NCBI GenBank assembly: GCA_036677365.1
Contig: JAVBWN010000035.1
Location: forward strand, 1 to 43,674
Length of the DNA: 43,674 nucleotides
Origin: Acholeplasma sp.
GTDB taxonomy: Bacteria; Bacillota_I; Bacilli_A; Acholeplasmatales; UBA5453
Direction of reading: 5' to 3'
Below, one piece after another: positions 1-43,674 of this stretch (positions within the stretch are counted from its first letter, which is position 1; every line of letters begins with the position of its first letter). Position numbers and translations under genes: made by a program. The notes beneath the pieces are model-generated. The model searched no databases, was not told the DNA's origin, and was given only the letters and a program-made list of their open reading frames with translations.

Positions 1-1
1 T

Positions 2-145
2 TTATATAAGAGTCAAAAAGGCACTTTAATCAATGCCGATCAAAATGCCTCACTAAATATGATTAGAAAAGGTAATCCCGATGCCTTATGGATAGGGAAT
101 AAAGGTGTGAACACGCCTAAGCGTACATATTTATTTGATATGTAG
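2..145 (+). CDS. tnpB: C-terminal fragment of IS200/IS605-family TnpB RNA-guided endonuclease (5' part outside window)
   Basis: Manual translation of frame 2: LYKSQKGTLINADQNASLNMIRKGNPDALWIGNKGVNTPKRTYLFDM*. This matches the TnpB C-terminal pattern GLY.S..G..INAD.N.A.NI.RK (RuvC-III NAD). Not in the ORF track. Confidence 0.8.
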   Translation, partial: LYKSQKGTLINADQNASLNMIRKGNPDALWIGNKGVNTPKRTYLFDM

Positions 146-186
146 TCGCTTTAAATAAGACGAGTTAAATCGTTAAGAGGAAATCA

Positions 187-215
187 AATCATTCTTTAAA
201 GGGTGATTCATTCAC
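187..215 (+). mobile_element. Putative IS200/IS605-type right end (subterminal hairpin + TTCAC), 3' end of omegaRNA scaffold
   Basis: Hairpin AATCATTCTTT/AAAGGGTGATT (187-208, two G-U pairs) followed by CATTCAC, about 40-70 nt downstream of the tnpB stop. Confidence 0.55.
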
Positions 216-256
216 CTCTTTGTTCTTTTTTCAAATGCCATTTAAGTGCGATATAA

Positions 257-285
257 TTGACAAAATAATGTTGACGTGATAACCT
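257..285 (+). promoter_or_regulatory. Putative sigma70 promoter of degV
   Basis: TTGACA (257-262), 17-nt spacer, TG-n-TAACCT (280-285). Confidence 0.45.
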
Positions 286-337
286 AGTTATGAATACTAG
301 ATAAAATATTATTGTTTATGACTATAGGGGGTAAACT

Positions 338-1183
338 ATGAAAATTGCAGTCATTACCGATTCAGGTTCGAACTTGAACCAAGCTTTTGTGGAAAAACAC
401 AATAACCTACAAGTAATTCCTTTGATGATCGTTAGAGATGGCGAACATTTCCGCGATCAACTGGACATCACTGCAGAACAAATCTACAAAGAAATCGATC
501 AAAGAAACTTCTCTACCTCGCTGCCACCGATGTCAGCACTTGAAGAAGCGATCGAAAAAGTAAAAAAAGATGGCTATACCGATGTATTGGTCATCAACAT
601 TTCCTCTGGGTTATCTGGTACGTATAACGCATTCAGATTGACCTTACACGATGTCAGTGGCGTGATTGTGCATCAATATGACACCAAGACATTGGGTGCA
701 GGTCAAGGCTATTTGGTGGAATTGGCATTAGACTTGATTAAAGCAGGTAAGCAACCACATCAAATTTTTGAAGCACTCGACAAATGCCGTTTTGAAGATT
801 CTCTAGCCATTTACACCATCAATACATTGAAGTACCTTAAAAAAGGTGGACGTATTGGTAAAGTTGAAGGTACCATTGGCGATATCTTACACATCAAACC
901 AGTCATCACCGTAAATAACGATGGCGTTTATGTTACTTTAAGCAAAGCCATTGGCATGCAACGATCATTATTAAACATGAAAGAATTGTTGGTCAAGAAG
1001 TTTGGTGACAGTCAAATCGACTTAACCGTTCATTATGGCGATGACTTAGAAAAAGCATCACAATTGGGTTCGATGTTATCCAAAACATTGAATGTGAGAA
1101 ACCTCAACATCTCCGCATTGACACCTGTCTTAGGGATTCATACCGGACCTCAAATGTTCGCTTACGTCGCAAGAAAAATTTAA
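338..1183 (+). CDS. DegV family fatty-acid-binding protein (FakB-like)
   Basis: KIAVITDS start, ISSGLSGTY, YLKKGGRIG, IKP and C-terminal HTGP motifs; 281 aa; GGGGG RBS. Confidence 0.93.
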   Translation: MKIAVITDSGSNLNQAFVEKHNNLQVIPLMIVRDGEHFRDQLDITAEQIYKEIDQRNFSTSLPPMSALEEAIEKVKKDGYTDVLVINISSGLSGTYNAFRLTLHDVSGVIVHQYDTKTLGAGQGYLVELALDLIKAGKQPHQIFEALDKCRFEDSLAIYTINTLKYLKKGGRIGKVEGTIGDILHIKPVITVNNDGVYVTLSKAIGMQRSLLNMKELLVKKFGDSQIDLTVHYGDDLEKASQLGSMLSKTLNVRNLNISALTPVLGIHTGPQMFAYVARKI

Positions 1184-1203
1184 CTCAAAAAAAGCCTCTA
1201 GAA

Positions 1204-1277
1204 TGATATGATCCCCTCTCTGTATACTTCTACAAAATTTAATTATTTGTAGTGTCTACTTTAAGGGGATCATATCA
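1204..1277. mobile_element. 74-bp MITE / internally deleted IS3-family element
   Basis: Perfect 14-bp terminal inverted repeats TGATATGATCCCCT / AGGGGATCATATCA (TG...CA ends), flanked by 3-bp direct repeat GAA (1201-1203, 1278-1280); interior also palindromic (CTACAAA/TTTGTAG). Confidence 0.75.
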
Positions 1278-1982
1278 GAATAAACTAGGGGCTTCATTTA
1301 TTTTTATCGGGGAAATGCATTCCATCGTGTTAAAACTTGGGCTACCAATGGCGTTTGTTACGGGATAAATATTTAAATCCAAGGATTCATTGGTGTTTAA
1401 GAGTTTCTTCAATTGTTTTAAATCCAATACTTCAGGGTTTAACCATATTTTCTCTGCCTTCTTATCCAAAATCACAGGCATCCGGTCGTGTAGTTTAGAC
1501 ATTTGCTGGTTCGCCGCGGTCGTTATGATGGTGCATGTATATAGTTTAGAGCCATCCGGCTTGGTCCAAGTGGTCCACAACCCAGCCATCGAAAATATCT
1601 TTTGATTTTTAACTGTGATGCGCATCGCTTGTTTGAGTCGTTCATTTTGTGCCCACTCAAAAAAACCATCGGCGATGATGACACAACGTTTGGTTTCAAA
1701 TGAAGGCTTAAAGGCCTTTTTTTCATCGAGGGTTTCTGCTTTCGCATTGATCATCATATAACCCACTTTTTCATCGGTTGAAAATGGGGGAACAAAGCCC
1801 CATTTAATCAAACCCACGCGATACTTAACCTTATCCGATAAGACAACGATGATGTCTTGTCCAGGGGCGACGTTGTATCTAGGCGAAGTAATCTGCTCTG
1901 AGATGTCTTCGATGTCATAGGTTTCATGGAGGTAATCTTTTAAATCATCTAAGGATACGGCTATGGTAAAACGACCACACAT
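1275..1982 (-). CDS. SOS response-associated peptidase (SRAP/YedK family)
   Basis: N-terminal MCGRF (catalytic Cys2), RYNVAP, WG, NA.AET, DGFFEW and HDRMPVIL motifs. Confidence 0.93.
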   Translation of the reverse strand: MCGRFTIAVSLDDLKDYLHETYDIEDISEQITSPRYNVAPGQDIIVVLSDKVKYRVGLIKWGFVPPFSTDEKVGYMMINAKAETLDEKKAFKPSFETKRCVIIADGFFEWAQNERLKQAMRITVKNQKIFSMAGLWTTWTKPDGSKLYTCTIITTAANQQMSKLHDRMPVILDKKAEKIWLNPEVLDLKQLKKLLNTNESLDLNIYPVTNAIGSPSFNTMECISPIKINEAPSLF

Positions 1983-2099
1983 GTTATCACTTCCTAGTCG
2001 TATTATAACATAACCAGCCCATTTGAAACGGTTTCGGATGTTTTATAGGTCTATCTTATAAGACACAAATCCGCTATAATAAATCTAAGGAGTGATACT

Positions 2100-3398
2100 A
2101 TGGCAAAAGATACAAAAGTGAATTTAAGAAGTTTAAACTTCTATCAAGTCTTTCTAAGACAACACACCCAAGAAGGCACATTTTTAAGTTTAATTAAAGA
2201 CCTCCCAAGAATCAAAACATTGGGCATGGACTTCATTTATTTACTACCGATTCATCCAATTGGTAAAGCCCACCGTAAAGGTTCTGTAGGGAGTCCTTAT
2301 TCCATTCAAGACTATTACGCTGTAAACCCAGAATTCGGTACGGAAGCCGATTTTAAAACATTGATTGACGCAGCCCACAAAGAAGGCTTAAAAGTGATGA
2401 TTGATGTGGTTTATAACCATACTTCCCATGACGCTGTTTTACTTGAACAACACCCTGAGTGGTATTACCGTAAAGATGGCAAACTTGCGGGTAAAGTCGG
2501 CGATTGGTGGGACATTACCGATTTGGATTTTTCTCACAAAGGGTTATGGGATTACCTCATCCATGCTTTGAAGAAATGGTCTAAACTGGGTGTGGATGGT
2601 TTTAGATGTGATGTTGCCCCAGTGGTACCACAAGCGTTTTGGTTAAAAGCAAGAAAAGAGATTGCTGAGATCAACCCTGAAACTGTTTGGCTCGCGGAAT
2701 CGATTCATGGTGAGTTCTGTAAATACATCCGTGACATGGGCTTTGAAAGCATGTCTGACTCAGAAACTTATGAAGCTTTTGACATTTGTTACGATTATGA
2801 CATCCACCACGATTTCTTAAGCTATGTTCAAGGTAAATCCCCACTCAACGATTGGCTCAAAGCGATGTTTAAACAAGAATACATTTTCCCAAAGAACTAC
2901 GTCAAATTGAGAAACTTAGAAAACCATGACCAAGAACGCATTGCCCATTGGATCAAAGACCCAGTCAGATTACTCAATATCACGGGTTTACTATTCTTCC
3001 TTAAAGGCGCTACCCTCATTTATGCTGGTCAAGAATATGGTGTAGACCATAGACCAGACTTATTTGAAGTCGATAAAGTCGATATGACGATCAAACATGT
3101 TGAAATTCGTAATTTGATTCATCGAATGTCTCATTTAAAGAAAGATGCCTTGTTCCAAATTGGCATATACCAAATCCATATGCAAGACAAAGAAGCCGCG
3201 GTCATCAGTTATGAAAATAAAAACTCTATGACGGTCGGTATCTTCAATGTGGGTCATGCCCAAGGGGAAGTCAAAGTATCGATTCCTGATGGGACATATC
3301 AAAACATCCTTTATCCAAATCAAGTCATCGTTAAAGATGGTAAATTGATGTTACAAGACAAACCGATTGTTTTATTCGCCATCAAACAAAATATTTAA
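2100..3398 (+). CDS. GH13 alpha-amylase family glycoside hydrolase (no signal peptide)
   Basis: GH13 regions DVVYNH, GFRCDVAP, WLAES, LENHD; GSPYSIQDY; AAGGAG RBS and TATAAT upstream. Confidence 0.9.
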   Translation: MAKDTKVNLRSLNFYQVFLRQHTQEGTFLSLIKDLPRIKTLGMDFIYLLPIHPIGKAHRKGSVGSPYSIQDYYAVNPEFGTEADFKTLIDAAHKEGLKVMIDVVYNHTSHDAVLLEQHPEWYYRKDGKLAGKVGDWWDITDLDFSHKGLWDYLIHALKKWSKLGVDGFRCDVAPVVPQAFWLKARKEIAEINPETVWLAESIHGEFCKYIRDMGFESMSDSETYEAFDICYDYDIHHDFLSYVQGKSPLNDWLKAMFKQEYIFPKNYVKLRNLENHDQERIAHWIKDPVRLLNITGLLFFLKGATLIYAGQEYGVDHRPDLFEVDKVDMTIKHVEIRNLIHRMSHLKKDALFQIGIYQIHMQDKEAAVISYENKNSMTVGIFNVGHAQGEVKVSIPDGTYQNILYPNQVIVKDGKLMLQDKPIVLFAIKQNI

Positions 3399-3423
3399 AG
3401 ACAGCCCTCGCTGTCTTTTTTTT
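3397..3423 (+). terminator. Intrinsic terminator after GH13 gene
   Basis: AAAGACAGC-cctc-GCTGTCTTT followed by T run. Confidence 0.8.
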
Positions 3424-3424
3424 G

Positions 3425-3450
3425 AAAAAAACAACTCGTTGAGAGTTGTT
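3425..3450 (-). terminator. Intrinsic terminator for the minus-strand membrane protein gene
   Basis: AACAACTC-gttga-GAGTTGTT preceded by an A run (U tract on minus strand). Confidence 0.65.
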
Positions 3451-3814
3451 ATTGTCTAGGCATACCGCAATGGATACAAACCTTATAAGTACCTTTATTT
3501 TCTTTACCACACTTACAAGTCCAAGGCTCATTTGAAAAGAATTTAGCTGATTTTTTATAGGATAGATTACTGGTTTCATAGGCTTCAGCTGCTTCATCTT
3601 CCTCATGTTTTTCCAATAAATGACCTACCGCAACTAAACCAATACCAATCGCAGGTCCAAAGAGAACATAGAAGAAAAACTGAAAGAATCGTATGGCTGT
3701 CGACGTATCCTCAGTGCTCTTAAAGAATTCAGAGAATAAAAGGAATACACCAATCACATAAGCAAAAAGGGATAACACACCTACTAATTTTAGATACTTA
3801 GAAGCAAACGTCAT
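3449..3814 (-). CDS. Small membrane protein with C-terminal zinc ribbon
   Basis: Two hydrophobic helices then WTCKCG...CIHCG. Start moved to ATG 3814, which has a GAGGTG RBS at 3821-3826. Confidence 0.7.
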   Translation of the reverse strand: MTFASKYLKLVGVLSLFAYVIGVFLLFSEFFKSTEDTSTAIRFFQFFFYVLFGPAIGIGLVAVGHLLEKHEEDEAAEAYETSNLSYKKSAKFFSNEPWTCKCGKENKGTYKVCIHCGMPRQ

Positions 3815-3922
3815 ATAAATCACCTCAACTTATTATAACAAATAAATAGTATAACGTGTATAGTAAATATTATTATTTTTCGTATTTTTTGGCAGGTTTA
3901 TAAGATAGCCCACATGAATGAT

Positions 3923-3957
3923 AAAAAAAAACAACTTTTGAGGAAAAGTTGGTTTTT
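3923..3957 (-). terminator. Terminator of the tRNA-His/tRNA-Gln transcript
   Basis: CAACTTTT-gagg-AAAAGTTG flanked by A9 and a T run. Confidence 0.65.
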
Positions 3958-3964
3958 ATTTAGA

Positions 3965-4038
3965 TGGCAGGGCTAGCTGGATTTGAACCAACGATGACGG
4001 AGTCAAAGTCCGTTGCCTTACCGCTTGGCGATAGCCCT
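3965..4038 (-). tRNA. tRNA-Gln (TTG)
   Basis: Reverse complement AGGGCTA...ACGGA-CTTTGAC-TCCGT...GTTCAAATC...TAGCCCT-G-CCA; full cloverleaf with encoded CCA. Confidence 0.96.
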
Positions 4039-4066
4039 ATCTATTGAATTTCACATAAAACATGCA

Positions 4067-4143
4067 TGGGGCGGCTGAAGGGAGTTGAACCCTCCAATGC
4101 CGGAGCCACAATCCGGTGCGTTAACCGCTTCGCCACAACCGCC
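4067..4143 (-). tRNA. tRNA-His (GTG)
   Basis: Reverse complement G-GCGGTTG...CCGGA-TTGTGGC-TCCGG...CAGCCGC-C-CCA, with G-1 and C73 identity elements. Confidence 0.96.
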
Positions 4144-4280
4144 ATCTATGCGCAAATATTATTATACATGAAAATTTTTTCTTGTAAAGAGAAAAATATA
4201 GAAAAATTAACATAGCACGAAAAAGGTTGGTTAATCTAAAGATTATTTGATATGATGGAAAGTGCATAAGAGGTGGAAAA

Positions 4281-5132
4281 ATGAAATTTTTAGGACGATT
4301 TATATTTGGCTTGCTCGTTATGGTTGCTGGACTCAATGTATTTTTGTTTTCATACGTAGATATGACAGCAAGCTATTTATTGAAATATGGTAACCAAGCG
4401 ATTGAACAAGAGTCGGATACTTTCTTTAGAAGTATCTATGGATATTACACACAAGATTACTTAATCGATGAAGAAATCGATGCGGAATATGATTTTAGAT
4501 TGTGGGCATTTGTTGGCTCAAATACAACAGAAAATCACATCCGAATTCAAATTCAAAATAAAGCAGGATTAACATTACCAGAAAACTATTTTATTCGATT
4601 ATTCTTTGAAAATGACGTTAAAGTAGATGTCTATTTTCAAGATACACAATCCAAATATTGGCACGCTTCCTCACTCAATTTAAAAGCGTTATTGGCAGAC
4701 CAAGAAAACTATGTGGATATCTTAGACTTACAATTGATTGAATCTGAATTGGTCACAGTTGGTAACGAAACAGAAACGGTTGAAACCATTTTATATGATT
4801 TTGATGGCACAGTGTTGTTATCTAAAGATGACATGGATGTGCTTGCTCTAGCGGAAGAACATACCGAAGCTCAAATGTTGGCATTAGGTTATGTTAAAGG
4901 AACCGTGCACGATTTCTTTAAAGAATACCAATACATCCTTTGGAGAAATGTAGCGATTTTCGTTGTCATTGTTGGATTACTCACGTACTTATTATTCTTT
5001 AGAAAGAAAAGATACACAACACACAGCGTGATCAATTCTAAAGAACCTGTTATTCGTGAAAACCTCAATATCAAGGCGATTGAAGAAATCAAAGCCGTCG
5101 ATGAAGTAGAAAATAAAGACACTGAAAAATAA
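4281..5132 (+). CDS. Hypothetical membrane protein (N- and C-terminal TM helices, acidic central domain)
   Basis: 283-aa ORF, GAGGTGG RBS, two hydrophobic segments; no family recognised. Confidence 0.75.
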   Translation: MKFLGRFIFGLLVMVAGLNVFLFSYVDMTASYLLKYGNQAIEQESDTFFRSIYGYYTQDYLIDEEIDAEYDFRLWAFVGSNTTENHIRIQIQNKAGLTLPENYFIRLFFENDVKVDVYFQDTQSKYWHASSLNLKALLADQENYVDILDLQLIESELVTVGNETETVETILYDFDGTVLLSKDDMDVLALAEEHTEAQMLALGYVKGTVHDFFKEYQYILWRNVAIFVVIVGLLTYLLFFRKKRYTTHSVINSKEPVIRENLNIKAIEEIKAVDEVENKDTEK

Positions 5133-5186
5133 TAGTTGAAGTATGATTGAACGTATGTTATATTAGTAATGCACGTTCAACTCAAT

Positions 5187-5261
5187 AGGGACATGGTGTC
5201 AACGGTAGCACAGCGGTCTCCAAAACCGTTAGTACGGGTTCGAATCCTGTTGTCCCTGCCA
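5187..5261 (+). tRNA. tRNA-Trp (CCA)
   Basis: AGGGACA...GCGGT-CTCCAAA-ACCGT...GTTCGAATC...TGTCCCT-G-CCA; promoter-like TTGAAG-17-TATATT at 5136-5164. Confidence 0.96.
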
Positions 5262-5273
5262 CTGAAACAGCAC

Positions 5274-5302
5274 AGATACGCAATTTTGCGTATCTTTTTT
5301 TT
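5274..5302 (+). terminator. Terminator after tRNA-Trp
   Basis: AGATACGCAA-tt-TTGCGTATCT plus T run. Confidence 0.85.
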
Positions 5303-5345
5303 CTAACTTGCGTTATAATTTGATATAAATATGAGGTATAAAGCC

Positions 5346-5867
5346 ATGAAATTAATTCAACCAACCATCGAACATGAAACCATATTAAAATCGTATGTCG
5401 ATGAGATGTTAAAAAACAACGATTCCTGCCACGGATGTGGGTCTATTGAGAAGTATGAACGCTATGAAGATTGGCTCAAACACATCGAATCATATGCGGT
5501 TAAAGCTTTGATTCCTAAGGATTCAAAATACGTTGAAGGGTCACAATACTTCTTGTATGATGAAACCAATCAAAACGTGGTTGGGATGGTCAATATCCGA
5601 CATGAACTCAATGCGTATTTGATGAAATTTGGTGGACATATTGGGTATTCCATTCGTCCGAGTTACCGTCAAAAAGGCTACGCAAAACTTCAATTGAATT
5701 TAGCTTTAGATATCCTAAGAAAAAAAGGTGTCGGCAAAGCCTTGATCACGTGTAATAGTGACAACATCGCCTCCATGAAAACCATTTTGGCGTGTGGTGG
5801 GGTAGAAGATACGCCATCGATTGAAGATGATGGTACAATCATCAAACGCTTTTGGATCCCCCTATAG
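5346..5867 (+). CDS. GNAT family N-acetyltransferase
   Basis: VGMVNIRH, GGHIGYSIRPSYRQKGYA (acetyl-CoA loop), N.AS.K.I..CGG. Start moved to ATG 5346 after GAGGT. Confidence 0.88.
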   Translation: MKLIQPTIEHETILKSYVDEMLKNNDSCHGCGSIEKYERYEDWLKHIESYAVKALIPKDSKYVEGSQYFLYDETNQNVVGMVNIRHELNAYLMKFGGHIGYSIRPSYRQKGYAKLQLNLALDILRKKGVGKALITCNSDNIASMKTILACGGVEDTPSIEDDGTIIKRFWIPL

Positions 5868-5868
5868 T

Positions 5869-5896
5869 AAAAAAAAGATGCGGTTTTCGCATCTTT
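5869..5896. terminator. Terminator between convergent GNAT and nagB
   Basis: AAAGATGCG-gtttt-CGCATCTTT with upstream A run. Confidence 0.7.
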
Positions 5897-5900
5897 ATCT

Positions 5901-6626
5901 TTATATAATGAGTTTCGCAGCTTCTTTATCGATAAATACTTCGACATCCGGGTGATTTTGTAAAATCGAAGCAGGCAATTGTTCCGTGATGGGACCAGAA
6001 AGCATTTGCTTGATGGCTTCGGCTTTGTTTGCACCACTGGCCATCAAAATGATTTTTTTCGCGTCCATGATGTTTTTGATGCCCATGGTAATCGCTTCTT
6101 TAGGTACTTCATCTAAAGCGTTAAAGAATCTTGCATTATCCTTGCGTGTTTTTTCAGCCAAAGTCACAATGTGTGTTTTCACATCAAATGGTGTCCCTGG
6201 TTCGTTGAAACCAATATGACCGTTACTGCCAATCCCTAAAATTTGTATGTCTGGGATGTGTAGACTTAAGACGTCGTTATAAGCTTCACATGCGATATTC
6301 AAATCGTCTGATTCACCATCGGGTAAGTGTACTTGATTGAAATCGATGTTGATGTGGTCAAACAAGTTTTTCTTCATGAACGAGAAATACGATTCAGGGT
6401 GTGTTTTACCAATCTTAACATATTCATCGAGATTGACTGAAGTGACCTTACTATAATCGGTGTGGTTGGTTTGATGGTCTTTAATGAGCAGTTCATACAC
6501 ACCAACGGGTGTGGACCCTGTGGCTAAACCTAAGGTGATGGTAGGGTTATCTTTGATGGCTTCAATCAATATGTCGGAAACAGCCTTGTCTAGTTCTTTT
6601 TTGTTTCTGTAAATATGAATATTCAT
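5901..6626 (-). CDS. nagB: Glucosamine-6-phosphate deaminase
   Basis: LGLATGSTP, NLDEY, LGIGSNGHIGFNEPG, AITMG and PASILQ.H motifs. Start at ATG 6626 with GGAGG RBS. Confidence 0.96.
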   Translation of the reverse strand: MNIHIYRNKKELDKAVSDILIEAIKDNPTITLGLATGSTPVGVYELLIKDHQTNHTDYSKVTSVNLDEYVKIGKTHPESYFSFMKKNLFDHINIDFNQVHLPDGESDDLNIACEAYNDVLSLHIPDIQILGIGSNGHIGFNEPGTPFDVKTHIVTLAEKTRKDNARFFNALDEVPKEAITMGIKNIMDAKKIILMASGANKAEAIKQMLSGPITEQLPASILQNHPDVEVFIDKEAAKLII

Positions 6627-6627
6627 G

Positions 6628-7755
6628 TTATCCTCCGAAAACAACCTGGCCTTTAACCAAGGTTGTTTCAATGTTGTAGTTGTCATCTAATATGACTAGG
6701 TTTGCGAGTTTTCCTACTTCAATTGAACCCATCACGTGATCGAGTTTTAACTGAATGGCGGCTTTGGTAGAAGACATATAAGCGGCTTCATATAAAGAAA
6801 GACCTAAATCATTGAGGGCATATTTAAAACCATCCATGAATCTCAAGATTGAACCAGCCAATGTGCCATCGTTCAAACGGGCTTCACCCTGTGCGATGTG
6901 TACAGTTTGACCACCCAATTCGGATATACCATCGGGCATGTTTTTAGCACGCATCGAGTCTGTGATCAGTGTGATGTTTTGGTAACCCTTATTCTTTAAG
7001 AGCAATTTCGCAGCCGGTATAGACACATGGACTTTATCCAAAATCAATTCCGCTGTCAATTCATCGTGTAATAAAGCCGCACCCACGACCCCAATATCTC
7101 GGTGGTGTAGGGGTGTCATGGCATTGTACGTATGGGTGGTTGAGGTTGCTCCAAGTTTAATGGCTTCTAAAATGGTGCCATAATTCGCTTTGGTATGGGC
7201 GATGGAGGCCACAATGCCTTTGGTTCTTAAATGCGAAATCAACGCCATTGAACCAGGTATTTCAGGGGCTAAAGATACTTTTTTAATGATTTCCCCACTG
7301 GCTTTATTGAAACCATCAAATAGCGTAATATCCGAAGGGATGATACATGATTTTGGTTGTGCCCCTGCGGCGCCTTCATTGATGAAAGGACCTTCTAAAT
7401 GGACACCTAAAAGCATCGCGCCATTGGGGTTTTGATTTTGATAATAATGACCAATCGAAGTCAAAGCATTTTCGATATTGAGTTGTGTCTGTGTCATGGT
7501 GGTTGCTAAAAAAGCGGTGGTGCCCTCTTTGACTAAAGCCAGCGCGAGTTGTTCAATGGCATAAGTGCTCGCATCCATCGCGTCGACATTGCTTGCACCA
7601 TGAATATGTAAATCAATAAAACCAGGGATAACATAACGTTTTGTAATGTTGTTTGGTTCTGGCTTGATGTTTATTTTTGAAATTTTACCGTCTTCGATGA
7701 TCAAATCACCATAAACCACACGGTCTTTTAATACGATGTGTACATTGTTAAGCAT
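6628..7755 (-). CDS. nagA: N-acetylglucosamine-6-phosphate deacetylase
   Basis: PGFIDLHIHG, GTTAFLAT, HLEGPFI, LAPE, THTYNAM, LITDSM, LAGS motifs. Start at ATG 7755 with GGAGG RBS. Confidence 0.96.
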   Translation of the reverse strand: MLNNVHIVLKDRVVYGDLIIEDGKISKINIKPEPNNITKRYVIPGFIDLHIHGASNVDAMDASTYAIEQLALALVKEGTTAFLATTMTQTQLNIENALTSIGHYYQNQNPNGAMLLGVHLEGPFINEGAAGAQPKSCIIPSDITLFDGFNKASGEIIKKVSLAPEIPGSMALISHLRTKGIVASIAHTKANYGTILEAIKLGATSTTHTYNAMTPLHHRDIGVVGAALLHDELTAELILDKVHVSIPAAKLLLKNKGYQNITLITDSMRAKNMPDGISELGGQTVHIAQGEARLNDGTLAGSILRFMDGFKYALNDLGLSLYEAAYMSSTKAAIQLKLDHVMGSIEVGKLANLVILDDNYNIETTLVKGQVVFGG

Positions 7756-7957
7756 AGCAATCCTCCACAACATTTGATGTGATACAAGTCCATGATATCA
7801 TGGAAAGAATGAAAAAAAACAAAGTCGGTCGATTTTGAAAAAAAGGACATTGAAAAACACGGCTATTTTACTTTTTTGGATAAATTTTTCGAGGTGATGA
7901 CTTTATGATGACTTATATACCCCAACTTGTTACAATAAGTGTATCGGTGGTGATTCC

Positions 7958-9280
7958 ATGGACTTTCAAACATTCATAACCTTATTAGACATGCCTGACC
8001 CTGTAGTCAGTACAATCCAATCGTTACATCAACAACACCAAAATGCTTATCAGGATGACGTTTTAGGTTTACAATCCATGCGTACTGCAGAAGCCACGCA
8101 GAAGCGTTTACGTGAAACATTCAAATCCAGCGATGGCATGATGATTCTCTATTTGTTTTTAAGGGCGGCTTTGGATAATTATCCCCAATATCAATCCATG
8201 AAAATATCGGATGATGTGTTCATTGAAACTTATAAAGCATTACCAAGATTCATTAAGGAATTTCATAAGCAATCGGGTCAGTATGCTTTTGAGCGAGATT
8301 GGTGGGCGTATCGTCAAACGGCGATGAATATCTTTAGAATTGGTGAGCTCGAATATGAGATGACCATTCAAGAAAATACGAAAGTTTTATCGATTCATAT
8401 CCCTTCAGACGCCAACCTCACACATACCCATCTAGAAACCTCATTTAGACTGGCGAGATTGTTTTTTAATCGACGTTATCAGGCTTATGAAAATGCCCGA
8501 TTCTATTGTCATACATGGTTATTAAGCCCGGCTTTAAAAGGCTTATTGGAGCCATCTTCCAAGATACTTGCATTCCAAAGTTATTTTGATATTACCGCGA
8601 CTTTTTTAGAAAATAACTCCTATCTATATTGGGTATTTCAAACCAGAGATACGGATGTATCCAAGCTTGAAACCAAGACCTCACTACAAAAACGAATCAA
8701 ATCATTCGTTGAAGCTGGAGGGAAGATTGGCACAGCCTCCGGGTATGTCAATTTTGATCATTTCCAATACCGTTTTGAATCTCCCAATTTATCACATGAA
8801 GCTTTGGTTATGGACTATAAACGAGAGATGTTAGAAAACCAAGACCCATTAAATGGTACAGGTGGATTGGGTAGATATGATGCCTATGAAGACTGGCTAA
8901 AACACCTCGACGACAAAAAACATTTACGTATGGAAGGCGACACCATTCCAACCTCAGAGTATTTATTACTGGATCAACAAAACACGTTGTATGCCATGGT
9001 CAATGTCCGTCATTTTTTGGATGATGAACTCAGACAAACCTATGGTCATGCGGGGGCATCGGTTCGACCGAAATACCGTAAACAAGGCTATGCTAAATTG
9101 GCTTTATCTATGGCTCTAGAGGTCATCCAATCTTTAGGCGAGGAAGCTGCCATGATTTCATGTAGCGTATTCAATTTGGGTTCAAGAAAAACCATTGAAG
9201 CTTGTGGTGGTATCTTCGAACACATCGTGATGGACCACGAAGACAACGTAGAAATGCGTATTTATTGGATTTATATATAA
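7958..9280 (+). CDS. Two-domain acyltransferase: N-terminal acyltransferase-like domain (DUF5596/GNAT_C type) fused to a C-terminal GNAT
   Basis: N-part FRIGELEYE, LSIHIPS, CHTWLLSP.L..LL...S.I..FQ, TSLQ; C-part GHAGASVRPKYRKQGYA, similar to the 5346-5867 protein. Confidence 0.7.
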   Translation: MDFQTFITLLDMPDPVVSTIQSLHQQHQNAYQDDVLGLQSMRTAEATQKRLRETFKSSDGMMILYLFLRAALDNYPQYQSMKISDDVFIETYKALPRFIKEFHKQSGQYAFERDWWAYRQTAMNIFRIGELEYEMTIQENTKVLSIHIPSDANLTHTHLETSFRLARLFFNRRYQAYENARFYCHTWLLSPALKGLLEPSSKILAFQSYFDITATFLENNSYLYWVFQTRDTDVSKLETKTSLQKRIKSFVEAGGKIGTASGYVNFDHFQYRFESPNLSHEALVMDYKREMLENQDPLNGTGGLGRYDAYEDWLKHLDDKKHLRMEGDTIPTSEYLLLDQQNTLYAMVNVRHFLDDELRQTYGHAGASVRPKYRKQGYAKLALSMALEVIQSLGEEAAMISCSVFNLGSRKTIEACGGIFEHIVMDHEDNVEMRIYWIYI

Positions 9281-9303
9281 AGCACGTCACTGTGCTTTTT
9301 TTT
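9279..9303 (+). terminator. Intrinsic terminator
   Basis: AAAGCAC-gtcact-GTGCTTT plus T run. Confidence 0.65.
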
Positions 9304-9407
9304 CGCCTTTATTATTATAAATAATGCTTGTTTCGGTTTGTGAATAACTTTTTCGTAAGCCCTTTGATACAATGAAGCCGTAAAATGCAATACTAAGGGA
9401 GAAAAAT

Positions 9408-10037
9408 ATGAAGAAATATATCCTCGTGTTCTTAATTGTATTGGGGACAATAGCCCTATCGGGTTGTGTTGAAAAAACACCCGCTTGTAACGACAATGAA
9501 TCACGCATTGATGGCGTTTGCGTGGTCAATCGTACCGAGTTTGAAACAAAACTATACAATACAGCTAACCTAGATAATGTTACCATCGAATGGGTGGTTA
9601 CACTCGGTGAAGAAACCAGTACTTCAATATTGAAGTTTGATGGTCAAAAATCCTCAGTTCAGTCGGGCAATCATACAGAGTTTTATGAAACCGATGGGAC
9701 CACCACATACCGTTATTTTCAAACAGAAAATGGGTACGAAAGAGAAACTGTCCAGTTGAGTGGTTCTACTCAACCCTCGTTTTATGAAAATTTAAAAGAA
9801 ACAGACTTTACACTGATGGAAAATCGATATCTACTAAACTATGGTACATACAACGATATCCTAGGTTTCGTTAAAAGCTACGATTCGGAAGCAACTTTTT
9901 CAAACTTTGAATTGTCTGTAGAAACCTATATCACGCAAATCAAGTTTGACATCCTTGTAGGCGATCTGGTATATAAGCTTACATTGAATTATTCAAATCA
10001 TAATCAAACGACTGTAGAGGTACCAACCTATGCGTAA
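9408..10037 (+). CDS. Hypothetical lipoprotein
   Basis: MKK + hydrophobic stretch + LSGC lipobox; stop overlaps the next gene. Confidence 0.8.
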   Translation: MKKYILVFLIVLGTIALSGCVEKTPACNDNESRIDGVCVVNRTEFETKLYNTANLDNVTIEWVVTLGEETSTSILKFDGQKSSVQSGNHTEFYETDGTTTYRYFQTENGYERETVQLSGSTQPSFYENLKETDFTLMENRYLLNYGTYNDILGFVKSYDSEATFSNFELSVETYITQIKFDILVGDLVYKLTLNYSNHNQTTVEVPTYA

Positions 10038-11616
10038 TCCATTTTGGAAGAAATCTTTACTGTTACTCATCATCACTTTATTCACATTCACTCTGGTTCA
10101 ACCATATCGTGTGAATGCCGCTTTAAGAATATATCAAAAATCTCGTGACACCCAATATGTAGAAGGCGTTAGACACATCAAAATCGCCGCAGAAATCGAT
10201 TTTAATGGCACGATTTCAGAACAAGTCATTAACTATGCCGGAATCAATATTAAGAATAACCCGCACATCAAAGTGGTGGTTGCAGATAACTATAAAGTGA
10301 ATGGCTTTGGTATGTCTACAGTCCCACAACAAATATGGAACATCCATCAAAAATTTCCCAATGTTCAAGTCATTGCCGGTGTGAATGGCGACTTCTATAA
10401 CATGTCTAATGGAATCCCTGTGTCTCCTTATGTGAGAAACTATGAAGTCATCTTCCAAGGCACCACATGGGCAAGAACATTGGTTGGATTCAAAGACAAT
10501 GGCGATGTTGTCTTTGGGAAACCGACGTTTAGCGGTTATGAAGTCATGGTCTTTGATCAAGACGGGTCGCTTAAACTCAACCCAATCAAAGTGAATGCTT
10601 TCAATCGTTTACCAGCCAATGATAATGAAGTCACAGCCTTCTTCACAGAACATGCCAGTGAAATCAATTCTGGCGCACAAAAACTGATTGTACATGGGTT
10701 AGACATTAAATCGGATGGTTCCGGTTCAAGGTATTTTTCTAAAGGTACATTTGGCAGTATCACCAATGAAGTCATCTCAGTTCAAGAAAACCAATTTATA
10801 CTGATGGGTTCGAAGTTATTCGCTGAAGGTTTCATCGAATCCACCGATACGATTGTGGTTCAGCAACGCATGTCAGGTATCTTTGAAGGTGTCAGGGACG
10901 CGATTGGTGGTTGGGAAATTCTTGTAAAAAATGGTGTACCAGAAACCACATTTACCCAAGGGGCTTCTTATCAATTTAGAGCACCAAGAACTGCTGTCGG
11001 GATTAAAAATGATGGTACCGTGTTCTTTGTTACGGTCGATGGTAGAAACATGCCGCTGGGTATGGATGGTGTCACAGCCTATGAAATGGCTGAAATCATG
11101 GCTTATTTTGAAGCCGATCACGCCATCAATCTAGATGGTGGGGGTTCTACAACCATGGCGATTTTAAATGGTGAAGACTATGATATTGTCAACACACCTT
11201 CAGATGGCAACCTCAGATCGAATGCGAACGGTGTATTCTTTGTTAAAGGCAATCTACCACAAACATTGCCACCAGTACCGTATCCAGACAACCGTGAAAT
11301 ACTCAATACACCAAGCAATTTATTCATACAAAACTCAGGCGTATTGACATTCAATGCTGTAGATCACGCAACAAGATATGAAGTATGGATCAATGGGACA
11401 ACCAAAATCGATACGACCACTAATAGTGTAACTTTAAACTTACCAATAGGCACCTACGATATTCAAGTACGCGCTTATGGCAACCACGACACACATAAAC
11501 AATCCTTATATTCAGAAGCATTGACATTTACCGTGTACTCCAATGACATGTTGAATTTCATCGATTTCATCCGAGCATACACACAAACACAGCACAACAA
11601 TAACCAATCCAACTAA
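10030..11616 (+). CDS. Secreted phosphodiester glycosidase (NAGPA/DUF2233 family) with C-terminal Fn3-like domain
   Basis: Signal peptide; NGDFY, PRTAVG, VTVDGR, AINLDGGGSTTM and N.PSDG..R motifs. Confidence 0.88.
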   Translation: MRNPFWKKSLLLLIITLFTFTLVQPYRVNAALRIYQKSRDTQYVEGVRHIKIAAEIDFNGTISEQVINYAGINIKNNPHIKVVVADNYKVNGFGMSTVPQQIWNIHQKFPNVQVIAGVNGDFYNMSNGIPVSPYVRNYEVIFQGTTWARTLVGFKDNGDVVFGKPTFSGYEVMVFDQDGSLKLNPIKVNAFNRLPANDNEVTAFFTEHASEINSGAQKLIVHGLDIKSDGSGSRYFSKGTFGSITNEVISVQENQFILMGSKLFAEGFIESTDTIVVQQRMSGIFEGVRDAIGGWEILVKNGVPETTFTQGASYQFRAPRTAVGIKNDGTVFFVTVDGRNMPLGMDGVTAYEMAEIMAYFEADHAINLDGGGSTTMAILNGEDYDIVNTPSDGNLRSNANGVFFVKGNLPQTLPPVPYPDNREILNTPSNLFIQNSGVLTFNAVDHATRYEVWINGTTKIDTTTNSVTLNLPIGTYDIQVRAYGNHDTHKQSLYSEALTFTVYSNDMLNFIDFIRAYTQTQHNNNQSN

Positions 11617-11635
11617 CCCTTGGATTGGTTTCTTT
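11602..11635 (+). terminator. Hairpin / likely terminator after the NAGPA gene
   Basis: AACCAATCCAA-ctaaccc-TTGGATTGGTT followed by TCTTT. Confidence 0.55.
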
Positions 11636-11659
11636 ACAAAGGCCTTTTAGGAGAACACT

Positions 11660-12451
11660 ATGAAAATAATTACCTGCATCAAACAAGTCCCAGCATCCTC
11701 GAATGTTCAAGTAGACCCCATCACTGGGGTTTTAATCAGAGATTCACAGAACGTTAAAATGAATCCATTCGACCTGTTTGGCTTAGAAACTGCTTTTCAA
11801 ATCAAATCACGTATCGAAAACACAGCCATCCACGCTGTAACGATGGGGCCTCAATCGGCCACACAAGTACTTAAAGAAGCTTTATATATGGGTGCAGATG
11901 ACGCTACGTTACTCACTGACCGCAAATTTGCCGGAGCGGATGTGCTTGCAACCTCGTATACCATCAGTCAGTTGGTAAAACACATGAAGGATTATGACTT
12001 GGTTATTTGTGGCAAACAAACCACCGATGGCGATACAGCTCAAGTGGGACCTGAAATGGCTGAATTTTTAGGCATTCCTCATGTACCTTATGTTAAAGAA
12101 CTCATCGAAGTAACTTCAAAATACATCATCGTTAGAAGCGCTTATGATCAATACGATGAGATTGTAAAAGTTGAATTACCATGTCTTTTAACCGTAGAAA
12201 AAGATGCAAATACGCCTAGATTACCATCCTATAGAAGACAGCTTTTATTCGATAACTACAAGATAAACTATGTTACTTTCAAAGATTTAGAAGACCAAAA
12301 CGAAAATCATTACGGTTTGAATGGGTCTCCAACCCAAGTAGACGAGATTTTTTCACCGGACAAATCGATGCATTCCACCCGATTCGAAGGTGACCCACAA
12401 ACGCTGTCTAATCAATTAGTAGAGATACTAAAAGATAAGCGTTTCTTATAG
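11660..12451 (+). CDS. etfB: Electron transfer flavoprotein beta subunit (LctB-like)
   Basis: CIKQVP, NPFD, TMGP, DRKFAGADVLATS, GKQTTDGDTAQVGP, GLNGSPT.V motifs. Confidence 0.93.
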   Translation: MKIITCIKQVPASSNVQVDPITGVLIRDSQNVKMNPFDLFGLETAFQIKSRIENTAIHAVTMGPQSATQVLKEALYMGADDATLLTDRKFAGADVLATSYTISQLVKHMKDYDLVICGKQTTDGDTAQVGPEMAEFLGIPHVPYVKELIEVTSKYIIVRSAYDQYDEIVKVELPCLLTVEKDANTPRLPSYRRQLLFDNYKINYVTFKDLEDQNENHYGLNGSPTQVDEIFSPDKSMHSTRFEGDPQTLSNQLVEILKDKRFL

Positions 12452-12460
12452 GAGGGACCC

Positions 12461-13663
12461 ATGGGCTATATTAAAGTAGATAACACCAAAGTCACAAAAG
12501 AAATTGCAGACCAGCTCAAACAAGTGTGTCCGTTCAATGCGTTCGAGTATGTCGATGAGTATTTATCCATCAACGCGAGCTGTCGTGTATGCAAGCTATG
12601 CGTTAAAAAAGGACCTAAAGGGGTTTGTGAATTCATCGACGATTCGCGACCACAGATCGATAAATCCAAATACAAAGGCATCGCCGTTTTTATGGAACAA
12701 CACAACAATCTTTGTCACCCTGTCGGATTTGAATTGTTAGGTAAAGCCAAAGAAATCGCTCTAAAAACGAATGAAAAAGTATACGCGATTGTGATTGGTA
12801 GCGATACACAAGCGATGGTATCGGAGTGTCTTCAATATGGGGTAGATGATGTTTTTGTCTATCAAGACAGCCTATACCGTGATTTTAATGTCGAAAGATA
12901 CACCAATGTCATGGAGAGTTTCTATAAGAAATACCAAAACAACGTCATTTTATTTGGATCAACCCCACTGGGTAGAAGTTTCGCACCACGTGTCGCGGCA
13001 CGCCTAAAAACAGGACTAACAGCGGACTGTACGATGTTAGATATCACAGAAGAAGGCGATTTATTACAAATTCGTCCTGCCTTTGGTGGAAACATCATGG
13101 CGAAAATCAACACCCCAAATAACAGACCACAGCTCGCCACCATCCGCTATAAAATGTTTAATAAACCTGCGATTGTAAAGCCTTTTGGACAAGTCCACCA
13201 CGAATCCGTGGAAGATATCGAAAAACATTCTAGAATCGAACTCATCGAATCGGTACATAAACCTCAAGCCAAAGACATCTCTGAATCTGAAATCATCATC
13301 GCGCTGGGGAGAGGGATTAAAAAACAATCGGATTTGGCATTGATTGAACCACTTAGAGCACAATTGGGTGCCGATTTAGCTTGTACAAGACCACTCATCG
13401 AAAATGGTTGGTTCGATGCGAGACAGCAAATTGGATTATCGGGTAGAACGGTTAAACCAAAACTATTGATCAACATTGGTATCAGTGGTTCAGTCCATTT
13501 CATCGAAGGGATGAAGGAAGCTGAAACGATCATCACCATCAACCAAGACCCACAATGTAAGCTTTTCAATTATTCACACTACGCCATTTGTGGGGATTTA
13601 TACCAAGTATTGCCGAAATTAAACGAACTATTAGAACAATTGGGGGTCACACAACATGTTTAA
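12461..13663 (+). CDS. etfA: Electron transfer flavoprotein alpha subunit with N-terminal ferredoxin-like extension (LctC-like)
   Basis: N-terminal CPFNA...CRVCKLC...C; TGLTADCT, RPAFGGN, GRG, QIGLSGRTVKP, GISGSVHF motifs. Confidence 0.92.
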   Translation: MGYIKVDNTKVTKEIADQLKQVCPFNAFEYVDEYLSINASCRVCKLCVKKGPKGVCEFIDDSRPQIDKSKYKGIAVFMEQHNNLCHPVGFELLGKAKEIALKTNEKVYAIVIGSDTQAMVSECLQYGVDDVFVYQDSLYRDFNVERYTNVMESFYKKYQNNVILFGSTPLGRSFAPRVAARLKTGLTADCTMLDITEEGDLLQIRPAFGGNIMAKINTPNNRPQLATIRYKMFNKPAIVKPFGQVHHESVEDIEKHSRIELIESVHKPQAKDISESEIIIALGRGIKKQSDLALIEPLRAQLGADLACTRPLIENGWFDARQQIGLSGRTVKPKLLINIGISGSVHFIEGMKEAETIITINQDPQCKLFNYSHYAICGDLYQVLPKLNELLEQLGVTQHV

Positions 13664-15047
13664 AAGACTAGATCCAAAAGACATTCAAATCTTAACAGAT
13701 ATCGTTGGTCATGAATCCATCACTGTGGGTGGTAACATAGACCATGAATACGCACACGACGAACTCAAAAACGTTTCAGGTGTCCCTGAAGCACATGTGT
13801 TTGTGACAGATAAATATCAAATATCCCAAATCATGGCCTACGCCAATCAACATAACATTCCCGTCACCGTACGCGGGGCTGGGACTGGCTTAGTAGGGTC
13901 ATGTGTCCCTGTCCATGGTGGGATTTTGCTCAATACATCCAAAATGAACAAAATCATCGATTTAGACACCATCAATTTAACATTAACGGTTGAACCAGGG
14001 GTATTGTTGTTGGATATTTACGAGGCTGTAGAAAAAGAGAATTTATTCTATGCCCCAGACCCAGGTGAAAAAACAGCCACCATCGGTGGAAATATCTCAA
14101 CCAATGCTGGTGGGATGCGCGCGATTAAATATGGCGTCACCCGTGACTGGGTACGCGGACTTGAAGTGGTTTTACCGAATGGTGAAATCATTCAAACCGG
14201 CGGGAAGATGGTTAAAAACTCTACTGGTTATGGCCTAAAAGATTTGATCATTGGTTCCGAAGGGACCTTAGGCATCATCGTTTCAGCGACGTTAAAACTC
14301 ATTTCTAAACCAAAGAAAACCATTTCATTATTGGTTCCATTTGAAAACCGTGAAGCAGCGATTAAAGCCGCACCAGTATTGATAAAAAACCATGTCACAC
14401 CAACAGCGGTAGAATTCTTAGAAAAACAATCCTTACAGTATTCTGAAACATTCTTAGGCAAGAAAATACCACACAATAACTTTGAAGCCTATTTATTGTT
14501 ATCTTACGATGGCAATACCGATGAAGCCGTCGACCACGACATCAAAATCGCATCCAATATGTGTTTGGATTTAGGGGCGATTGATGTGTTCTTAGTCGAT
14601 ACCACCGAAAGGGCGAAAGCGGTATGGACAGTGCGTGGTGGATTCTTAGAAGCCATCAAATCATCGACCGATGAAATTGATGAAATCGATGTGTGCTTAC
14701 CACGTTCAGCCGTCAGTGGCTATTTGGCCTATGCGAGAGAGATTTCAGAACAACTCAACATTCGTATCCCTTATTTTGGCCACATTGGCGATGGTAACCT
14801 GCATATTTATTTTTGTAAAGATAACTTAGAAGTCACTCAGTGGCATGATGTGGTCGATAAAGGTTTTAAATTGATGTATGATAAAGCCTTTGAAATGGGT
14901 GGTGTGGTTTCAGGTGAACACGGCATCGGCTATGCGAAAAAACGTTATATGGTGGATTTGCTTGGAGACACCCAAATCCAATTGATGAAAGGCATCAAAC
15001 AGGTATTTGATCCTAAAGGCATCTTAAACCCAAGCAAAGTCATTTAG
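13656..15047 (+). CDS. lctD: FAD-linked oxidoreductase of the GlcD/LctD family, probably Etf-dependent D-lactate dehydrogenase
   Basis: RGAGTGLVG, PDPGEKTATIGGNISTNAGGMRAIKYGVTRD, GSEGTLG, GH.GDGNLH, SGEHGIG; etfB-etfA-dehydrogenase order as in Acetobacterium woodii lctBCD. Confidence 0.8.
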   Translation: MFKRLDPKDIQILTDIVGHESITVGGNIDHEYAHDELKNVSGVPEAHVFVTDKYQISQIMAYANQHNIPVTVRGAGTGLVGSCVPVHGGILLNTSKMNKIIDLDTINLTLTVEPGVLLLDIYEAVEKENLFYAPDPGEKTATIGGNISTNAGGMRAIKYGVTRDWVRGLEVVLPNGEIIQTGGKMVKNSTGYGLKDLIIGSEGTLGIIVSATLKLISKPKKTISLLVPFENREAAIKAAPVLIKNHVTPTAVEFLEKQSLQYSETFLGKKIPHNNFEAYLLLSYDGNTDEAVDHDIKIASNMCLDLGAIDVFLVDTTERAKAVWTVRGGFLEAIKSSTDEIDEIDVCLPRSAVSGYLAYAREISEQLNIRIPYFGHIGDGNLHIYFCKDNLEVTQWHDVVDKGFKLMYDKAFEMGGVVSGEHGIGYAKKRYMVDLLGDTQIQLMKGIKQVFDPKGILNPSKVI

Positions 15048-15097
15048 TCACTTATCAAGAATGATTGTGATTTACTTAGAACCTCATCATTAAAATG

Positions 15098-15136
15098 ATG
15101 TAAAGCCCTTACATTTAGACACTTCTATGTTATAAT
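15098..15136 (+). promoter_or_regulatory. Promoter of the RpiR regulator with overlapping palindromic operator
   Basis: ATGTAA-agccc-TTACAT (15098-15114) over the -35 position; extended -10 TG-t-TATAAT (15128-15136). Confidence 0.55.
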
Positions 15137-15187
15137 TACTATGGTGAATTATACGATTAGATGTTTTTGAATGGGGGTTTTTATTTT

Positions 15188-16033
15188 ATGAGTATCATGC
15201 TTAATATGCTGAAAAACAAAGAAGAACTCAGTATGGCCGAAAAGGTCGTACTCGATTATTTGATTGAACATAAAGAAGACTTAAAGGATTTTGGTATTGA
15301 AAAGATTGCTGAAGCGGCGTATACCTCCCCAGCCTCTGTCGTTAGAATGTGTAAAAAACTGGGTTATCGTGGGTTTAAGGATTTTAAGATTGATTTTATT
15401 TTAGCCAATGCAAAAGTAGAAATCCCTGAACACACCGAATATTCCGACGTCATTTTAACCAAAAAATTCAATACAGGTAAGGTTGCGATTGAAAACGACA
15501 TCCGCGTGTTAGAAGATACGATGAAACTTTATAACGAAGAAACGTATGAAAAGGCCGCTGAAATCATCATGAGCGCTCGTAAGATTCTCATCTTTGGTAA
15601 AGGCTCATCCTACATTGTTTGTAAAGATTTAGAAATGAAACTTCGCCGAATCAATAAGTTTTGTATCGCTCAAGGCGAGTCCCATGACCAGTTGGTCGAT
15701 GCGTCATTCATCAACCAAAAAGATGTGATTATATTCATCAGTAATTCAGGTAAGACCAAAGAAATCATCTCTTCAGCATTGTTGGCGAAAGAAAACAAAG
15801 CGAAGATCATTGTCATTACAAAATTAGGTTCATCGATCCTGGCGGATTTAGGTGATATCGTCATTTATACCTCTTCACTTGAAGGGGAGTTTAGAAGTGC
15901 TGCGATGACCTCGCGTATTTCTCAATTGGCGGTTGTGGATGCGTTATTCTCACATTGTGCCTATACGGATATTGACCGTTCTGTCAAAATGCTTGAAACC
16001 ACGTATCAAACATTTAAACAATTTAAACGATAA
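15188..16033 (+). CDS. MurR/RpiR family transcriptional regulator (HTH + SIS)
   Basis: SPASVVRMCKKLGYRGFKDFK HTH; FG.G.S, ISNSGKT, SRISQL.VVD.LF. Start moved to ATG 15188 after GGGGG. Confidence 0.92.
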   Translation: MSIMLNMLKNKEELSMAEKVVLDYLIEHKEDLKDFGIEKIAEAAYTSPASVVRMCKKLGYRGFKDFKIDFILANAKVEIPEHTEYSDVILTKKFNTGKVAIENDIRVLEDTMKLYNEETYEKAAEIIMSARKILIFGKGSSYIVCKDLEMKLRRINKFCIAQGESHDQLVDASFINQKDVIIFISNSGKTKEIISSALLAKENKAKIIVITKLGSSILADLGDIVIYTSSLEGEFRSAAMTSRISQLAVVDALFSHCAYTDIDRSVKMLETTYQTFKQFKR

Positions 16034-16040
16034 AAAACGA

Positions 16041-16068
16041 AGAGGTATGCTGCTAGCATACTTTTTTT
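16041..16068 (+). terminator. Terminator after the RpiR gene
   Basis: GTATGCT-gct-AGCATAC followed by T7. Confidence 0.7.
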
Positions 16069-16116
16069 GTCGCCTGGGTGATTTTTTCAATTTTGGAAAA
16101 AACAACCAAAAGACAA

Positions 16117-16153
16117 TGAAAGCGTTTCAATTACATAGTAAAAACACTATAAT
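16117..16153 (+). promoter_or_regulatory. anmK operon promoter with cre/LacI-like operator
   Basis: TGAAAGCGTTTCAA (16117-16130) covers the -35 position, 17 nt upstream of TATAAT (16148-16153). Confidence 0.6.
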
Positions 16154-16177
16154 GATAACGAAGATGGAGAAACGACC

Positions 16178-17317
16178 ATGAAACTTTCAATTGGCTTAAT
16201 GAGTGGAACCTCATTGGATGGCATCGATTTGGTTCTATGTGAAATAAATGGGTCCTTTATGGATACCGAAGTGAAAGTCATTGCCCATCAATCCTATGAT
16301 TTAGACCCGGGATTGGTTTTAAAAATACAGGATTCAATTCAGTTGAAAACGAGCGCAAGAGACTTGACCAGTCTCAATTTTGAATTAGCCATTGCCTTTT
16401 CAAAGGCCATCAATACATTCATTGAAACCTTAGGGTTAGACCATAAAAACATCGATTTTATCGCTTCACATGGCCAAACCATCTACCATATACCCTTCGC
16501 AACTAAAGACCATGTTCCAAGCACATTACAGTTGGGGTCTGGGTCAGTGATTGCACAACTTACAGGCATCACGACGGTATCCAATTTTAGAGTTGCGGAT
16601 ATGGCTGTGGGGGGACAAGGGGCACCCTTGGTACCCTATGCTGAATTCGTATTATTCTCACAAAAAGAGAAGACCATCGCGATGCATAATTTAGGGGGGA
16701 TTTCGAATTTAACCCTCATGCCTAAAGGTCAGGACATCGATCAAGTGATTGCTTTTGATACAGGTCCAGCCAATATGATGATCGATTACGCGATGAAAAA
16801 ATTATTTCATCAACCTTACGATGACCAAGGCTACTACGCTTCAAGAGGTCAATTAATCCAACCATTATATGAATCATTGATGGCCCATCCGTATCTAAAA
16901 TTGGATTACCCAAAGTCCACAGGTAGAGAGATGTTTGGTGATGATTATACGCAAACATGCTTATCACCATACCCAAACGAAAAACCGGAAGACATCATCC
17001 ACACCTTATCGATGTTTACCGTAGATAGCATCGTATTAAGCTATCGAAAGTTACTAGAAAAACACACGATCGATGAAATTATCTTTTCAGGTGGCGGTGC
17101 ATTTAACCCGTTTTTGATTGAAAATATACGAAAAGGTTTGTACCCAATACAAGTATCCACACTTGAAGACCATGGTCTCGATTCAAAATGTAAAGAAGCC
17201 CTCGCTTTTGTCATTTTAGGGAACGAGACACTCCATCGTCATTTTAATCACATCAAAAGTGCCACTGGCGCGACCCGCTTAGTTGTACTGGGTGACATCA
17301 GTCCTGTCATCCGTTAG
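16178..17317 (+). CDS. anmK: Anhydro-N-acetylmuramic acid kinase
   Basis: IGLMSGTSLDGID, SHGQTIYH, STLQLG, FR.ADMA.GGQGAPLVP, NLGGISN, FDTGPAN, PKSTGRE.F, KEALAF motifs. Confidence 0.96.
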   Translation: MKLSIGLMSGTSLDGIDLVLCEINGSFMDTEVKVIAHQSYDLDPGLVLKIQDSIQLKTSARDLTSLNFELAIAFSKAINTFIETLGLDHKNIDFIASHGQTIYHIPFATKDHVPSTLQLGSGSVIAQLTGITTVSNFRVADMAVGGQGAPLVPYAEFVLFSQKEKTIAMHNLGGISNLTLMPKGQDIDQVIAFDTGPANMMIDYAMKKLFHQPYDDQGYYASRGQLIQPLYESLMAHPYLKLDYPKSTGREMFGDDYTQTCLSPYPNEKPEDIIHTLSMFTVDSIVLSYRKLLEKHTIDEIIFSGGGAFNPFLIENIRKGLYPIQVSTLEDHGLDSKCKEALAFVILGNETLHRHFNHIKSATGATRLVVLGDISPVIR

Positions 17318-17324
17318 GAGAAGT

Positions 17325-18545
17325 ATGAAACTACATTTGTATAAAAACCCAAAAGAACCCATTTTTTATTATGACACTCAAAAAGTCGTCGAAATCCCTC
17401 ATAGCATTAAAAACCATAAACCATTCAGAGCCATGTGGGTCTCGAATGTCGCGAATATTGACTTTCCAGTGTTGGACAACCCATTGGATTATCAACAAAA
17501 AATCATCACCATGCTGGATACCGCGAAATCCTATCATTTGAATGCAATCTTTTATCAAGTCAGAACAACCAATGATGCATTTTACGCCTCTAAACTCAAC
17601 CCATACAGCCGTTACTTAACGGGTAAAGAAGGGAAAGAACCACCATTCGATGTCTTGAAATTTGTCATCGATGAAGCAAAAAAACGCAACATTGAAGTTC
17701 ATGCTTGGTGTAATCCATACCGCGTATCTTTAAATGGAATCATCAAAAAAGACGATTATCTGAAAACGTGTGACCCGATGAATCTGGCGGTCAAACGTCC
17801 TGACCTCATCATTTTGAATAAAGAAGGTCAAATCATATTAAATCCTGCAAAAAAAGAAGTCAGACAACACATCATCGATTCGATGTTAGAAATCATCGAT
17901 GGGTATGAAGTGGCAGGCATTCATTTTGATGATTATTTCTACCCTTATCAAGGGTTAGATGAACAACAAAATGATTTGCCGGATTATGAACAAAGAACCG
18001 ATGTCAACCAGTCCTTGGATGATTTTAGAAGACAACAAGTCAGTTTAGTCATTGAAGGTTTGTATCAAGCGATCAAATCCCATAAACCCGAGATTCGATT
18101 CGGTGTCTCACCATTTGGCATTTGGCGAAATCATCAAGTAACACCACTGGGTGCACACGTGAGTCCAAAAGCCACACAATCGTATGATAACCAGTACGCG
18201 GATGCTTACCTATGGGTAAAATCGGGTTATATCGATTATATCGTCCCACAACTCTATTGGGAGTTTGGACACCCACTCGCACCGTATGCGGACCTGGTTA
18301 AATTTTGGGTCAAAACCTGTCAACATACCAAGGTGGATTTGTACCTTGGACATGGTGCGTATCGTTTAGGCAATGAAGGGGAATATGAAAACCCTAGTGA
18401 AGTGACCAATCAACTTCTTTATGCAAATCCCTATAAAACAATCAAAGGTCACGTATTTTTTACATACAAAACATTCATCAACCAAGACAAGAGTAAACCA
18501 GGCATGGCTATGCTCAAAAACACATTGAAAGAGGTGGCTAAATGA
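17325..18545 (+). CDS. GHL10 (DUF187; YddW/DigH-like) glycoside hydrolase, no signal peptide
   Basis: FRAMWV, NAIFYQVR, EVHAWCNPYR, LNP, GIHFDDYFYPY, FGVSPFG, DYIVPQLYW. Start at ATG 17325 after AGGAG. Confidence 0.88.
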   Translation: MKLHLYKNPKEPIFYYDTQKVVEIPHSIKNHKPFRAMWVSNVANIDFPVLDNPLDYQQKIITMLDTAKSYHLNAIFYQVRTTNDAFYASKLNPYSRYLTGKEGKEPPFDVLKFVIDEAKKRNIEVHAWCNPYRVSLNGIIKKDDYLKTCDPMNLAVKRPDLIILNKEGQIILNPAKKEVRQHIIDSMLEIIDGYEVAGIHFDDYFYPYQGLDEQQNDLPDYEQRTDVNQSLDDFRRQQVSLVIEGLYQAIKSHKPEIRFGVSPFGIWRNHQVTPLGAHVSPKATQSYDNQYADAYLWVKSGYIDYIVPQLYWEFGHPLAPYADLVKFWVKTCQHTKVDLYLGHGAYRLGNEGEYENPSEVTNQLLYANPYKTIKGHVFFTYKTFINQDKSKPGMAMLKNTLKEVAK

Positions 18546-21500
18546 AGCTATTCAAATCACTCATCATCGGCGTATTATCGGTCTTAGTTTTGACCTTCCT
18601 ATATGCGAAAAACTTACCTAAAACAGAATCATCCATTTTCCAAACACAAGCCGTAACGCTCCAAGATTATGTCGAAAAAGACTATGAACTCAGAGCTGTT
18701 TGGGTCGCTACAGCATGGAATTTAAACATCGGTACAGCCACCAATAGAACCGCATTTGAAAATGAGTATCGTGCGTTGATTGATCGTGTTAAATCCAAAA
18801 ACATGAATGCGATATTTTTCCAAACACGCCCCATGAACGATGCATGGTACGATTCGATATACGCACCGTTTTCTAAATACATGTCTGGGACAGAAAACGT
18901 CGACCCAGGTTGGGATGTCATGGCATTCATGATTGACTATGCCCACCAACAAGGCATCGAATTCCACGCTTGGATGAACCCATATCGCGTGGTAACCTCT
19001 GCCGCCTCAAAAACGGTTGCTTTAAACGCGTTAAGTACCAAAAACTTCGCGAGAATTAACCCCCATTTGGTCATCGCAGGTAATGCGGATTCGAATGGAA
19101 ACTTCCCTTATATCTTAAATCCAGGGGAACCCTTGGTCAAAGAATACATCGTGAACATCGTCAATGAAATCATGGATTTATATGACATCGATGGGATTCA
19201 TTATGACGATTACTTTTATCCTTATTCAGGCACACCAACCGCTGCCGACTCAGCGACATTTTCAGCCAATAACCCCAATAACTTGTCGTTAGGTGATTGG
19301 CGTAGAGAAAATGTCAACGACGCCGTCAGAATGACGTATGAAGCCGTGGAAGCCTATAACTTAGCCGAAGGTAAAAACCTCAGATTTGGGATTTCACCGT
19401 TTGGTATTTGGAAAAATGGTGGGGAAGGTTCGGACACCAACGGGATGGAATCATTTTCCGCCCAATTCGCGGACTCCAGACGTTGGGTTAAAGAAGGTTG
19501 GGTTCATTACATTAACCCACAGGTTTACTGGCAATTTACCACCGCCGCTGCCCCTTACGCCAATGTTGTGAGTTGGTGGGTAGAACAAGTCAGAGGGACC
19601 GGTGTGGACTTAGTCATTGGACATTCGATTTCAGCGGCTCAAAATTGGGGCAGTACTGAAATTCAAAATCAATTGTTATTCAATGCAGAATACCCTGAAA
19701 TCATCGGGTCAGCCTTTTATAGTGCGGCCTTCTTAAATACAACCAATGTCACCAATGTTGTAACTAATCTATGGAAAACCATGCCTTTTGGTACCTTGGC
19801 ACAATCCAATGTGGCCTCACCCACAGTGAGTTTCTCAGGGACCAAACAAGGCGATGAATACCGTACGAACGTGACGATGAGCATCACATCCTCGGATACC
19901 ATATATTACCGTATTGATTATGGCACTTGGCAAGCTTACACTGCCCCAGTGACATTTACCCAACAGGGCACCTATGCGATTCATGTTAAGGCTGTGAATG
20001 CTTCAAATGAAGAATCACTCATCCAAGGCCATACCCTCACGATCAACAAAATCAATACCGATGTGCCCGTCATTACAGCCACCGGTCCAAAATCCGGGAA
20101 CGATTATTTACCTGGCGTTTCGGTATCGATTAACGCCAATTCATCCAACCCAGTCTGGGTAGCGATCAATTTTGGAAGTGTCGGACCTTGGGTCTTATAC
20201 ACAGAACCGATTGTTTTAACCAACCCAGGCAATTACTTCATTCAAACCAAAACCATCACCGATGAAGGTTCAGAATCGCCAGTTCAAACCTTATCACTCA
20301 AAGTGGTAGTCCCTTGTTATGCGCTACCATCGGTCAGCTTCACAGGCACAGGTTCGAATGATTTCTACCAAAGCGCAGTGATGACCTTGTCAGGGGTTAC
20401 CAATCTACAATACAACCTAAATGGTGGTACTTGGATGGATTACACCACCCCAGTGACATTCGATCAAGAAGGTGACTTCATCATTGGTTATCGAAACAAT
20501 GATGGTTGTAAGACTGCCACCTATAAAACCATCATCATCGACAATACAGTACCCAATGACCCAGCGATTGATATCACAGGGACAAAAGAGGGTTTATATT
20601 ACGTTACAGCAGTGTCGGCTGCCTTGTCTGTAGAGGATGATTCAACCATTTATTACCGCTTGCATGACGGTTCGAATTGGACCTCGTGGCAAATCTACGC
20701 GGAACCATTTGAGTTTTACTTAAATAACTTATACACATTAGAATATTACGCCATCGACCAAGCCCTCAATCAAAGTGAGACCTTGACAGAGCGCTTTAGA
20801 ATGCAACTACCACCAGTAGAAGACAATCTTTATGTGATCAGAAATGGTCAACCGGTGAATTACTATCAAACCAACACACCGATTGAACTACCAACCACAT
20901 GGACCGAAAAAGATAAAGAAGTCCGTGCGGTTTGGGTCGCTACCGTTTCAAACATCGATGTTCCAATGATGACCACCGAAGCAGCCTACAAAGCTCAACT
21001 CATTTCAATCATTGAACGTGTCAAAGCGGTGCATATGAATACGATATTCTTCCAAGTGAGACCGATGAACGATGCGTTCTATTATTCGGATTTCGCACCG
21101 ATGTCTAGATACATCAACGGTACCGAAGGCTTTGACCCTGGATTTGATGTTCTAGCATTCATGGTTGAAGAAGGCCATAAACGAGGGATTGAAGTTCATG
21201 CATGGTTGAACCCTTACCGTGTCTCTACGGGAACCGATGACAAAATGACTCAACTCAATGCGTTACATGAAGACAATTTCGCACGCAAAAACCCAGATTT
21301 AGTCATCGCCGATAGTCAAGGTAAGCTCATCTTAAATCCAGGCGAACCCGCAGTCAGAAATTACCTAAATCAAATTGTGACAGAACTTGTTACAAAATAT
21401 AACATCGATGGGATTCATTTTGATGACTATTTCTATAGTTATTCAGGCATGAGTAACACCCAAGATGCCCAAACATTCATCAACCACAATCCAAACAGTT

Positions 21501-22252
21501 TGTCACTTGCCGATTGGCGTAGAGACAATGTCAATCAAATGGTTAAAATGGTTTTTGATACCGTTGAAGCAGAAAACATCGCACATCAAAAGAATATGAA
21601 ATTTGGCATCTCGCCATTTGGTATATGGAAAAGTGGTGGCGATGGATCGAACACTTCATCGGGTGCACTACAAAGCTATTCTGCCCAATTCGCCGATTCA
21701 AAGAAATGGGTTGAAGAAGGTTGGGTTCACTACATCATGCCACAGCTCTACTGGCAGTTTGACCACAGCGCTGCACCTTATGCCGACTTAGTCGACTGGT
21801 GGGCAGCCCTTACCGAAACAGCCGGCGTTGACCTCATCATCGGACACGGATTCTACCGATACGCAGAAACATCGAATAACTGGGTCAATGAGAATGAATT
21901 CTTGGAACAACTCAGATATGCTTCTTTATACCCAAGTGTCAAAGGCCACGCCATATTCTCATATAAAACACTCAACAGTACAGACCCTGAAGTGGTACAA
22001 GCCTTACAACGTATGGATGGCTATTATTGGCAAAACGATGTACGTACCCATTGGTACAAAACACCAGTAGACCCGATAGACCCAGAACCAGAAGACCCTG
22101 TGTGTGACGATGGCGAAGTCTTAGAAAATGGCAAGTGTGTCGCAACATCGAAACCATTATCTGAAGACCAAATCGTCTTGATTGGGGCTTCAGTGGTTGG
22201 ATTCATCGCGATTGGTGCTGTCGTATTCTTCACGATCAAGAAAAAACCATGA
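18542..22252 (+). CDS. Surface protein with two GHL10 catalytic domains, a beta-rich repeat spacer and a C-terminal TM anchor
   Basis: Two copies of E.RAVWVAT...HAW.NPYR...DGIH.DDYFY...FGISPFG (about 18686-19740 and 20918-21970); about four ~85-aa repeats with W..Y..P; N-terminal signal/anchor; C-terminal TM + KKKP. Confidence 0.88.
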   Translation: MKLFKSLIIGVLSVLVLTFLYAKNLPKTESSIFQTQAVTLQDYVEKDYELRAVWVATAWNLNIGTATNRTAFENEYRALIDRVKSKNMNAIFFQTRPMNDAWYDSIYAPFSKYMSGTENVDPGWDVMAFMIDYAHQQGIEFHAWMNPYRVVTSAASKTVALNALSTKNFARINPHLVIAGNADSNGNFPYILNPGEPLVKEYIVNIVNEIMDLYDIDGIHYDDYFYPYSGTPTAADSATFSANNPNNLSLGDWRRENVNDAVRMTYEAVEAYNLAEGKNLRFGISPFGIWKNGGEGSDTNGMESFSAQFADSRRWVKEGWVHYINPQVYWQFTTAAAPYANVVSWWVEQVRGTGVDLVIGHSISAAQNWGSTEIQNQLLFNAEYPEIIGSAFYSAAFLNTTNVTNVVTNLWKTMPFGTLAQSNVASPTVSFSGTKQGDEYRTNVTMSITSSDTIYYRIDYGTWQAYTAPVTFTQQGTYAIHVKAVNASNEESLIQGHTLTINKINTDVPVITATGPKSGNDYLPGVSVSINANSSNPVWVAINFGSVGPWVLYTEPIVLTNPGNYFIQTKTITDEGSESPVQTLSLKVVVPCYALPSVSFTGTGSNDFYQSAVMTLSGVTNLQYNLNGGTWMDYTTPVTFDQEGDFIIGYRNNDGCKTATYKTIIIDNTVPNDPAIDITGTKEGLYYVTAVSAALSVEDDSTIYYRLHDGSNWTSWQIYAEPFEFYLNNLYTLEYYAIDQALNQSETLTERFRMQLPPVEDNLYVIRNGQPVNYYQTNTPIELPTTWTEKDKEVRAVWVATVSNIDVPMMTTEAAYKAQLISIIERVKAVHMNTIFFQVRPMNDAFYYSDFAPMSRYINGTEGFDPGFDVLAFMVEEGHKRGIEVHAWLNPYRVSTGTDDKMTQLNALHEDNFARKNPDLVIADSQGKLILNPGEPAVRNYLNQIVTELVTKYNIDGIHFDDYFYSYSGMSNTQDAQTFINHNPNSLSLADWRRDNVNQMVKMVFDTVEAENIAHQKNMKFGISPFGIWKSGGDGSNTSSGALQSYSAQFADSKKWVEEGWVHYIMPQLYWQFDHSAAPYADLVDWWAALTETAGVDLIIGHGFYRYAETSNNWVNENEFLEQLRYASLYPSVKGHAIFSYKTLNSTDPEVVQALQRMDGYYWQNDVRTHWYKTPVDPIDPEPEDPVCDDGEVLENGKCVATSKPLSEDQIVLIGASVVGFIAIGAVVFFTIKKKP

Positions 22253-23289
22253 TCCAAGAAATCAAAAAAATACTCGAAAAAGGCATTCAATCCGATTTTC
22301 CAGGTGGACAGTTTTGTGTGATTCAACACGGCACCATCACTTGTGATTACGTGGGATACAAAGCCTTATACCCTGACCCCGTGATGAATCAGGGTCAAGA
22401 AATATACGATGTCGCTTCACTCACCAAAGTGATTTCTACCAATACATTGATCTTTAAATTGATAGAATCTGGACAACTGACATTGAAAACCAAGATTAAA
22501 TCCGTTTTGGACAAGTATCCATTTGAAGACACCACGATTTATGATTTATTGATCCATTCGAGTGGCTTAAAAGCAGATATTCAAAGAGCAAACACGCTTC
22601 AAAACAAAAATGAGGTACTAGAAAAAGTATTTCAATCGAATCGGATATACGAAAAAGGCACACATGTGGTTTATTCCGATATTGGATTTATCTTATTGGG
22701 CTTAATCATCGAAACCATCCATCAAAAACCGATCGATCTCGTGGCACAAAGTGAAATCTTTCAGCCCCTTAAGATGGATAAAACCAGTTATAGACCAAAT
22801 TCCATCGACTGTGCACCAACCGAATACCGTGATGATACGGTATATAAAGGGTATTTACAAGGTCGAGTACATGACGAAAAATCATTCGCCATGGGTGGTT
22901 TGGCAGGTCATGCGGGGTTATTTTCGACGGCAGAGGATATAGCAAAATTCATCTTAGCCATGTTCAATGACCAACACGTATTGTCTGGTAAAACCATTCA
23001 ATTATTGAATGAGACTCAAATCGATTCAACCGATTTATACGATAATCCAAAATCGAGAGCGCTCGGTTTTGAAAAACCAAGCAGTCAACATGTATTGAAA
23101 GATTTTAAAAAAGAGATCATCATGCATACCGGGTTCACTGGATGTAACCTCATGATCAATTTAAAGCGTCAAACCGGTTTTGTTTTACTCACCAACGCAG
23201 TACATCCAAAACGTGAACTCAATCGTATTTTTGGGTATCGTGACGAAATTTATCGTCTATTCATCAAACAATGGGAGGAACAGAAATGA
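22249..23289 (+). CDS. Beta-lactamase-fold serine hydrolase, AmiE/YbbE-like (putative cytoplasmic muropeptide amidase)
   Basis: DVASLTK (SxxK), YSDIGFILLG, G.VHDE, GHAGLFST, HTGFTG; no signal peptide; ATGA-coupled on both sides. Confidence 0.8.
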   Translation: MIQEIKKILEKGIQSDFPGGQFCVIQHGTITCDYVGYKALYPDPVMNQGQEIYDVASLTKVISTNTLIFKLIESGQLTLKTKIKSVLDKYPFEDTTIYDLLIHSSGLKADIQRANTLQNKNEVLEKVFQSNRIYEKGTHVVYSDIGFILLGLIIETIHQKPIDLVAQSEIFQPLKMDKTSYRPNSIDCAPTEYRDDTVYKGYLQGRVHDEKSFAMGGLAGHAGLFSTAEDIAKFILAMFNDQHVLSGKTIQLLNETQIDSTDLYDNPKSRALGFEKPSSQHVLKDFKKEIIMHTGFTGCNLMINLKRQTGFVLLTNAVHPKRELNRIFGYRDEIYRLFIKQWEEQK

Positions 23290-26200
23290 AACAAAAAATG
23301 ATGGCCCTCATCGTGTTAGCACTACTCATGGTTTTGTCCGCATGTGTCGAGAAATTTACCATCGATGTCAACGCCACTGAAGTCATTTTAACCGAAGGGG
23401 AAACATTCCAACTCGAAATTGAAACCAATGATCAGTCGGGTCATGCTTTGGCTGATTACGATTCATCCATCATTGGCATCAGCAATTCAGGACTCATCAC
23501 TGCCTTAAAAGCAGGTACGACCACCATCACTGTGCATGCAGGTTCAGACCCTAAGGTCGAAAAATCCGTAAGTGTTACCGTGTATAAAGCCGTCAACATC
23601 GATATGAGCACAACCACGAAAGAAGTGATGGTTGGCAATACCGTTGAATTGGCCATCGTGGTAAATGACGAAGTGACCTATACTTCAAGCAATCAAAACA
23701 TATTTACCGTATCGAATACAGGTGTAATCACAGGGGTTTCCATCGGGACAGCCACCTTGACCATTCAAAGTGTCAGTAACCCGTTGGTCAGTAAAACCGT
23801 TGAAGTCATTGTCTCTAAGTACATCAACATCTCAGTGGATGCGTATGACTTAGCGTTATTGGTTAACCAAACCGAAACCATCGACTTCACCGCCTCTGAA
23901 GACGTCCAGATCACCTCATCGGATACCAGCATCGCCACTGTCAATTCATTGGGTGCAGTTACCGCGAAAACCGCTGGAACAACCATCATCAAAATCGCCT
24001 CCATCAGTGACCCTGAGATTTACAAAGAAGTTACTGTCATGGTTTACAATATACCCGAATCGATCACGTTAAATGGTTCAAATGAACTCAATGTAAACCG
24101 TGAACAAACCTTAACCGTGAATGTATTACCACTCTTGGGTCACCCAAGTGTAACCTATACATCCAGCGATGACAGTATCGCCTCCTTCAATGCTGAAAAT
24201 GCATTGGTAGGTCACAAAGTCGGTCAGGTTACTGTTACAGTTACTTCAAACATTAACAACGCCATTAAAGCGACATTTGTAGTCAATGTCATTCACAACA
24301 TTGTTGTCAACAACGTGACTACAGCGACCACCATCACCTTCGAACAAAGGGTGTATGATTTGAATGTAGATTTCTTCAAAACCATCGGTGAAGCACTTGA
24401 CAGCGCTACCCCTGGGGCAACCATCTATGTGTTAGATGGCACGTATGCAGAAGCACTCGACATTGAAACCGCCGTTACATTGATCGGTAACCAAACGGCT
24501 TTATCTCAAAAAGTCACAATTTCAGCCAACGAAGTCACCTTACGTGGGTTTGATTTCAAGGCAGGGGCTTCGATAGAAAATGAAGGTCCTATTAAAAACC
24601 TCAAAGTTCAAAACAACACATTTACAGGACTCACCTCAGCCGCGATTGTTGTAGATAACGTCGAATCCTTAGAAATTTCTAACAACACATTTACGAATTT
24701 CGCATTTGAAGCCATTAAAGTCACCCATTATCGTGGCGGATTATTGCTGATCAAGCAAAACACGATGACAGATGTGAAGTATGGCATCACCGTCGATTCA
24801 GAAAATGAGCTCGTTTCAAACGGATCTATTGAAATGATATGGAATACCATCTCAGGTACAACCGAAGCCGTTAGAATGAACACATTCAATAACAACAGTT
24901 TTACACTCAAAGCTTTCTTCAGATTCAATAAAGTATCCAATTCAACGATGAATGCGGTTCAAACAGCATCATCGAATGTGGATTTTACATTGAATTATTG
25001 GGGCAATGAAACCCCAGTGATGAATCAATTTACAAATATCAGTGAACACCAATTGAGGGGTTTTTACAGTCAAGCGAGTGCGGTGATTCAAGAAGCCAAC
25101 TATAACCCACTCATACCCGCACTCATCGTCATTACCAATCCGATCGATGAAATGATGATTGGCGAACAATACAAGATCAACTTTGAATTGTTACCACTCG
25201 ATATGCCAACCAACCGTTTGGGCTGGATTACCTCTAATCCGAATGTCGCCACCGTCCAAAACGGACAAGTCAACGCGGTTAAGAGTGGTGAAGTTACCAT
25301 CACTTTACGTTCCACGGTAGACTTCAATGTCAAGGGTACGGTGACATTTACCATTACCACCCACCCAGGCATCGAAATTGAAACCACCACACCAAAAAAC
25401 AACTTATTGGTCGGTGATACGTTAAAACTAAAAGCTACCCCATTCCCATATGATTACGCCGATAAACCGATGTTATGGACATCCAGCGATATCGAAAAAG
25501 CCACAGTGGATCAAACTGGATTGGTAACCACGTTACAACCAGGTAAAGTGGTCATTCGTGTCGAACTTCAAGAAGACATGAATGTGTATCAAGAATATAC
25601 GGTTTTAGTATATTCATCGCTCAATGACGGCGATTTGATGGATCTCTTGACATTATCGATGGTCAGCTATGCCACACCACATGAGTGGTTGGTTTATGGC
25701 ACAGGATTCAATTATGTCGATTATAAATACGAAAGTGTCTCCCGTTATTTATTCGCCGATTTAACCATCAATACCTCAAAAATGTTACCAATCTCTTCTG
25801 GCATACGTCCAGGCGTTAAAAAACCAGCACACCCAGAAGGTGTACCGGTATACAATTCCGATTATGTGTATTGGATTGTGGTTCATGAAACAGCCAATAC
25901 TGCCCCTGGTGCAGGTGCGCTCTCGCATGCGAATTATTTATGGAACGCTGCTCAAGCAGGGAATGTCCTCAATACCTCCTGGCACTTCACGATGGATGAT
26001 AAAGCATTGTATCAACATATCCCACTCGATGAAATTGCGTATCATGCCGGGGACGGGTCAACCTTACCAACCAAAAATGGCATTTATTTCGGTGGAGGCA
26101 ATCGCAATGGTATCGGGATTGAAACCTCAGTCGCTCAAGATGGCGATAACTATCGTGTATGGCAACGTACGGCTAAATTATCGGCACAACTGATGAGACA

Positions 26201-26513
26201 GTACAATTTACCACTCACACAACTGGCGTATCACCAAGACTTCTCAGGCAAGATTTGTCCACAATCGATGATCCGTGGCGGACTCATCCCACTGTTTGAA
26301 GAACTCGCTCTATATGAGTACAAAGTCGAACATTTACGTGGCAATGCACAAATTGAATTTGTATCTGATTTTCCAGATTACGTCGACCACACCGGTAGAG
26401 TGATTCAGATGCCAGACCGTGCGATGACAGTGAGCTATACTGTGACAGTCACGCTCAATAACGTATCCACATCACGCACATTCTATACCTATTTACCAGG
26501 CACTGTGCACTAA
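23286..26513 (+). CDS. Lipoprotein with Big_2 Ig-like repeats, parallel beta-helix region and C-terminal Amidase_2 (N-acetylmuramoyl-L-alanine amidase)
   Basis: LSAC lipobox; repeated (W/Y)TSS..SIATV..G.VTA...G motifs; N..F/NT. repeats; IVVHETAN, SWHF, AYHAGDG, GN..GIGIE, HQDFSGKICP. Start at ATG 23286. Confidence 0.88.
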   Translation: MKQKMMALIVLALLMVLSACVEKFTIDVNATEVILTEGETFQLEIETNDQSGHALADYDSSIIGISNSGLITALKAGTTTITVHAGSDPKVEKSVSVTVYKAVNIDMSTTTKEVMVGNTVELAIVVNDEVTYTSSNQNIFTVSNTGVITGVSIGTATLTIQSVSNPLVSKTVEVIVSKYINISVDAYDLALLVNQTETIDFTASEDVQITSSDTSIATVNSLGAVTAKTAGTTIIKIASISDPEIYKEVTVMVYNIPESITLNGSNELNVNREQTLTVNVLPLLGHPSVTYTSSDDSIASFNAENALVGHKVGQVTVTVTSNINNAIKATFVVNVIHNIVVNNVTTATTITFEQRVYDLNVDFFKTIGEALDSATPGATIYVLDGTYAEALDIETAVTLIGNQTALSQKVTISANEVTLRGFDFKAGASIENEGPIKNLKVQNNTFTGLTSAAIVVDNVESLEISNNTFTNFAFEAIKVTHYRGGLLLIKQNTMTDVKYGITVDSENELVSNGSIEMIWNTISGTTEAVRMNTFNNNSFTLKAFFRFNKVSNSTMNAVQTASSNVDFTLNYWGNETPVMNQFTNISEHQLRGFYSQASAVIQEANYNPLIPALIVITNPIDEMMIGEQYKINFELLPLDMPTNRLGWITSNPNVATVQNGQVNAVKSGEVTITLRSTVDFNVKGTVTFTITTHPGIEIETTTPKNNLLVGDTLKLKATPFPYDYADKPMLWTSSDIEKATVDQTGLVTTLQPGKVVIRVELQEDMNVYQEYTVLVYSSLNDGDLMDLLTLSMVSYATPHEWLVYGTGFNYVDYKYESVSRYLFADLTINTSKMLPISSGIRPGVKKPAHPEGVPVYNSDYVYWIVVHETANTAPGAGALSHANYLWNAAQAGNVLNTSWHFTMDDKALYQHIPLDEIAYHAGDGSTLPTKNGIYFGGGNRNGIGIETSVAQDGDNYRVWQRTAKLSAQLMRQYNLPLTQLAYHQDFSGKICPQSMIRGGLIPLFEELALYEYKVEHLRGNAQIEFVSDFPDYVDHTGRVIQMPDRAMTVSYTVTVTLNNVSTSRTFYTYLPGTVH

Positions 26514-26591
26514 TCGATTTTCGCGGTTTTGAAAAAAAAAATCAAAAGCCGTAAGAATGACCTGAAAATGTGATAAATCCCAAAATTCACA

Positions 26592-26620
26592 TTGACAGCG
26601 CTTACAATAGTTCATAAAAT
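26592..26620 (+). promoter_or_regulatory. Near-consensus promoter with overlapping cre/LacI-like operator
   Basis: TTGACA (26592-26597), 17 nt, TAAAAT (26615-26620); TGACAGCGCTTACA at 26593-26606. Confidence 0.75.
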
Positions 26621-26657
26621 GAATCTAGAATAAACAAAGATTCACACAGGAGGAAAA

Positions 26658-29069
26658 ATGAAAAAAGTATTGATGTTTCTAATGTTAGTCTTTGGACTAG
26701 CGATTGCTCCATTTGGCATGAATGCCGCAGAGGGCGACCTTGTTGATCTATTTCCATACGATCAAGAAGCATGTTTACTGGCTGAGAATTCATGTACTCA
26801 GTTAAAATTAGGTGATTCATTCTGGGATTTAGAATTCGGCGGACACCGCTACCACTTCGTTAGAGGTGCTGTACGGTATGCCAAAGATTTCAACGATGCA
26901 AACTCAGATGGATTTATCAGTGCCACCGAAATGAACACATTACAATATAATGCGTTCGCTTCGATGATTATCAATGACACCGATTCTCCAGTCATTCTAT
27001 CTACAACCAATGGTAGAGCAGACTTAACATCTGTTGTTCAAAGAATTTGGACATACTTTGATGCTTCCGGTAAATTACAAATGGTTGAAGACCAAATCTT
27101 CACATACTACATTTTTAATGATGGCACCGTTGAAGCTCCAGAATGGCGTTTAGCAACTGCTGAAGAAAAAACAGCCTATGACGCAGCAGATCCAAAACCT
27201 GTAACAACTAGAATTGCGCACGTTCGTATGAAGATCGATGCAACCGACCCTCAAGGTTACAAACTTGAACCAGTCAAATACATCGCTTGGACTAACGCTG
27301 ACGTAGATACTACAACCGAATTAGACAAAGAAAAATGGTCAACCATCGTTGCTGGCGACCCTAACTTTGTTACCATCCCTGCAGGCTGGACAACTGTCAG
27401 CTTTGGTACAAACGATAGAGGATCTCTAAATACAAAGACCACAGATTTCATTAAGACATTACCAGGATTATTGGCCAATGCTCAAACAGCTAACGCTGAA
27501 ATCGTGTATACACACCAAGCACCTACATTTACTGGTATCACCGCATTAGACGATGATAACACAACGCCGGGTGTCAATATCGTGGTTGATTATCAATCTG
27601 CTTTTGATCTTCCGCTCACTGTAGAAGCATCTTGGGTAAATATGTTCAATGCTCAAGGTAAGGTTCAAAACCTAACTGAAAAGTTGAACTATAAAGTTGA
27701 AATTTGGAATGAAACAGGCGAAACCTTATTACAAACCATCGATTTCACTTATGATTCAGTCGCTATGGCATACACCAAGAGTGCGAATGTCACAGCAGTA
27801 GACTCCTCCGTTTTCGGTGCGGGTTATAAAGCTAAGTTCATCGCTGAAACTTCTAAAGGCGACGAAACTGTCGTTCAAGCAGACATCGTTGTTGGTGTAA
27901 TGCCTCCGAAGTTTATGGGTGTTGTCAACAGATTCTCTGATGAAGGTCAATATGTCAACGTTATGCAAGGCATCACTGCAGATGACGGTTATGGCAATGA
28001 CATCACAAATACCATTCAAGTGACTTACCCAGCAGGATTCAACTTCTATGCTCCAAAAGCTGGCGTTTATCAAATTAACTTACAATTCACTCACCATGTA
28101 CACATTCCAGGTACACCAGATGCACCAGCAACTGTCACATTTAAAGGCAGCACATACAACGTTACTAAGACAAACGTTCAATTGACCAACATCGCGAACG
28201 ATATTTCCGTTTGGACCGATGTTACTACATTCAAGACCTCAACATTCTCATGGGGTTCTGCCGGTGTCATTATCGAAGTAGCTGGCGATGGTACTGTGAT
28301 TAGAACCATCAACAGAAGAACTTGGGACTTAGTTGACGTGAACGGTACAAACACACCTGCAAACGCATCCGGTATGTTTGATGCTTGGTTGGCTGGTCTA
28401 ACCCTTGAAGCAAACGGATACATCGTTGTTGTTGGTGTCAACAAAGCCACTGAATACGCATTAGCAAGAACCATCGTGTATGATGACCCAGTTTCTAAGA
28501 CTGAGTTTGTCGCTGGTATTCCTGATTTCGATACAGACATCGTGAAGACCGCTTCTTATACATTAACCATCGATGATAAGACTGCCCCTGAATTGGTTGT
28601 AGTTAATGAAAACTTCAAGTTTGAAGCTGGCGCATTCTCTACTGCTAACGCTGCAATTCTATCCAACGTTATCGCTATTGATAACCATGATAGCAGATCA
28701 CAAATCGTGATTTATGTTGCACAAAATGGCGGCTTAAATGTCAACAATCCTGGCACATATACTGTTGAAGTAGTTGCTGAAGACAGAGCTGGTAACGCAT
28801 CCAGTGTAACCTTCCAAATCGAAGTTGTTGCAAGACCTGTTACCCCTGAAATCGTCGATGAAAAGATCGATCAAAAATTAGATGATAAAGAACAAGAAAT
28901 CATCGATTATATCAATGAAAACACATTGACTCTTGAACAAATTCAAGACTTAATCGAAGGTAAAGAAGACCAAGTTGGTACCTCTATGGCAGCGACCATC
29001 GCAATCTCTCTAAGCTCCTCAGTTGTAGCGTTTGCTGCAGCATTCATCATCTTGAGAAAACGTCCATAA
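26658..29069 (+). CDS. Unknown secreted, C-terminally anchored surface protein with Ig-like (DUF5011/HYR-like) repeats
   Basis: Signal peptide; GITADDGYGNDIT..I.V and DKTAP...AIDNHD...PGTYTVEVVAEDRAGN repeats; C-terminal TM + RKRP; AGGAGG RBS. Confidence 0.75.
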   Translation: MKKVLMFLMLVFGLAIAPFGMNAAEGDLVDLFPYDQEACLLAENSCTQLKLGDSFWDLEFGGHRYHFVRGAVRYAKDFNDANSDGFISATEMNTLQYNAFASMIINDTDSPVILSTTNGRADLTSVVQRIWTYFDASGKLQMVEDQIFTYYIFNDGTVEAPEWRLATAEEKTAYDAADPKPVTTRIAHVRMKIDATDPQGYKLEPVKYIAWTNADVDTTTELDKEKWSTIVAGDPNFVTIPAGWTTVSFGTNDRGSLNTKTTDFIKTLPGLLANAQTANAEIVYTHQAPTFTGITALDDDNTTPGVNIVVDYQSAFDLPLTVEASWVNMFNAQGKVQNLTEKLNYKVEIWNETGETLLQTIDFTYDSVAMAYTKSANVTAVDSSVFGAGYKAKFIAETSKGDETVVQADIVVGVMPPKFMGVVNRFSDEGQYVNVMQGITADDGYGNDITNTIQVTYPAGFNFYAPKAGVYQINLQFTHHVHIPGTPDAPATVTFKGSTYNVTKTNVQLTNIANDISVWTDVTTFKTSTFSWGSAGVIIEVAGDGTVIRTINRRTWDLVDVNGTNTPANASGMFDAWLAGLTLEANGYIVVVGVNKATEYALARTIVYDDPVSKTEFVAGIPDFDTDIVKTASYTLTIDDKTAPELVVVNENFKFEAGAFSTANAAILSNVIAIDNHDSRSQIVIYVAQNGGLNVNNPGTYTVEVVAEDRAGNASSVTFQIEVVARPVTPEIVDEKIDQKLDDKEQEIIDYINENTLTLEQIQDLIEGKEDQVGTSMAATIAISLSSSVVAFAAAFIILRKRP

Positions 29070-29088
29070 ACGTAAAAAGTAAACCATT

Positions 29089-29120
29089 GAAAGTTCCTTT
29101 ATATAGGAACTTTCTTTTTT
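29089..29120 (+). terminator. Intrinsic terminator
   Basis: GAAAGTTCCT-ttatat-AGGAACTTTC plus T6. Confidence 0.85.
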
Positions 29121-29188
29121 GGGTGTGAAAATAATTTTTTTAATGCGAAAATAACACGGTTGTCGAAAAAATCGAGTTAAAGACATAG

Positions 29189-29227
29189 TATAATGAAAGT
29201 GTATAAAAGTGCTTACATATATGTAAG
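29189..29227 (+). promoter_or_regulatory. ABC operon promoter/operator region
   Basis: TATAAT at 29189; cre-like TAAAAGTGCTTACA (29204-29217); perfect palindrome CTTACATATATGTAAG (29212-29227). Confidence 0.5.
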
Positions 29228-29274
29228 GAAACTTTTAAAAACAATGAAAATCTCAATAGAGAAAGGGAGATAAA

Positions 29275-30837
29275 ATGAGAAAAGTATTTTTAAGCATTTT
29301 ACTTTTAGTCTTCGCTATCGTGCTAGCAGCATGTGGCAATGGCGGTGGTGGCAACGAACCGGCTACAGCAAGCATTATTGGTGCGACAGACATCACAATC
29401 ACAGTAGGAGATACCTTTAATCCGCTCACTGGTGTGACAGCAACCGACAGTGTCGATGGTCCAATTACCAACATCACTGTGACAGGTACCGTCAATACCA
29501 ATGCACCAGCGGTTTACACACTCACATATAAAGTGACTGGTAGCGATGGTAAAGAAGTCATCGTCACACGCAAAGTCACGGTTCAAGGACAAGCGGTTGC
29601 ACCAACCAAAATCGTCATCATGCACGGGGCACCTTATGAAGTTGACCCATTCCATGCCGATTTTACCGGTACAAGACAACAAGAAAGACAAGCATTGCAA
29701 CGTCAAGTGGAATCTGAACTCAACGTCATCGTTGAATACAAACCTTACCCAGCCAACGCCCCATGGGGACCAGACCGTGTCAATGCAATCATTCAAGCGT
29801 CTGTTTCCAACAATCACTTAGCAGACATTTATTGGTCAACTTCTGACTGGATTCAGGCTTTAGCTAAAGCAGAAGCCATCGTACCGATTGATAAATATAT
29901 GGCTACTACAGGCAATAAGATTCATCAAAGCTATCAAAAAGTATCCACTTTCCAAGGACAACTTTGGGCATTCAATGAAGGCAATCTTACCGTAGATGCA
30001 GGCTTGTACTACAACGCAGACTTGGTTGCTAACTTAGGTGTGGCTAACCCTACACAACTCTATCTCGATGGTCAATGGACTTGGTCAAGATTTGAAACAT
30101 GGGCTAAACAAGTGAAAACATTGATGGCCAATGGTCAAGAAGAAATGTTCCCACTGGGGGGGATGCCATCGGCTTACGCTGAATCAATGATCCCACTCAA
30201 TGGTGGTACACTCATCAACAGTGTCACACAAAGGGTTTCATTTGCTCAAAATCCAGCGTTACAAACTTATGATTTCTTAAACAGCTTATATACCCAAGGT
30301 TTGTTTGAAACCTCACCACAATACGATGCCGGTTCACCATTATGGCAAGCTGGTAAAGTAGCGATGCATCCAGGTAACTTGTGGTTCGTTACAGCACCAA
30401 ACCGTTGGGGTGGTCTACCATTTGAACTAGGGTATGTCCCATTCCCTAAAGCAGATGCATTCACGGGTGCATATACTTCTCCAGTCAGTGGTGTGGCTGT
30501 ATACCATCTTGCATCAGGCATGACAGCTGCGAAAGAAGCGTTGGCTTTCCAAGTGTGGAATGCACTTCAATTATGGAGAACCGATGCTCAACTCAAATCA
30601 GATTTCGAATTGACTTTAATGACCAAATTTGACAAAGAAATTTACGTTGAAGCTTATCTTGAAGTCTATGACAAAGTATATCTAGAACTCATCAACGCAC
30701 TGGGCATCAGTGCTTATAGCGAACAAGGTTGGAGAAGAAATGTCAACTTAGCTGTTCGCGAAGGTAATGCGAGAACACTCATGGATGGTATCAAACCAAC
30801 CTATGATGCCGCATTAGAAGCATATTTTAATTCGTAA
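29275..30837 (+). CDS. Carbohydrate ABC transporter solute-binding lipoprotein with N-terminal Ig-like (DUF5011-type) domain
   Basis: LAAC lipobox; GVTATDSVDG..T...V.GTVNT..P..YTLTY.V domain; family-1 SBP features YYN.DL, G.WTW..F, GKVAM, GYVPFPK. Confidence 0.85.
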   Translation: MRKVFLSILLLVFAIVLAACGNGGGGNEPATASIIGATDITITVGDTFNPLTGVTATDSVDGPITNITVTGTVNTNAPAVYTLTYKVTGSDGKEVIVTRKVTVQGQAVAPTKIVIMHGAPYEVDPFHADFTGTRQQERQALQRQVESELNVIVEYKPYPANAPWGPDRVNAIIQASVSNNHLADIYWSTSDWIQALAKAEAIVPIDKYMATTGNKIHQSYQKVSTFQGQLWAFNEGNLTVDAGLYYNADLVANLGVANPTQLYLDGQWTWSRFETWAKQVKTLMANGQEEMFPLGGMPSAYAESMIPLNGGTLINSVTQRVSFAQNPALQTYDFLNSLYTQGLFETSPQYDAGSPLWQAGKVAMHPGNLWFVTAPNRWGGLPFELGYVPFPKADAFTGAYTSPVSGVAVYHLASGMTAAKEALAFQVWNALQLWRTDAQLKSDFELTLMTKFDKEIYVEAYLEVYDKVYLELINALGISAYSEQGWRRNVNLAVREGNARTLMDGIKPTYDAALEAYFNS

Positions 30838-30848
30838 CAAAAAAAAGA

Positions 30849-30890
30849 TGATAAAAGCCCTCTCCTCAATGGGGAGAGGGCACCTTATCA
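30849..30890 (+). other. Strong intergenic stem-loop without U tract
   Basis: GCCCTCTCCTC-aat-GGGGAGAGGGC with outer TGATAA/TTATCA pairing. Confidence 0.6.
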
Positions 30891-30903
30891 AAGGGGTGTT
30901 ATT

Positions 30904-33810
30904 TTGAAAAAAGGTTTAATCATTACATTATCAGCTGTGTTTTTGTTTTTAATCTACAGTTTACTTGATTATGCCTGGCTAGCCAATCGCCAGAGTCCAT
31001 TGTCATTCAACACTAGCCATATTACAGTGACGGACTCCGACCTCTATGGCAAAAATTCAGATTATTATCAATACAAATCCACTAAAGTTGAAAATTATCC
31101 AGTCATGTCCGATCTGGTCATCGCTGGTTCACAATACGATACGATGGTCGGTAACCAACAGATCTTGAACAGTTATGAAGGGGTATCGAACGTCCTACTT
31201 ACCGAAGAAACTGGATCAGTCACCTATGAATTTAGTGTGAATGAGTCAGGCTTTTATCATGTTTTAGTTCAGTATTACCCATATGAAGGCAAATCATCCA
31301 ACATTGAAAGAAAAGTATGGGTCAATGAGGTTATCCCATTCAAAGGCTTAGAAAATGTTGTATTCCATCGCACTTGGGGGGCTAAAGAATCAGTGAAGAA
31401 AGACATCTTTGGCAACGACATTCGTCCTTCTCAAGTCGAAATCCCACAGTGGCAACAAACCTATATCAAAGACGCTGTAGGGTATATCACAGAGCCCTAT
31501 GAAATTTATTTAGAAGCAGGATCAAATACAATTACTTTTGAATCTGTTAGAGAACCCATGGTCATTGGCAAGTTGATGGTGACTTCAGTGAAAGGTTTAA
31601 AAACATATGCTGAAGTGAAATCAAGTTATGATCAGGCTGGATATACTGTGGCTCAGCAAGCCAATCTACTCATACAAGCGGAAGAACCACTGTATACCAC
31701 AGCCCCTACCTTGTATCCACTGAATGACAGAACCAGCAGTTTGACGATGATGTCAGACCCAAGCAAGATCATTTTGAATACCATTGGTGGGAATAACTGG
31801 CGTATTTCAGGCGATAAAATCACTTGGTCATTTGAAGTAGAAGCCGATGGCTTGTACAATTTATCACTACGCGTCAAACAAAAAATCGCGAGTGGCGTTA
31901 ACGTCGGAAGAAATATTTATATCGATGGTGTCATCCCATTTGAAGAACTTAGAAACTATGAATTCAAACACAGCAACGATTGGCGTATCCAAACTTTAGG
32001 TAATAAATCAGAGGCTTACTTGTTTTACCTAGAAGCAGGCACCCATGAAATTACTTTAGAAGTATCCTTGGCTCAGTATGGTATTTTGATCGATGAAATT
32101 CAAAATTCGATTGCGAATCTCAATAAGATTTACCGTGAAATTTTGGTTTATACAGGACCAGAACCTGACCAATACAGAGACTATCAATTGACTGAACGTA
32201 TCCCGAATTTAGTAGGTCGTCTCCAAGCTGAACGTACCACGTTAAGAAATGTTCGTAAAGCATTGATTGAAATTTCAGGTTCAACCTCTGAAAAAACAGG
32301 TATTCTCGATACGATGCTCATACAACTGGATGATTTCGTGAAAAAACCACGAGAAATCCATCGTAAGCTTTCAGCATACAACTCAAACATTTCAGCATTA
32401 GGGACGCTCATTACTTTACTGGATGCGCAACCCCTAGAAATTGATTATTTTGTTATTCATCAACCGGATGCGAAATTACCAAAAGCCAAAGCCAGTGTGA
32501 TGGAAAGCCTATGGTATAGCGTTAGAGCATTCTTCGCTTCCTTCTTAACCGATTACTCAGCGGTGGGTAAAACCACAACAGGTAGTAGTGAAACGATTGA
32601 AGTATGGTTATCCATAGGTAAAGACCAAGCCAATATTCTGAGAAAATTGATTGATGAATCCTTTACCCCACAATATGGCATCCAAGTAGACCTTAAATTG
32701 GTGAATGGTGCGGTATTACTACCAGCCACTTTATCTGGTCGAGGACCGGATGTCGCGATGGGGGTAGACCACAGTGTACCTGTGAATTATGCGATGCGTA
32801 ACGCAGCGTATGATTTAACCAATTTCAACGATTTCACCACAATCAGCGAACGTTTCATGGACAGTGCATTTACCCCGTATGAATACAATGACGGCGTGTA
32901 TGCCTTACCTGAACAACAAACGTTCTTAATGATGTTCTACCGTACTGACATATTTGAAGAAATGGGCTTTGATGTCCCACAAACATGGACAGATGTTATT
33001 CAATTGGTTCCAGACTTACAAAAACACAACTTAGAATTTTACTTACCAATTCCAGCATCGGCAGGTAACGTTGCAAACTTACCAGCGAACCCTGTATTCT
33101 CATCGATGTTCTATCAAAACGATGGCGAGTTCTATGTCGATAATAATTCTAAATCCGGGTTTAATGAAGGCAAAGGACCTGCAGTATTCGAAACTTGGAC
33201 TAAGTTTTATACCGATTATTCCTTTCCTGTAGAAGCCAACTTCATCAACCGATTTAGAAGTGGTCAAATGCCAATAGGTATTACTTATTACAATACCTAC
33301 AATACGCTTGCGGTATTCGCCCCAGAAATCAAAGGTAAATGGAATTTTGTTTCCATCCCGGGAACAGCCGATTTTGATAATCTTGGGCAACCTATCATCC
33401 GTAGAGAAACCGTATCCTCTGGGACAGGTGTCATGATTTTGGATCAATCAAATAAGAAGGCGGCATCTTGGGAGTACCTCAAATGGTGGACTTCGACAGA
33501 AACACAAGTCCGTTTTGGTCGTGAAATGGAAGGTATCTTGGGGGCCGCAGCCCGTTACCCTACCGCGAACATCGATGCGATGTCACAGCTTCCGTGGACT
33601 GTATCTGAATACAATAAACTCATGGATACATGGGTTTGGGTGAGAGGCATACCTGAAGTACCTGGTGGTTACATGACAGGTAGACACTTAGACAACGCCT
33701 TGAGATTGGTCATCAATGACAACGCCAACCCTCGGGAAACGATTTATGATTATGTACAAATTATCAATGAAGAAATAACGAAGAAACGAAATGAATTCGG
33801 ACTAGATTAA
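30904..33810 (+). CDS. Large extracellular solute-binding protein (two CBM-like beta-sandwiches, helical linker, family-1 SBP domain)
   Basis: N-terminal TM, TTG start; repeated (Y/W).F.V...G.Y...YLEAG...IT motifs; C-terminal GPDVA, YALPE.Q.F.MMFYRTDI, PQTW, WEYLKWWTS. Confidence 0.82.
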   Translation: MKKGLIITLSAVFLFLIYSLLDYAWLANRQSPLSFNTSHITVTDSDLYGKNSDYYQYKSTKVENYPVMSDLVIAGSQYDTMVGNQQILNSYEGVSNVLLTEETGSVTYEFSVNESGFYHVLVQYYPYEGKSSNIERKVWVNEVIPFKGLENVVFHRTWGAKESVKKDIFGNDIRPSQVEIPQWQQTYIKDAVGYITEPYEIYLEAGSNTITFESVREPMVIGKLMVTSVKGLKTYAEVKSSYDQAGYTVAQQANLLIQAEEPLYTTAPTLYPLNDRTSSLTMMSDPSKIILNTIGGNNWRISGDKITWSFEVEADGLYNLSLRVKQKIASGVNVGRNIYIDGVIPFEELRNYEFKHSNDWRIQTLGNKSEAYLFYLEAGTHEITLEVSLAQYGILIDEIQNSIANLNKIYREILVYTGPEPDQYRDYQLTERIPNLVGRLQAERTTLRNVRKALIEISGSTSEKTGILDTMLIQLDDFVKKPREIHRKLSAYNSNISALGTLITLLDAQPLEIDYFVIHQPDAKLPKAKASVMESLWYSVRAFFASFLTDYSAVGKTTTGSSETIEVWLSIGKDQANILRKLIDESFTPQYGIQVDLKLVNGAVLLPATLSGRGPDVAMGVDHSVPVNYAMRNAAYDLTNFNDFTTISERFMDSAFTPYEYNDGVYALPEQQTFLMMFYRTDIFEEMGFDVPQTWTDVIQLVPDLQKHNLEFYLPIPASAGNVANLPANPVFSSMFYQNDGEFYVDNNSKSGFNEGKGPAVFETWTKFYTDYSFPVEANFINRFRSGQMPIGITYYNTYNTLAVFAPEIKGKWNFVSIPGTADFDNLGQPIIRRETVSSGTGVMILDQSNKKAASWEYLKWWTSTETQVRFGREMEGILGAAARYPTANIDAMSQLPWTVSEYNKLMDTWVWVRGIPEVPGGYMTGRHLDNALRLVINDNANPRETIYDYVQIINEEITKKRNEFGLD

Positions 33811-33821
33811 GGAGGTCTATT

Positions 33822-34754
33822 GTGCAATCAGCATTGAAAACAAAACCAAAATACACAAAACGACAACTCCTTAAAATGGAAATCAAGAAACACAAACATT
33901 TATACATTTTAATGGCACCGTACGCACTTTTATTTTTCACATTCACTGTGATACCGGTGTTCATGTCGTTAGGCATTAGTTTTAGTTACTATAACTTATT
34001 GGAAACCCCAAGATTCATCGGGTTAGACAATTACTTAAAATTATTACTGTATGACGATGAATTCATCATCGCCATCAAAAACACACTCATCCTCGCGGTA
34101 GTCACTGGCCCTGTGAGCTACATGATGGCTTTCGTATTCGCGTGGCTAATCAATGAACTCAGACCCAAAGTCAGGGCATTTATGACATTGATTTTCTACG
34201 CCCCATCCATATCAGGGAATGCATACTTGATGTGGCTCATCATATTCTCAGGTGATATCCATGGCTACGCGAACGCATTCTTGATTCGCTATGGGTTTAT
34301 CGATAACCCGATTTTATGGTTAAAAAACCCAGATTACATCATGTTGGTCATCATCATCGTTCAACTATGGTTGTCCCTCGGGGTATCCTTCTTATCCTTC
34401 ATCGCGGGGCTTCAAAGTGTCGATAAGACATTGTATGAAGCCGGTGCGATCGATGGCATCCGTAACCGTTGGCAAGAACTTTGGTACATCACATTACCAA
34501 GCATGAAGCCTCAATTGTTGTTTGGTGCGGTGATGCAAATCACCACGAGTTTGGCGATTGCAGAAGTGTCGATGCAACTGGTGGGGTTCCCCTCAGTACA
34601 ATATGCAGGGCACACGATTGTCACCCACTTGATTGACTATGGTTCAACCCGATTTGATTTGGGGTATGCCAGTGCCATCGCTACAATCTTATTCCTCATC
34701 ATGATGAGCGCGAACTTATTCGTTCGTAGCTTCTTAAGAAAGTTGGGTGATTAA
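33822..34754 (+). CDS. Carbohydrate ABC transporter permease (MalF/UgpA type)
   Basis: FIGLDNY, six TM segments, EAA loop LYEAGAIDG...ITLP, LGYASA; GTG start after AAGGAGG. Confidence 0.92.
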   Translation: MQSALKTKPKYTKRQLLKMEIKKHKHLYILMAPYALLFFTFTVIPVFMSLGISFSYYNLLETPRFIGLDNYLKLLLYDDEFIIAIKNTLILAVVTGPVSYMMAFVFAWLINELRPKVRAFMTLIFYAPSISGNAYLMWLIIFSGDIHGYANAFLIRYGFIDNPILWLKNPDYIMLVIIIVQLWLSLGVSFLSFIAGLQSVDKTLYEAGAIDGIRNRWQELWYITLPSMKPQLLFGAVMQITTSLAIAEVSMQLVGFPSVQYAGHTIVTHLIDYGSTRFDLGYASAIATILFLIMMSANLFVRSFLRKLGD

Positions 34755-34755
34755 G

Positions 34756-35622
34756 ATGGCGAAAAAACTCAAAATCAAAGCCACCCGTAAACTCAATCGT
34801 TCGTTGGGTGGGGATATTTTCTTGATGACACTATTGATGATATTTGGGATCTTCAGTGCATACCCACTCATCATGACAGTCTCAAATGCGTTTAAACCCC
34901 TCGATGAATTGTTTAAGTTTCCACCCACATTATTACCAAGGAACATCACATTCGATAACTTTAGAGATTTATCTGAACTGATGGAAAACTCATGGATTCC
35001 ATTCTCTCGATATTTCTTTAACACCATTTTCATCACGTTGACCGGGACCGTGGGTCATGTCATCATCGCATCGATGGCGGCTTATCCACTCGCCAAATAT
35101 AAATTTCCAGGCAAGACGATTTTCTTCACACTGGTCGTCTATTCCTTGATGTTCGCCCCACAAGTCACCGCGACACCAAACTACATCATCATTTCCAGCA
35201 TTGGATTGGTCGATACCCCGTTCGCCATCATTTTACCAGCCATCGCTTCATCTTTAGGGCTTTACCTCATGAAGCAATTCATGACACAAATCCCCGATGA
35301 ATTGATCGAATCAGCAAAAATCGATGGTGCAAGCGAATATCGTATATTCTTTCAAATCGTGATGCCGCTCGTTAAACCTGCGTGGTTGACACTCGTCATC
35401 TTATTGTTCCAAAGACTTTGGACAACCGATGGGGGCGCGTTCATTTTCTCAGAAGAATATAAACCAGTGTCCTATGCATTAAGACAAATCGCCCAAGGGT
35501 CGATTGAACGCGCAGGCACCATCGCAGCTGTTGCATTCGTGATGATGATCGTTCCAGTCACATTCTTTATGATTTCACAGTCTAGAATTGTTGAAACATT
35601 TAGCCATTCAGGCATGAAATAA
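34756..35622 (+). CDS. Carbohydrate ABC transporter permease (MalG type)
   Basis: PPTL.P...T.DNF, AAYPLAK.KFPGK, IPDELIESAKIDGAS...IVMPL.KP. Start at ATG 34756 (GTG 34747 is an alternative). Confidence 0.92.
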   Translation: MAKKLKIKATRKLNRSLGGDIFLMTLLMIFGIFSAYPLIMTVSNAFKPLDELFKFPPTLLPRNITFDNFRDLSELMENSWIPFSRYFFNTIFITLTGTVGHVIIASMAAYPLAKYKFPGKTIFFTLVVYSLMFAPQVTATPNYIIISSIGLVDTPFAIILPAIASSLGLYLMKQFMTQIPDELIESAKIDGASEYRIFFQIVMPLVKPAWLTLVILLFQRLWTTDGGAFIFSEEYKPVSYALRQIAQGSIERAGTIAAVAFVMMIVPVTFFMISQSRIVETFSHSGMK

Positions 35623-35633
35623 GGAGGATACAC

Positions 35634-37100
35634 ATGAAAATATTCGCATTTTTCACCCTGTTATTCACCTTACCATTGCAAATTTCATCGGTTTCATATA
35701 ATTACTCTTATTATAATGAAGTCATTCACTCCGCACCGGGCATGACGTTCGCTGCGTATTTCAATGCGCAAACTTTAGGTACTAAGTTATCTACTCCGGA
35801 AGATATGGTTGTCTTTGAAGATTTAATCTATATCGTCGATTCAACTGAAAACGCGATTGTCATTGTGAATTCACAATTTGAAAAAGTGGATGTCATCAAA
35901 GACTTCCCGTATACTCAAAGTTTTTTAGATAAACAAGACCCTGAATTTATAGAAACCGGCACCACCCTCAAAGGGGCTTTTGGATTAGAAGTAACATCTA
36001 ATGCCGTTTATGTGGCTGACACAGGGAACAAGCGTATCGTCAAATTGAATCGTGATTTCGAAGTTGTAGATATCTTTGATACTGTGGATGACCCGACATT
36101 CGATGAACTCAATTTCGAACCAATCAAAATCACAGTGGATTCGACAGAACGCATGTATGTGATTGCAAAAAACGTCTATGAAGGCATCATTGAGCTATCT
36201 TCAAATGGCGATTTTAATCGCTTCACTGGGGTCAATCCAATCAAGATGACTCCGTATGAAATATTTAGAAGAAACATGATGACAGAAGCCCAACTGGCAC
36301 AATTGAAATTATTCTTACCAACAGAATATACAAACGTGGTTCTAAACCCAGAAAGTTTCATTTACGCAACTTCCAAGCCGAGTCAAAACAATGCTCAAAA
36401 CACGATCCAACTCATCAACCCTAAAGGCATCGATGTCATTAAAAAGCGTGGTTATTTTCCACCGATGGGTGACATCCATTACTTAGAGGGCGGTAATAAA
36501 TATGTCCTTACAGGACCATCATTACTACAAGACATCGCTTATACCAAACATGGCATTTACACTGTTTTAGACCAAAAACGTTCACGCTTATTTACCTACG
36601 ACAATGAAGGCAACTTGTTATACATCAACAGTGCAGAAGGTCAACAAAGCGATAAGTTTACCGAAGGGGTGGCCATCGCATACTTTAACGATGACATCAT
36701 GGTCTTAGACAGAAAAACCAGAACGGTCATTGTTTACCGATTGACTGATTTTGGTCGAGCAGTCAATTTAGCGGTTTCTCTACAAGATGAAGGCTTATAC
36801 GATGAGGCTGCAGAAATTTGGAGAGAGGTTTTGGTTTTAAATACCAACTACGAAGTCTCTTACAATGGCATTGGTAAGTACTTGCTAAGACGCGGTGAAT
36901 TCAAAGAAGCCATGACGTATTTTAAACTAGGCCACGATGATTTTTATTACTCAAAAGCTTTCAAAGGGTACCGTAACCAAATCTTAAGAGACAACTTCGG
37001 TTGGATCATGGGTGGCACGGTCACTTTGGCGGGTTTATTTGTGTATATCAAGATTCGTAAGACCATCAGAAGTGGAGGTCATGTCCTATATGAAGACTAA
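35634..37100 (+). CDS. NHL-repeat beta-propeller protein with TPR-like segment and C-terminal TM
   Basis: Signal peptide; IYIVDS.EN.I, VYVADTGNKRIV, P.KITVD...MYV repeats; AAE.W.EVL.LN.NY...Y.GIGK helices. Confidence 0.8.
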   Translation: MKIFAFFTLLFTLPLQISSVSYNYSYYNEVIHSAPGMTFAAYFNAQTLGTKLSTPEDMVVFEDLIYIVDSTENAIVIVNSQFEKVDVIKDFPYTQSFLDKQDPEFIETGTTLKGAFGLEVTSNAVYVADTGNKRIVKLNRDFEVVDIFDTVDDPTFDELNFEPIKITVDSTERMYVIAKNVYEGIIELSSNGDFNRFTGVNPIKMTPYEIFRRNMMTEAQLAQLKLFLPTEYTNVVLNPESFIYATSKPSQNNAQNTIQLINPKGIDVIKKRGYFPPMGDIHYLEGGNKYVLTGPSLLQDIAYTKHGIYTVLDQKRSRLFTYDNEGNLLYINSAEGQQSDKFTEGVAIAYFNDDIMVLDRKTRTVIVYRLTDFGRAVNLAVSLQDEGLYDEAAEIWREVLVLNTNYEVSYNGIGKYLLRRGEFKEAMTYFKLGHDDFYYSKAFKGYRNQILRDNFGWIMGGTVTLAGLFVYIKIRKTIRSGGHVLYED

Positions 37101-37731
37101 ATTCAGTACTTTTAAGGAGAACTACCTCAGCTTCCCTAAGTATGTTTTATTTCATCCATTCGATGGGTATGAAGAATTCAAACGTTATGAAAAAGGCAAA
37201 ATGAGTGTAGCCATTACATTCATCTTGTTATTCGCATTCCTTCGCATCTTCACCTATCAATACGAAGGACCACTCATCAATAACCGTAACCCAATGTTGT
37301 TAAATTCATTGGAGGAAATTTTCTCAGTGATTTTGCTTGTTGCGATATTCACCGCTGCAAACTGGTCTGTGACCACACTGATGGAAGGTAAAGGCAAATA
37401 CAAAGAAATCCTCATGGTAACAGGGTATGCATTGTTCCCCATCATCATCGTTGGGTTTCCTGCCGTGATTATTTCCAACTTTTTAACCCTTGAAGAAATG
37501 GCATTTTATACCTTAGCTGTATCGATTTCATATGTGGCAGCGGGTTGGATGTTATTCATGGGTATTTTAAACATCCACAATTATGGTCTGTTCAAAACCA
37601 TTTTAGCGTTTATTGCGACATTCATCGCGATGGCGGTATTGATGTTTTTAGGGTTATTATTCTTTGATTTAATCCAACAATTTATTTCATTTGTAGCCTC
37701 CATTTACAATGAAATATCGTTGAGATATTAG
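37081..37731 (+). CDS. Yip1-family membrane protein
   Basis: HPFDGY, ANW.VTTLMEGKG, YAL.P motifs; about five TM segments. Start is ATG 37081 or 37090 after GGAGG. Confidence 0.78.
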   Translation: MSYMKTKFSTFKENYLSFPKYVLFHPFDGYEEFKRYEKGKMSVAITFILLFAFLRIFTYQYEGPLINNRNPMLLNSLEEIFSVILLVAIFTAANWSVTTLMEGKGKYKEILMVTGYALFPIIIVGFPAVIISNFLTLEEMAFYTLAVSISYVAAGWMLFMGILNIHNYGLFKTILAFIATFIAMAVLMFLGLLFFDLIQQFISFVASIYNEISLRY

Positions 37732-37743
37732 GAGGCGATCGAT

Positions 37744-40308
37744 ATGAAACTTAAAATATGGATTGGCATCCTCATCCTTTCAATTGGCATCGTGACTTAT
37801 CAAGTCGCATTCAAACTTAAACCTGCCAACATTCAATTCCCTGAGTTGATTGCCTATGATGAAACTGGGTTTATCGATGGGGCTAACTTAACAGATTCGA
37901 ATAAACTGGTGGCTTCAAACACCCACTTTGAATTGTATTTAAATGAAAACAATACGTACTTCAAAGTCGTCGACAAACGAAACGGTGAAGTGTGGCAATC
38001 GAACCCATCCATCCCAGACCCTTGGGAAGCAGAATCGGGTAAAATCACCCCAACTGCTGTGGAAAAACAAAAAGCCACACTGGAAGTCCAATATGTGGAT
38101 GCAAATGGTTCTTTGACGACGATCAACAACTATAAATTCGCCATCAGTCATCCGGAAAGTAAGCTATCCGCAGCAGGACAACGCACCTATAAAATCAAGT
38201 ATTTATCGGATGGTTTCCAAGTACTATACATGTTAGAAGACTTAGAAGTCGACTATCTATTCTTCCCTAAGTTTTTAACTAAAGAAACCATGGAAACACT
38301 GGAAGATCGCTCAATTTTAGAACAAATCGCTTATACCAAGTTCGATGAAGCCACAGGTTTATATGAAATTGCCCGTTATGAAACCATGAGCCGTTTGGTC
38401 ATCAACCGTTTATATGACATTTTCTATGGCAAACTGGGGTATACCCGTGAACGTGCCATTGAAGAGAACTTCAGTTATGGCTACACAGAAGAATATGAAA
38501 AAATTCGTTTTCAAATCGGCATTGAAGTTAAATTAACCGATAAAGGCATTGAAACCGCCATCATGAGAAATACACTTCAAGAGTTTGGTGGTTCAAGAAT
38601 TTCAAGCATCGCTTTATATCCGATGTTTGGGACAGCGATCTCTGAAATTGCTGGTGTCCCAACCGAAGGTTATATCGTCTTGCCGGATGGTACTGGCGCT
38701 ATTATGAATTTCAATAATGGCAAATACTATCAAAACCCATACCGTAAACGTCTGTATGGACAAGATTTGGCATTGCTTCCATTTAAAATGCGCGAACAAC
38801 AACAAGACATCACCATCCCTGTCTTTGGTATGGTTAAAGAACAAGGCGGGTTTGCAGGCATCATCACAGCTGGGGACGCCATGGCAACCATCAATGCCGA
38901 CGTATCTGGTCGTATTGACTCTTATAACAATGTCTTCGTATCATTCAATCTAAGAGAATCGGAGGCCATTACTTTGGGTACCCCATCGGTACCGCATGGC
39001 ATCACCTTATGGACCAAACCGATAGTTCGAACTGACTTTGTTGTTGCCTATGAATTCTTGACAGGCACTAAAAATTCGTACGTGGGTGTCGCTGAAAGCT
39101 ATAGAAATCATTTGATGGATACTTATGGTTTAACATTATCGGATAACACCAATCAAACCATCATCACAGCAGAATTTTTAGGGGCCTACGATAAGAAAGA
39201 ATTCTTCTTAGGTATCCCTTATACCACCACTCGTTCATTAACCACATTCAAACAAGCTCAAAAGATCATTTCACAGATGCAAGACTTAGCCATCGATGAT
39301 ATCAACGTCATTTATTCAGGCATCTTCAATGGCGGTCTATCACAAAGCATTGAAACCAACATCAACATTGAACGTGTCTTGGGCGATGGGGCTGGATTTA
39401 ACCGTATGGTTTCAGCGTTAGAAGCAAAAGATATACCTGTTTACGCTTCTATTAAATTGATGACCGTCAATGGATACCGTCGTTTTTCAGACCAATATAC
39501 GTATACTGCGAAACGCATCACCGGGAATAATGCCTACCTATATGAATATCATTTTCCAACCGGATTGCCTTATTCAGAAACGATGTACCCACACAGCGAT
39601 GCCGATTACATTGTGAACCCACAATATTATCAAGCCATCTACAACAAATTGGCTAAAGATTTTAAACACGAATATTTGGATTTATCAATGCTGGGTAATT
39701 ATTTAACAGGTTCTTATGATAAAACCAACATCATTTTTAAACAAGACGCGTTACGCCTTCAACAAGCCATCTTAGCGTCTTCTGATCGAAATTTGATGCT
39801 TAGAAATCCGATGGGATTCGCGATACCTTATGCGAATTACATCACCGATTTACCAACCGATACCACATTATATGCCATCATCGATAACCAAGTTCCACTC
39901 TTACAATTGGCATTGTCAGGTTTAGTCGATTATGCAGGCAATTCAATCAACATTATTTCCACAAGAAGCATTGAGTATAATTTCTTAAAAGCCATCGAAA
40001 CCGGGTCTAACCTGAAGTATACGTTGACCTATGATGACTCTAGAGAACTCCTCAACACCGAATACAATCAGTACAACTCCACGTATTATAAAAACTGGTT
40101 GAATTTGATGCAAGCACAAAAAGCTGAATTAGACAATCTTGGCATCCACCAAGGCCGTTTGATTCATCATGAAATCATCGCACCAAATGTTTATAAAGTC
40201 ACTTATGCCCATGGGTTAGAAATCGTCATCAATTACAACTTGACCCCAATCAGTTATCAAGGACAATTCGTCTTCGCCATGAATTATAAAGTGGTAGGGG
40301 GGAACTAA
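37744..40308 (+). CDS. DUF5696-like large extracellular protein (possible glycoside-hydrolase-like barrel)
   Basis: N-terminal anchor; V.DKRNG.VW.SNP, GYIVLPDG.GA...F, PVFG, SYVG.A..YR, LTTF.QA, VP..Q....G, IETG motifs; position after Yip1. Confidence 0.7.
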   Translation: MKLKIWIGILILSIGIVTYQVAFKLKPANIQFPELIAYDETGFIDGANLTDSNKLVASNTHFELYLNENNTYFKVVDKRNGEVWQSNPSIPDPWEAESGKITPTAVEKQKATLEVQYVDANGSLTTINNYKFAISHPESKLSAAGQRTYKIKYLSDGFQVLYMLEDLEVDYLFFPKFLTKETMETLEDRSILEQIAYTKFDEATGLYEIARYETMSRLVINRLYDIFYGKLGYTRERAIEENFSYGYTEEYEKIRFQIGIEVKLTDKGIETAIMRNTLQEFGGSRISSIALYPMFGTAISEIAGVPTEGYIVLPDGTGAIMNFNNGKYYQNPYRKRLYGQDLALLPFKMREQQQDITIPVFGMVKEQGGFAGIITAGDAMATINADVSGRIDSYNNVFVSFNLRESEAITLGTPSVPHGITLWTKPIVRTDFVVAYEFLTGTKNSYVGVAESYRNHLMDTYGLTLSDNTNQTIITAEFLGAYDKKEFFLGIPYTTTRSLTTFKQAQKIISQMQDLAIDDINVIYSGIFNGGLSQSIETNINIERVLGDGAGFNRMVSALEAKDIPVYASIKLMTVNGYRRFSDQYTYTAKRITGNNAYLYEYHFPTGLPYSETMYPHSDADYIVNPQYYQAIYNKLAKDFKHEYLDLSMLGNYLTGSYDKTNIIFKQDALRLQQAILASSDRNLMLRNPMGFAIPYANYITDLPTDTTLYAIIDNQVPLLQLALSGLVDYAGNSINIISTRSIEYNFLKAIETGSNLKYTLTYDDSRELLNTEYNQYNSTYYKNWLNLMQAQKAELDNLGIHQGRLIHHEIIAPNVYKVTYAHGLEIVINYNLTPISYQGQFVFAMNYKVVGGN

Positions 40309-40309
40309 C

Positions 40310-41236
40310 ATGCAGAATATCCAAAAACCCATGAAGATGACAAAAAACATCAATAAATATCATAAACAAAAACAATTTTGGTCGATGGTATTCTTACTCC
40401 CTTGGATGCTAGGCATTGTATTCTTATTTGGTATGCCTTTAATCCAATCGTTCTTGTATTCATTCTTTAAACTCACACCACGTGTCGGTGAAATTGTATT
40501 AGAATTTGTGGGCATGGGGAATTACCTATTCGCTTGGAATACCCACGTCACTACAGTCAGTAGTTTCAAAGTAGAACTCATCAACACGGTGACAGATGTC
40601 GTCATCAATTTACCAGTATTGCTCATTTTCAGTTTATTCATCGCGGTCATGTTGAATGCGAAATTCAAAGGCAGAGCTGTTGTTAGAGCGATATTCTTCA
40701 TCCCAGTCATCCTAAACTCAGCTGCGGTTGCAACCGCTTTGGGTGGGGGAGACATCATTACACAAATTTTGGAACAACAAAACATTGGACAACTATTTGA
40801 TTTGGAATATTTCCTCGTTCAAACGGGTCTGGATCAAGTGATTGTTGGCTTCATCAGTGGATTGATTGGTCGTATTTATGACATCCTCGCCTTGGCAGGT
40901 GTCCCAATTCTACTCTTCTTAGCCTCCATTCAATCCGTACCGAAACATTTATATGAAGCGGCAAAGATTGAAGGTGCAACCGCCTACGAGATGTTCTGGT
41001 TGATTACATTACCAAACGTATCCCCGCACATCATCACAGTCACTGTGTATGCTTTGGTGGATACCTTCTTAACCTCATCGGTTTCAGGCATCATTTCCGA
41101 TGAACTCAATAAACAACAATGGGGCGTATCCTCCGCGATGTCTTGGATGTATGTCGGTTCCATCATAGTCATCCTATTAATCATCTTCTTACTGGCAAAA
41201 ATATTTGGAATTGGAGGTTCACACTATGAAAACTAA
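40310..41236 (+). CDS. Carbohydrate ABC transporter permease (MalF type), second pair
   Basis: FVG.GNY, FKGR...RAIFF.PV, LYEAAKIEGAT..E.FW.ITLP. Confidence 0.92.
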   Translation: MQNIQKPMKMTKNINKYHKQKQFWSMVFLLPWMLGIVFLFGMPLIQSFLYSFFKLTPRVGEIVLEFVGMGNYLFAWNTHVTTVSSFKVELINTVTDVVINLPVLLIFSLFIAVMLNAKFKGRAVVRAIFFIPVILNSAAVATALGGGDIITQILEQQNIGQLFDLEYFLVQTGLDQVIVGFISGLIGRIYDILALAGVPILLFLASIQSVPKHLYEAAKIEGATAYEMFWLITLPNVSPHIITVTVYALVDTFLTSSVSGIISDELNKQQWGVSSAMSWMYVGSIIVILLIIFLLAKIFGIGGSHYEN

Positions 41237-42236
41237 TGTCCTCCAAAAGATTCAAACGTATTATGAAAAGAAGAAGACTGAAATCAAAGACACGTATTTC
41301 ACACAGAAGTTGAATGCGAAAAGAAAACGCGATTTCCAAGCGTTCTTCGGGTCATTCTTCCGCTATGTCTTTTTAATTGGTTTGTGTTTCGTCATTTTAT
41401 TTCCAACCATCCAACAAATCCTTCAAGCTTTAAGAGCCCCTGAAGATGTGAATAACCCTGCGGTAATTTGGATCCCTGAAATATGGTCACTCAAGAACTT
41501 GGAACTGGCTGTATTGGTATTGGATTATAAAGATGCACTCATCAATACAGCAACCATGTCATTCATTTCAATGGTTTTACAGTTGTTCTCAACCGCATTG
41601 GCTGGGTATTCATTCTCAAGACTTAAAAACAAAGTGACGAATGTGTTGTTCATTTTGGTCATCTTGACCATCATCATCCCACCACAAGCGTTATCGCTTT
41701 CCCAATACTTGTACTTTAGAGACCTCAGGTTAATCGGTAAGCAATCATCGATTTACTTGATGAACCTCTTAGGCATGGGGATTCGTTCAGGTATTTTCAT
41801 CTTCATTTTCAGACAATTCTTTGCGGGGTTGCCTAAAGAACTTGAAGAGTCTGCCCAAATCGATGGTGCAGGGGTATTTAGAATATTCTTCTCAGTCATG
41901 TTACCAAACGCCCGTGGGGCGATGGTCACGGTCGGTCTATTCTCATTTGTTTGGGCATGGAACGATGCGTATTATGTCAAGATATTCGAAGTATCGACCG
42001 CCGATTTCCCACTTTTGACGATGAGATTATTGAATGCTGCAGAAAACATGTATGCCCAACTATTTTATACGGGTGGGCTAGACTTGGTTGGACAAGATGT
42101 ATGGGAAAATCCATTGTTCTTAGCACTCATCAGTAATGTCGCTGCCTTACTCATGATGTTGCCATTACTCATCATGTATTTATTTGTTCAAAAACAATTT
42201 GTTGAATCGATTGAAAGAACCGGCATCGTCGGTTAG
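41226..42236 (+). CDS. Carbohydrate ABC transporter permease (MalG type), second pair
   Basis: AGYSFSR, FRQFFAGLPKELEESAQIDGAG, FVWAWND, QKQFVESIERTGIVG. Start at ATG 41226 after GGAGG. Confidence 0.92.
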   Translation: MKTNVLQKIQTYYEKKKTEIKDTYFTQKLNAKRKRDFQAFFGSFFRYVFLIGLCFVILFPTIQQILQALRAPEDVNNPAVIWIPEIWSLKNLELAVLVLDYKDALINTATMSFISMVLQLFSTALAGYSFSRLKNKVTNVLFILVILTIIIPPQALSLSQYLYFRDLRLIGKQSSIYLMNLLGMGIRSGIFIFIFRQFFAGLPKELEESAQIDGAGVFRIFFSVMLPNARGAMVTVGLFSFVWAWNDAYYVKIFEVSTADFPLLTMRLLNAAENMYAQLFYTGGLDLVGQDVWENPLFLALISNVAALLMMLPLLIMYLFVQKQFVESIERTGIVG

Positions 42237-42244
42237 GAGTTCAT

Positions 42245-42883
42245 ATGTTCATAGAAAAACCCTTTTTCCAAAAAATCAATCAAATCAGTGACTGGGTATT
42301 GCGTTTGGTGATCATCAACACGTTGGTCATTCTGACGATTTTACCCATCATCACACTCTTTTTGGGGCTATCTACCGGATACAACACCTTAAGAGACCTT
42401 TGGAGAAAAAAGGAAAAAGGGTTATTCAGAACGTATGTTAAACACTTAAAGTACCGTATTTTTCACAAACTTTTGTTGGGATTGGTGCTGGGTGTGATTA
42501 TTTTGGTGGGCTATCTCAACATGACTTATTATGTTGAACTCATCGAAACCACACCAACCTTATTCTACCAAGCAGGCTATTACATCACATTGTTCTTTGT
42601 GGTGATGATGCTTTCTGTATCATTGTATTTGTTACCCATCGTCTATGCTAAGCCTCTTTTGGGCATCAAAGCATCCATCAAATTGGCTTTTTATGTGGCG
42701 GGTAAATATATCATAAGAACAGTATTCTTGTTACTCACACCAGCATTATTGTTATTCTTGTTGCTCACCTCATTCACTTCCATGATATTTGTCTTACTTG
42801 GTGTCAGTGGTTGGTTGATGGTGATGGTTTTAATCACCGATGTGGTGGTGGATTTGGTAGAGGAGATGAATCGTCGTGATTAA
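42245..42883 (+). CDS. YesL/DUF624-like membrane protein
   Basis: D...L...N.L.IL..LPIIT start, 4-5 TM segments; typical position after sugar ABC permeases. Confidence 0.68.
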   Translation: MFIEKPFFQKINQISDWVLRLVIINTLVILTILPIITLFLGLSTGYNTLRDLWRKKEKGLFRTYVKHLKYRIFHKLLLGLVLGVIILVGYLNMTYYVELIETTPTLFYQAGYYITLFFVVMMLSVSLYLLPIVYAKPLLGIKASIKLAFYVAGKYIIRTVFLLLTPALLLFLLLTSFTSMIFVLLGVSGWLMVMVLITDVVVDLVEEMNRRD

Positions 42884-43674
42884 ATTAGGCATTGAGCAAA
42901 TCGGTCTATATCGATCGCTATTTGAAGGTAAACGTGTGGGTTTAATCACAAACCCTACAGGTGTCAATCAACAGTTCAAATCGACGATTGACATTCTCCA
43001 TGAAGTATCCACGTTGGTAGCGCTATTTTCACCAGAACACGGGGTTAGAGGTAACGTTCAAGCAGGCGTTAAATTAGACCCGTATATCGACAAAGAAACC
43101 AACGCGATGGTGTATTCACTCTATGGTGAAACCCGAAAACCAACCGAAGCGATGATGTCTGATATCGATATACTTTGTTTCGATATTCAAGATGTGGGTG
43201 CGCGATTTTACACCTATATCTACACCATGGCATTCGCATTAGAAGCATGCAAGACCTATGGCAAGAAAATGGTTGTCTTCGACAGACCGAATCCCCTTGG
43301 TGGGGTAGTTGTGGAAGGTAATCTTTTAGATTTAAACTTTAGAAGTTTTGTCGGGTACTATTCCATCCCACAACGCTATGGTTTAACCATTGGCGAACTG
43401 GCGAATTACTTTAATGATTTAGGTGATATTCACGCCGACCTCACGGTCATCTCCATGGCGGGTTATCACAGAAGTATGCATTTTAAAGACACCCAGGTGC
43501 CCTTTGTATTACCATCACCGAACATCCCGACGCCTGAAACCATTTATGCGTATATGGCGACTTGTTATTTTGAAGGAACCAACCTATCCGAAGGCAGAGG
43601 TACGACCAAACCCTTTCAAATATTTGGTGCCCCATGGTTTAATAGCAAAGCGGTTCTAGAAGCTTTAAAACCAT
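42876..43674 (+). CDS. namZ: Exo-beta-N-acetylmuramidase NamZ (DUF1343/YbbC), truncated by window end
   Basis: Manual translation from GTG 42876: MIKLGIEQ...GKRVGLITNPTG...ALFSPEHGVRG...SLYGETRKP...FDIQDVGARFYTYIYTM...DRPNPLGG...SPNIP...EGTNLSEGRGTTKPF. No signal peptide. Not in the ORF track. Confidence 0.93.
   Translation, partial: MIKLGIEQIGLYRSLFEGKRVGLITNPTGVNQQFKSTIDILHEVSTLVALFSPEHGVRGNVQAGVKLDPYIDKETNAMVYSLYGETRKPTEAMMSDIDILCFDIQDVGARFYTYIYTMAFALEACKTYGKKMVVFDRPNPLGGVVVEGNLLDLNFRSFVGYYSIPQRYGLTIGELANYFNDLGDIHADLTVISMAGYHRSMHFKDTQVPFVLPSPNIPTPETIYAYMATCYFEGTNLSEGRGTTKPFQIFGAPWFNSKAVLEALKP

Follow-up and report, generated by a model that had tools for sequence, protein, structure and literature searches.

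The Bacillus subtilis MurNAc recycling operon is organized as murQ-murR-murP-amiE-nagZ-namZ. In E. coli, lytic transglycosylases make anhydro ends, AnmK, MurQ, NagA and NagB recycle the products, and the cell's own wall material is recovered via AmpG. Polysaccharide utilization loci of Gram-positives and Bacteroidota combine surface depolymerases, a binding-protein importer, cytoplasmic exo-glycosidases and a local regulator. C. difficile Cwp19 is described as a GHL10 lytic transglycosylase that yields 1,6-anhydro-muropeptides (PMC6016235), and as an autolysin bound to the wall of its own cell via CWB2 repeats (PMC6016235, PMC5765458). Tannerella forsythia, as reported, relies on the peptidoglycan fragments of its neighbors, has NamZ, MurK and MurQ-type enzymes and builds its own wall from the scavenged MurNAc (PMC7670621, PMC5388701). 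The Ldh-EtfAB of Acetobacterium woodii (LctBCD) is reported from a lactate-growth operon with a permease and a racemase (PMC9232219).

We analyzed positions 5901-43674 of the window (the whole stretch, positions 1-43,674 of contig JAVBWN010000035.1, assembly GCA_036677365.1). Gene classes were assigned by Pfam and NCBIfam profile searches, with 31 proteins taken into the Pfam scan, and both recovered, in place, every class that a sequence-only reading of this DNA had listed. These genes probably form a peptidoglycan utilization locus of about 40 kb, with which a wall-less Acholeplasma-group bacterium would feed on the walls of other bacteria. That reading had known of no description of such a locus, and our literature searches likewise found none published. 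As in polysaccharide utilization loci, anchored depolymerases, importer, exo-glycosidases and regulator form a co-linear set, but here the substrate would be peptidoglycan, the carrier is wall-less and only lipid or transmembrane (TM) anchors hold the surface enzymes. The locus shares with the B. subtilis operon MurQ, a MurR/RpiR regulator, NagZ, NamZ, a neighboring S12-type hydrolase and the passage from MurNAc to GlcNAc-6-P (NamZ: PMC8054146). In contrast to that operon, NagZ, NamZ and the S12 hydrolase are here without signal peptides, uptake would be by ABC systems with no MurP-type PTS gene in the locus, and AnmK, three GHL10 domains, an endolysin-type surface amidase, Ldh-EtfAB and about ten genes without an assigned role are additional. 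Since this host has no wall, the substrate must be foreign. The sequence from lytic transglycosylase through anhydro-MurNAc to AnmK, MurQ, NagA and NagB resembles E. coli recycling, but here the probable transglycosylases are of the GHL10 type and would act outward from a wall-less cell, import would be by ABC systems and catabolism would be the end point. Unlike in Tannerella, the pathway would end in glycolysis and lactate oxidation.

The catabolic and regulatory genes of the window, with an acyltransferase gene lying among them, are:

5901..6686, minus strand: NagB, glucosamine-6-phosphate deaminase, cytoplasmic (TIGR00502, 274.8 bits against a cut-off of 236.9; Pfam Glucosamine_iso)
6628..7773, minus strand: NagA, GlcNAc-6-phosphate deacetylase, cytoplasmic (TIGR00221, 310 bits against a cut-off of 225.65)
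7958..9280, plus strand: NAT_N/GNAT_C/GNAT acyltransferase, 440 aa (Pfam PF18082, PF18164)
11660..12451, plus strand: EtfB, LctB-like, of an electron-confurcating lactate dehydrogenase (PF01012; NF040731 236.6 bits, below the cut-off of 445; adjoins LctC and LctD homologs)
12461..13663, plus strand: EtfA with N-terminal [4Fe-4S] ferredoxin domain, LctC-like (PDB 7qh2_A LctC, 3.3e-126)
13656..15047, plus strand: FAD-dependent lactate dehydrogenase, LctD-like (PDB 7qh2_C LctD, 8.3e-172, residues 2-462)
15161..16033, plus strand: MurR/RpiR-family regulator (Pfam HTH_6 and SIS; NF008458 158 bits, below the cut-off of 378)
16178..17317, plus strand: AnmK, anhydro-MurNAc kinase (NF007142, 475.4 bits against a cut-off of 435)
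42876..43673, plus strand: NamZ, exo-beta-N-acetylmuramidase, 5' part (Pfam NamZ_N 4.6e-83, NamZ_C positions 2-42), truncated by the contig end

The sequence-only reading had cited the established AnmK-MurQ-NagA-NagB route from MurNAc to fructose-6-phosphate; AnmK, NagA and NagB are in the window, but MurQ is not and sits on contig C28 together with NagZ and a MurK-like (BadF-type) kinase. The scores of all four enzymes and of NagZ exceed NCBIfam equivalog cut-offs (MurQ, 380.9 against 302; NagZ, 212.8 against 207). Contig C28 is the continuation of the window contig. The rest of NamZ lies at C28:14723-14944(-), matching NamZ_C positions 84-152, and the whole genome has a single NamZ_N. In G007, a complete single-contig genome of the same genus (1.88 Mb), the entire locus is contiguous over about 40 kb. 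The splitting of NamZ between the two contig ends and this contiguity indicate that the locus forms a single unit. Every gene is an intact open frame, and catalytic motifs are preserved in the GHL10 domains and the S12 hydrolase. A GH18 lipoprotein gene, not conserved in G007, adjoins MurQ on C28. The assembly comprises 37 contigs, and the window has a G+C content of 0.404, slightly higher than most of them. Membership of the acyltransferase in the locus is uncertain; the 60-kb G007 locus lacks a homolog of it, and a terminator-like site (9279-9298) lies at the end of its gene.

Ldh-EtfAB fits the D-lactate that MurQ would release, with putative stereospecificity. All three A. woodii subunits have counterparts here, and the EtfA cysteines (C23-x17-C41-xx-C44-xx-C47) follow the C(x)17CxxCxxC ferredoxin-domain signature given in PMC9232219, but in this case the genes lie inside a MurNAc catabolic locus. 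In G029, a walled relative in the order, the lactate dehydrogenase genes directly adjoin MurQ. The MurR/RpiR regulator is 72-88% identical in relatives, and a promoter-like site (15108-15136) lies upstream of its gene.

The host genome (99.86% complete, 0.67% contamination) was searched for SEDS, PBP transpeptidase, GT51, MraY/Glycos_transf_4 and MurG, with zero matches. MurA and MurC-F were not found in it either, the sole Mur-ligase-like gene being FolC and the sole MurA-like gene AroA. The sequence-only reading had supposed a host of the Acholeplasmataceae that makes no peptidoglycan, and the absences agree with the second supposition, the labels of the ten closest loci with the first: four are labelled Acholeplasmataceae, two Acholeplasma (cultured A. 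oculi among them), two Tenericutes and two Izemoplasmatales. It had also argued that the locus does not serve self-recycling. With the wall-synthesis genes missing, recycling of an own wall is excluded on gene content, and 40 of the 41 locus-bearing genomes in a sample of the order, spanning two families, are likewise without SEDS and MraY.

The enzymes predicted to act on the polymer itself are:

17283..18545, plus strand: cytoplasmic GHL10 protein, 420 aa, Cwp19-like catalytic domain (PDB Cwp19 5oq2, 2.4e-81)
18542..22252, plus strand: double-GHL10 surface protein, 1236 aa (PF02638 in two stretches, 7.3e-118)
22249..23289, plus strand: S12 beta-lactamase-fold hydrolase, PBP4B/AmiE-like, cytoplasmic (PF00144 2.4e-41; NF002968 PBP4B 129 bits, below the cut-off of 385)
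23271..26513, plus strand: surface lipoprotein with beta-helix, five Big_2 domains and endolysin-type Amidase_2 (Pfam; lipobox LSAC at 22; PDB XlyA 3hmb, 4.5e-24)

The 420-aa protein retains the motifs HFDDYFY and AWCNPYR and has neither a predicted TM helix nor a signal peptide. The double-GHL10 protein carries an N-terminal signal/TM segment, a C-terminal TM helix and OmpL47-type barrel domains (NCBIfam). The DDY and NPYR motifs, and with them the Asp-Asp-Tyr and Arg positions of Cwp19, are retained in 3/3 GHL10 domains. These domains had been called hydrolases; the domains are present, but the Cwp19 match makes lytic transglycosylases the more likely assignment. As GHL10 is a proven lytic-transglycosylase fold, this would explain AnmK in the locus. 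In contrast to Cwp19, one GHL10 domain sits in the cytoplasm, and the other two are joined in a single TM-anchored surface protein that has no wall-binding repeat. The protein previously described as AmiE-like is indeed an S12 serine hydrolase (S57-x-x-K and H293-T-G motifs, no signal peptide), but by profile it is PBP4B-like, scoring under the PBP4B cut-off, and its amidase activity is putative. The Amidase_2 domain, the sole one in the genome, is about 42% identical to the Bacillus phage phi105 endolysin, matched 408 phage records and resembles endolysins from phages of Gram-positive hosts.

The remaining genes encode the importers and other surface proteins:

9408..10037, plus strand: lipoprotein, 209 aa, first conserved gene of the locus (lipobox LSGC at 17)
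10030..11616, plus strand: NAGPA-like phosphodiester glycosidase, secreted, 528 aa (PF09992 1.9e-35; signal peptide; PDB DUF2233 3ohg 5.7e-13, NAGPA 6pku 1.3e-5)
26658..29069, plus strand: 803-aa surface protein (signal peptide, C-terminal TM anchor, one Ig-like domain)
29275..30837, plus strand: Ig-like surface lipoprotein, 520 aa (PF16403 3.2e-16; lipobox LAAC)
30904..33810, plus strand: solute-binding protein, sugar CUT1 type, 968 aa, membrane-anchored (N-terminal TM), with long N-terminal extension (SBP_bac_8/SBP_bac_1 at residues 576-872)
33822..35622, plus strand: ABC sugar permeases, pair 1 (BPD_transp_1; UgpA/UgpE-like)
35634..37731, plus strand: TPR/NHL surface protein (488 aa) and Yip1 membrane protein (239 aa) (Pfam; anchors)
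37744..40308, plus strand: DUF5696 protein, 854 aa, N-terminal TM (PF18952 4.2e-153)
40310..42883, plus strand: ABC sugar permeases, pair 2, and DUF624/MusI membrane protein (BPD_transp_1, DUF624; NF052431 MusI_fam 47 bits, below cut-off)

In the PDB, the 968-aa protein matches sugar-binding proteins, for example 5ysb (1.7e-8), and an orphan MsmX-like ATPase is encoded on contig C1. Permease pair 1 is 90-92% and the 520-aa lipoprotein 68% identical in G007; the TPR/NHL and Yip1 proteins are conserved in G007 and G029, and the NAGPA-like protein is kept in G007, L005, L006 and L011. The 209-aa lipoprotein, which gave no Pfam match and belongs to no known family, has a homolog at the same position in G007 and L005. 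The 803-aa protein belongs to an undescribed family: it has 168 relatives, and those named are all 'hypothetical' and confined to the Acholeplasma group (Acholeplasma, Mariniplasma, Paracholeplasma, Izemoplasmatales or Tenericutes). The DUF5696 protein is possibly a GH101/GH129-like glycosidase, with an Atlas lead of high confidence to GH101/GH129 clusters and no match in a sequence search of the PDB.

Lipoboxes or TM anchors are present on the predicted surface enzymes and missing from the predicted cytoplasmic ones. Lipoboxes are found in the amidase, 520-aa and 209-aa proteins, and C-terminal TM helices in the double-GHL10, 803-aa and TPR proteins. A pattern search gave no LPxTG motif and the Pfam scan of 31 proteins no SLH or LysM, consistent with the earlier view that anchoring is only by lipoboxes or C-terminal TM helices. 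Furthermore, Pfam recognized no peptidoglycan-binding module (LysM, SH3b, SLH, CWB2) on the surface enzymes.

The ten closest loci, with 54-64% identity to the cytoplasmic GHL10 protein, have identical gene order, that of cultured A. oculi included. In a sample of 251 genomes of the order, AnmK was found in 41, and GHL10 and MurQ were also present in 41/41. In 27 of these, a single contig carries AnmK and MurQ at a distance of 26-37 kb; in 1 the two are adjacent and in 13 they fall on different contigs, and this spacing indicates that the genes do not cluster by chance. The locus is accessory; four genomes of the same genus that are 93-99% complete (G009, G012, G014, G015) are without AnmK, GHL10 and MurQ. 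The core of the same locus is present in walled G029. Wall-less cells have therefore kept the locus rather than invented it, and scavenging does not follow from the presence of these genes alone.

Assembled contigs of RNA libraries (four RNA-labelled runs, two studies) cover 30/30 bins of 23675-43674, with 46 of 57 records at 99% identity or more, and of the words sampled from 16178-26170 the same runs contain 69-83%. The locus is thus apparently expressed on the basis of these contigs, although such libraries can contain DNA. Two sites flank the 803-aa gene:

26592..26620, plus strand: promoter-like site, the best of the locus, upstream of the gene (TTGACA-17-TAAAAT, 11/12 matches)
29089..29114, plus strand: terminator-like hairpin 3' of the gene (10-pair stem and T run)

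Contig depth is 85-178 over this gene against about 5-40 elsewhere, and contigs stop at 29066-29083. The uneven depth agrees with the predicted promoter and terminator. In an RNA-SIP study, Acholeplasma is reported as the predominant early assimilator of 13C-labelled heat-killed E. coli (PMC4628116). That paper mentions peptidoglycan 0 times, and the label could derive from other cell components.

The locus is best read as serving to feed on foreign peptidoglycan, and on its gene content feeding is considerably more probable than killing. The enzymes could also serve as a weapon if the wall-less cell attached to living walled bacteria and lysed them as competitors or prey, with use of wall sugars as a by-product. 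The lytic enzymes are surface-anchored and not released, so that contact would be needed, the amidase domain belongs to the endolysin type, and a producer without a wall would be inherently immune. Classical reports on Anaeroplasma bactoclasticum reportedly bear on the same point, alongside bacteriolytic rumen mollicutes. Such mollicutes are mentioned in PMC8941964. We nevertheless consider this use unlikely. Import and catabolism take up over half of the locus (two ABC systems, three kinase or etherase genes, NagA/NagB, lactate dehydrogenase), which would be superfluous for a weapon alone. Furthermore, living Gram-negative prey would be shielded by the outer membrane, the SIP evidence concerns heat-killed cells (PMC4628116), and Pfam showed no toxin, pore-former or secretion system in the window.

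It is quite improbable that another GlcNAc-rich polymer (chitin, host glycans, teichoic acids, capsules) is the target and that the MurNAc enzymes serve a side stream. Several large members have no assigned specificity (the possibly GH101/GH129-like DUF5696 protein, the NAGPA-like, 803-aa and 520-aa proteins and the C28 GH18 lipoprotein), the 968-aa binding protein resembles generic oligosaccharide binders, and one GHL10 protein is reported to be starch-active (PMC9967864). However, AnmK, MurQ, NamZ and Amidase_2 have a specificity for substrates that contain MurNAc and are conserved together with the other genes of the locus, the closest characterized GHL10 protein is a peptidoglycan lytic transglycosylase, GHL10 homologs are co-located with AnmK/MurQ/NagZ/NamZ in walled Bacteroidota too, and the GH18 gene is not conserved in G007. 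The core locus of walled G029, the slightly raised G+C and the fragmented assembly would suit a decaying relic of a walled ancestor's self-recycling, or a mis-binned contig of a walled organism. Either is very improbable and largely refuted by the contiguity in G007 and the order-sample counts: the locus stands within a single-contig genome from this genus, occurs in cultured A. oculi and is kept in 40 genomes of two families without SEDS or MraY. Its frames and catalytic motifs are intact, it is covered by RNA-library contigs and the contamination estimate is low.

For feeding on foreign peptidoglycan, the walls eaten are most likely those of dead bacteria. At the surface, the amidase lipoprotein would remove stem peptides and the double-GHL10 protein would cleave glycan strands to leave 1,6-anhydro-MurNAc ends, while the NAGPA-like glycosidase and the DUF5696 protein may, more speculatively, take off wall-attached polymers. 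Oligosaccharides would enter via two CUT1-type ABC systems (the 968-aa binding protein and four permeases), probably energized by the MsmX-like ATPase. In the cytoplasm, where the identities of the genes are clear, the GHL10 protein, NagZ and NamZ would break the oligosaccharides down and the PBP4B/AmiE-like serine hydrolase would strip leftover peptides. AnmK and the MurK-like kinase would then give MurNAc-6-P and GlcNAc-6-P, MurQ would yield GlcNAc-6-P and D-lactate, NagA and NagB would lead to fructose-6-P and Ldh-EtfAB would turn lactate into pyruvate, with expression presumably governed by the MurR/RpiR regulator. Having no wall of its own, the cell can carry surface lytic enzymes without need of self-protection. 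A wall-less bacterium thus has a conserved cluster seemingly built to cut, import and burn foreign cell walls.

The gene content of the locus, from position 5901 to the end of the window, was determined by ORF listing combined with Pfam and NCBIfam scans of the window proteins. The inventory proposed in the sequence-only reading was borne out, and is as follows:

minus strand: NagB and NagA (Pfam/NCBIfam)
plus strand: GNAT-type acyltransferase, small lipoprotein and secreted NAGPA-like phosphodiester glycosidase
plus strand: EtfB, EtfA, FAD-dependent dehydrogenase and RpiR/MurR regulator
plus strand: AnmK; 420-aa GHL10 protein; 1236-aa protein with two GHL10 domains; 346-aa beta-lactamase-fold protein
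plus strand: 1080-aa protein with beta-helix, five Big_2 domains and Amidase_2
plus strand: Ig-like surface proteins of 803 aa and 520 aa; solute-binding protein of 968 aa
plus strand: two permeases, TPR/NHL protein, Yip1 protein, 854-aa DUF5696 protein, two further permeases and DUF624/MusI protein
plus strand: NamZ, first 266 residues only, at the window end

Scores against the NCBIfam equivalog models exceeded the cut-offs for AnmK (475.4 bits, cut-off 435), NagA (310, cut-off 225.65) and NagB (274.8, cut-off 236.9), as well as for MurQ (380.9, cut-off 302), which is encoded on the adjoining contig C28. NagZ (NF003740, 212.8 bits, cut-off 207) is also on C28. Orthologs of AnmK, MurQ, NagA and NagB are all present, and together they make up the anhydro-MurNAc/MurNAc catabolic pathway. 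The gene inventory is confirmed, and its interpretation as a system for peptidoglycan utilisation is supported.

The window is an entire contig (C35) of a 1.97-Mb genome assembled in 37 contigs. It ends at NamZ_C position 42, and C28, when reversed, opens with 74 codons corresponding to NamZ_C positions 84-152; the NamZ_N domain (Pfam, 4.6e-83) is present in a single copy in the genome. After NamZ, C28 encodes NagZ, a BadF-type sugar kinase and MurQ, then a GNAT protein on the opposite strand and a GH18 lipoprotein. In G007, a complete genome of the same genus (single contig, 1.88 Mb), the window and C28 proteins, used as tblastn queries, mapped to one uninterrupted series with unchanged gene order; it starts at the 209-aa lipoprotein, reaches MurQ and closes with minus-strand NagB and NagA, of which that region has two copies. 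The division of NamZ between the contig ends, the single NamZ_N and the contiguity in G007 indicate that C35 and C28 are neighbours and that the locus extends over about 40 kb.

Several further features were recorded in and around the locus. Three of them are on C28 (L004 8378-11335 and 3-467). The GNAT gene near MurQ has homologs in two related loci, L010 and L011, and in G029, a walled member of the order; no counterpart of the GH18 lipoprotein gene near MurQ was found in the G007 locus; and the far end of C28 carries an IS605 OrfB-type fragment. Window positions 1-55 are found again on contigs C18 and C21, and five more contigs share the initial 20 bases (seven contigs in all); this dispersed repeat probably broke the assembly there. 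Outside the locus, positions 1-5867 encode a DegV/FakB-like protein, an SRAP peptidase, a cytoplasmic alpha-amylase, a GNAT protein, tRNA-Gln, tRNA-His, tRNA-Trp and a two-TM protein of no family. An Rfam scan of the window returned three tRNAs only, with no riboswitch within the locus. In G007, anmK and the cytoplasmic GHL10 gene are separated by a GH4-family glycosidase gene (L078 17489-18706), and seven related loci (L005, L006, L009, L010, L012, L013 and L052) have a gap of similar size (~1.2 kb) at this position. In the window and in L011 anmK abuts the cytoplasmic GHL10 gene, so that no gene lies between them.

The host had been proposed to lack peptidoglycan synthesis. Completeness of its genome is 99.86% and contamination 0.67%, and whole-genome six-frame searches found no SEDS protein, PBP transpeptidase, Glycos_transf_4/MraY, MurG or GT51 transglycosylase, each search being positive in 10-14 of 14 control genomes. 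A single Mur_ligase_M match was FolC (TIGR01499, 372 bits), and a single MurA-like match was AroA (TIGR01356, 387 bits). With these two look-alikes as the only candidates, the searches uphold the proposal. Microscopy showed the absence of a wall for Peloplasma, a cultured relative (PMC11122141). Contig C1 of the host genome carries an S66 peptidase of LD-carboxypeptidase type that retains both domains, and a nearby orphan MalK/MsmX-type ABC ATPase (C1:22418-23434 and C1:24711-25826; L087 8419-9435 and 10712-11827). In other bacteria, peptidases of this type act on the stem peptides of peptidoglycan.

We used the cytoplasmic GHL10 protein as a query against a species-representative genome collection. 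The ten best loci (54-64% identity) were labelled Acholeplasmataceae (four), Acholeplasma (two, one being the cultured A. oculi ATCC 27350), Tenericutes (two) and Izemoplasmatales (two), and the next matches, at 36-42%, came from Lentisphaerota, Clostridia and Bacteroidota. Within contig reach, the gene order Etf, Ldh, MurR, AnmK, GHL10, double GHL10 (the 1236-aa protein), PBP4B-like (the 346-aa protein), amidase and 803-aa is kept in most of the ten; in L011 it diverges downstream of the cytoplasmic GHL10 gene. In a quick tree built from 75 GHL10 sequences, from which L013 was excluded by a length filter, the 11 wall-less Acholeplasma-group rows, the window among them, formed one clade (support 100). 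The walled G029 joined this clade at 93 on a long branch, with Lentisphaerota as sister at 99. The affinity to Acholeplasmataceae suggested earlier agrees with both the labels of the nearest loci and this clade. Markers of wall synthesis and of the locus were then counted in a sample of the order.

Genomes with each marker, by family, in an evenly drawn sample of 251 genomes of the order (the sample includes the window's own genome, the family counts exclude it; f1 is the window's family)
SEDS: f1 0/21; f3 0/116; f2 55/106; f4 2/5; f5 2/2
MraY: f1 0/21; f3 0/116; f2 51/106; f4 2/5; f5 2/2
AnmK: f1 10/21; f3 29/116; f2 0/106; f4 0/5; f5 1/2
GHL10: f1 11/21; f3 30/116; f2 1/106; f4 0/5; f5 2/2
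MurQ: f1 12/21; f3 30/116; f2 0/106; f4 0/5; f5 1/2

AnmK was present in 41 genomes, the window's included, and GHL10 and MurQ were found in all 41. Both SEDS and MraY were absent from 40 of these, the exception being G029. In 27 of the 41, a distance of 26-37 kb on a single contig separated the AnmK and MurQ genes; in 13 the two were on different contigs, and in G029 they were adjacent. The synteny survey that the sequence-only reading had called for found the locus conserved in the Acholeplasma group (ten loci) and kept in 40 sampled genomes without SEDS or MraY, across two families. Four genomes of the same genus (G009, G012, G014 and G015; 93-99% complete) are without AnmK, GHL10 and MurQ, which indicates that the locus is accessory. 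Family f2 is split, about half of its sampled genomes having SEDS and MraY and none having AnmK or MurQ. G029 (~80% complete), with SEDS and MraY, has a syntenic locus core (G029:C3:20000-77569; L081-L083) that comprises GHL10, GHL10, binding protein, permeases, TPR, Yip1, DUF5696, permeases, NamZ, NagZ, kinase, AnmK, MurQ, EtfB, EtfA and Ldh. The 57 kb examined gave no match to the 803-aa, amidase or PBP4B-like proteins. The G029 locus may represent the state before wall loss.

The conservation of the locus in wall-less genomes and the absence of wall-synthesis genes support the earlier proposal that it serves the use of foreign walls, and not self-recycling. The GHL10 family (PF02638) accounts for three domains in the locus, and the cytoplasmic GHL10 protein matched the crystallised catalytic domain of C. 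difficile Cwp19 (5oq2) at 2.4e-81. The proposed active-site residues of Cwp19 are Asp195-Asp196-Tyr197, Trp127 and Arg132 in the accessible text of its study (PMC5765458), and the motifs that hold these positions, H(F/Y)DDYFY and AW.NPYR, are kept in all three domains. Cwp19 was shown to release 1,6-anhydro-muropeptides (PMC6016235), so that GHL10 proteins of this type would be predicted to supply the substrate for AnmK. GHL10 homologs of walled Bacteroidota were located within 10 kb of AnmK (11), MurQ (10), NagZ (18) and NamZ (2) among the 63 non-Acholeplasma loci.

The Amidase_2 domain (PF01510, 5.5e-18) matched B. subtilis XlyA (3hmb) at 4.5e-24, and the PlyL endolysin was also matched. It contains the stretches WIVVHETAN and AYHQDFSGKICP, which we take to be the His...His...Cys zinc-ligand pattern of the family. 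This domain matched 408 phage records, chiefly from Bacillus phages (246) and Paenibacillus phages (110), and the phi105 endolysin was the top match at ~42% identity. The PBP4B-like protein has the S12 fold with SxxK and HTG motifs, and its best NCBIfam match, PBP4B, was below the cut-off. AmiE, an N-acetylmuramyl-L-alanine amidase, has the same S12 fold and provides a precedent; by analogy we infer that the PBP4B-like protein may be a MurNAc-peptide amidase. The DUF5696 gene (window 37744-40308; 854 aa, N-terminal TM) precedes a permease pair without its own binding protein, and an atlas search gave a feature-similarity lead of 0.90 to GH101/GH129 glycosidases.

Anchoring was predicted by a simple hydropathy and lipobox scan. 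Lipoboxes were found in the amidase protein and in the 520-aa and 209-aa proteins, and a signal peptide plus a C-terminal TM helix with a basic tail in the double GHL10, 803-aa and TPR proteins. The binding protein and DUF5696 have an N-terminal TM. No signal sequence was predicted for the 420-aa GHL10 protein, the beta-lactamase-fold protein, AnmK, NamZ, NagA or NagB, and NagZ is without a signal peptide too. The topology scan of the locus proteins found no LPxTG, the 31 window proteins gave no Pfam match to SLH or LysM, and the genome has no sortase; the earlier claim of anchoring by lipoboxes or C-terminal TM helices only was correct. TM helices with a short basic tail (KKKP, RKRP) and no LPxTG occur at window 22150-22252, 28990-29069 and ~37010-37100, and at the C-terminus of hyp522 on C28. 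Such ends may be sortase sorting signals whose motif was lost after wall loss.

The MurQ reaction releases D-lactate. The FAD-dependent dehydrogenase of the locus matched LctD of the A. woodii Ldh-EtfAB complex (7qh2_C) at 8.3e-172 and EtfA matched LctC (7qh2_A) at 3.3e-126, with EtfB also present. Cysteines 23, 41, 44 and 47 of EtfA form the C(x)17CxxCxxC pattern of a one-cluster ferredoxin domain, a signature of the A. woodii complex in which the same residue numbers were mutated, according to the accessible text (PMC9232219). The Ldh-EtfAB genes are directly beside MurQ and AnmK in G029. This placement, and the presence of Ldh-EtfAB within the locus, suggests that the lactyl group of MurNAc would be oxidised as well.

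In its C-terminal part, the binding protein is similar to oligosaccharide-binding proteins. There is no ABC ATPase in the locus, and the orphan MalK/MsmX-type ATPase on C1 could power its permeases. The B. subtilis ybb operon combines a MurP PTS with secreted NagZ and AmiE, whereas no PTS domain was found in any gene of the locus and its NagZ, NamZ and S12 hydrolase are without signal peptides; the exo-glycosidases NagZ and NamZ are common to both systems. The regulator has the HTH_6 plus SIS architecture of the MurR type (NF008458, 158 bits, below the cut-off of 378). Eight intergenic regions were compared for a common operator and gave no convincing shared word of at least 9, and the palindrome TTACA-N-TGTAA, found once in the window against 0.77 expected, is not significant alone. 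Palindromes of the form TTAC-N3-6-GTAA are present at window ~16140-16152 and 29213-29226, between a promoter-like site and the starts of anmK and the 520-aa gene, and recur at the same places in G007 (L078 16288; joined coordinate 30207). They may be a candidate MurR operator, the pattern alone being not above chance in the window.

Sequencing runs from eight studies, the possible source study aside, contained at least 69% of sampled words from 16178-26170 (10 kb). These studies were labelled sludge, bioreactor, groundwater, plastic, soil and sediment, and four of the runs, belonging to two of the studies, are registered as metatranscriptomes. Runs X19 and X20 contained only 0.07 of the words and X21-X24 next to none. 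Contigs of the four metatranscriptome runs covered all 30 bins of 23675-43674, and identity was at least 99% in 46 of 57 aligned records; RNA libraries may contain DNA, and such contigs cannot prove transcription. Contig depth, which cannot rank genes, was 85-178 over 25.7-29.0 kb and ~5-40 elsewhere (two runs, one study), and contigs broke between 29066 and 29315 in three of four runs (X10 and X16 from one study, X18 from the other). The best promoter-like site of the region (26592-26620, 11/12 matches) precedes the 803-aa gene, and a terminator-like hairpin (29089-29114) follows it. The depth rise and the contig breaks agree with these flanking elements. The rise hints that the signal is RNA, as supporting evidence for expression, and the 803-aa gene seems to form a separate transcription unit with strong representation (window 26592-29114). 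The first ~650 residues of the 803-aa protein match nothing known. Its C-terminal Ig-like domain was the sole match in a PDB profile search, and an atlas search found only Ig-like surface-protein clusters (0.84, below lead level). Its named relatives are all from the Acholeplasma group and annotated 'hypothetical', one of them from A. laidlawii (44% identical).

Peptidoglycan is a large carbon and nitrogen pool in dead microbial biomass, and to our knowledge few dedicated peptidoglycan consumers are known at gene level. Environmental mollicutes have so far been described mainly as degraders of DNA or sugars. Our literature search, covering sources outside subscription journals, found no description of Acholeplasma or other wall-less bacteria catabolising MurNAc or peptidoglycan, in keeping with the earlier claim that no description was known, and no paper joining Acholeplasma with etherase. 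The terms peptidoglycan, murein, muramic, muramoyl, amidase and cell wall are all absent from the A. oculi genome paper. In accessible texts, environmental mollicutes appear as DNA degraders (PMC11129491), and the Peloplasma description suggests necromass use with no mechanism in the portion available (PMC11122141). In an RNA-SIP study of aerated pig slurry, Acholeplasma predominated among the organisms that had taken up label from heat-killed 13C E. coli 2 h after addition, and the text never mentions peptidoglycan (PMC4628116). A 40-kb locus for feeding on peptidoglycan would explain this predominance in early assimilation of dead-cell label.

The enzymes and the pathway are of known kinds. 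What appears to be new, judged from gene content, is a conserved surface-to-cytoplasm locus for peptidoglycan utilisation assembled in bacteria without peptidoglycan synthesis, together with the GHL10-AnmK pairing, the built-in Ldh-EtfAB and a conserved set of uncharacterised surface proteins. We give an even chance to a model in which free-living Acholeplasmatales are specialised consumers of bacterial walls. Having lost the wall, the cells would have been free to carry endolysin-type amidases and lytic transglycosylases on their membrane with no damage to themselves, and the uncharacterised surface apparatus (803-aa protein, 520-aa lipoprotein, TPR, Yip1 and DUF5696) may dock them onto sacculi or cells. 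Glycan oligomers would be imported whole, and the MurNAc lactyl ether would be harvested via the electron-confurcating lactate dehydrogenase. The model would tie the GHL10 family to AnmK across phyla, and a bifurcating-type lactate dehydrogenase to the MurQ reaction. Cultured carriers (A. oculi, Mariniplasma) make it readily testable. If true, peptidoglycan in sludge, sediment and soil would be turned over by a route dedicated to it, and wall loss would bring the benefit that surface lysins can be used freely, a selective advantage of being wall-less.

Follow-up and report, generated by a model that had tools for sequence, protein, structure and literature searches.

A predicted electron-confurcating lactate dehydrogenase/Etf complex encoded within a peptidoglycan-scavenging locus of wall-less Acholeplasmatales

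Introduction

MurQ yields D-lactate, and engineered Corynebacterium glutamicum accumulates lactate on MurNAc, according to the portions of two reports that were available to us (PMC3022706, PMC6165865). What might become of this D-lactate in an organism that does not respire? The question is raised by a locus of Acholeplasma sp. in which genes resembling those for the electron-confurcating lactate dehydrogenase of Acetobacterium woodii stand close to genes for MurNAc use. We analysed a 43,674-nt stretch of forward-strand DNA carrying this locus (contig JAVBWN010000035.1, hereafter the window). A sequence-only reading had placed an etfB gene, a Cys-rich etfA gene and a GlcD-family gene directly before rpiR and anmK, and had proposed that the encoded complex oxidises D-lactate released from cell-wall material.

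We assign a probability of roughly 0.7 to the following answer: lctBCD encodes an orthologue of the confurcating lactate dehydrogenase/Etf complex, forms a fixed part of a foreign-peptidoglycan locus of about 45 kb in wall-less Acholeplasmatales, and serves to oxidise MurNAc-derived D-lactate.

Genes and motifs of the lctBCD unit

The three genes lie on the forward strand of the window in the order etfB, etfA, ldh, precisely where the sequence-only reading had set them. The first, lctB (11660-12451, 263 aa, Pfam ETF), encodes an EtfB small subunit with the bifurcating-FAD (b-FAD) region, whereas the product of lctC (12461-13663, 400 aa, Pfam ETF and ETF_alpha) is an EtfA with an N-terminal one-cluster ferredoxin domain. 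The third gene, lctD (13656-15047, 463 aa, FAD_binding_4 and FAD-oxidase_C), encodes a predicted FAD- and metal-dependent lactate dehydrogenase of the VAO/GlcD superfamily and is present as a single copy in the genome. The genes are tightly packed: 9 nt separate lctB from lctC, and lctC shares 8 nt with lctD.

Each product finds its best PDB match in a chain of the A. woodii complex 7QH2. LctB matches 7QH2_B with 312 bits (E=1.9e-92; runner-up 197 bits), LctC matches 7QH2_A with 424 bits (E=3.3e-126; runner-up 234 bits), and LctD matches 7QH2_C with 575 bits (E=8.3e-172), the runner-up in this last case being a glycolate oxidase at 229 bits. These matches are far beyond chance.

The motifs that distinguish the A. 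woodii complex are likewise retained. About 70 extra N-terminal residues of LctC hold C23, C41, C44 and C47, whose spacing (C23-x17-C41-x2-C44-x2-C47) exactly matches the C-x17-C-x2-C-x2-C signature given for the one-[4Fe-4S] ferredoxin domain of A. woodii EtfA in the part of PMC9232219 that was available. In the printed PDB alignment, the b-FAD segment DGDTAQVGP at residue 123 of LctB is identical to that of the A. woodii chain. The same portion of PMC9232219 supplied a set of 10 substrate and metal residues for LctD (L80, R328, L332, E344, D346, H377, H384, Y386, E422 and H423 in A. woodii numbering), and all 10 are identical here. The catalytic His, the metal ligands (His, His, Glu) and the lactate pocket are therefore all kept, as are Glu37, Glu139 and four gate residues, and the 10 substrate and metal residues are invariant in a 10-sequence alignment (A1). 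From these matches and intact motifs we judge that the electron-confurcating lactate dehydrogenase/Etf complex of A. woodii has an orthologue encoded at window positions 11660-15047, an assignment that had already been made from gene order and motif set. D-specificity is a property of the LctBCD family and is presumed for the present complex.

The surrounding locus

The genes upstream of lctB begin with nagB (5901-6686; TIGR00502, 274.8 bits, cut-off 236.9) and nagA (6628-7773; TIGR00221, 310 bits, cut-off 225.65), both on the reverse strand, whose products lead from GlcNAc-6-P to fructose-6-P and thus form the sugar branch after MurQ. A forward-strand acyltransferase-like gene (7958-9280; Pfam NAT_N/GNAT_C/GNAT) follows, with a terminator-like hairpin and T-run at its 3' end (9279-9298). 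The next gene, orf209 (9408-10037, forward), is the first of the lct transcription unit and encodes a predicted lipoprotein with a signal ending in LSGC. Its product has no Pfam or NCBIfam match, and in 12 of the 26 loci that we compared, counting the window, the gene keeps its synteny with NAGPA-lctBCD. It overlaps by 8 nt a gene for a NAGPA-domain phosphodiester glycosidase (10030-11616, forward; PF09992, 123 bits) that is predicted to be secreted on account of its signal-like N-terminus. An inverted repeat with an 11-bp stem (11602-11630, forward) extends across the stop codon of NAGPA, 30 nt ahead of lctB, and is retained by the two closest relatives (L004, L005).

Downstream of lctD lies a gene for an RpiR/MurR-family regulator (15161-16033, forward; Pfam HTH_6 and SIS), with a promoter-like site at 15108-15136 and a terminator-like hairpin at 16045-16061. 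Its product scores below all NCBIfam equivalog cut-offs (NF008458, 158 bits against 378; MurR, 100.6 against 408). The anhydro-MurNAc kinase gene anmK follows (16178-17317, forward; NF007142, 475.4 bits, cut-off 435). According to Pfam matches, the remainder of the window (17283-43673, forward) encodes two GHL10 proteins, a PBP4B-like peptidase, a large Amidase_2 surface protein, two Ig-like surface proteins, a solute-binding protein, four ABC permeases, TPR/NHL, Yip1, DUF5696 and DUF624 proteins, and NamZ, whose gene (42876-43673, forward) is cut by the contig end.

The sequence-only reading had described this region as a MurNAc locus and had named MurQ as the etherase that releases D-lactate. 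The anmK gene is indeed in the window, but murQ is absent from it and resides on contig C28 (TIGR00274, 380.9 bits, cut-off 302) as part of a nagZ-murK-murQ operon. One end of C28 carries the NamZ C-terminus that is missing from the window (profile positions 84-152), followed by nagZ, murK and murQ, and C28 most likely abuts the right end of the window. This arrangement puts murQ about 33 kb downstream of lctBCD, on another contig; in 11 relatives, lctD and murQ share a contig and strand, with murQ 32-39 kb further downstream. Of the MurNAc pathway, AnmK, NagA and NagB score above their cut-offs in the window and MurQ above its cut-off on C28. The lctBCD genes sit inside a peptidoglycan-scavenging locus of roughly 45 kb.

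Probable source of D-lactate, and ferredoxin metabolism

The genome is 99.86% complete, and searches of it did not find mraY, murG or ftsW/rodA, which indicates that MurNAc would come from foreign walls. An LctP permease likewise did not turn up in the genome, so D-lactate would arise inside the cell. The D-lactate is thus expected to stem from scavenged foreign peptidoglycan, not from recycling of the cell's own wall. Lactate permease and racemase domains were absent from the 31 window ORFs scanned, in agreement with the earlier statement that neither gene is adjacent, and no GntR/FCD regulator, LctP or LarA gene accompanies lctBCD in the window. Among 80 LctD loci, these canonical neighbours occur 13 (GntR/FCD), 11 (LctP) and 8 (LarA) times, in every case at a non-MurNAc locus. 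The only candidate for a LarA racemase was a weak, unlinked Lar_N protein on contig C12 (56 bits, no LarA_C domain), which we rejected. The gene for this protein adjoins an SDR gene and an ECF transporter gene.

Ferredoxin metabolism is represented in the genome by RnfC, a HydABC-type [FeFe] hydrogenase and a four-subunit 2-oxoacid:ferredoxin oxidoreductase, the genes for which adjoin a Glu/Leu/Phe/Val dehydrogenase gene. A PFL-like gene and an E1 dehydrogenase gene are also present, and neither a nifJ-type PFOR nor an L-LDH (TIGR01771) was found in the genome.

Conservation of the linkage

If the association of lctBCD with MurNAc genes reflects function, it should extend beyond a single genome. 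In an order-wide sample of 251 genomes, lctD and anmK occur together in 36, lctD alone in 3, anmK alone in 5, and neither in 207; the two genes lie no more than 3 kb apart in 27 of the 36 genomes with both (8 genera, 3 families). The corresponding numbers for LctD and MurQ among 61 relatives are 22 with both, 1 with LctD only, 2 with MurQ only and 36 with neither. These co-occurrences lend comparative support to the D-lactate link with MurQ that had been drawn from the window. The five AnmK-bearing genomes without LctD indicate that the pathway can also run without this enzyme.

Four gene orders are represented. The arrangement of the window, orf209-NAGPA-lctBCD-rpiR-anmK...murQ (A), is replaced by ...murK-murQ-orf209-NAGPA-lctBCD (B) in two genomes (G156, G064), by namZ-nagZ-murK-anmK-murQ-lctBCD (C) in G029 and seven loci, and by murQ-GNAT-lctBCD (D) in G017. 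An alpha/beta hydrolase gene precedes lctB in 7 of 8 loci with arrangement C. The linkage of lctBCD to MurNAc genes survives all four rearranged orders. In three genomes of one genus (g13), lctD is kept and no EtfA homologue is found anywhere; there, lctD still resides between NAGPA and rpiR after the loss of lctB and lctC.

The phylogenetic tree places 33 of 34 MurNAc-context LctD rows within one 40-row clade (SH-aLRT 86), and this near-confinement implies that independent origins are few. The same clade includes four informative loci without MurNAc genes nearby (L019, L022/L033, L062 and L085), and one genome (G010) has lctBCD with no AnmK or MurQ found. The sole case outside the clade is an Oscillospiraceae locus (L047) in which murQ, PTS genes, ptsI, nagA and a GntR/UTRA regulator gene precede lctBCD. 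We sampled 151 genomes of that family, and in none of the 12 others that carry LctD is MurQ near lctD; the case was therefore treated as a singleton, and an independent origin in Clostridia was rejected on this basis.

Transcription and regulation

One 4821-nt RNA-library contig covers 9398-14218, from orf209 through NAGPA and lctB-lctC into lctD, and a second bridges NAGPA and lctB, although contigs of this kind are no proof of a single transcript and some DNA carry-over is possible. The inverted repeat at the NAGPA stop codon is bridged by contigs in runs X15 and X16, and contigs break there in X17 and X18. Upstream, the acyltransferase-like gene shows a depth of 0-2.4 against 8-11 downstream (run X15), and the region 7800-8173 has zero depth in 4 of 4 RNA runs. 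Contig starts fall at 9398, 9402 and 9413 in three runs, and contig ends at about 15083-15126, which gives a weak hint of the transcript limits; the region from anmK onward is likewise covered by RNA-library data. Together these data suggest that lctBCD is co-transcribed with orf209 and NAGPA, and not with anmK or murQ.

The adjacency had been expected to be both conserved and co-regulated. Conserved proximity is borne out in 27 of 36 genomes, but no operator common to the lct unit and anmK was found. A palindrome-like consensus, TGTAAGCGCTTACA (at most 4 mismatches), was considered as a shared RpiR operator: it has 6 intergenic sites against 1.1 expected, and 5 of the 6 precede operons of the locus, including orf209, rpiR and anmK. 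We did not count it as an operator because the consensus was derived from the same sites that were used to test it, which makes the argument circular. Another element, the strongly conserved G-A(5-8)-CAACC-W-A, stands upstream of anmK at 11 of 17 loci, with one copy each; one further copy lies just after rpiR at a contig end (L006), and there are no others in 455 kb. Since it is absent before lctB, orf209 and rpiR, this element provides no evidence of co-regulation. A separate element upstream of lctB is present in 7 of 21 loci, including one without MurNAc context (L022).

Proposed route and alternatives

We infer the substrate origin, D-specificity, reaction direction and ferredoxin source of LctBCD as parts of the following route. 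Secreted amidase, GHL10, NamZ and NAGPA-type enzymes would free MurNAc and anhMurNAc units, which ABC transporters would bring into the cell and AnmK or a BadF/BadG-type kinase would convert to MurNAc-6-P. MurQ would then cut the lactyl ether of MurNAc-6-P to give GlcNAc-6-P, which could enter glycolysis via NagA and NagB, and D-lactate. LctBCD is predicted to oxidise the D-lactate to pyruvate with reduction of 2 NAD+, a reaction that the co-oxidation of reduced ferredoxin would pull. In this way all of MurNAc would become fermentable, with D-lactate not left as waste.

A general role in lactate use would instead have LctBCD oxidise imported environmental lactate, its position in the locus being linkage inherited in one lineage and without a tie to MurNAc. 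This would fit the restriction of almost all MurNAc-linked LctD rows to one clade, the four informative loci of that clade that lack nearby MurNAc genes, the presence of lctBCD without detected AnmK or MurQ in G010, the non-conservation of the outside case L047 (0 of 12), and the occurrence of the lctB-upstream element at MurNAc-less L022 among its 7 of 21 loci. We nevertheless consider it improbable, as no LctP was found in the genome and no MurNAc-type locus carries a GntR/FCD, LctP or LarA gene. Moreover, the linkage is kept across four gene orders, lctD of g13 has stayed between NAGPA and rpiR despite the loss of its partners, and RNA-library contigs run across from orf209 and NAGPA, both genes of the locus, into lctBCD.

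Operation in reverse is less probable still; the complex would then be an electron sink, a bifurcating pyruvate reductase that uses NADH to form D-lactate and reduced ferredoxin while amino sugars are fermented. Such an electron sink would not be tied specifically to MurNAc genes over any sugar locus, making more D-lactate would be futile because MurQ already produces it, and our searches found no lactate exporter or permease. These points stand against the facts that the A. woodii enzyme runs backwards (1.2 versus 12.3 U/mg in the available part of PMC9232219), that the genome search gave no L-LDH (TIGR01771), and that Rnf and hydrogenase could consume reduced ferredoxin. The name LctD would be misleading if the enzyme acted on glycolate, D-2-hydroxyglutarate or some other 2-hydroxyacid, which we regard as very improbable. 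The GlcD/VAO superfamily does include enzymes for several 2-hydroxyacids, the next PDB matches of LctD are glycolate oxidase, mitochondrial D-LDH and D-2-hydroxyglutarate dehydrogenase, and its top NCBIfam match is TIGR00387 (GlcD). However, that match reaches 377.9 bits, far under the cut-off of 567.9 (NF008408, 249.7 against 897), the score to 7QH2 is 575 bits against 229 to glycolate oxidase, the 10 pocket and metal residues are those of A. woodii LctD and invariant in alignment A1, and no GlcE or GlcF gene is adjacent.

Oxidation of MurNAc-derived D-lactate by LctBCD thus remains our preferred reading, and it might be extended in two respects. The NAGPA-type glycosidase may remove polymers attached to MurNAc through phosphodiester links, and the retention of lctD in a genus without any Etf points to a second electron acceptor for LctD. 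A joint reading for wall-less Acholeplasmatales, for which we see the odds as even, would combine these two features with LctBCD confurcation as a dedicated, co-transcribed foraging step, a 'lactyl-ether branch' that works without respiration.

Comparison with known systems

Work to date connects the fate of MurQ-released D-lactate with Dld enzymes, which are respiratory and quinone-dependent. In Escherichia coli and Bacillus subtilis, MurQ-derived D-lactate is handled by unlinked respiratory enzymes, a Dld of this kind in E. coli. For C. glutamicum, the available part of PMC6165865 names a quinone-dependent Dld. The literature searched gave no report of MurQ-derived D-lactate in connection with an electron transfer flavoprotein, or of MurQ in Acholeplasma. 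The available portions of work on AnmK in Tenericutes and on Acholeplasmataceae and peptidoglycan necromass make no link between lctBCD and MurNAc, and the LctBCD literature found, as far as its available portions extend, concerns A. woodii or lactate consumers. If our reading is true, a built-in ferredoxin- and NAD-coupled dehydrogenase would be how strict fermenters harvest the whole of MurNAc, and the electron-confurcating lactate dehydrogenase would have a further physiological function in addition to supporting growth on external lactate. The findings also support the view of wall-less mollicute relatives as specialised cell-wall consumers in sludge, sediment and groundwater.

The unit described here resembles A. 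woodii LctBCD (7QH2) in its etfB-etfA-ldh order, one-cluster ferredoxin domain, b-FAD segment and LctD residues, and each of its three subunits is a best match of reciprocal type in the PDB. It differs from the A. woodii or canonical lct operon in that the GntR/FCD, LctP and LarA neighbours are missing and orf209 and NAGPA stand in their place, and in that MurQ would supply the presumed substrate within the cell, without import. With the MurQ pathway of E. coli and Bacillus subtilis the locus shares AnmK, MurQ, an RpiR/MurR-family regulator, NagA, NagB, NamZ and a GH3 NagZ, but it also incorporates a dehydrogenase coupled to ferredoxin and NAD, and its host does not synthesise peptidoglycan. 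Dld, which is absent from the LctD PDB matches at E<=1e-20, is likewise a FAD enzyme of the same broad superfamily, and it has the removal of MurQ-derived D-lactate as its role in the available parts of PMC3022706 and PMC6165865. Whereas Dld passes electrons to quinone and the respiratory chain, LctBCD would operate without respiration, reducing NAD+ with reduced ferredoxin as the co-donor.

An LctBCD-type lactate dehydrogenase next to anmK

Contig C35 (43,674 bases), which makes up the entire window, belongs to a 1.97 Mb genome that is assembled in 37 contigs and rated 99.86% complete. Three tightly packed genes on its forward strand, lctB (11660-12451; 263 aa, Pfam ETF), lctC (12461-13663; 400 aa, ETF and ETF_alpha after an N-terminal extension of ~70 residues) and lctD (13656-15047; 463 aa, FAD_binding_4 and FAD-oxidase_C), are followed directly by a gene for an RpiR-family regulator (15161-16033) and then by anmK (16178-17317; NF007142, 475 bits against a cut-off of 435), both on the same strand. 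These open reading frames sit exactly where the sequence-only reading had placed etfB, etfA and a GlcD-family gene ahead of rpiR and anmK. Its further claim, that gene order and motifs match those of the Acetobacterium woodii Ldh-EtfAB complex, is borne out as well. When compared with all solved structures, each subunit is closest to its counterpart in that complex (PDB 7QH2): LctB scores 312 bits (runner-up 197), LctC 424 bits (runner-up 234) and LctD 575 bits (runner-up 229, a glycolate oxidase). The structural study of the A. woodii complex names a one-cluster ferredoxin signature (C-x17-C-x2-C-x2-C), a b-FAD segment and a set of LctD residues as features of the enzyme (PMC9232219). The signature is formed in LctC by C23, C41, C44 and C47, the b-FAD segment of LctB (DGDTAQVGP) is identical to that of A. 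woodii, and LctD shares 10 of 10 substrate and metal residues, among them the catalytic His and the His, His and Glu of the metal site.

The lctD gene is single-copy in the genome, and the sole other Etf pair lies on another contig (C14), adjoining an acyl-CoA dehydrogenase gene. Assignment of LctD as a glycolate oxidase subunit was rejected because its score with the GlcD equivalog model (377.9 bits) falls below the cut-off (567.9 bits). Enzymes of the LctD type are generally D-specific, and the presence of a racemase gene next to lctBCD in canonical operons is in keeping with this.

The peptidoglycan-scavenging locus and murQ

From ~5.9 kb rightward, C35 is in full a peptidoglycan-scavenging locus. 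Its left part carries nagB and nagA on the strand opposite to lctBCD, an acyltransferase-like gene between nagA and orf209, and, before lctB, orf209 itself (a predicted lipoprotein gene of no known family) with a gene for a secreted NAGPA-domain phosphodiester glycosidase (the two together at 9408-11616). By speculative analogy with the mammalian ‘uncovering enzyme’, GlcNAc-1-phosphate diesters on MurNAc, the teichoic-acid-bearing linkage, might be what this protein cleaves. After anmK come genes for two GHL10 proteins, a PBP4B-like peptidase, a 1080-aa Amidase_2 surface protein, Ig-like surface proteins, a solute-binding protein and four ABC permeases, and the right end holds a DUF5696 protein gene and a gene for the exo-muramidase NamZ that is cut by the contig end. 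In many relatives a gene of GH4, an NAD- and Mn-dependent glycosidase family, separates anmK from the first GHL10 gene (12489-13706 in locus L007, 6431-7741 in L009 and 7189-8508 in L028); it is missing from the window. Genes for tRNA-Gln and tRNA-His (minus strand) and tRNA-Trp (plus strand) lie just left of the locus (3965-4142 and 5187-5261) and may mark its boundary.

MurQ had been proposed as the source of D-lactate. A murQ gene is indeed present in the genome, but it resides on a different contig (C28) rather than within the window, in the operon nagZ (GH3)-BadF/BadG kinase-murQ. The NamZ_C profile is matched at positions 2-42 by the window end and at positions 84-152 by an open frame truncated at the end of C28. 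Given this split match, C35 and C28 are most likely neighbours, ~120 nt apart, which would place murQ ~33 kb downstream of lctD. Among relatives, 11 carry both genes on one contig, where murQ follows lctD in the same orientation at a distance of 32-39 kb, and the order namZ-nagZ-murK-murQ is directly visible in genome G156. C28 (locus L002) also carries a methylglyoxal-synthase-like gene (MGS domain; 7941-8339) 3 kb from murQ, methylglyoxal detoxification being another intracellular route to D-lactate, and an IS605 OrfB-like fragment at its opposite end (3-467).

Predicted transcription units and candidate regulatory sites

The arrangement of genes and signals suggests three separate transcription units in this genome: orf209 to lctD, rpiR, and anmK onward. 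The genes orf209, NAGPA, lctB, lctC and lctD either overlap or stand close together (43 nt separate NAGPA from lctB), a terminator-like hairpin (9279-9298) lies upstream of this unit, and rpiR has its own promoter-like site (15108-15136) and a hairpin downstream. Two studies together contribute four public metatranscriptome runs with near-identical sequence. A single 4821-nt contig in one run (X15) spans 9398-14218, starting immediately ahead of orf209 and ending within lctD, and a contig in a second (X16) bridges NAGPA and lctB (10018-11956); contigs in the other two (X17, X18) break at a hairpin (11602-11630). In every one of the four runs, depth is zero at 7800-8173 whereas the region from anmK on is covered, and this unevenness argues for real RNA. 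The lctBCD genes appear to be co-transcribed with orf209 and NAGPA, although such contigs are no proof of a single transcript and DNA carry-over is possible.

No operator common to the lct and anmK units was found. The element G-A(5-8)-CAACC-W-A, at 16096-16113 in the window, occurs between rpiR and anmK exactly once per locus in 11 of 17 loci, also just after rpiR at the contig end of locus L006, and nowhere else in 455 kb; it is likely to be a regulatory site of the anmK operon. No protein of the locus is better conserved than RpiR, which shows 73-100% identity across genera (L004-L031) compared with 45-92% for AnmK and 61-95% for LctD, a constraint that is unusually strong for a sugar regulator.

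Linkage of lctD with MurNAc genes

An evenly drawn sample of 251 genomes of the order, including the window's genome (G000), contains LctD orthologues (E<=1e-120) in 39 genomes and AnmK (E<=1e-40) in 41; both occur in 36, LctD only in three (G010, G017, G020), AnmK only in five and neither in 207. Among 61 relatives the figures for LctD and MurQ are 22 with both, one with LctD only (G010), two with MurQ only and 36 with neither. Because related genomes are not independent, all these counts describe a pattern and are no test. The lctD and anmK genes are co-oriented and no more than 3 kb apart in 27 of the 36 genomes with both, representing eight genera and three families. They are on separate contigs in eight, six of which have a contig edge at lctD or rpiR (G002, G054, G027, G015, G208, G018), and are 30 kb apart in one locus in the last (G156).

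More telling than the counts is that the linkage is kept through differing gene orders. The order in the window, orf209-NAGPA-lctBCD-rpiR-anmK-...-murQ, is that of families f1 and f3. Two genomes (G156, G064) have rpiR-anmK-...-namZ-nagZ-murK-murQ-orf209-NAGPA-lctBCD, and a compact operon, namZ-nagZ(or mupG)-murK-anmK-murQ-lctBCD, is found in G029 and seven loci from a collection scan, with an alpha/beta hydrolase gene ahead of lctB in seven of these eight. A fourth order, murQ-GNAT-lctBCD, occurs in G017.

Genus g13 has the order NAGPA-lctD-rpiR-anmK, from which lctB and lctC have cleanly dropped out (L021 of G046 and L023 of G031, about 10050-12900). Of four genomes of this genus that were checked, three (G046, G031, G120) yielded no EtfA homologue genome-wide. 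The g13 LctD keeps its active-site residues and sits on a long branch in the tree. Since lctD is kept there without Etf, confurcation is not universal. A related genome (G044) has lost lctD as well, and G058 is another relative that naturally lacks LctD.

A quick IQ-TREE phylogeny of LctD (103 rows, rooted on three 38-40% paralogues) places 33 of 34 rows with MurNAc context in a single 40-row clade (SH-aLRT 86); one subclade holds 28 rows with support 100, and another holds 12 rows with support 98. Three of the seven remaining rows are short contigs, and the other four are informative loci that lack MurNAc genes nearby (L019, L022/L033, L062, L085). The association is close to one origin followed by retention. 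The case outside the clade, locus L047 of an Oscillospiraceae MAG, has the order murQ, PTS genes, ptsI, nagA, GntR/UTRA regulator, lctBCD; it is a singleton, as none of the 12 other LctD genomes in a 151-genome Oscillospiraceae sample (13 carry LctD) has MurQ near lctD. Compact murQ-lctBCD operons also occur on contigs labelled Bacteroidales and Prevotella (L043, L052), whose LctD sequences fall among those of Acholeplasmataceae and Bacilli MAGs; these could reflect mis-binning or gene transfer.

Proposed function and alternatives

Neither MraY, MurG nor FtsW/RodA was found in this 99.86%-complete genome, and related loci carry Acholeplasmataceae, Tenericutes or Izemoplasmatales in their record titles. 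The host therefore lacks a wall of its own, so its MurNAc would come from other bacteria, by scavenging rather than recycling. NAD+-dependent oxidation of D-lactate is endergonic for a fermenter without a respiratory chain. The A. woodii complex drives this oxidation by co-oxidizing reduced ferredoxin, at 12.3 U/mg forward and 1.2 U/mg in reverse (PMC9232219). MurQ converts MurNAc-6-P to GlcNAc-6-P and D-lactate, and lactate accumulates in C. glutamicum engineered for MurNAc use, as two reports state (PMC3022706, PMC6165865). Because MurQ releases D-lactate and confurcation solves the endergonic step, we propose, with a probability of roughly 0.7, that the D-lactate released by MurQ is turned intracellularly into pyruvate by LctBCD, such that both halves of MurNAc would be fermented. 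The genome encodes RnfC, a four-subunit 2-oxoacid:ferredoxin oxidoreductase and an [FeFe] hydrogenase of the HydABC type, which makes a source of reduced ferredoxin for LctBCD plausible, even though the oxidoreductase adjoins a Glu/Leu/Phe/Val dehydrogenase gene and PFL-like and E1 dehydrogenase genes are also present.

Use of external lactate, with the linkage merely inherited, seems improbable: the association does trace to nearly one origin, and no LctP-family lactate permease was found in the genome. The one Lar_N protein of the genome is a weak match (56 bits) that is without a LarA_C domain and unlinked. Still less likely is operation of LctBCD in reverse as an electron sink, which had been raised alongside oxidation; the A. 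woodii enzyme does run slowly in that direction, and no NAD-dependent L-LDH was found in the genome. That LctD acts on another 2-hydroxyacid has very little to recommend it beside residues identical to those of the A. woodii enzyme, even with a glycolate oxidase as the nearest other structure.

Comparison with canonical lct loci

The proposal that LctBCD serves MurNAc catabolism is directly testable. Within the literature searched, namely papers available without subscription, no report was found that connects MurQ or peptidoglycan catabolism with LctBCD or with an Etf-dependent LDH; the enzyme is a known one, placed in a pathway context that is new and conserved. Among the best 80 of at least 593 LctD matches in a species collection, 17 loci have MurNAc genes within 10 kb of lctD. 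Canonical lct loci have a GntR/FCD regulator, an LctP permease or a LarA racemase as neighbours (13, 11 and 8 of these best 80, respectively, all confined to non-MurNAc loci), whereas the MurNAc-type loci among them have none of the three.
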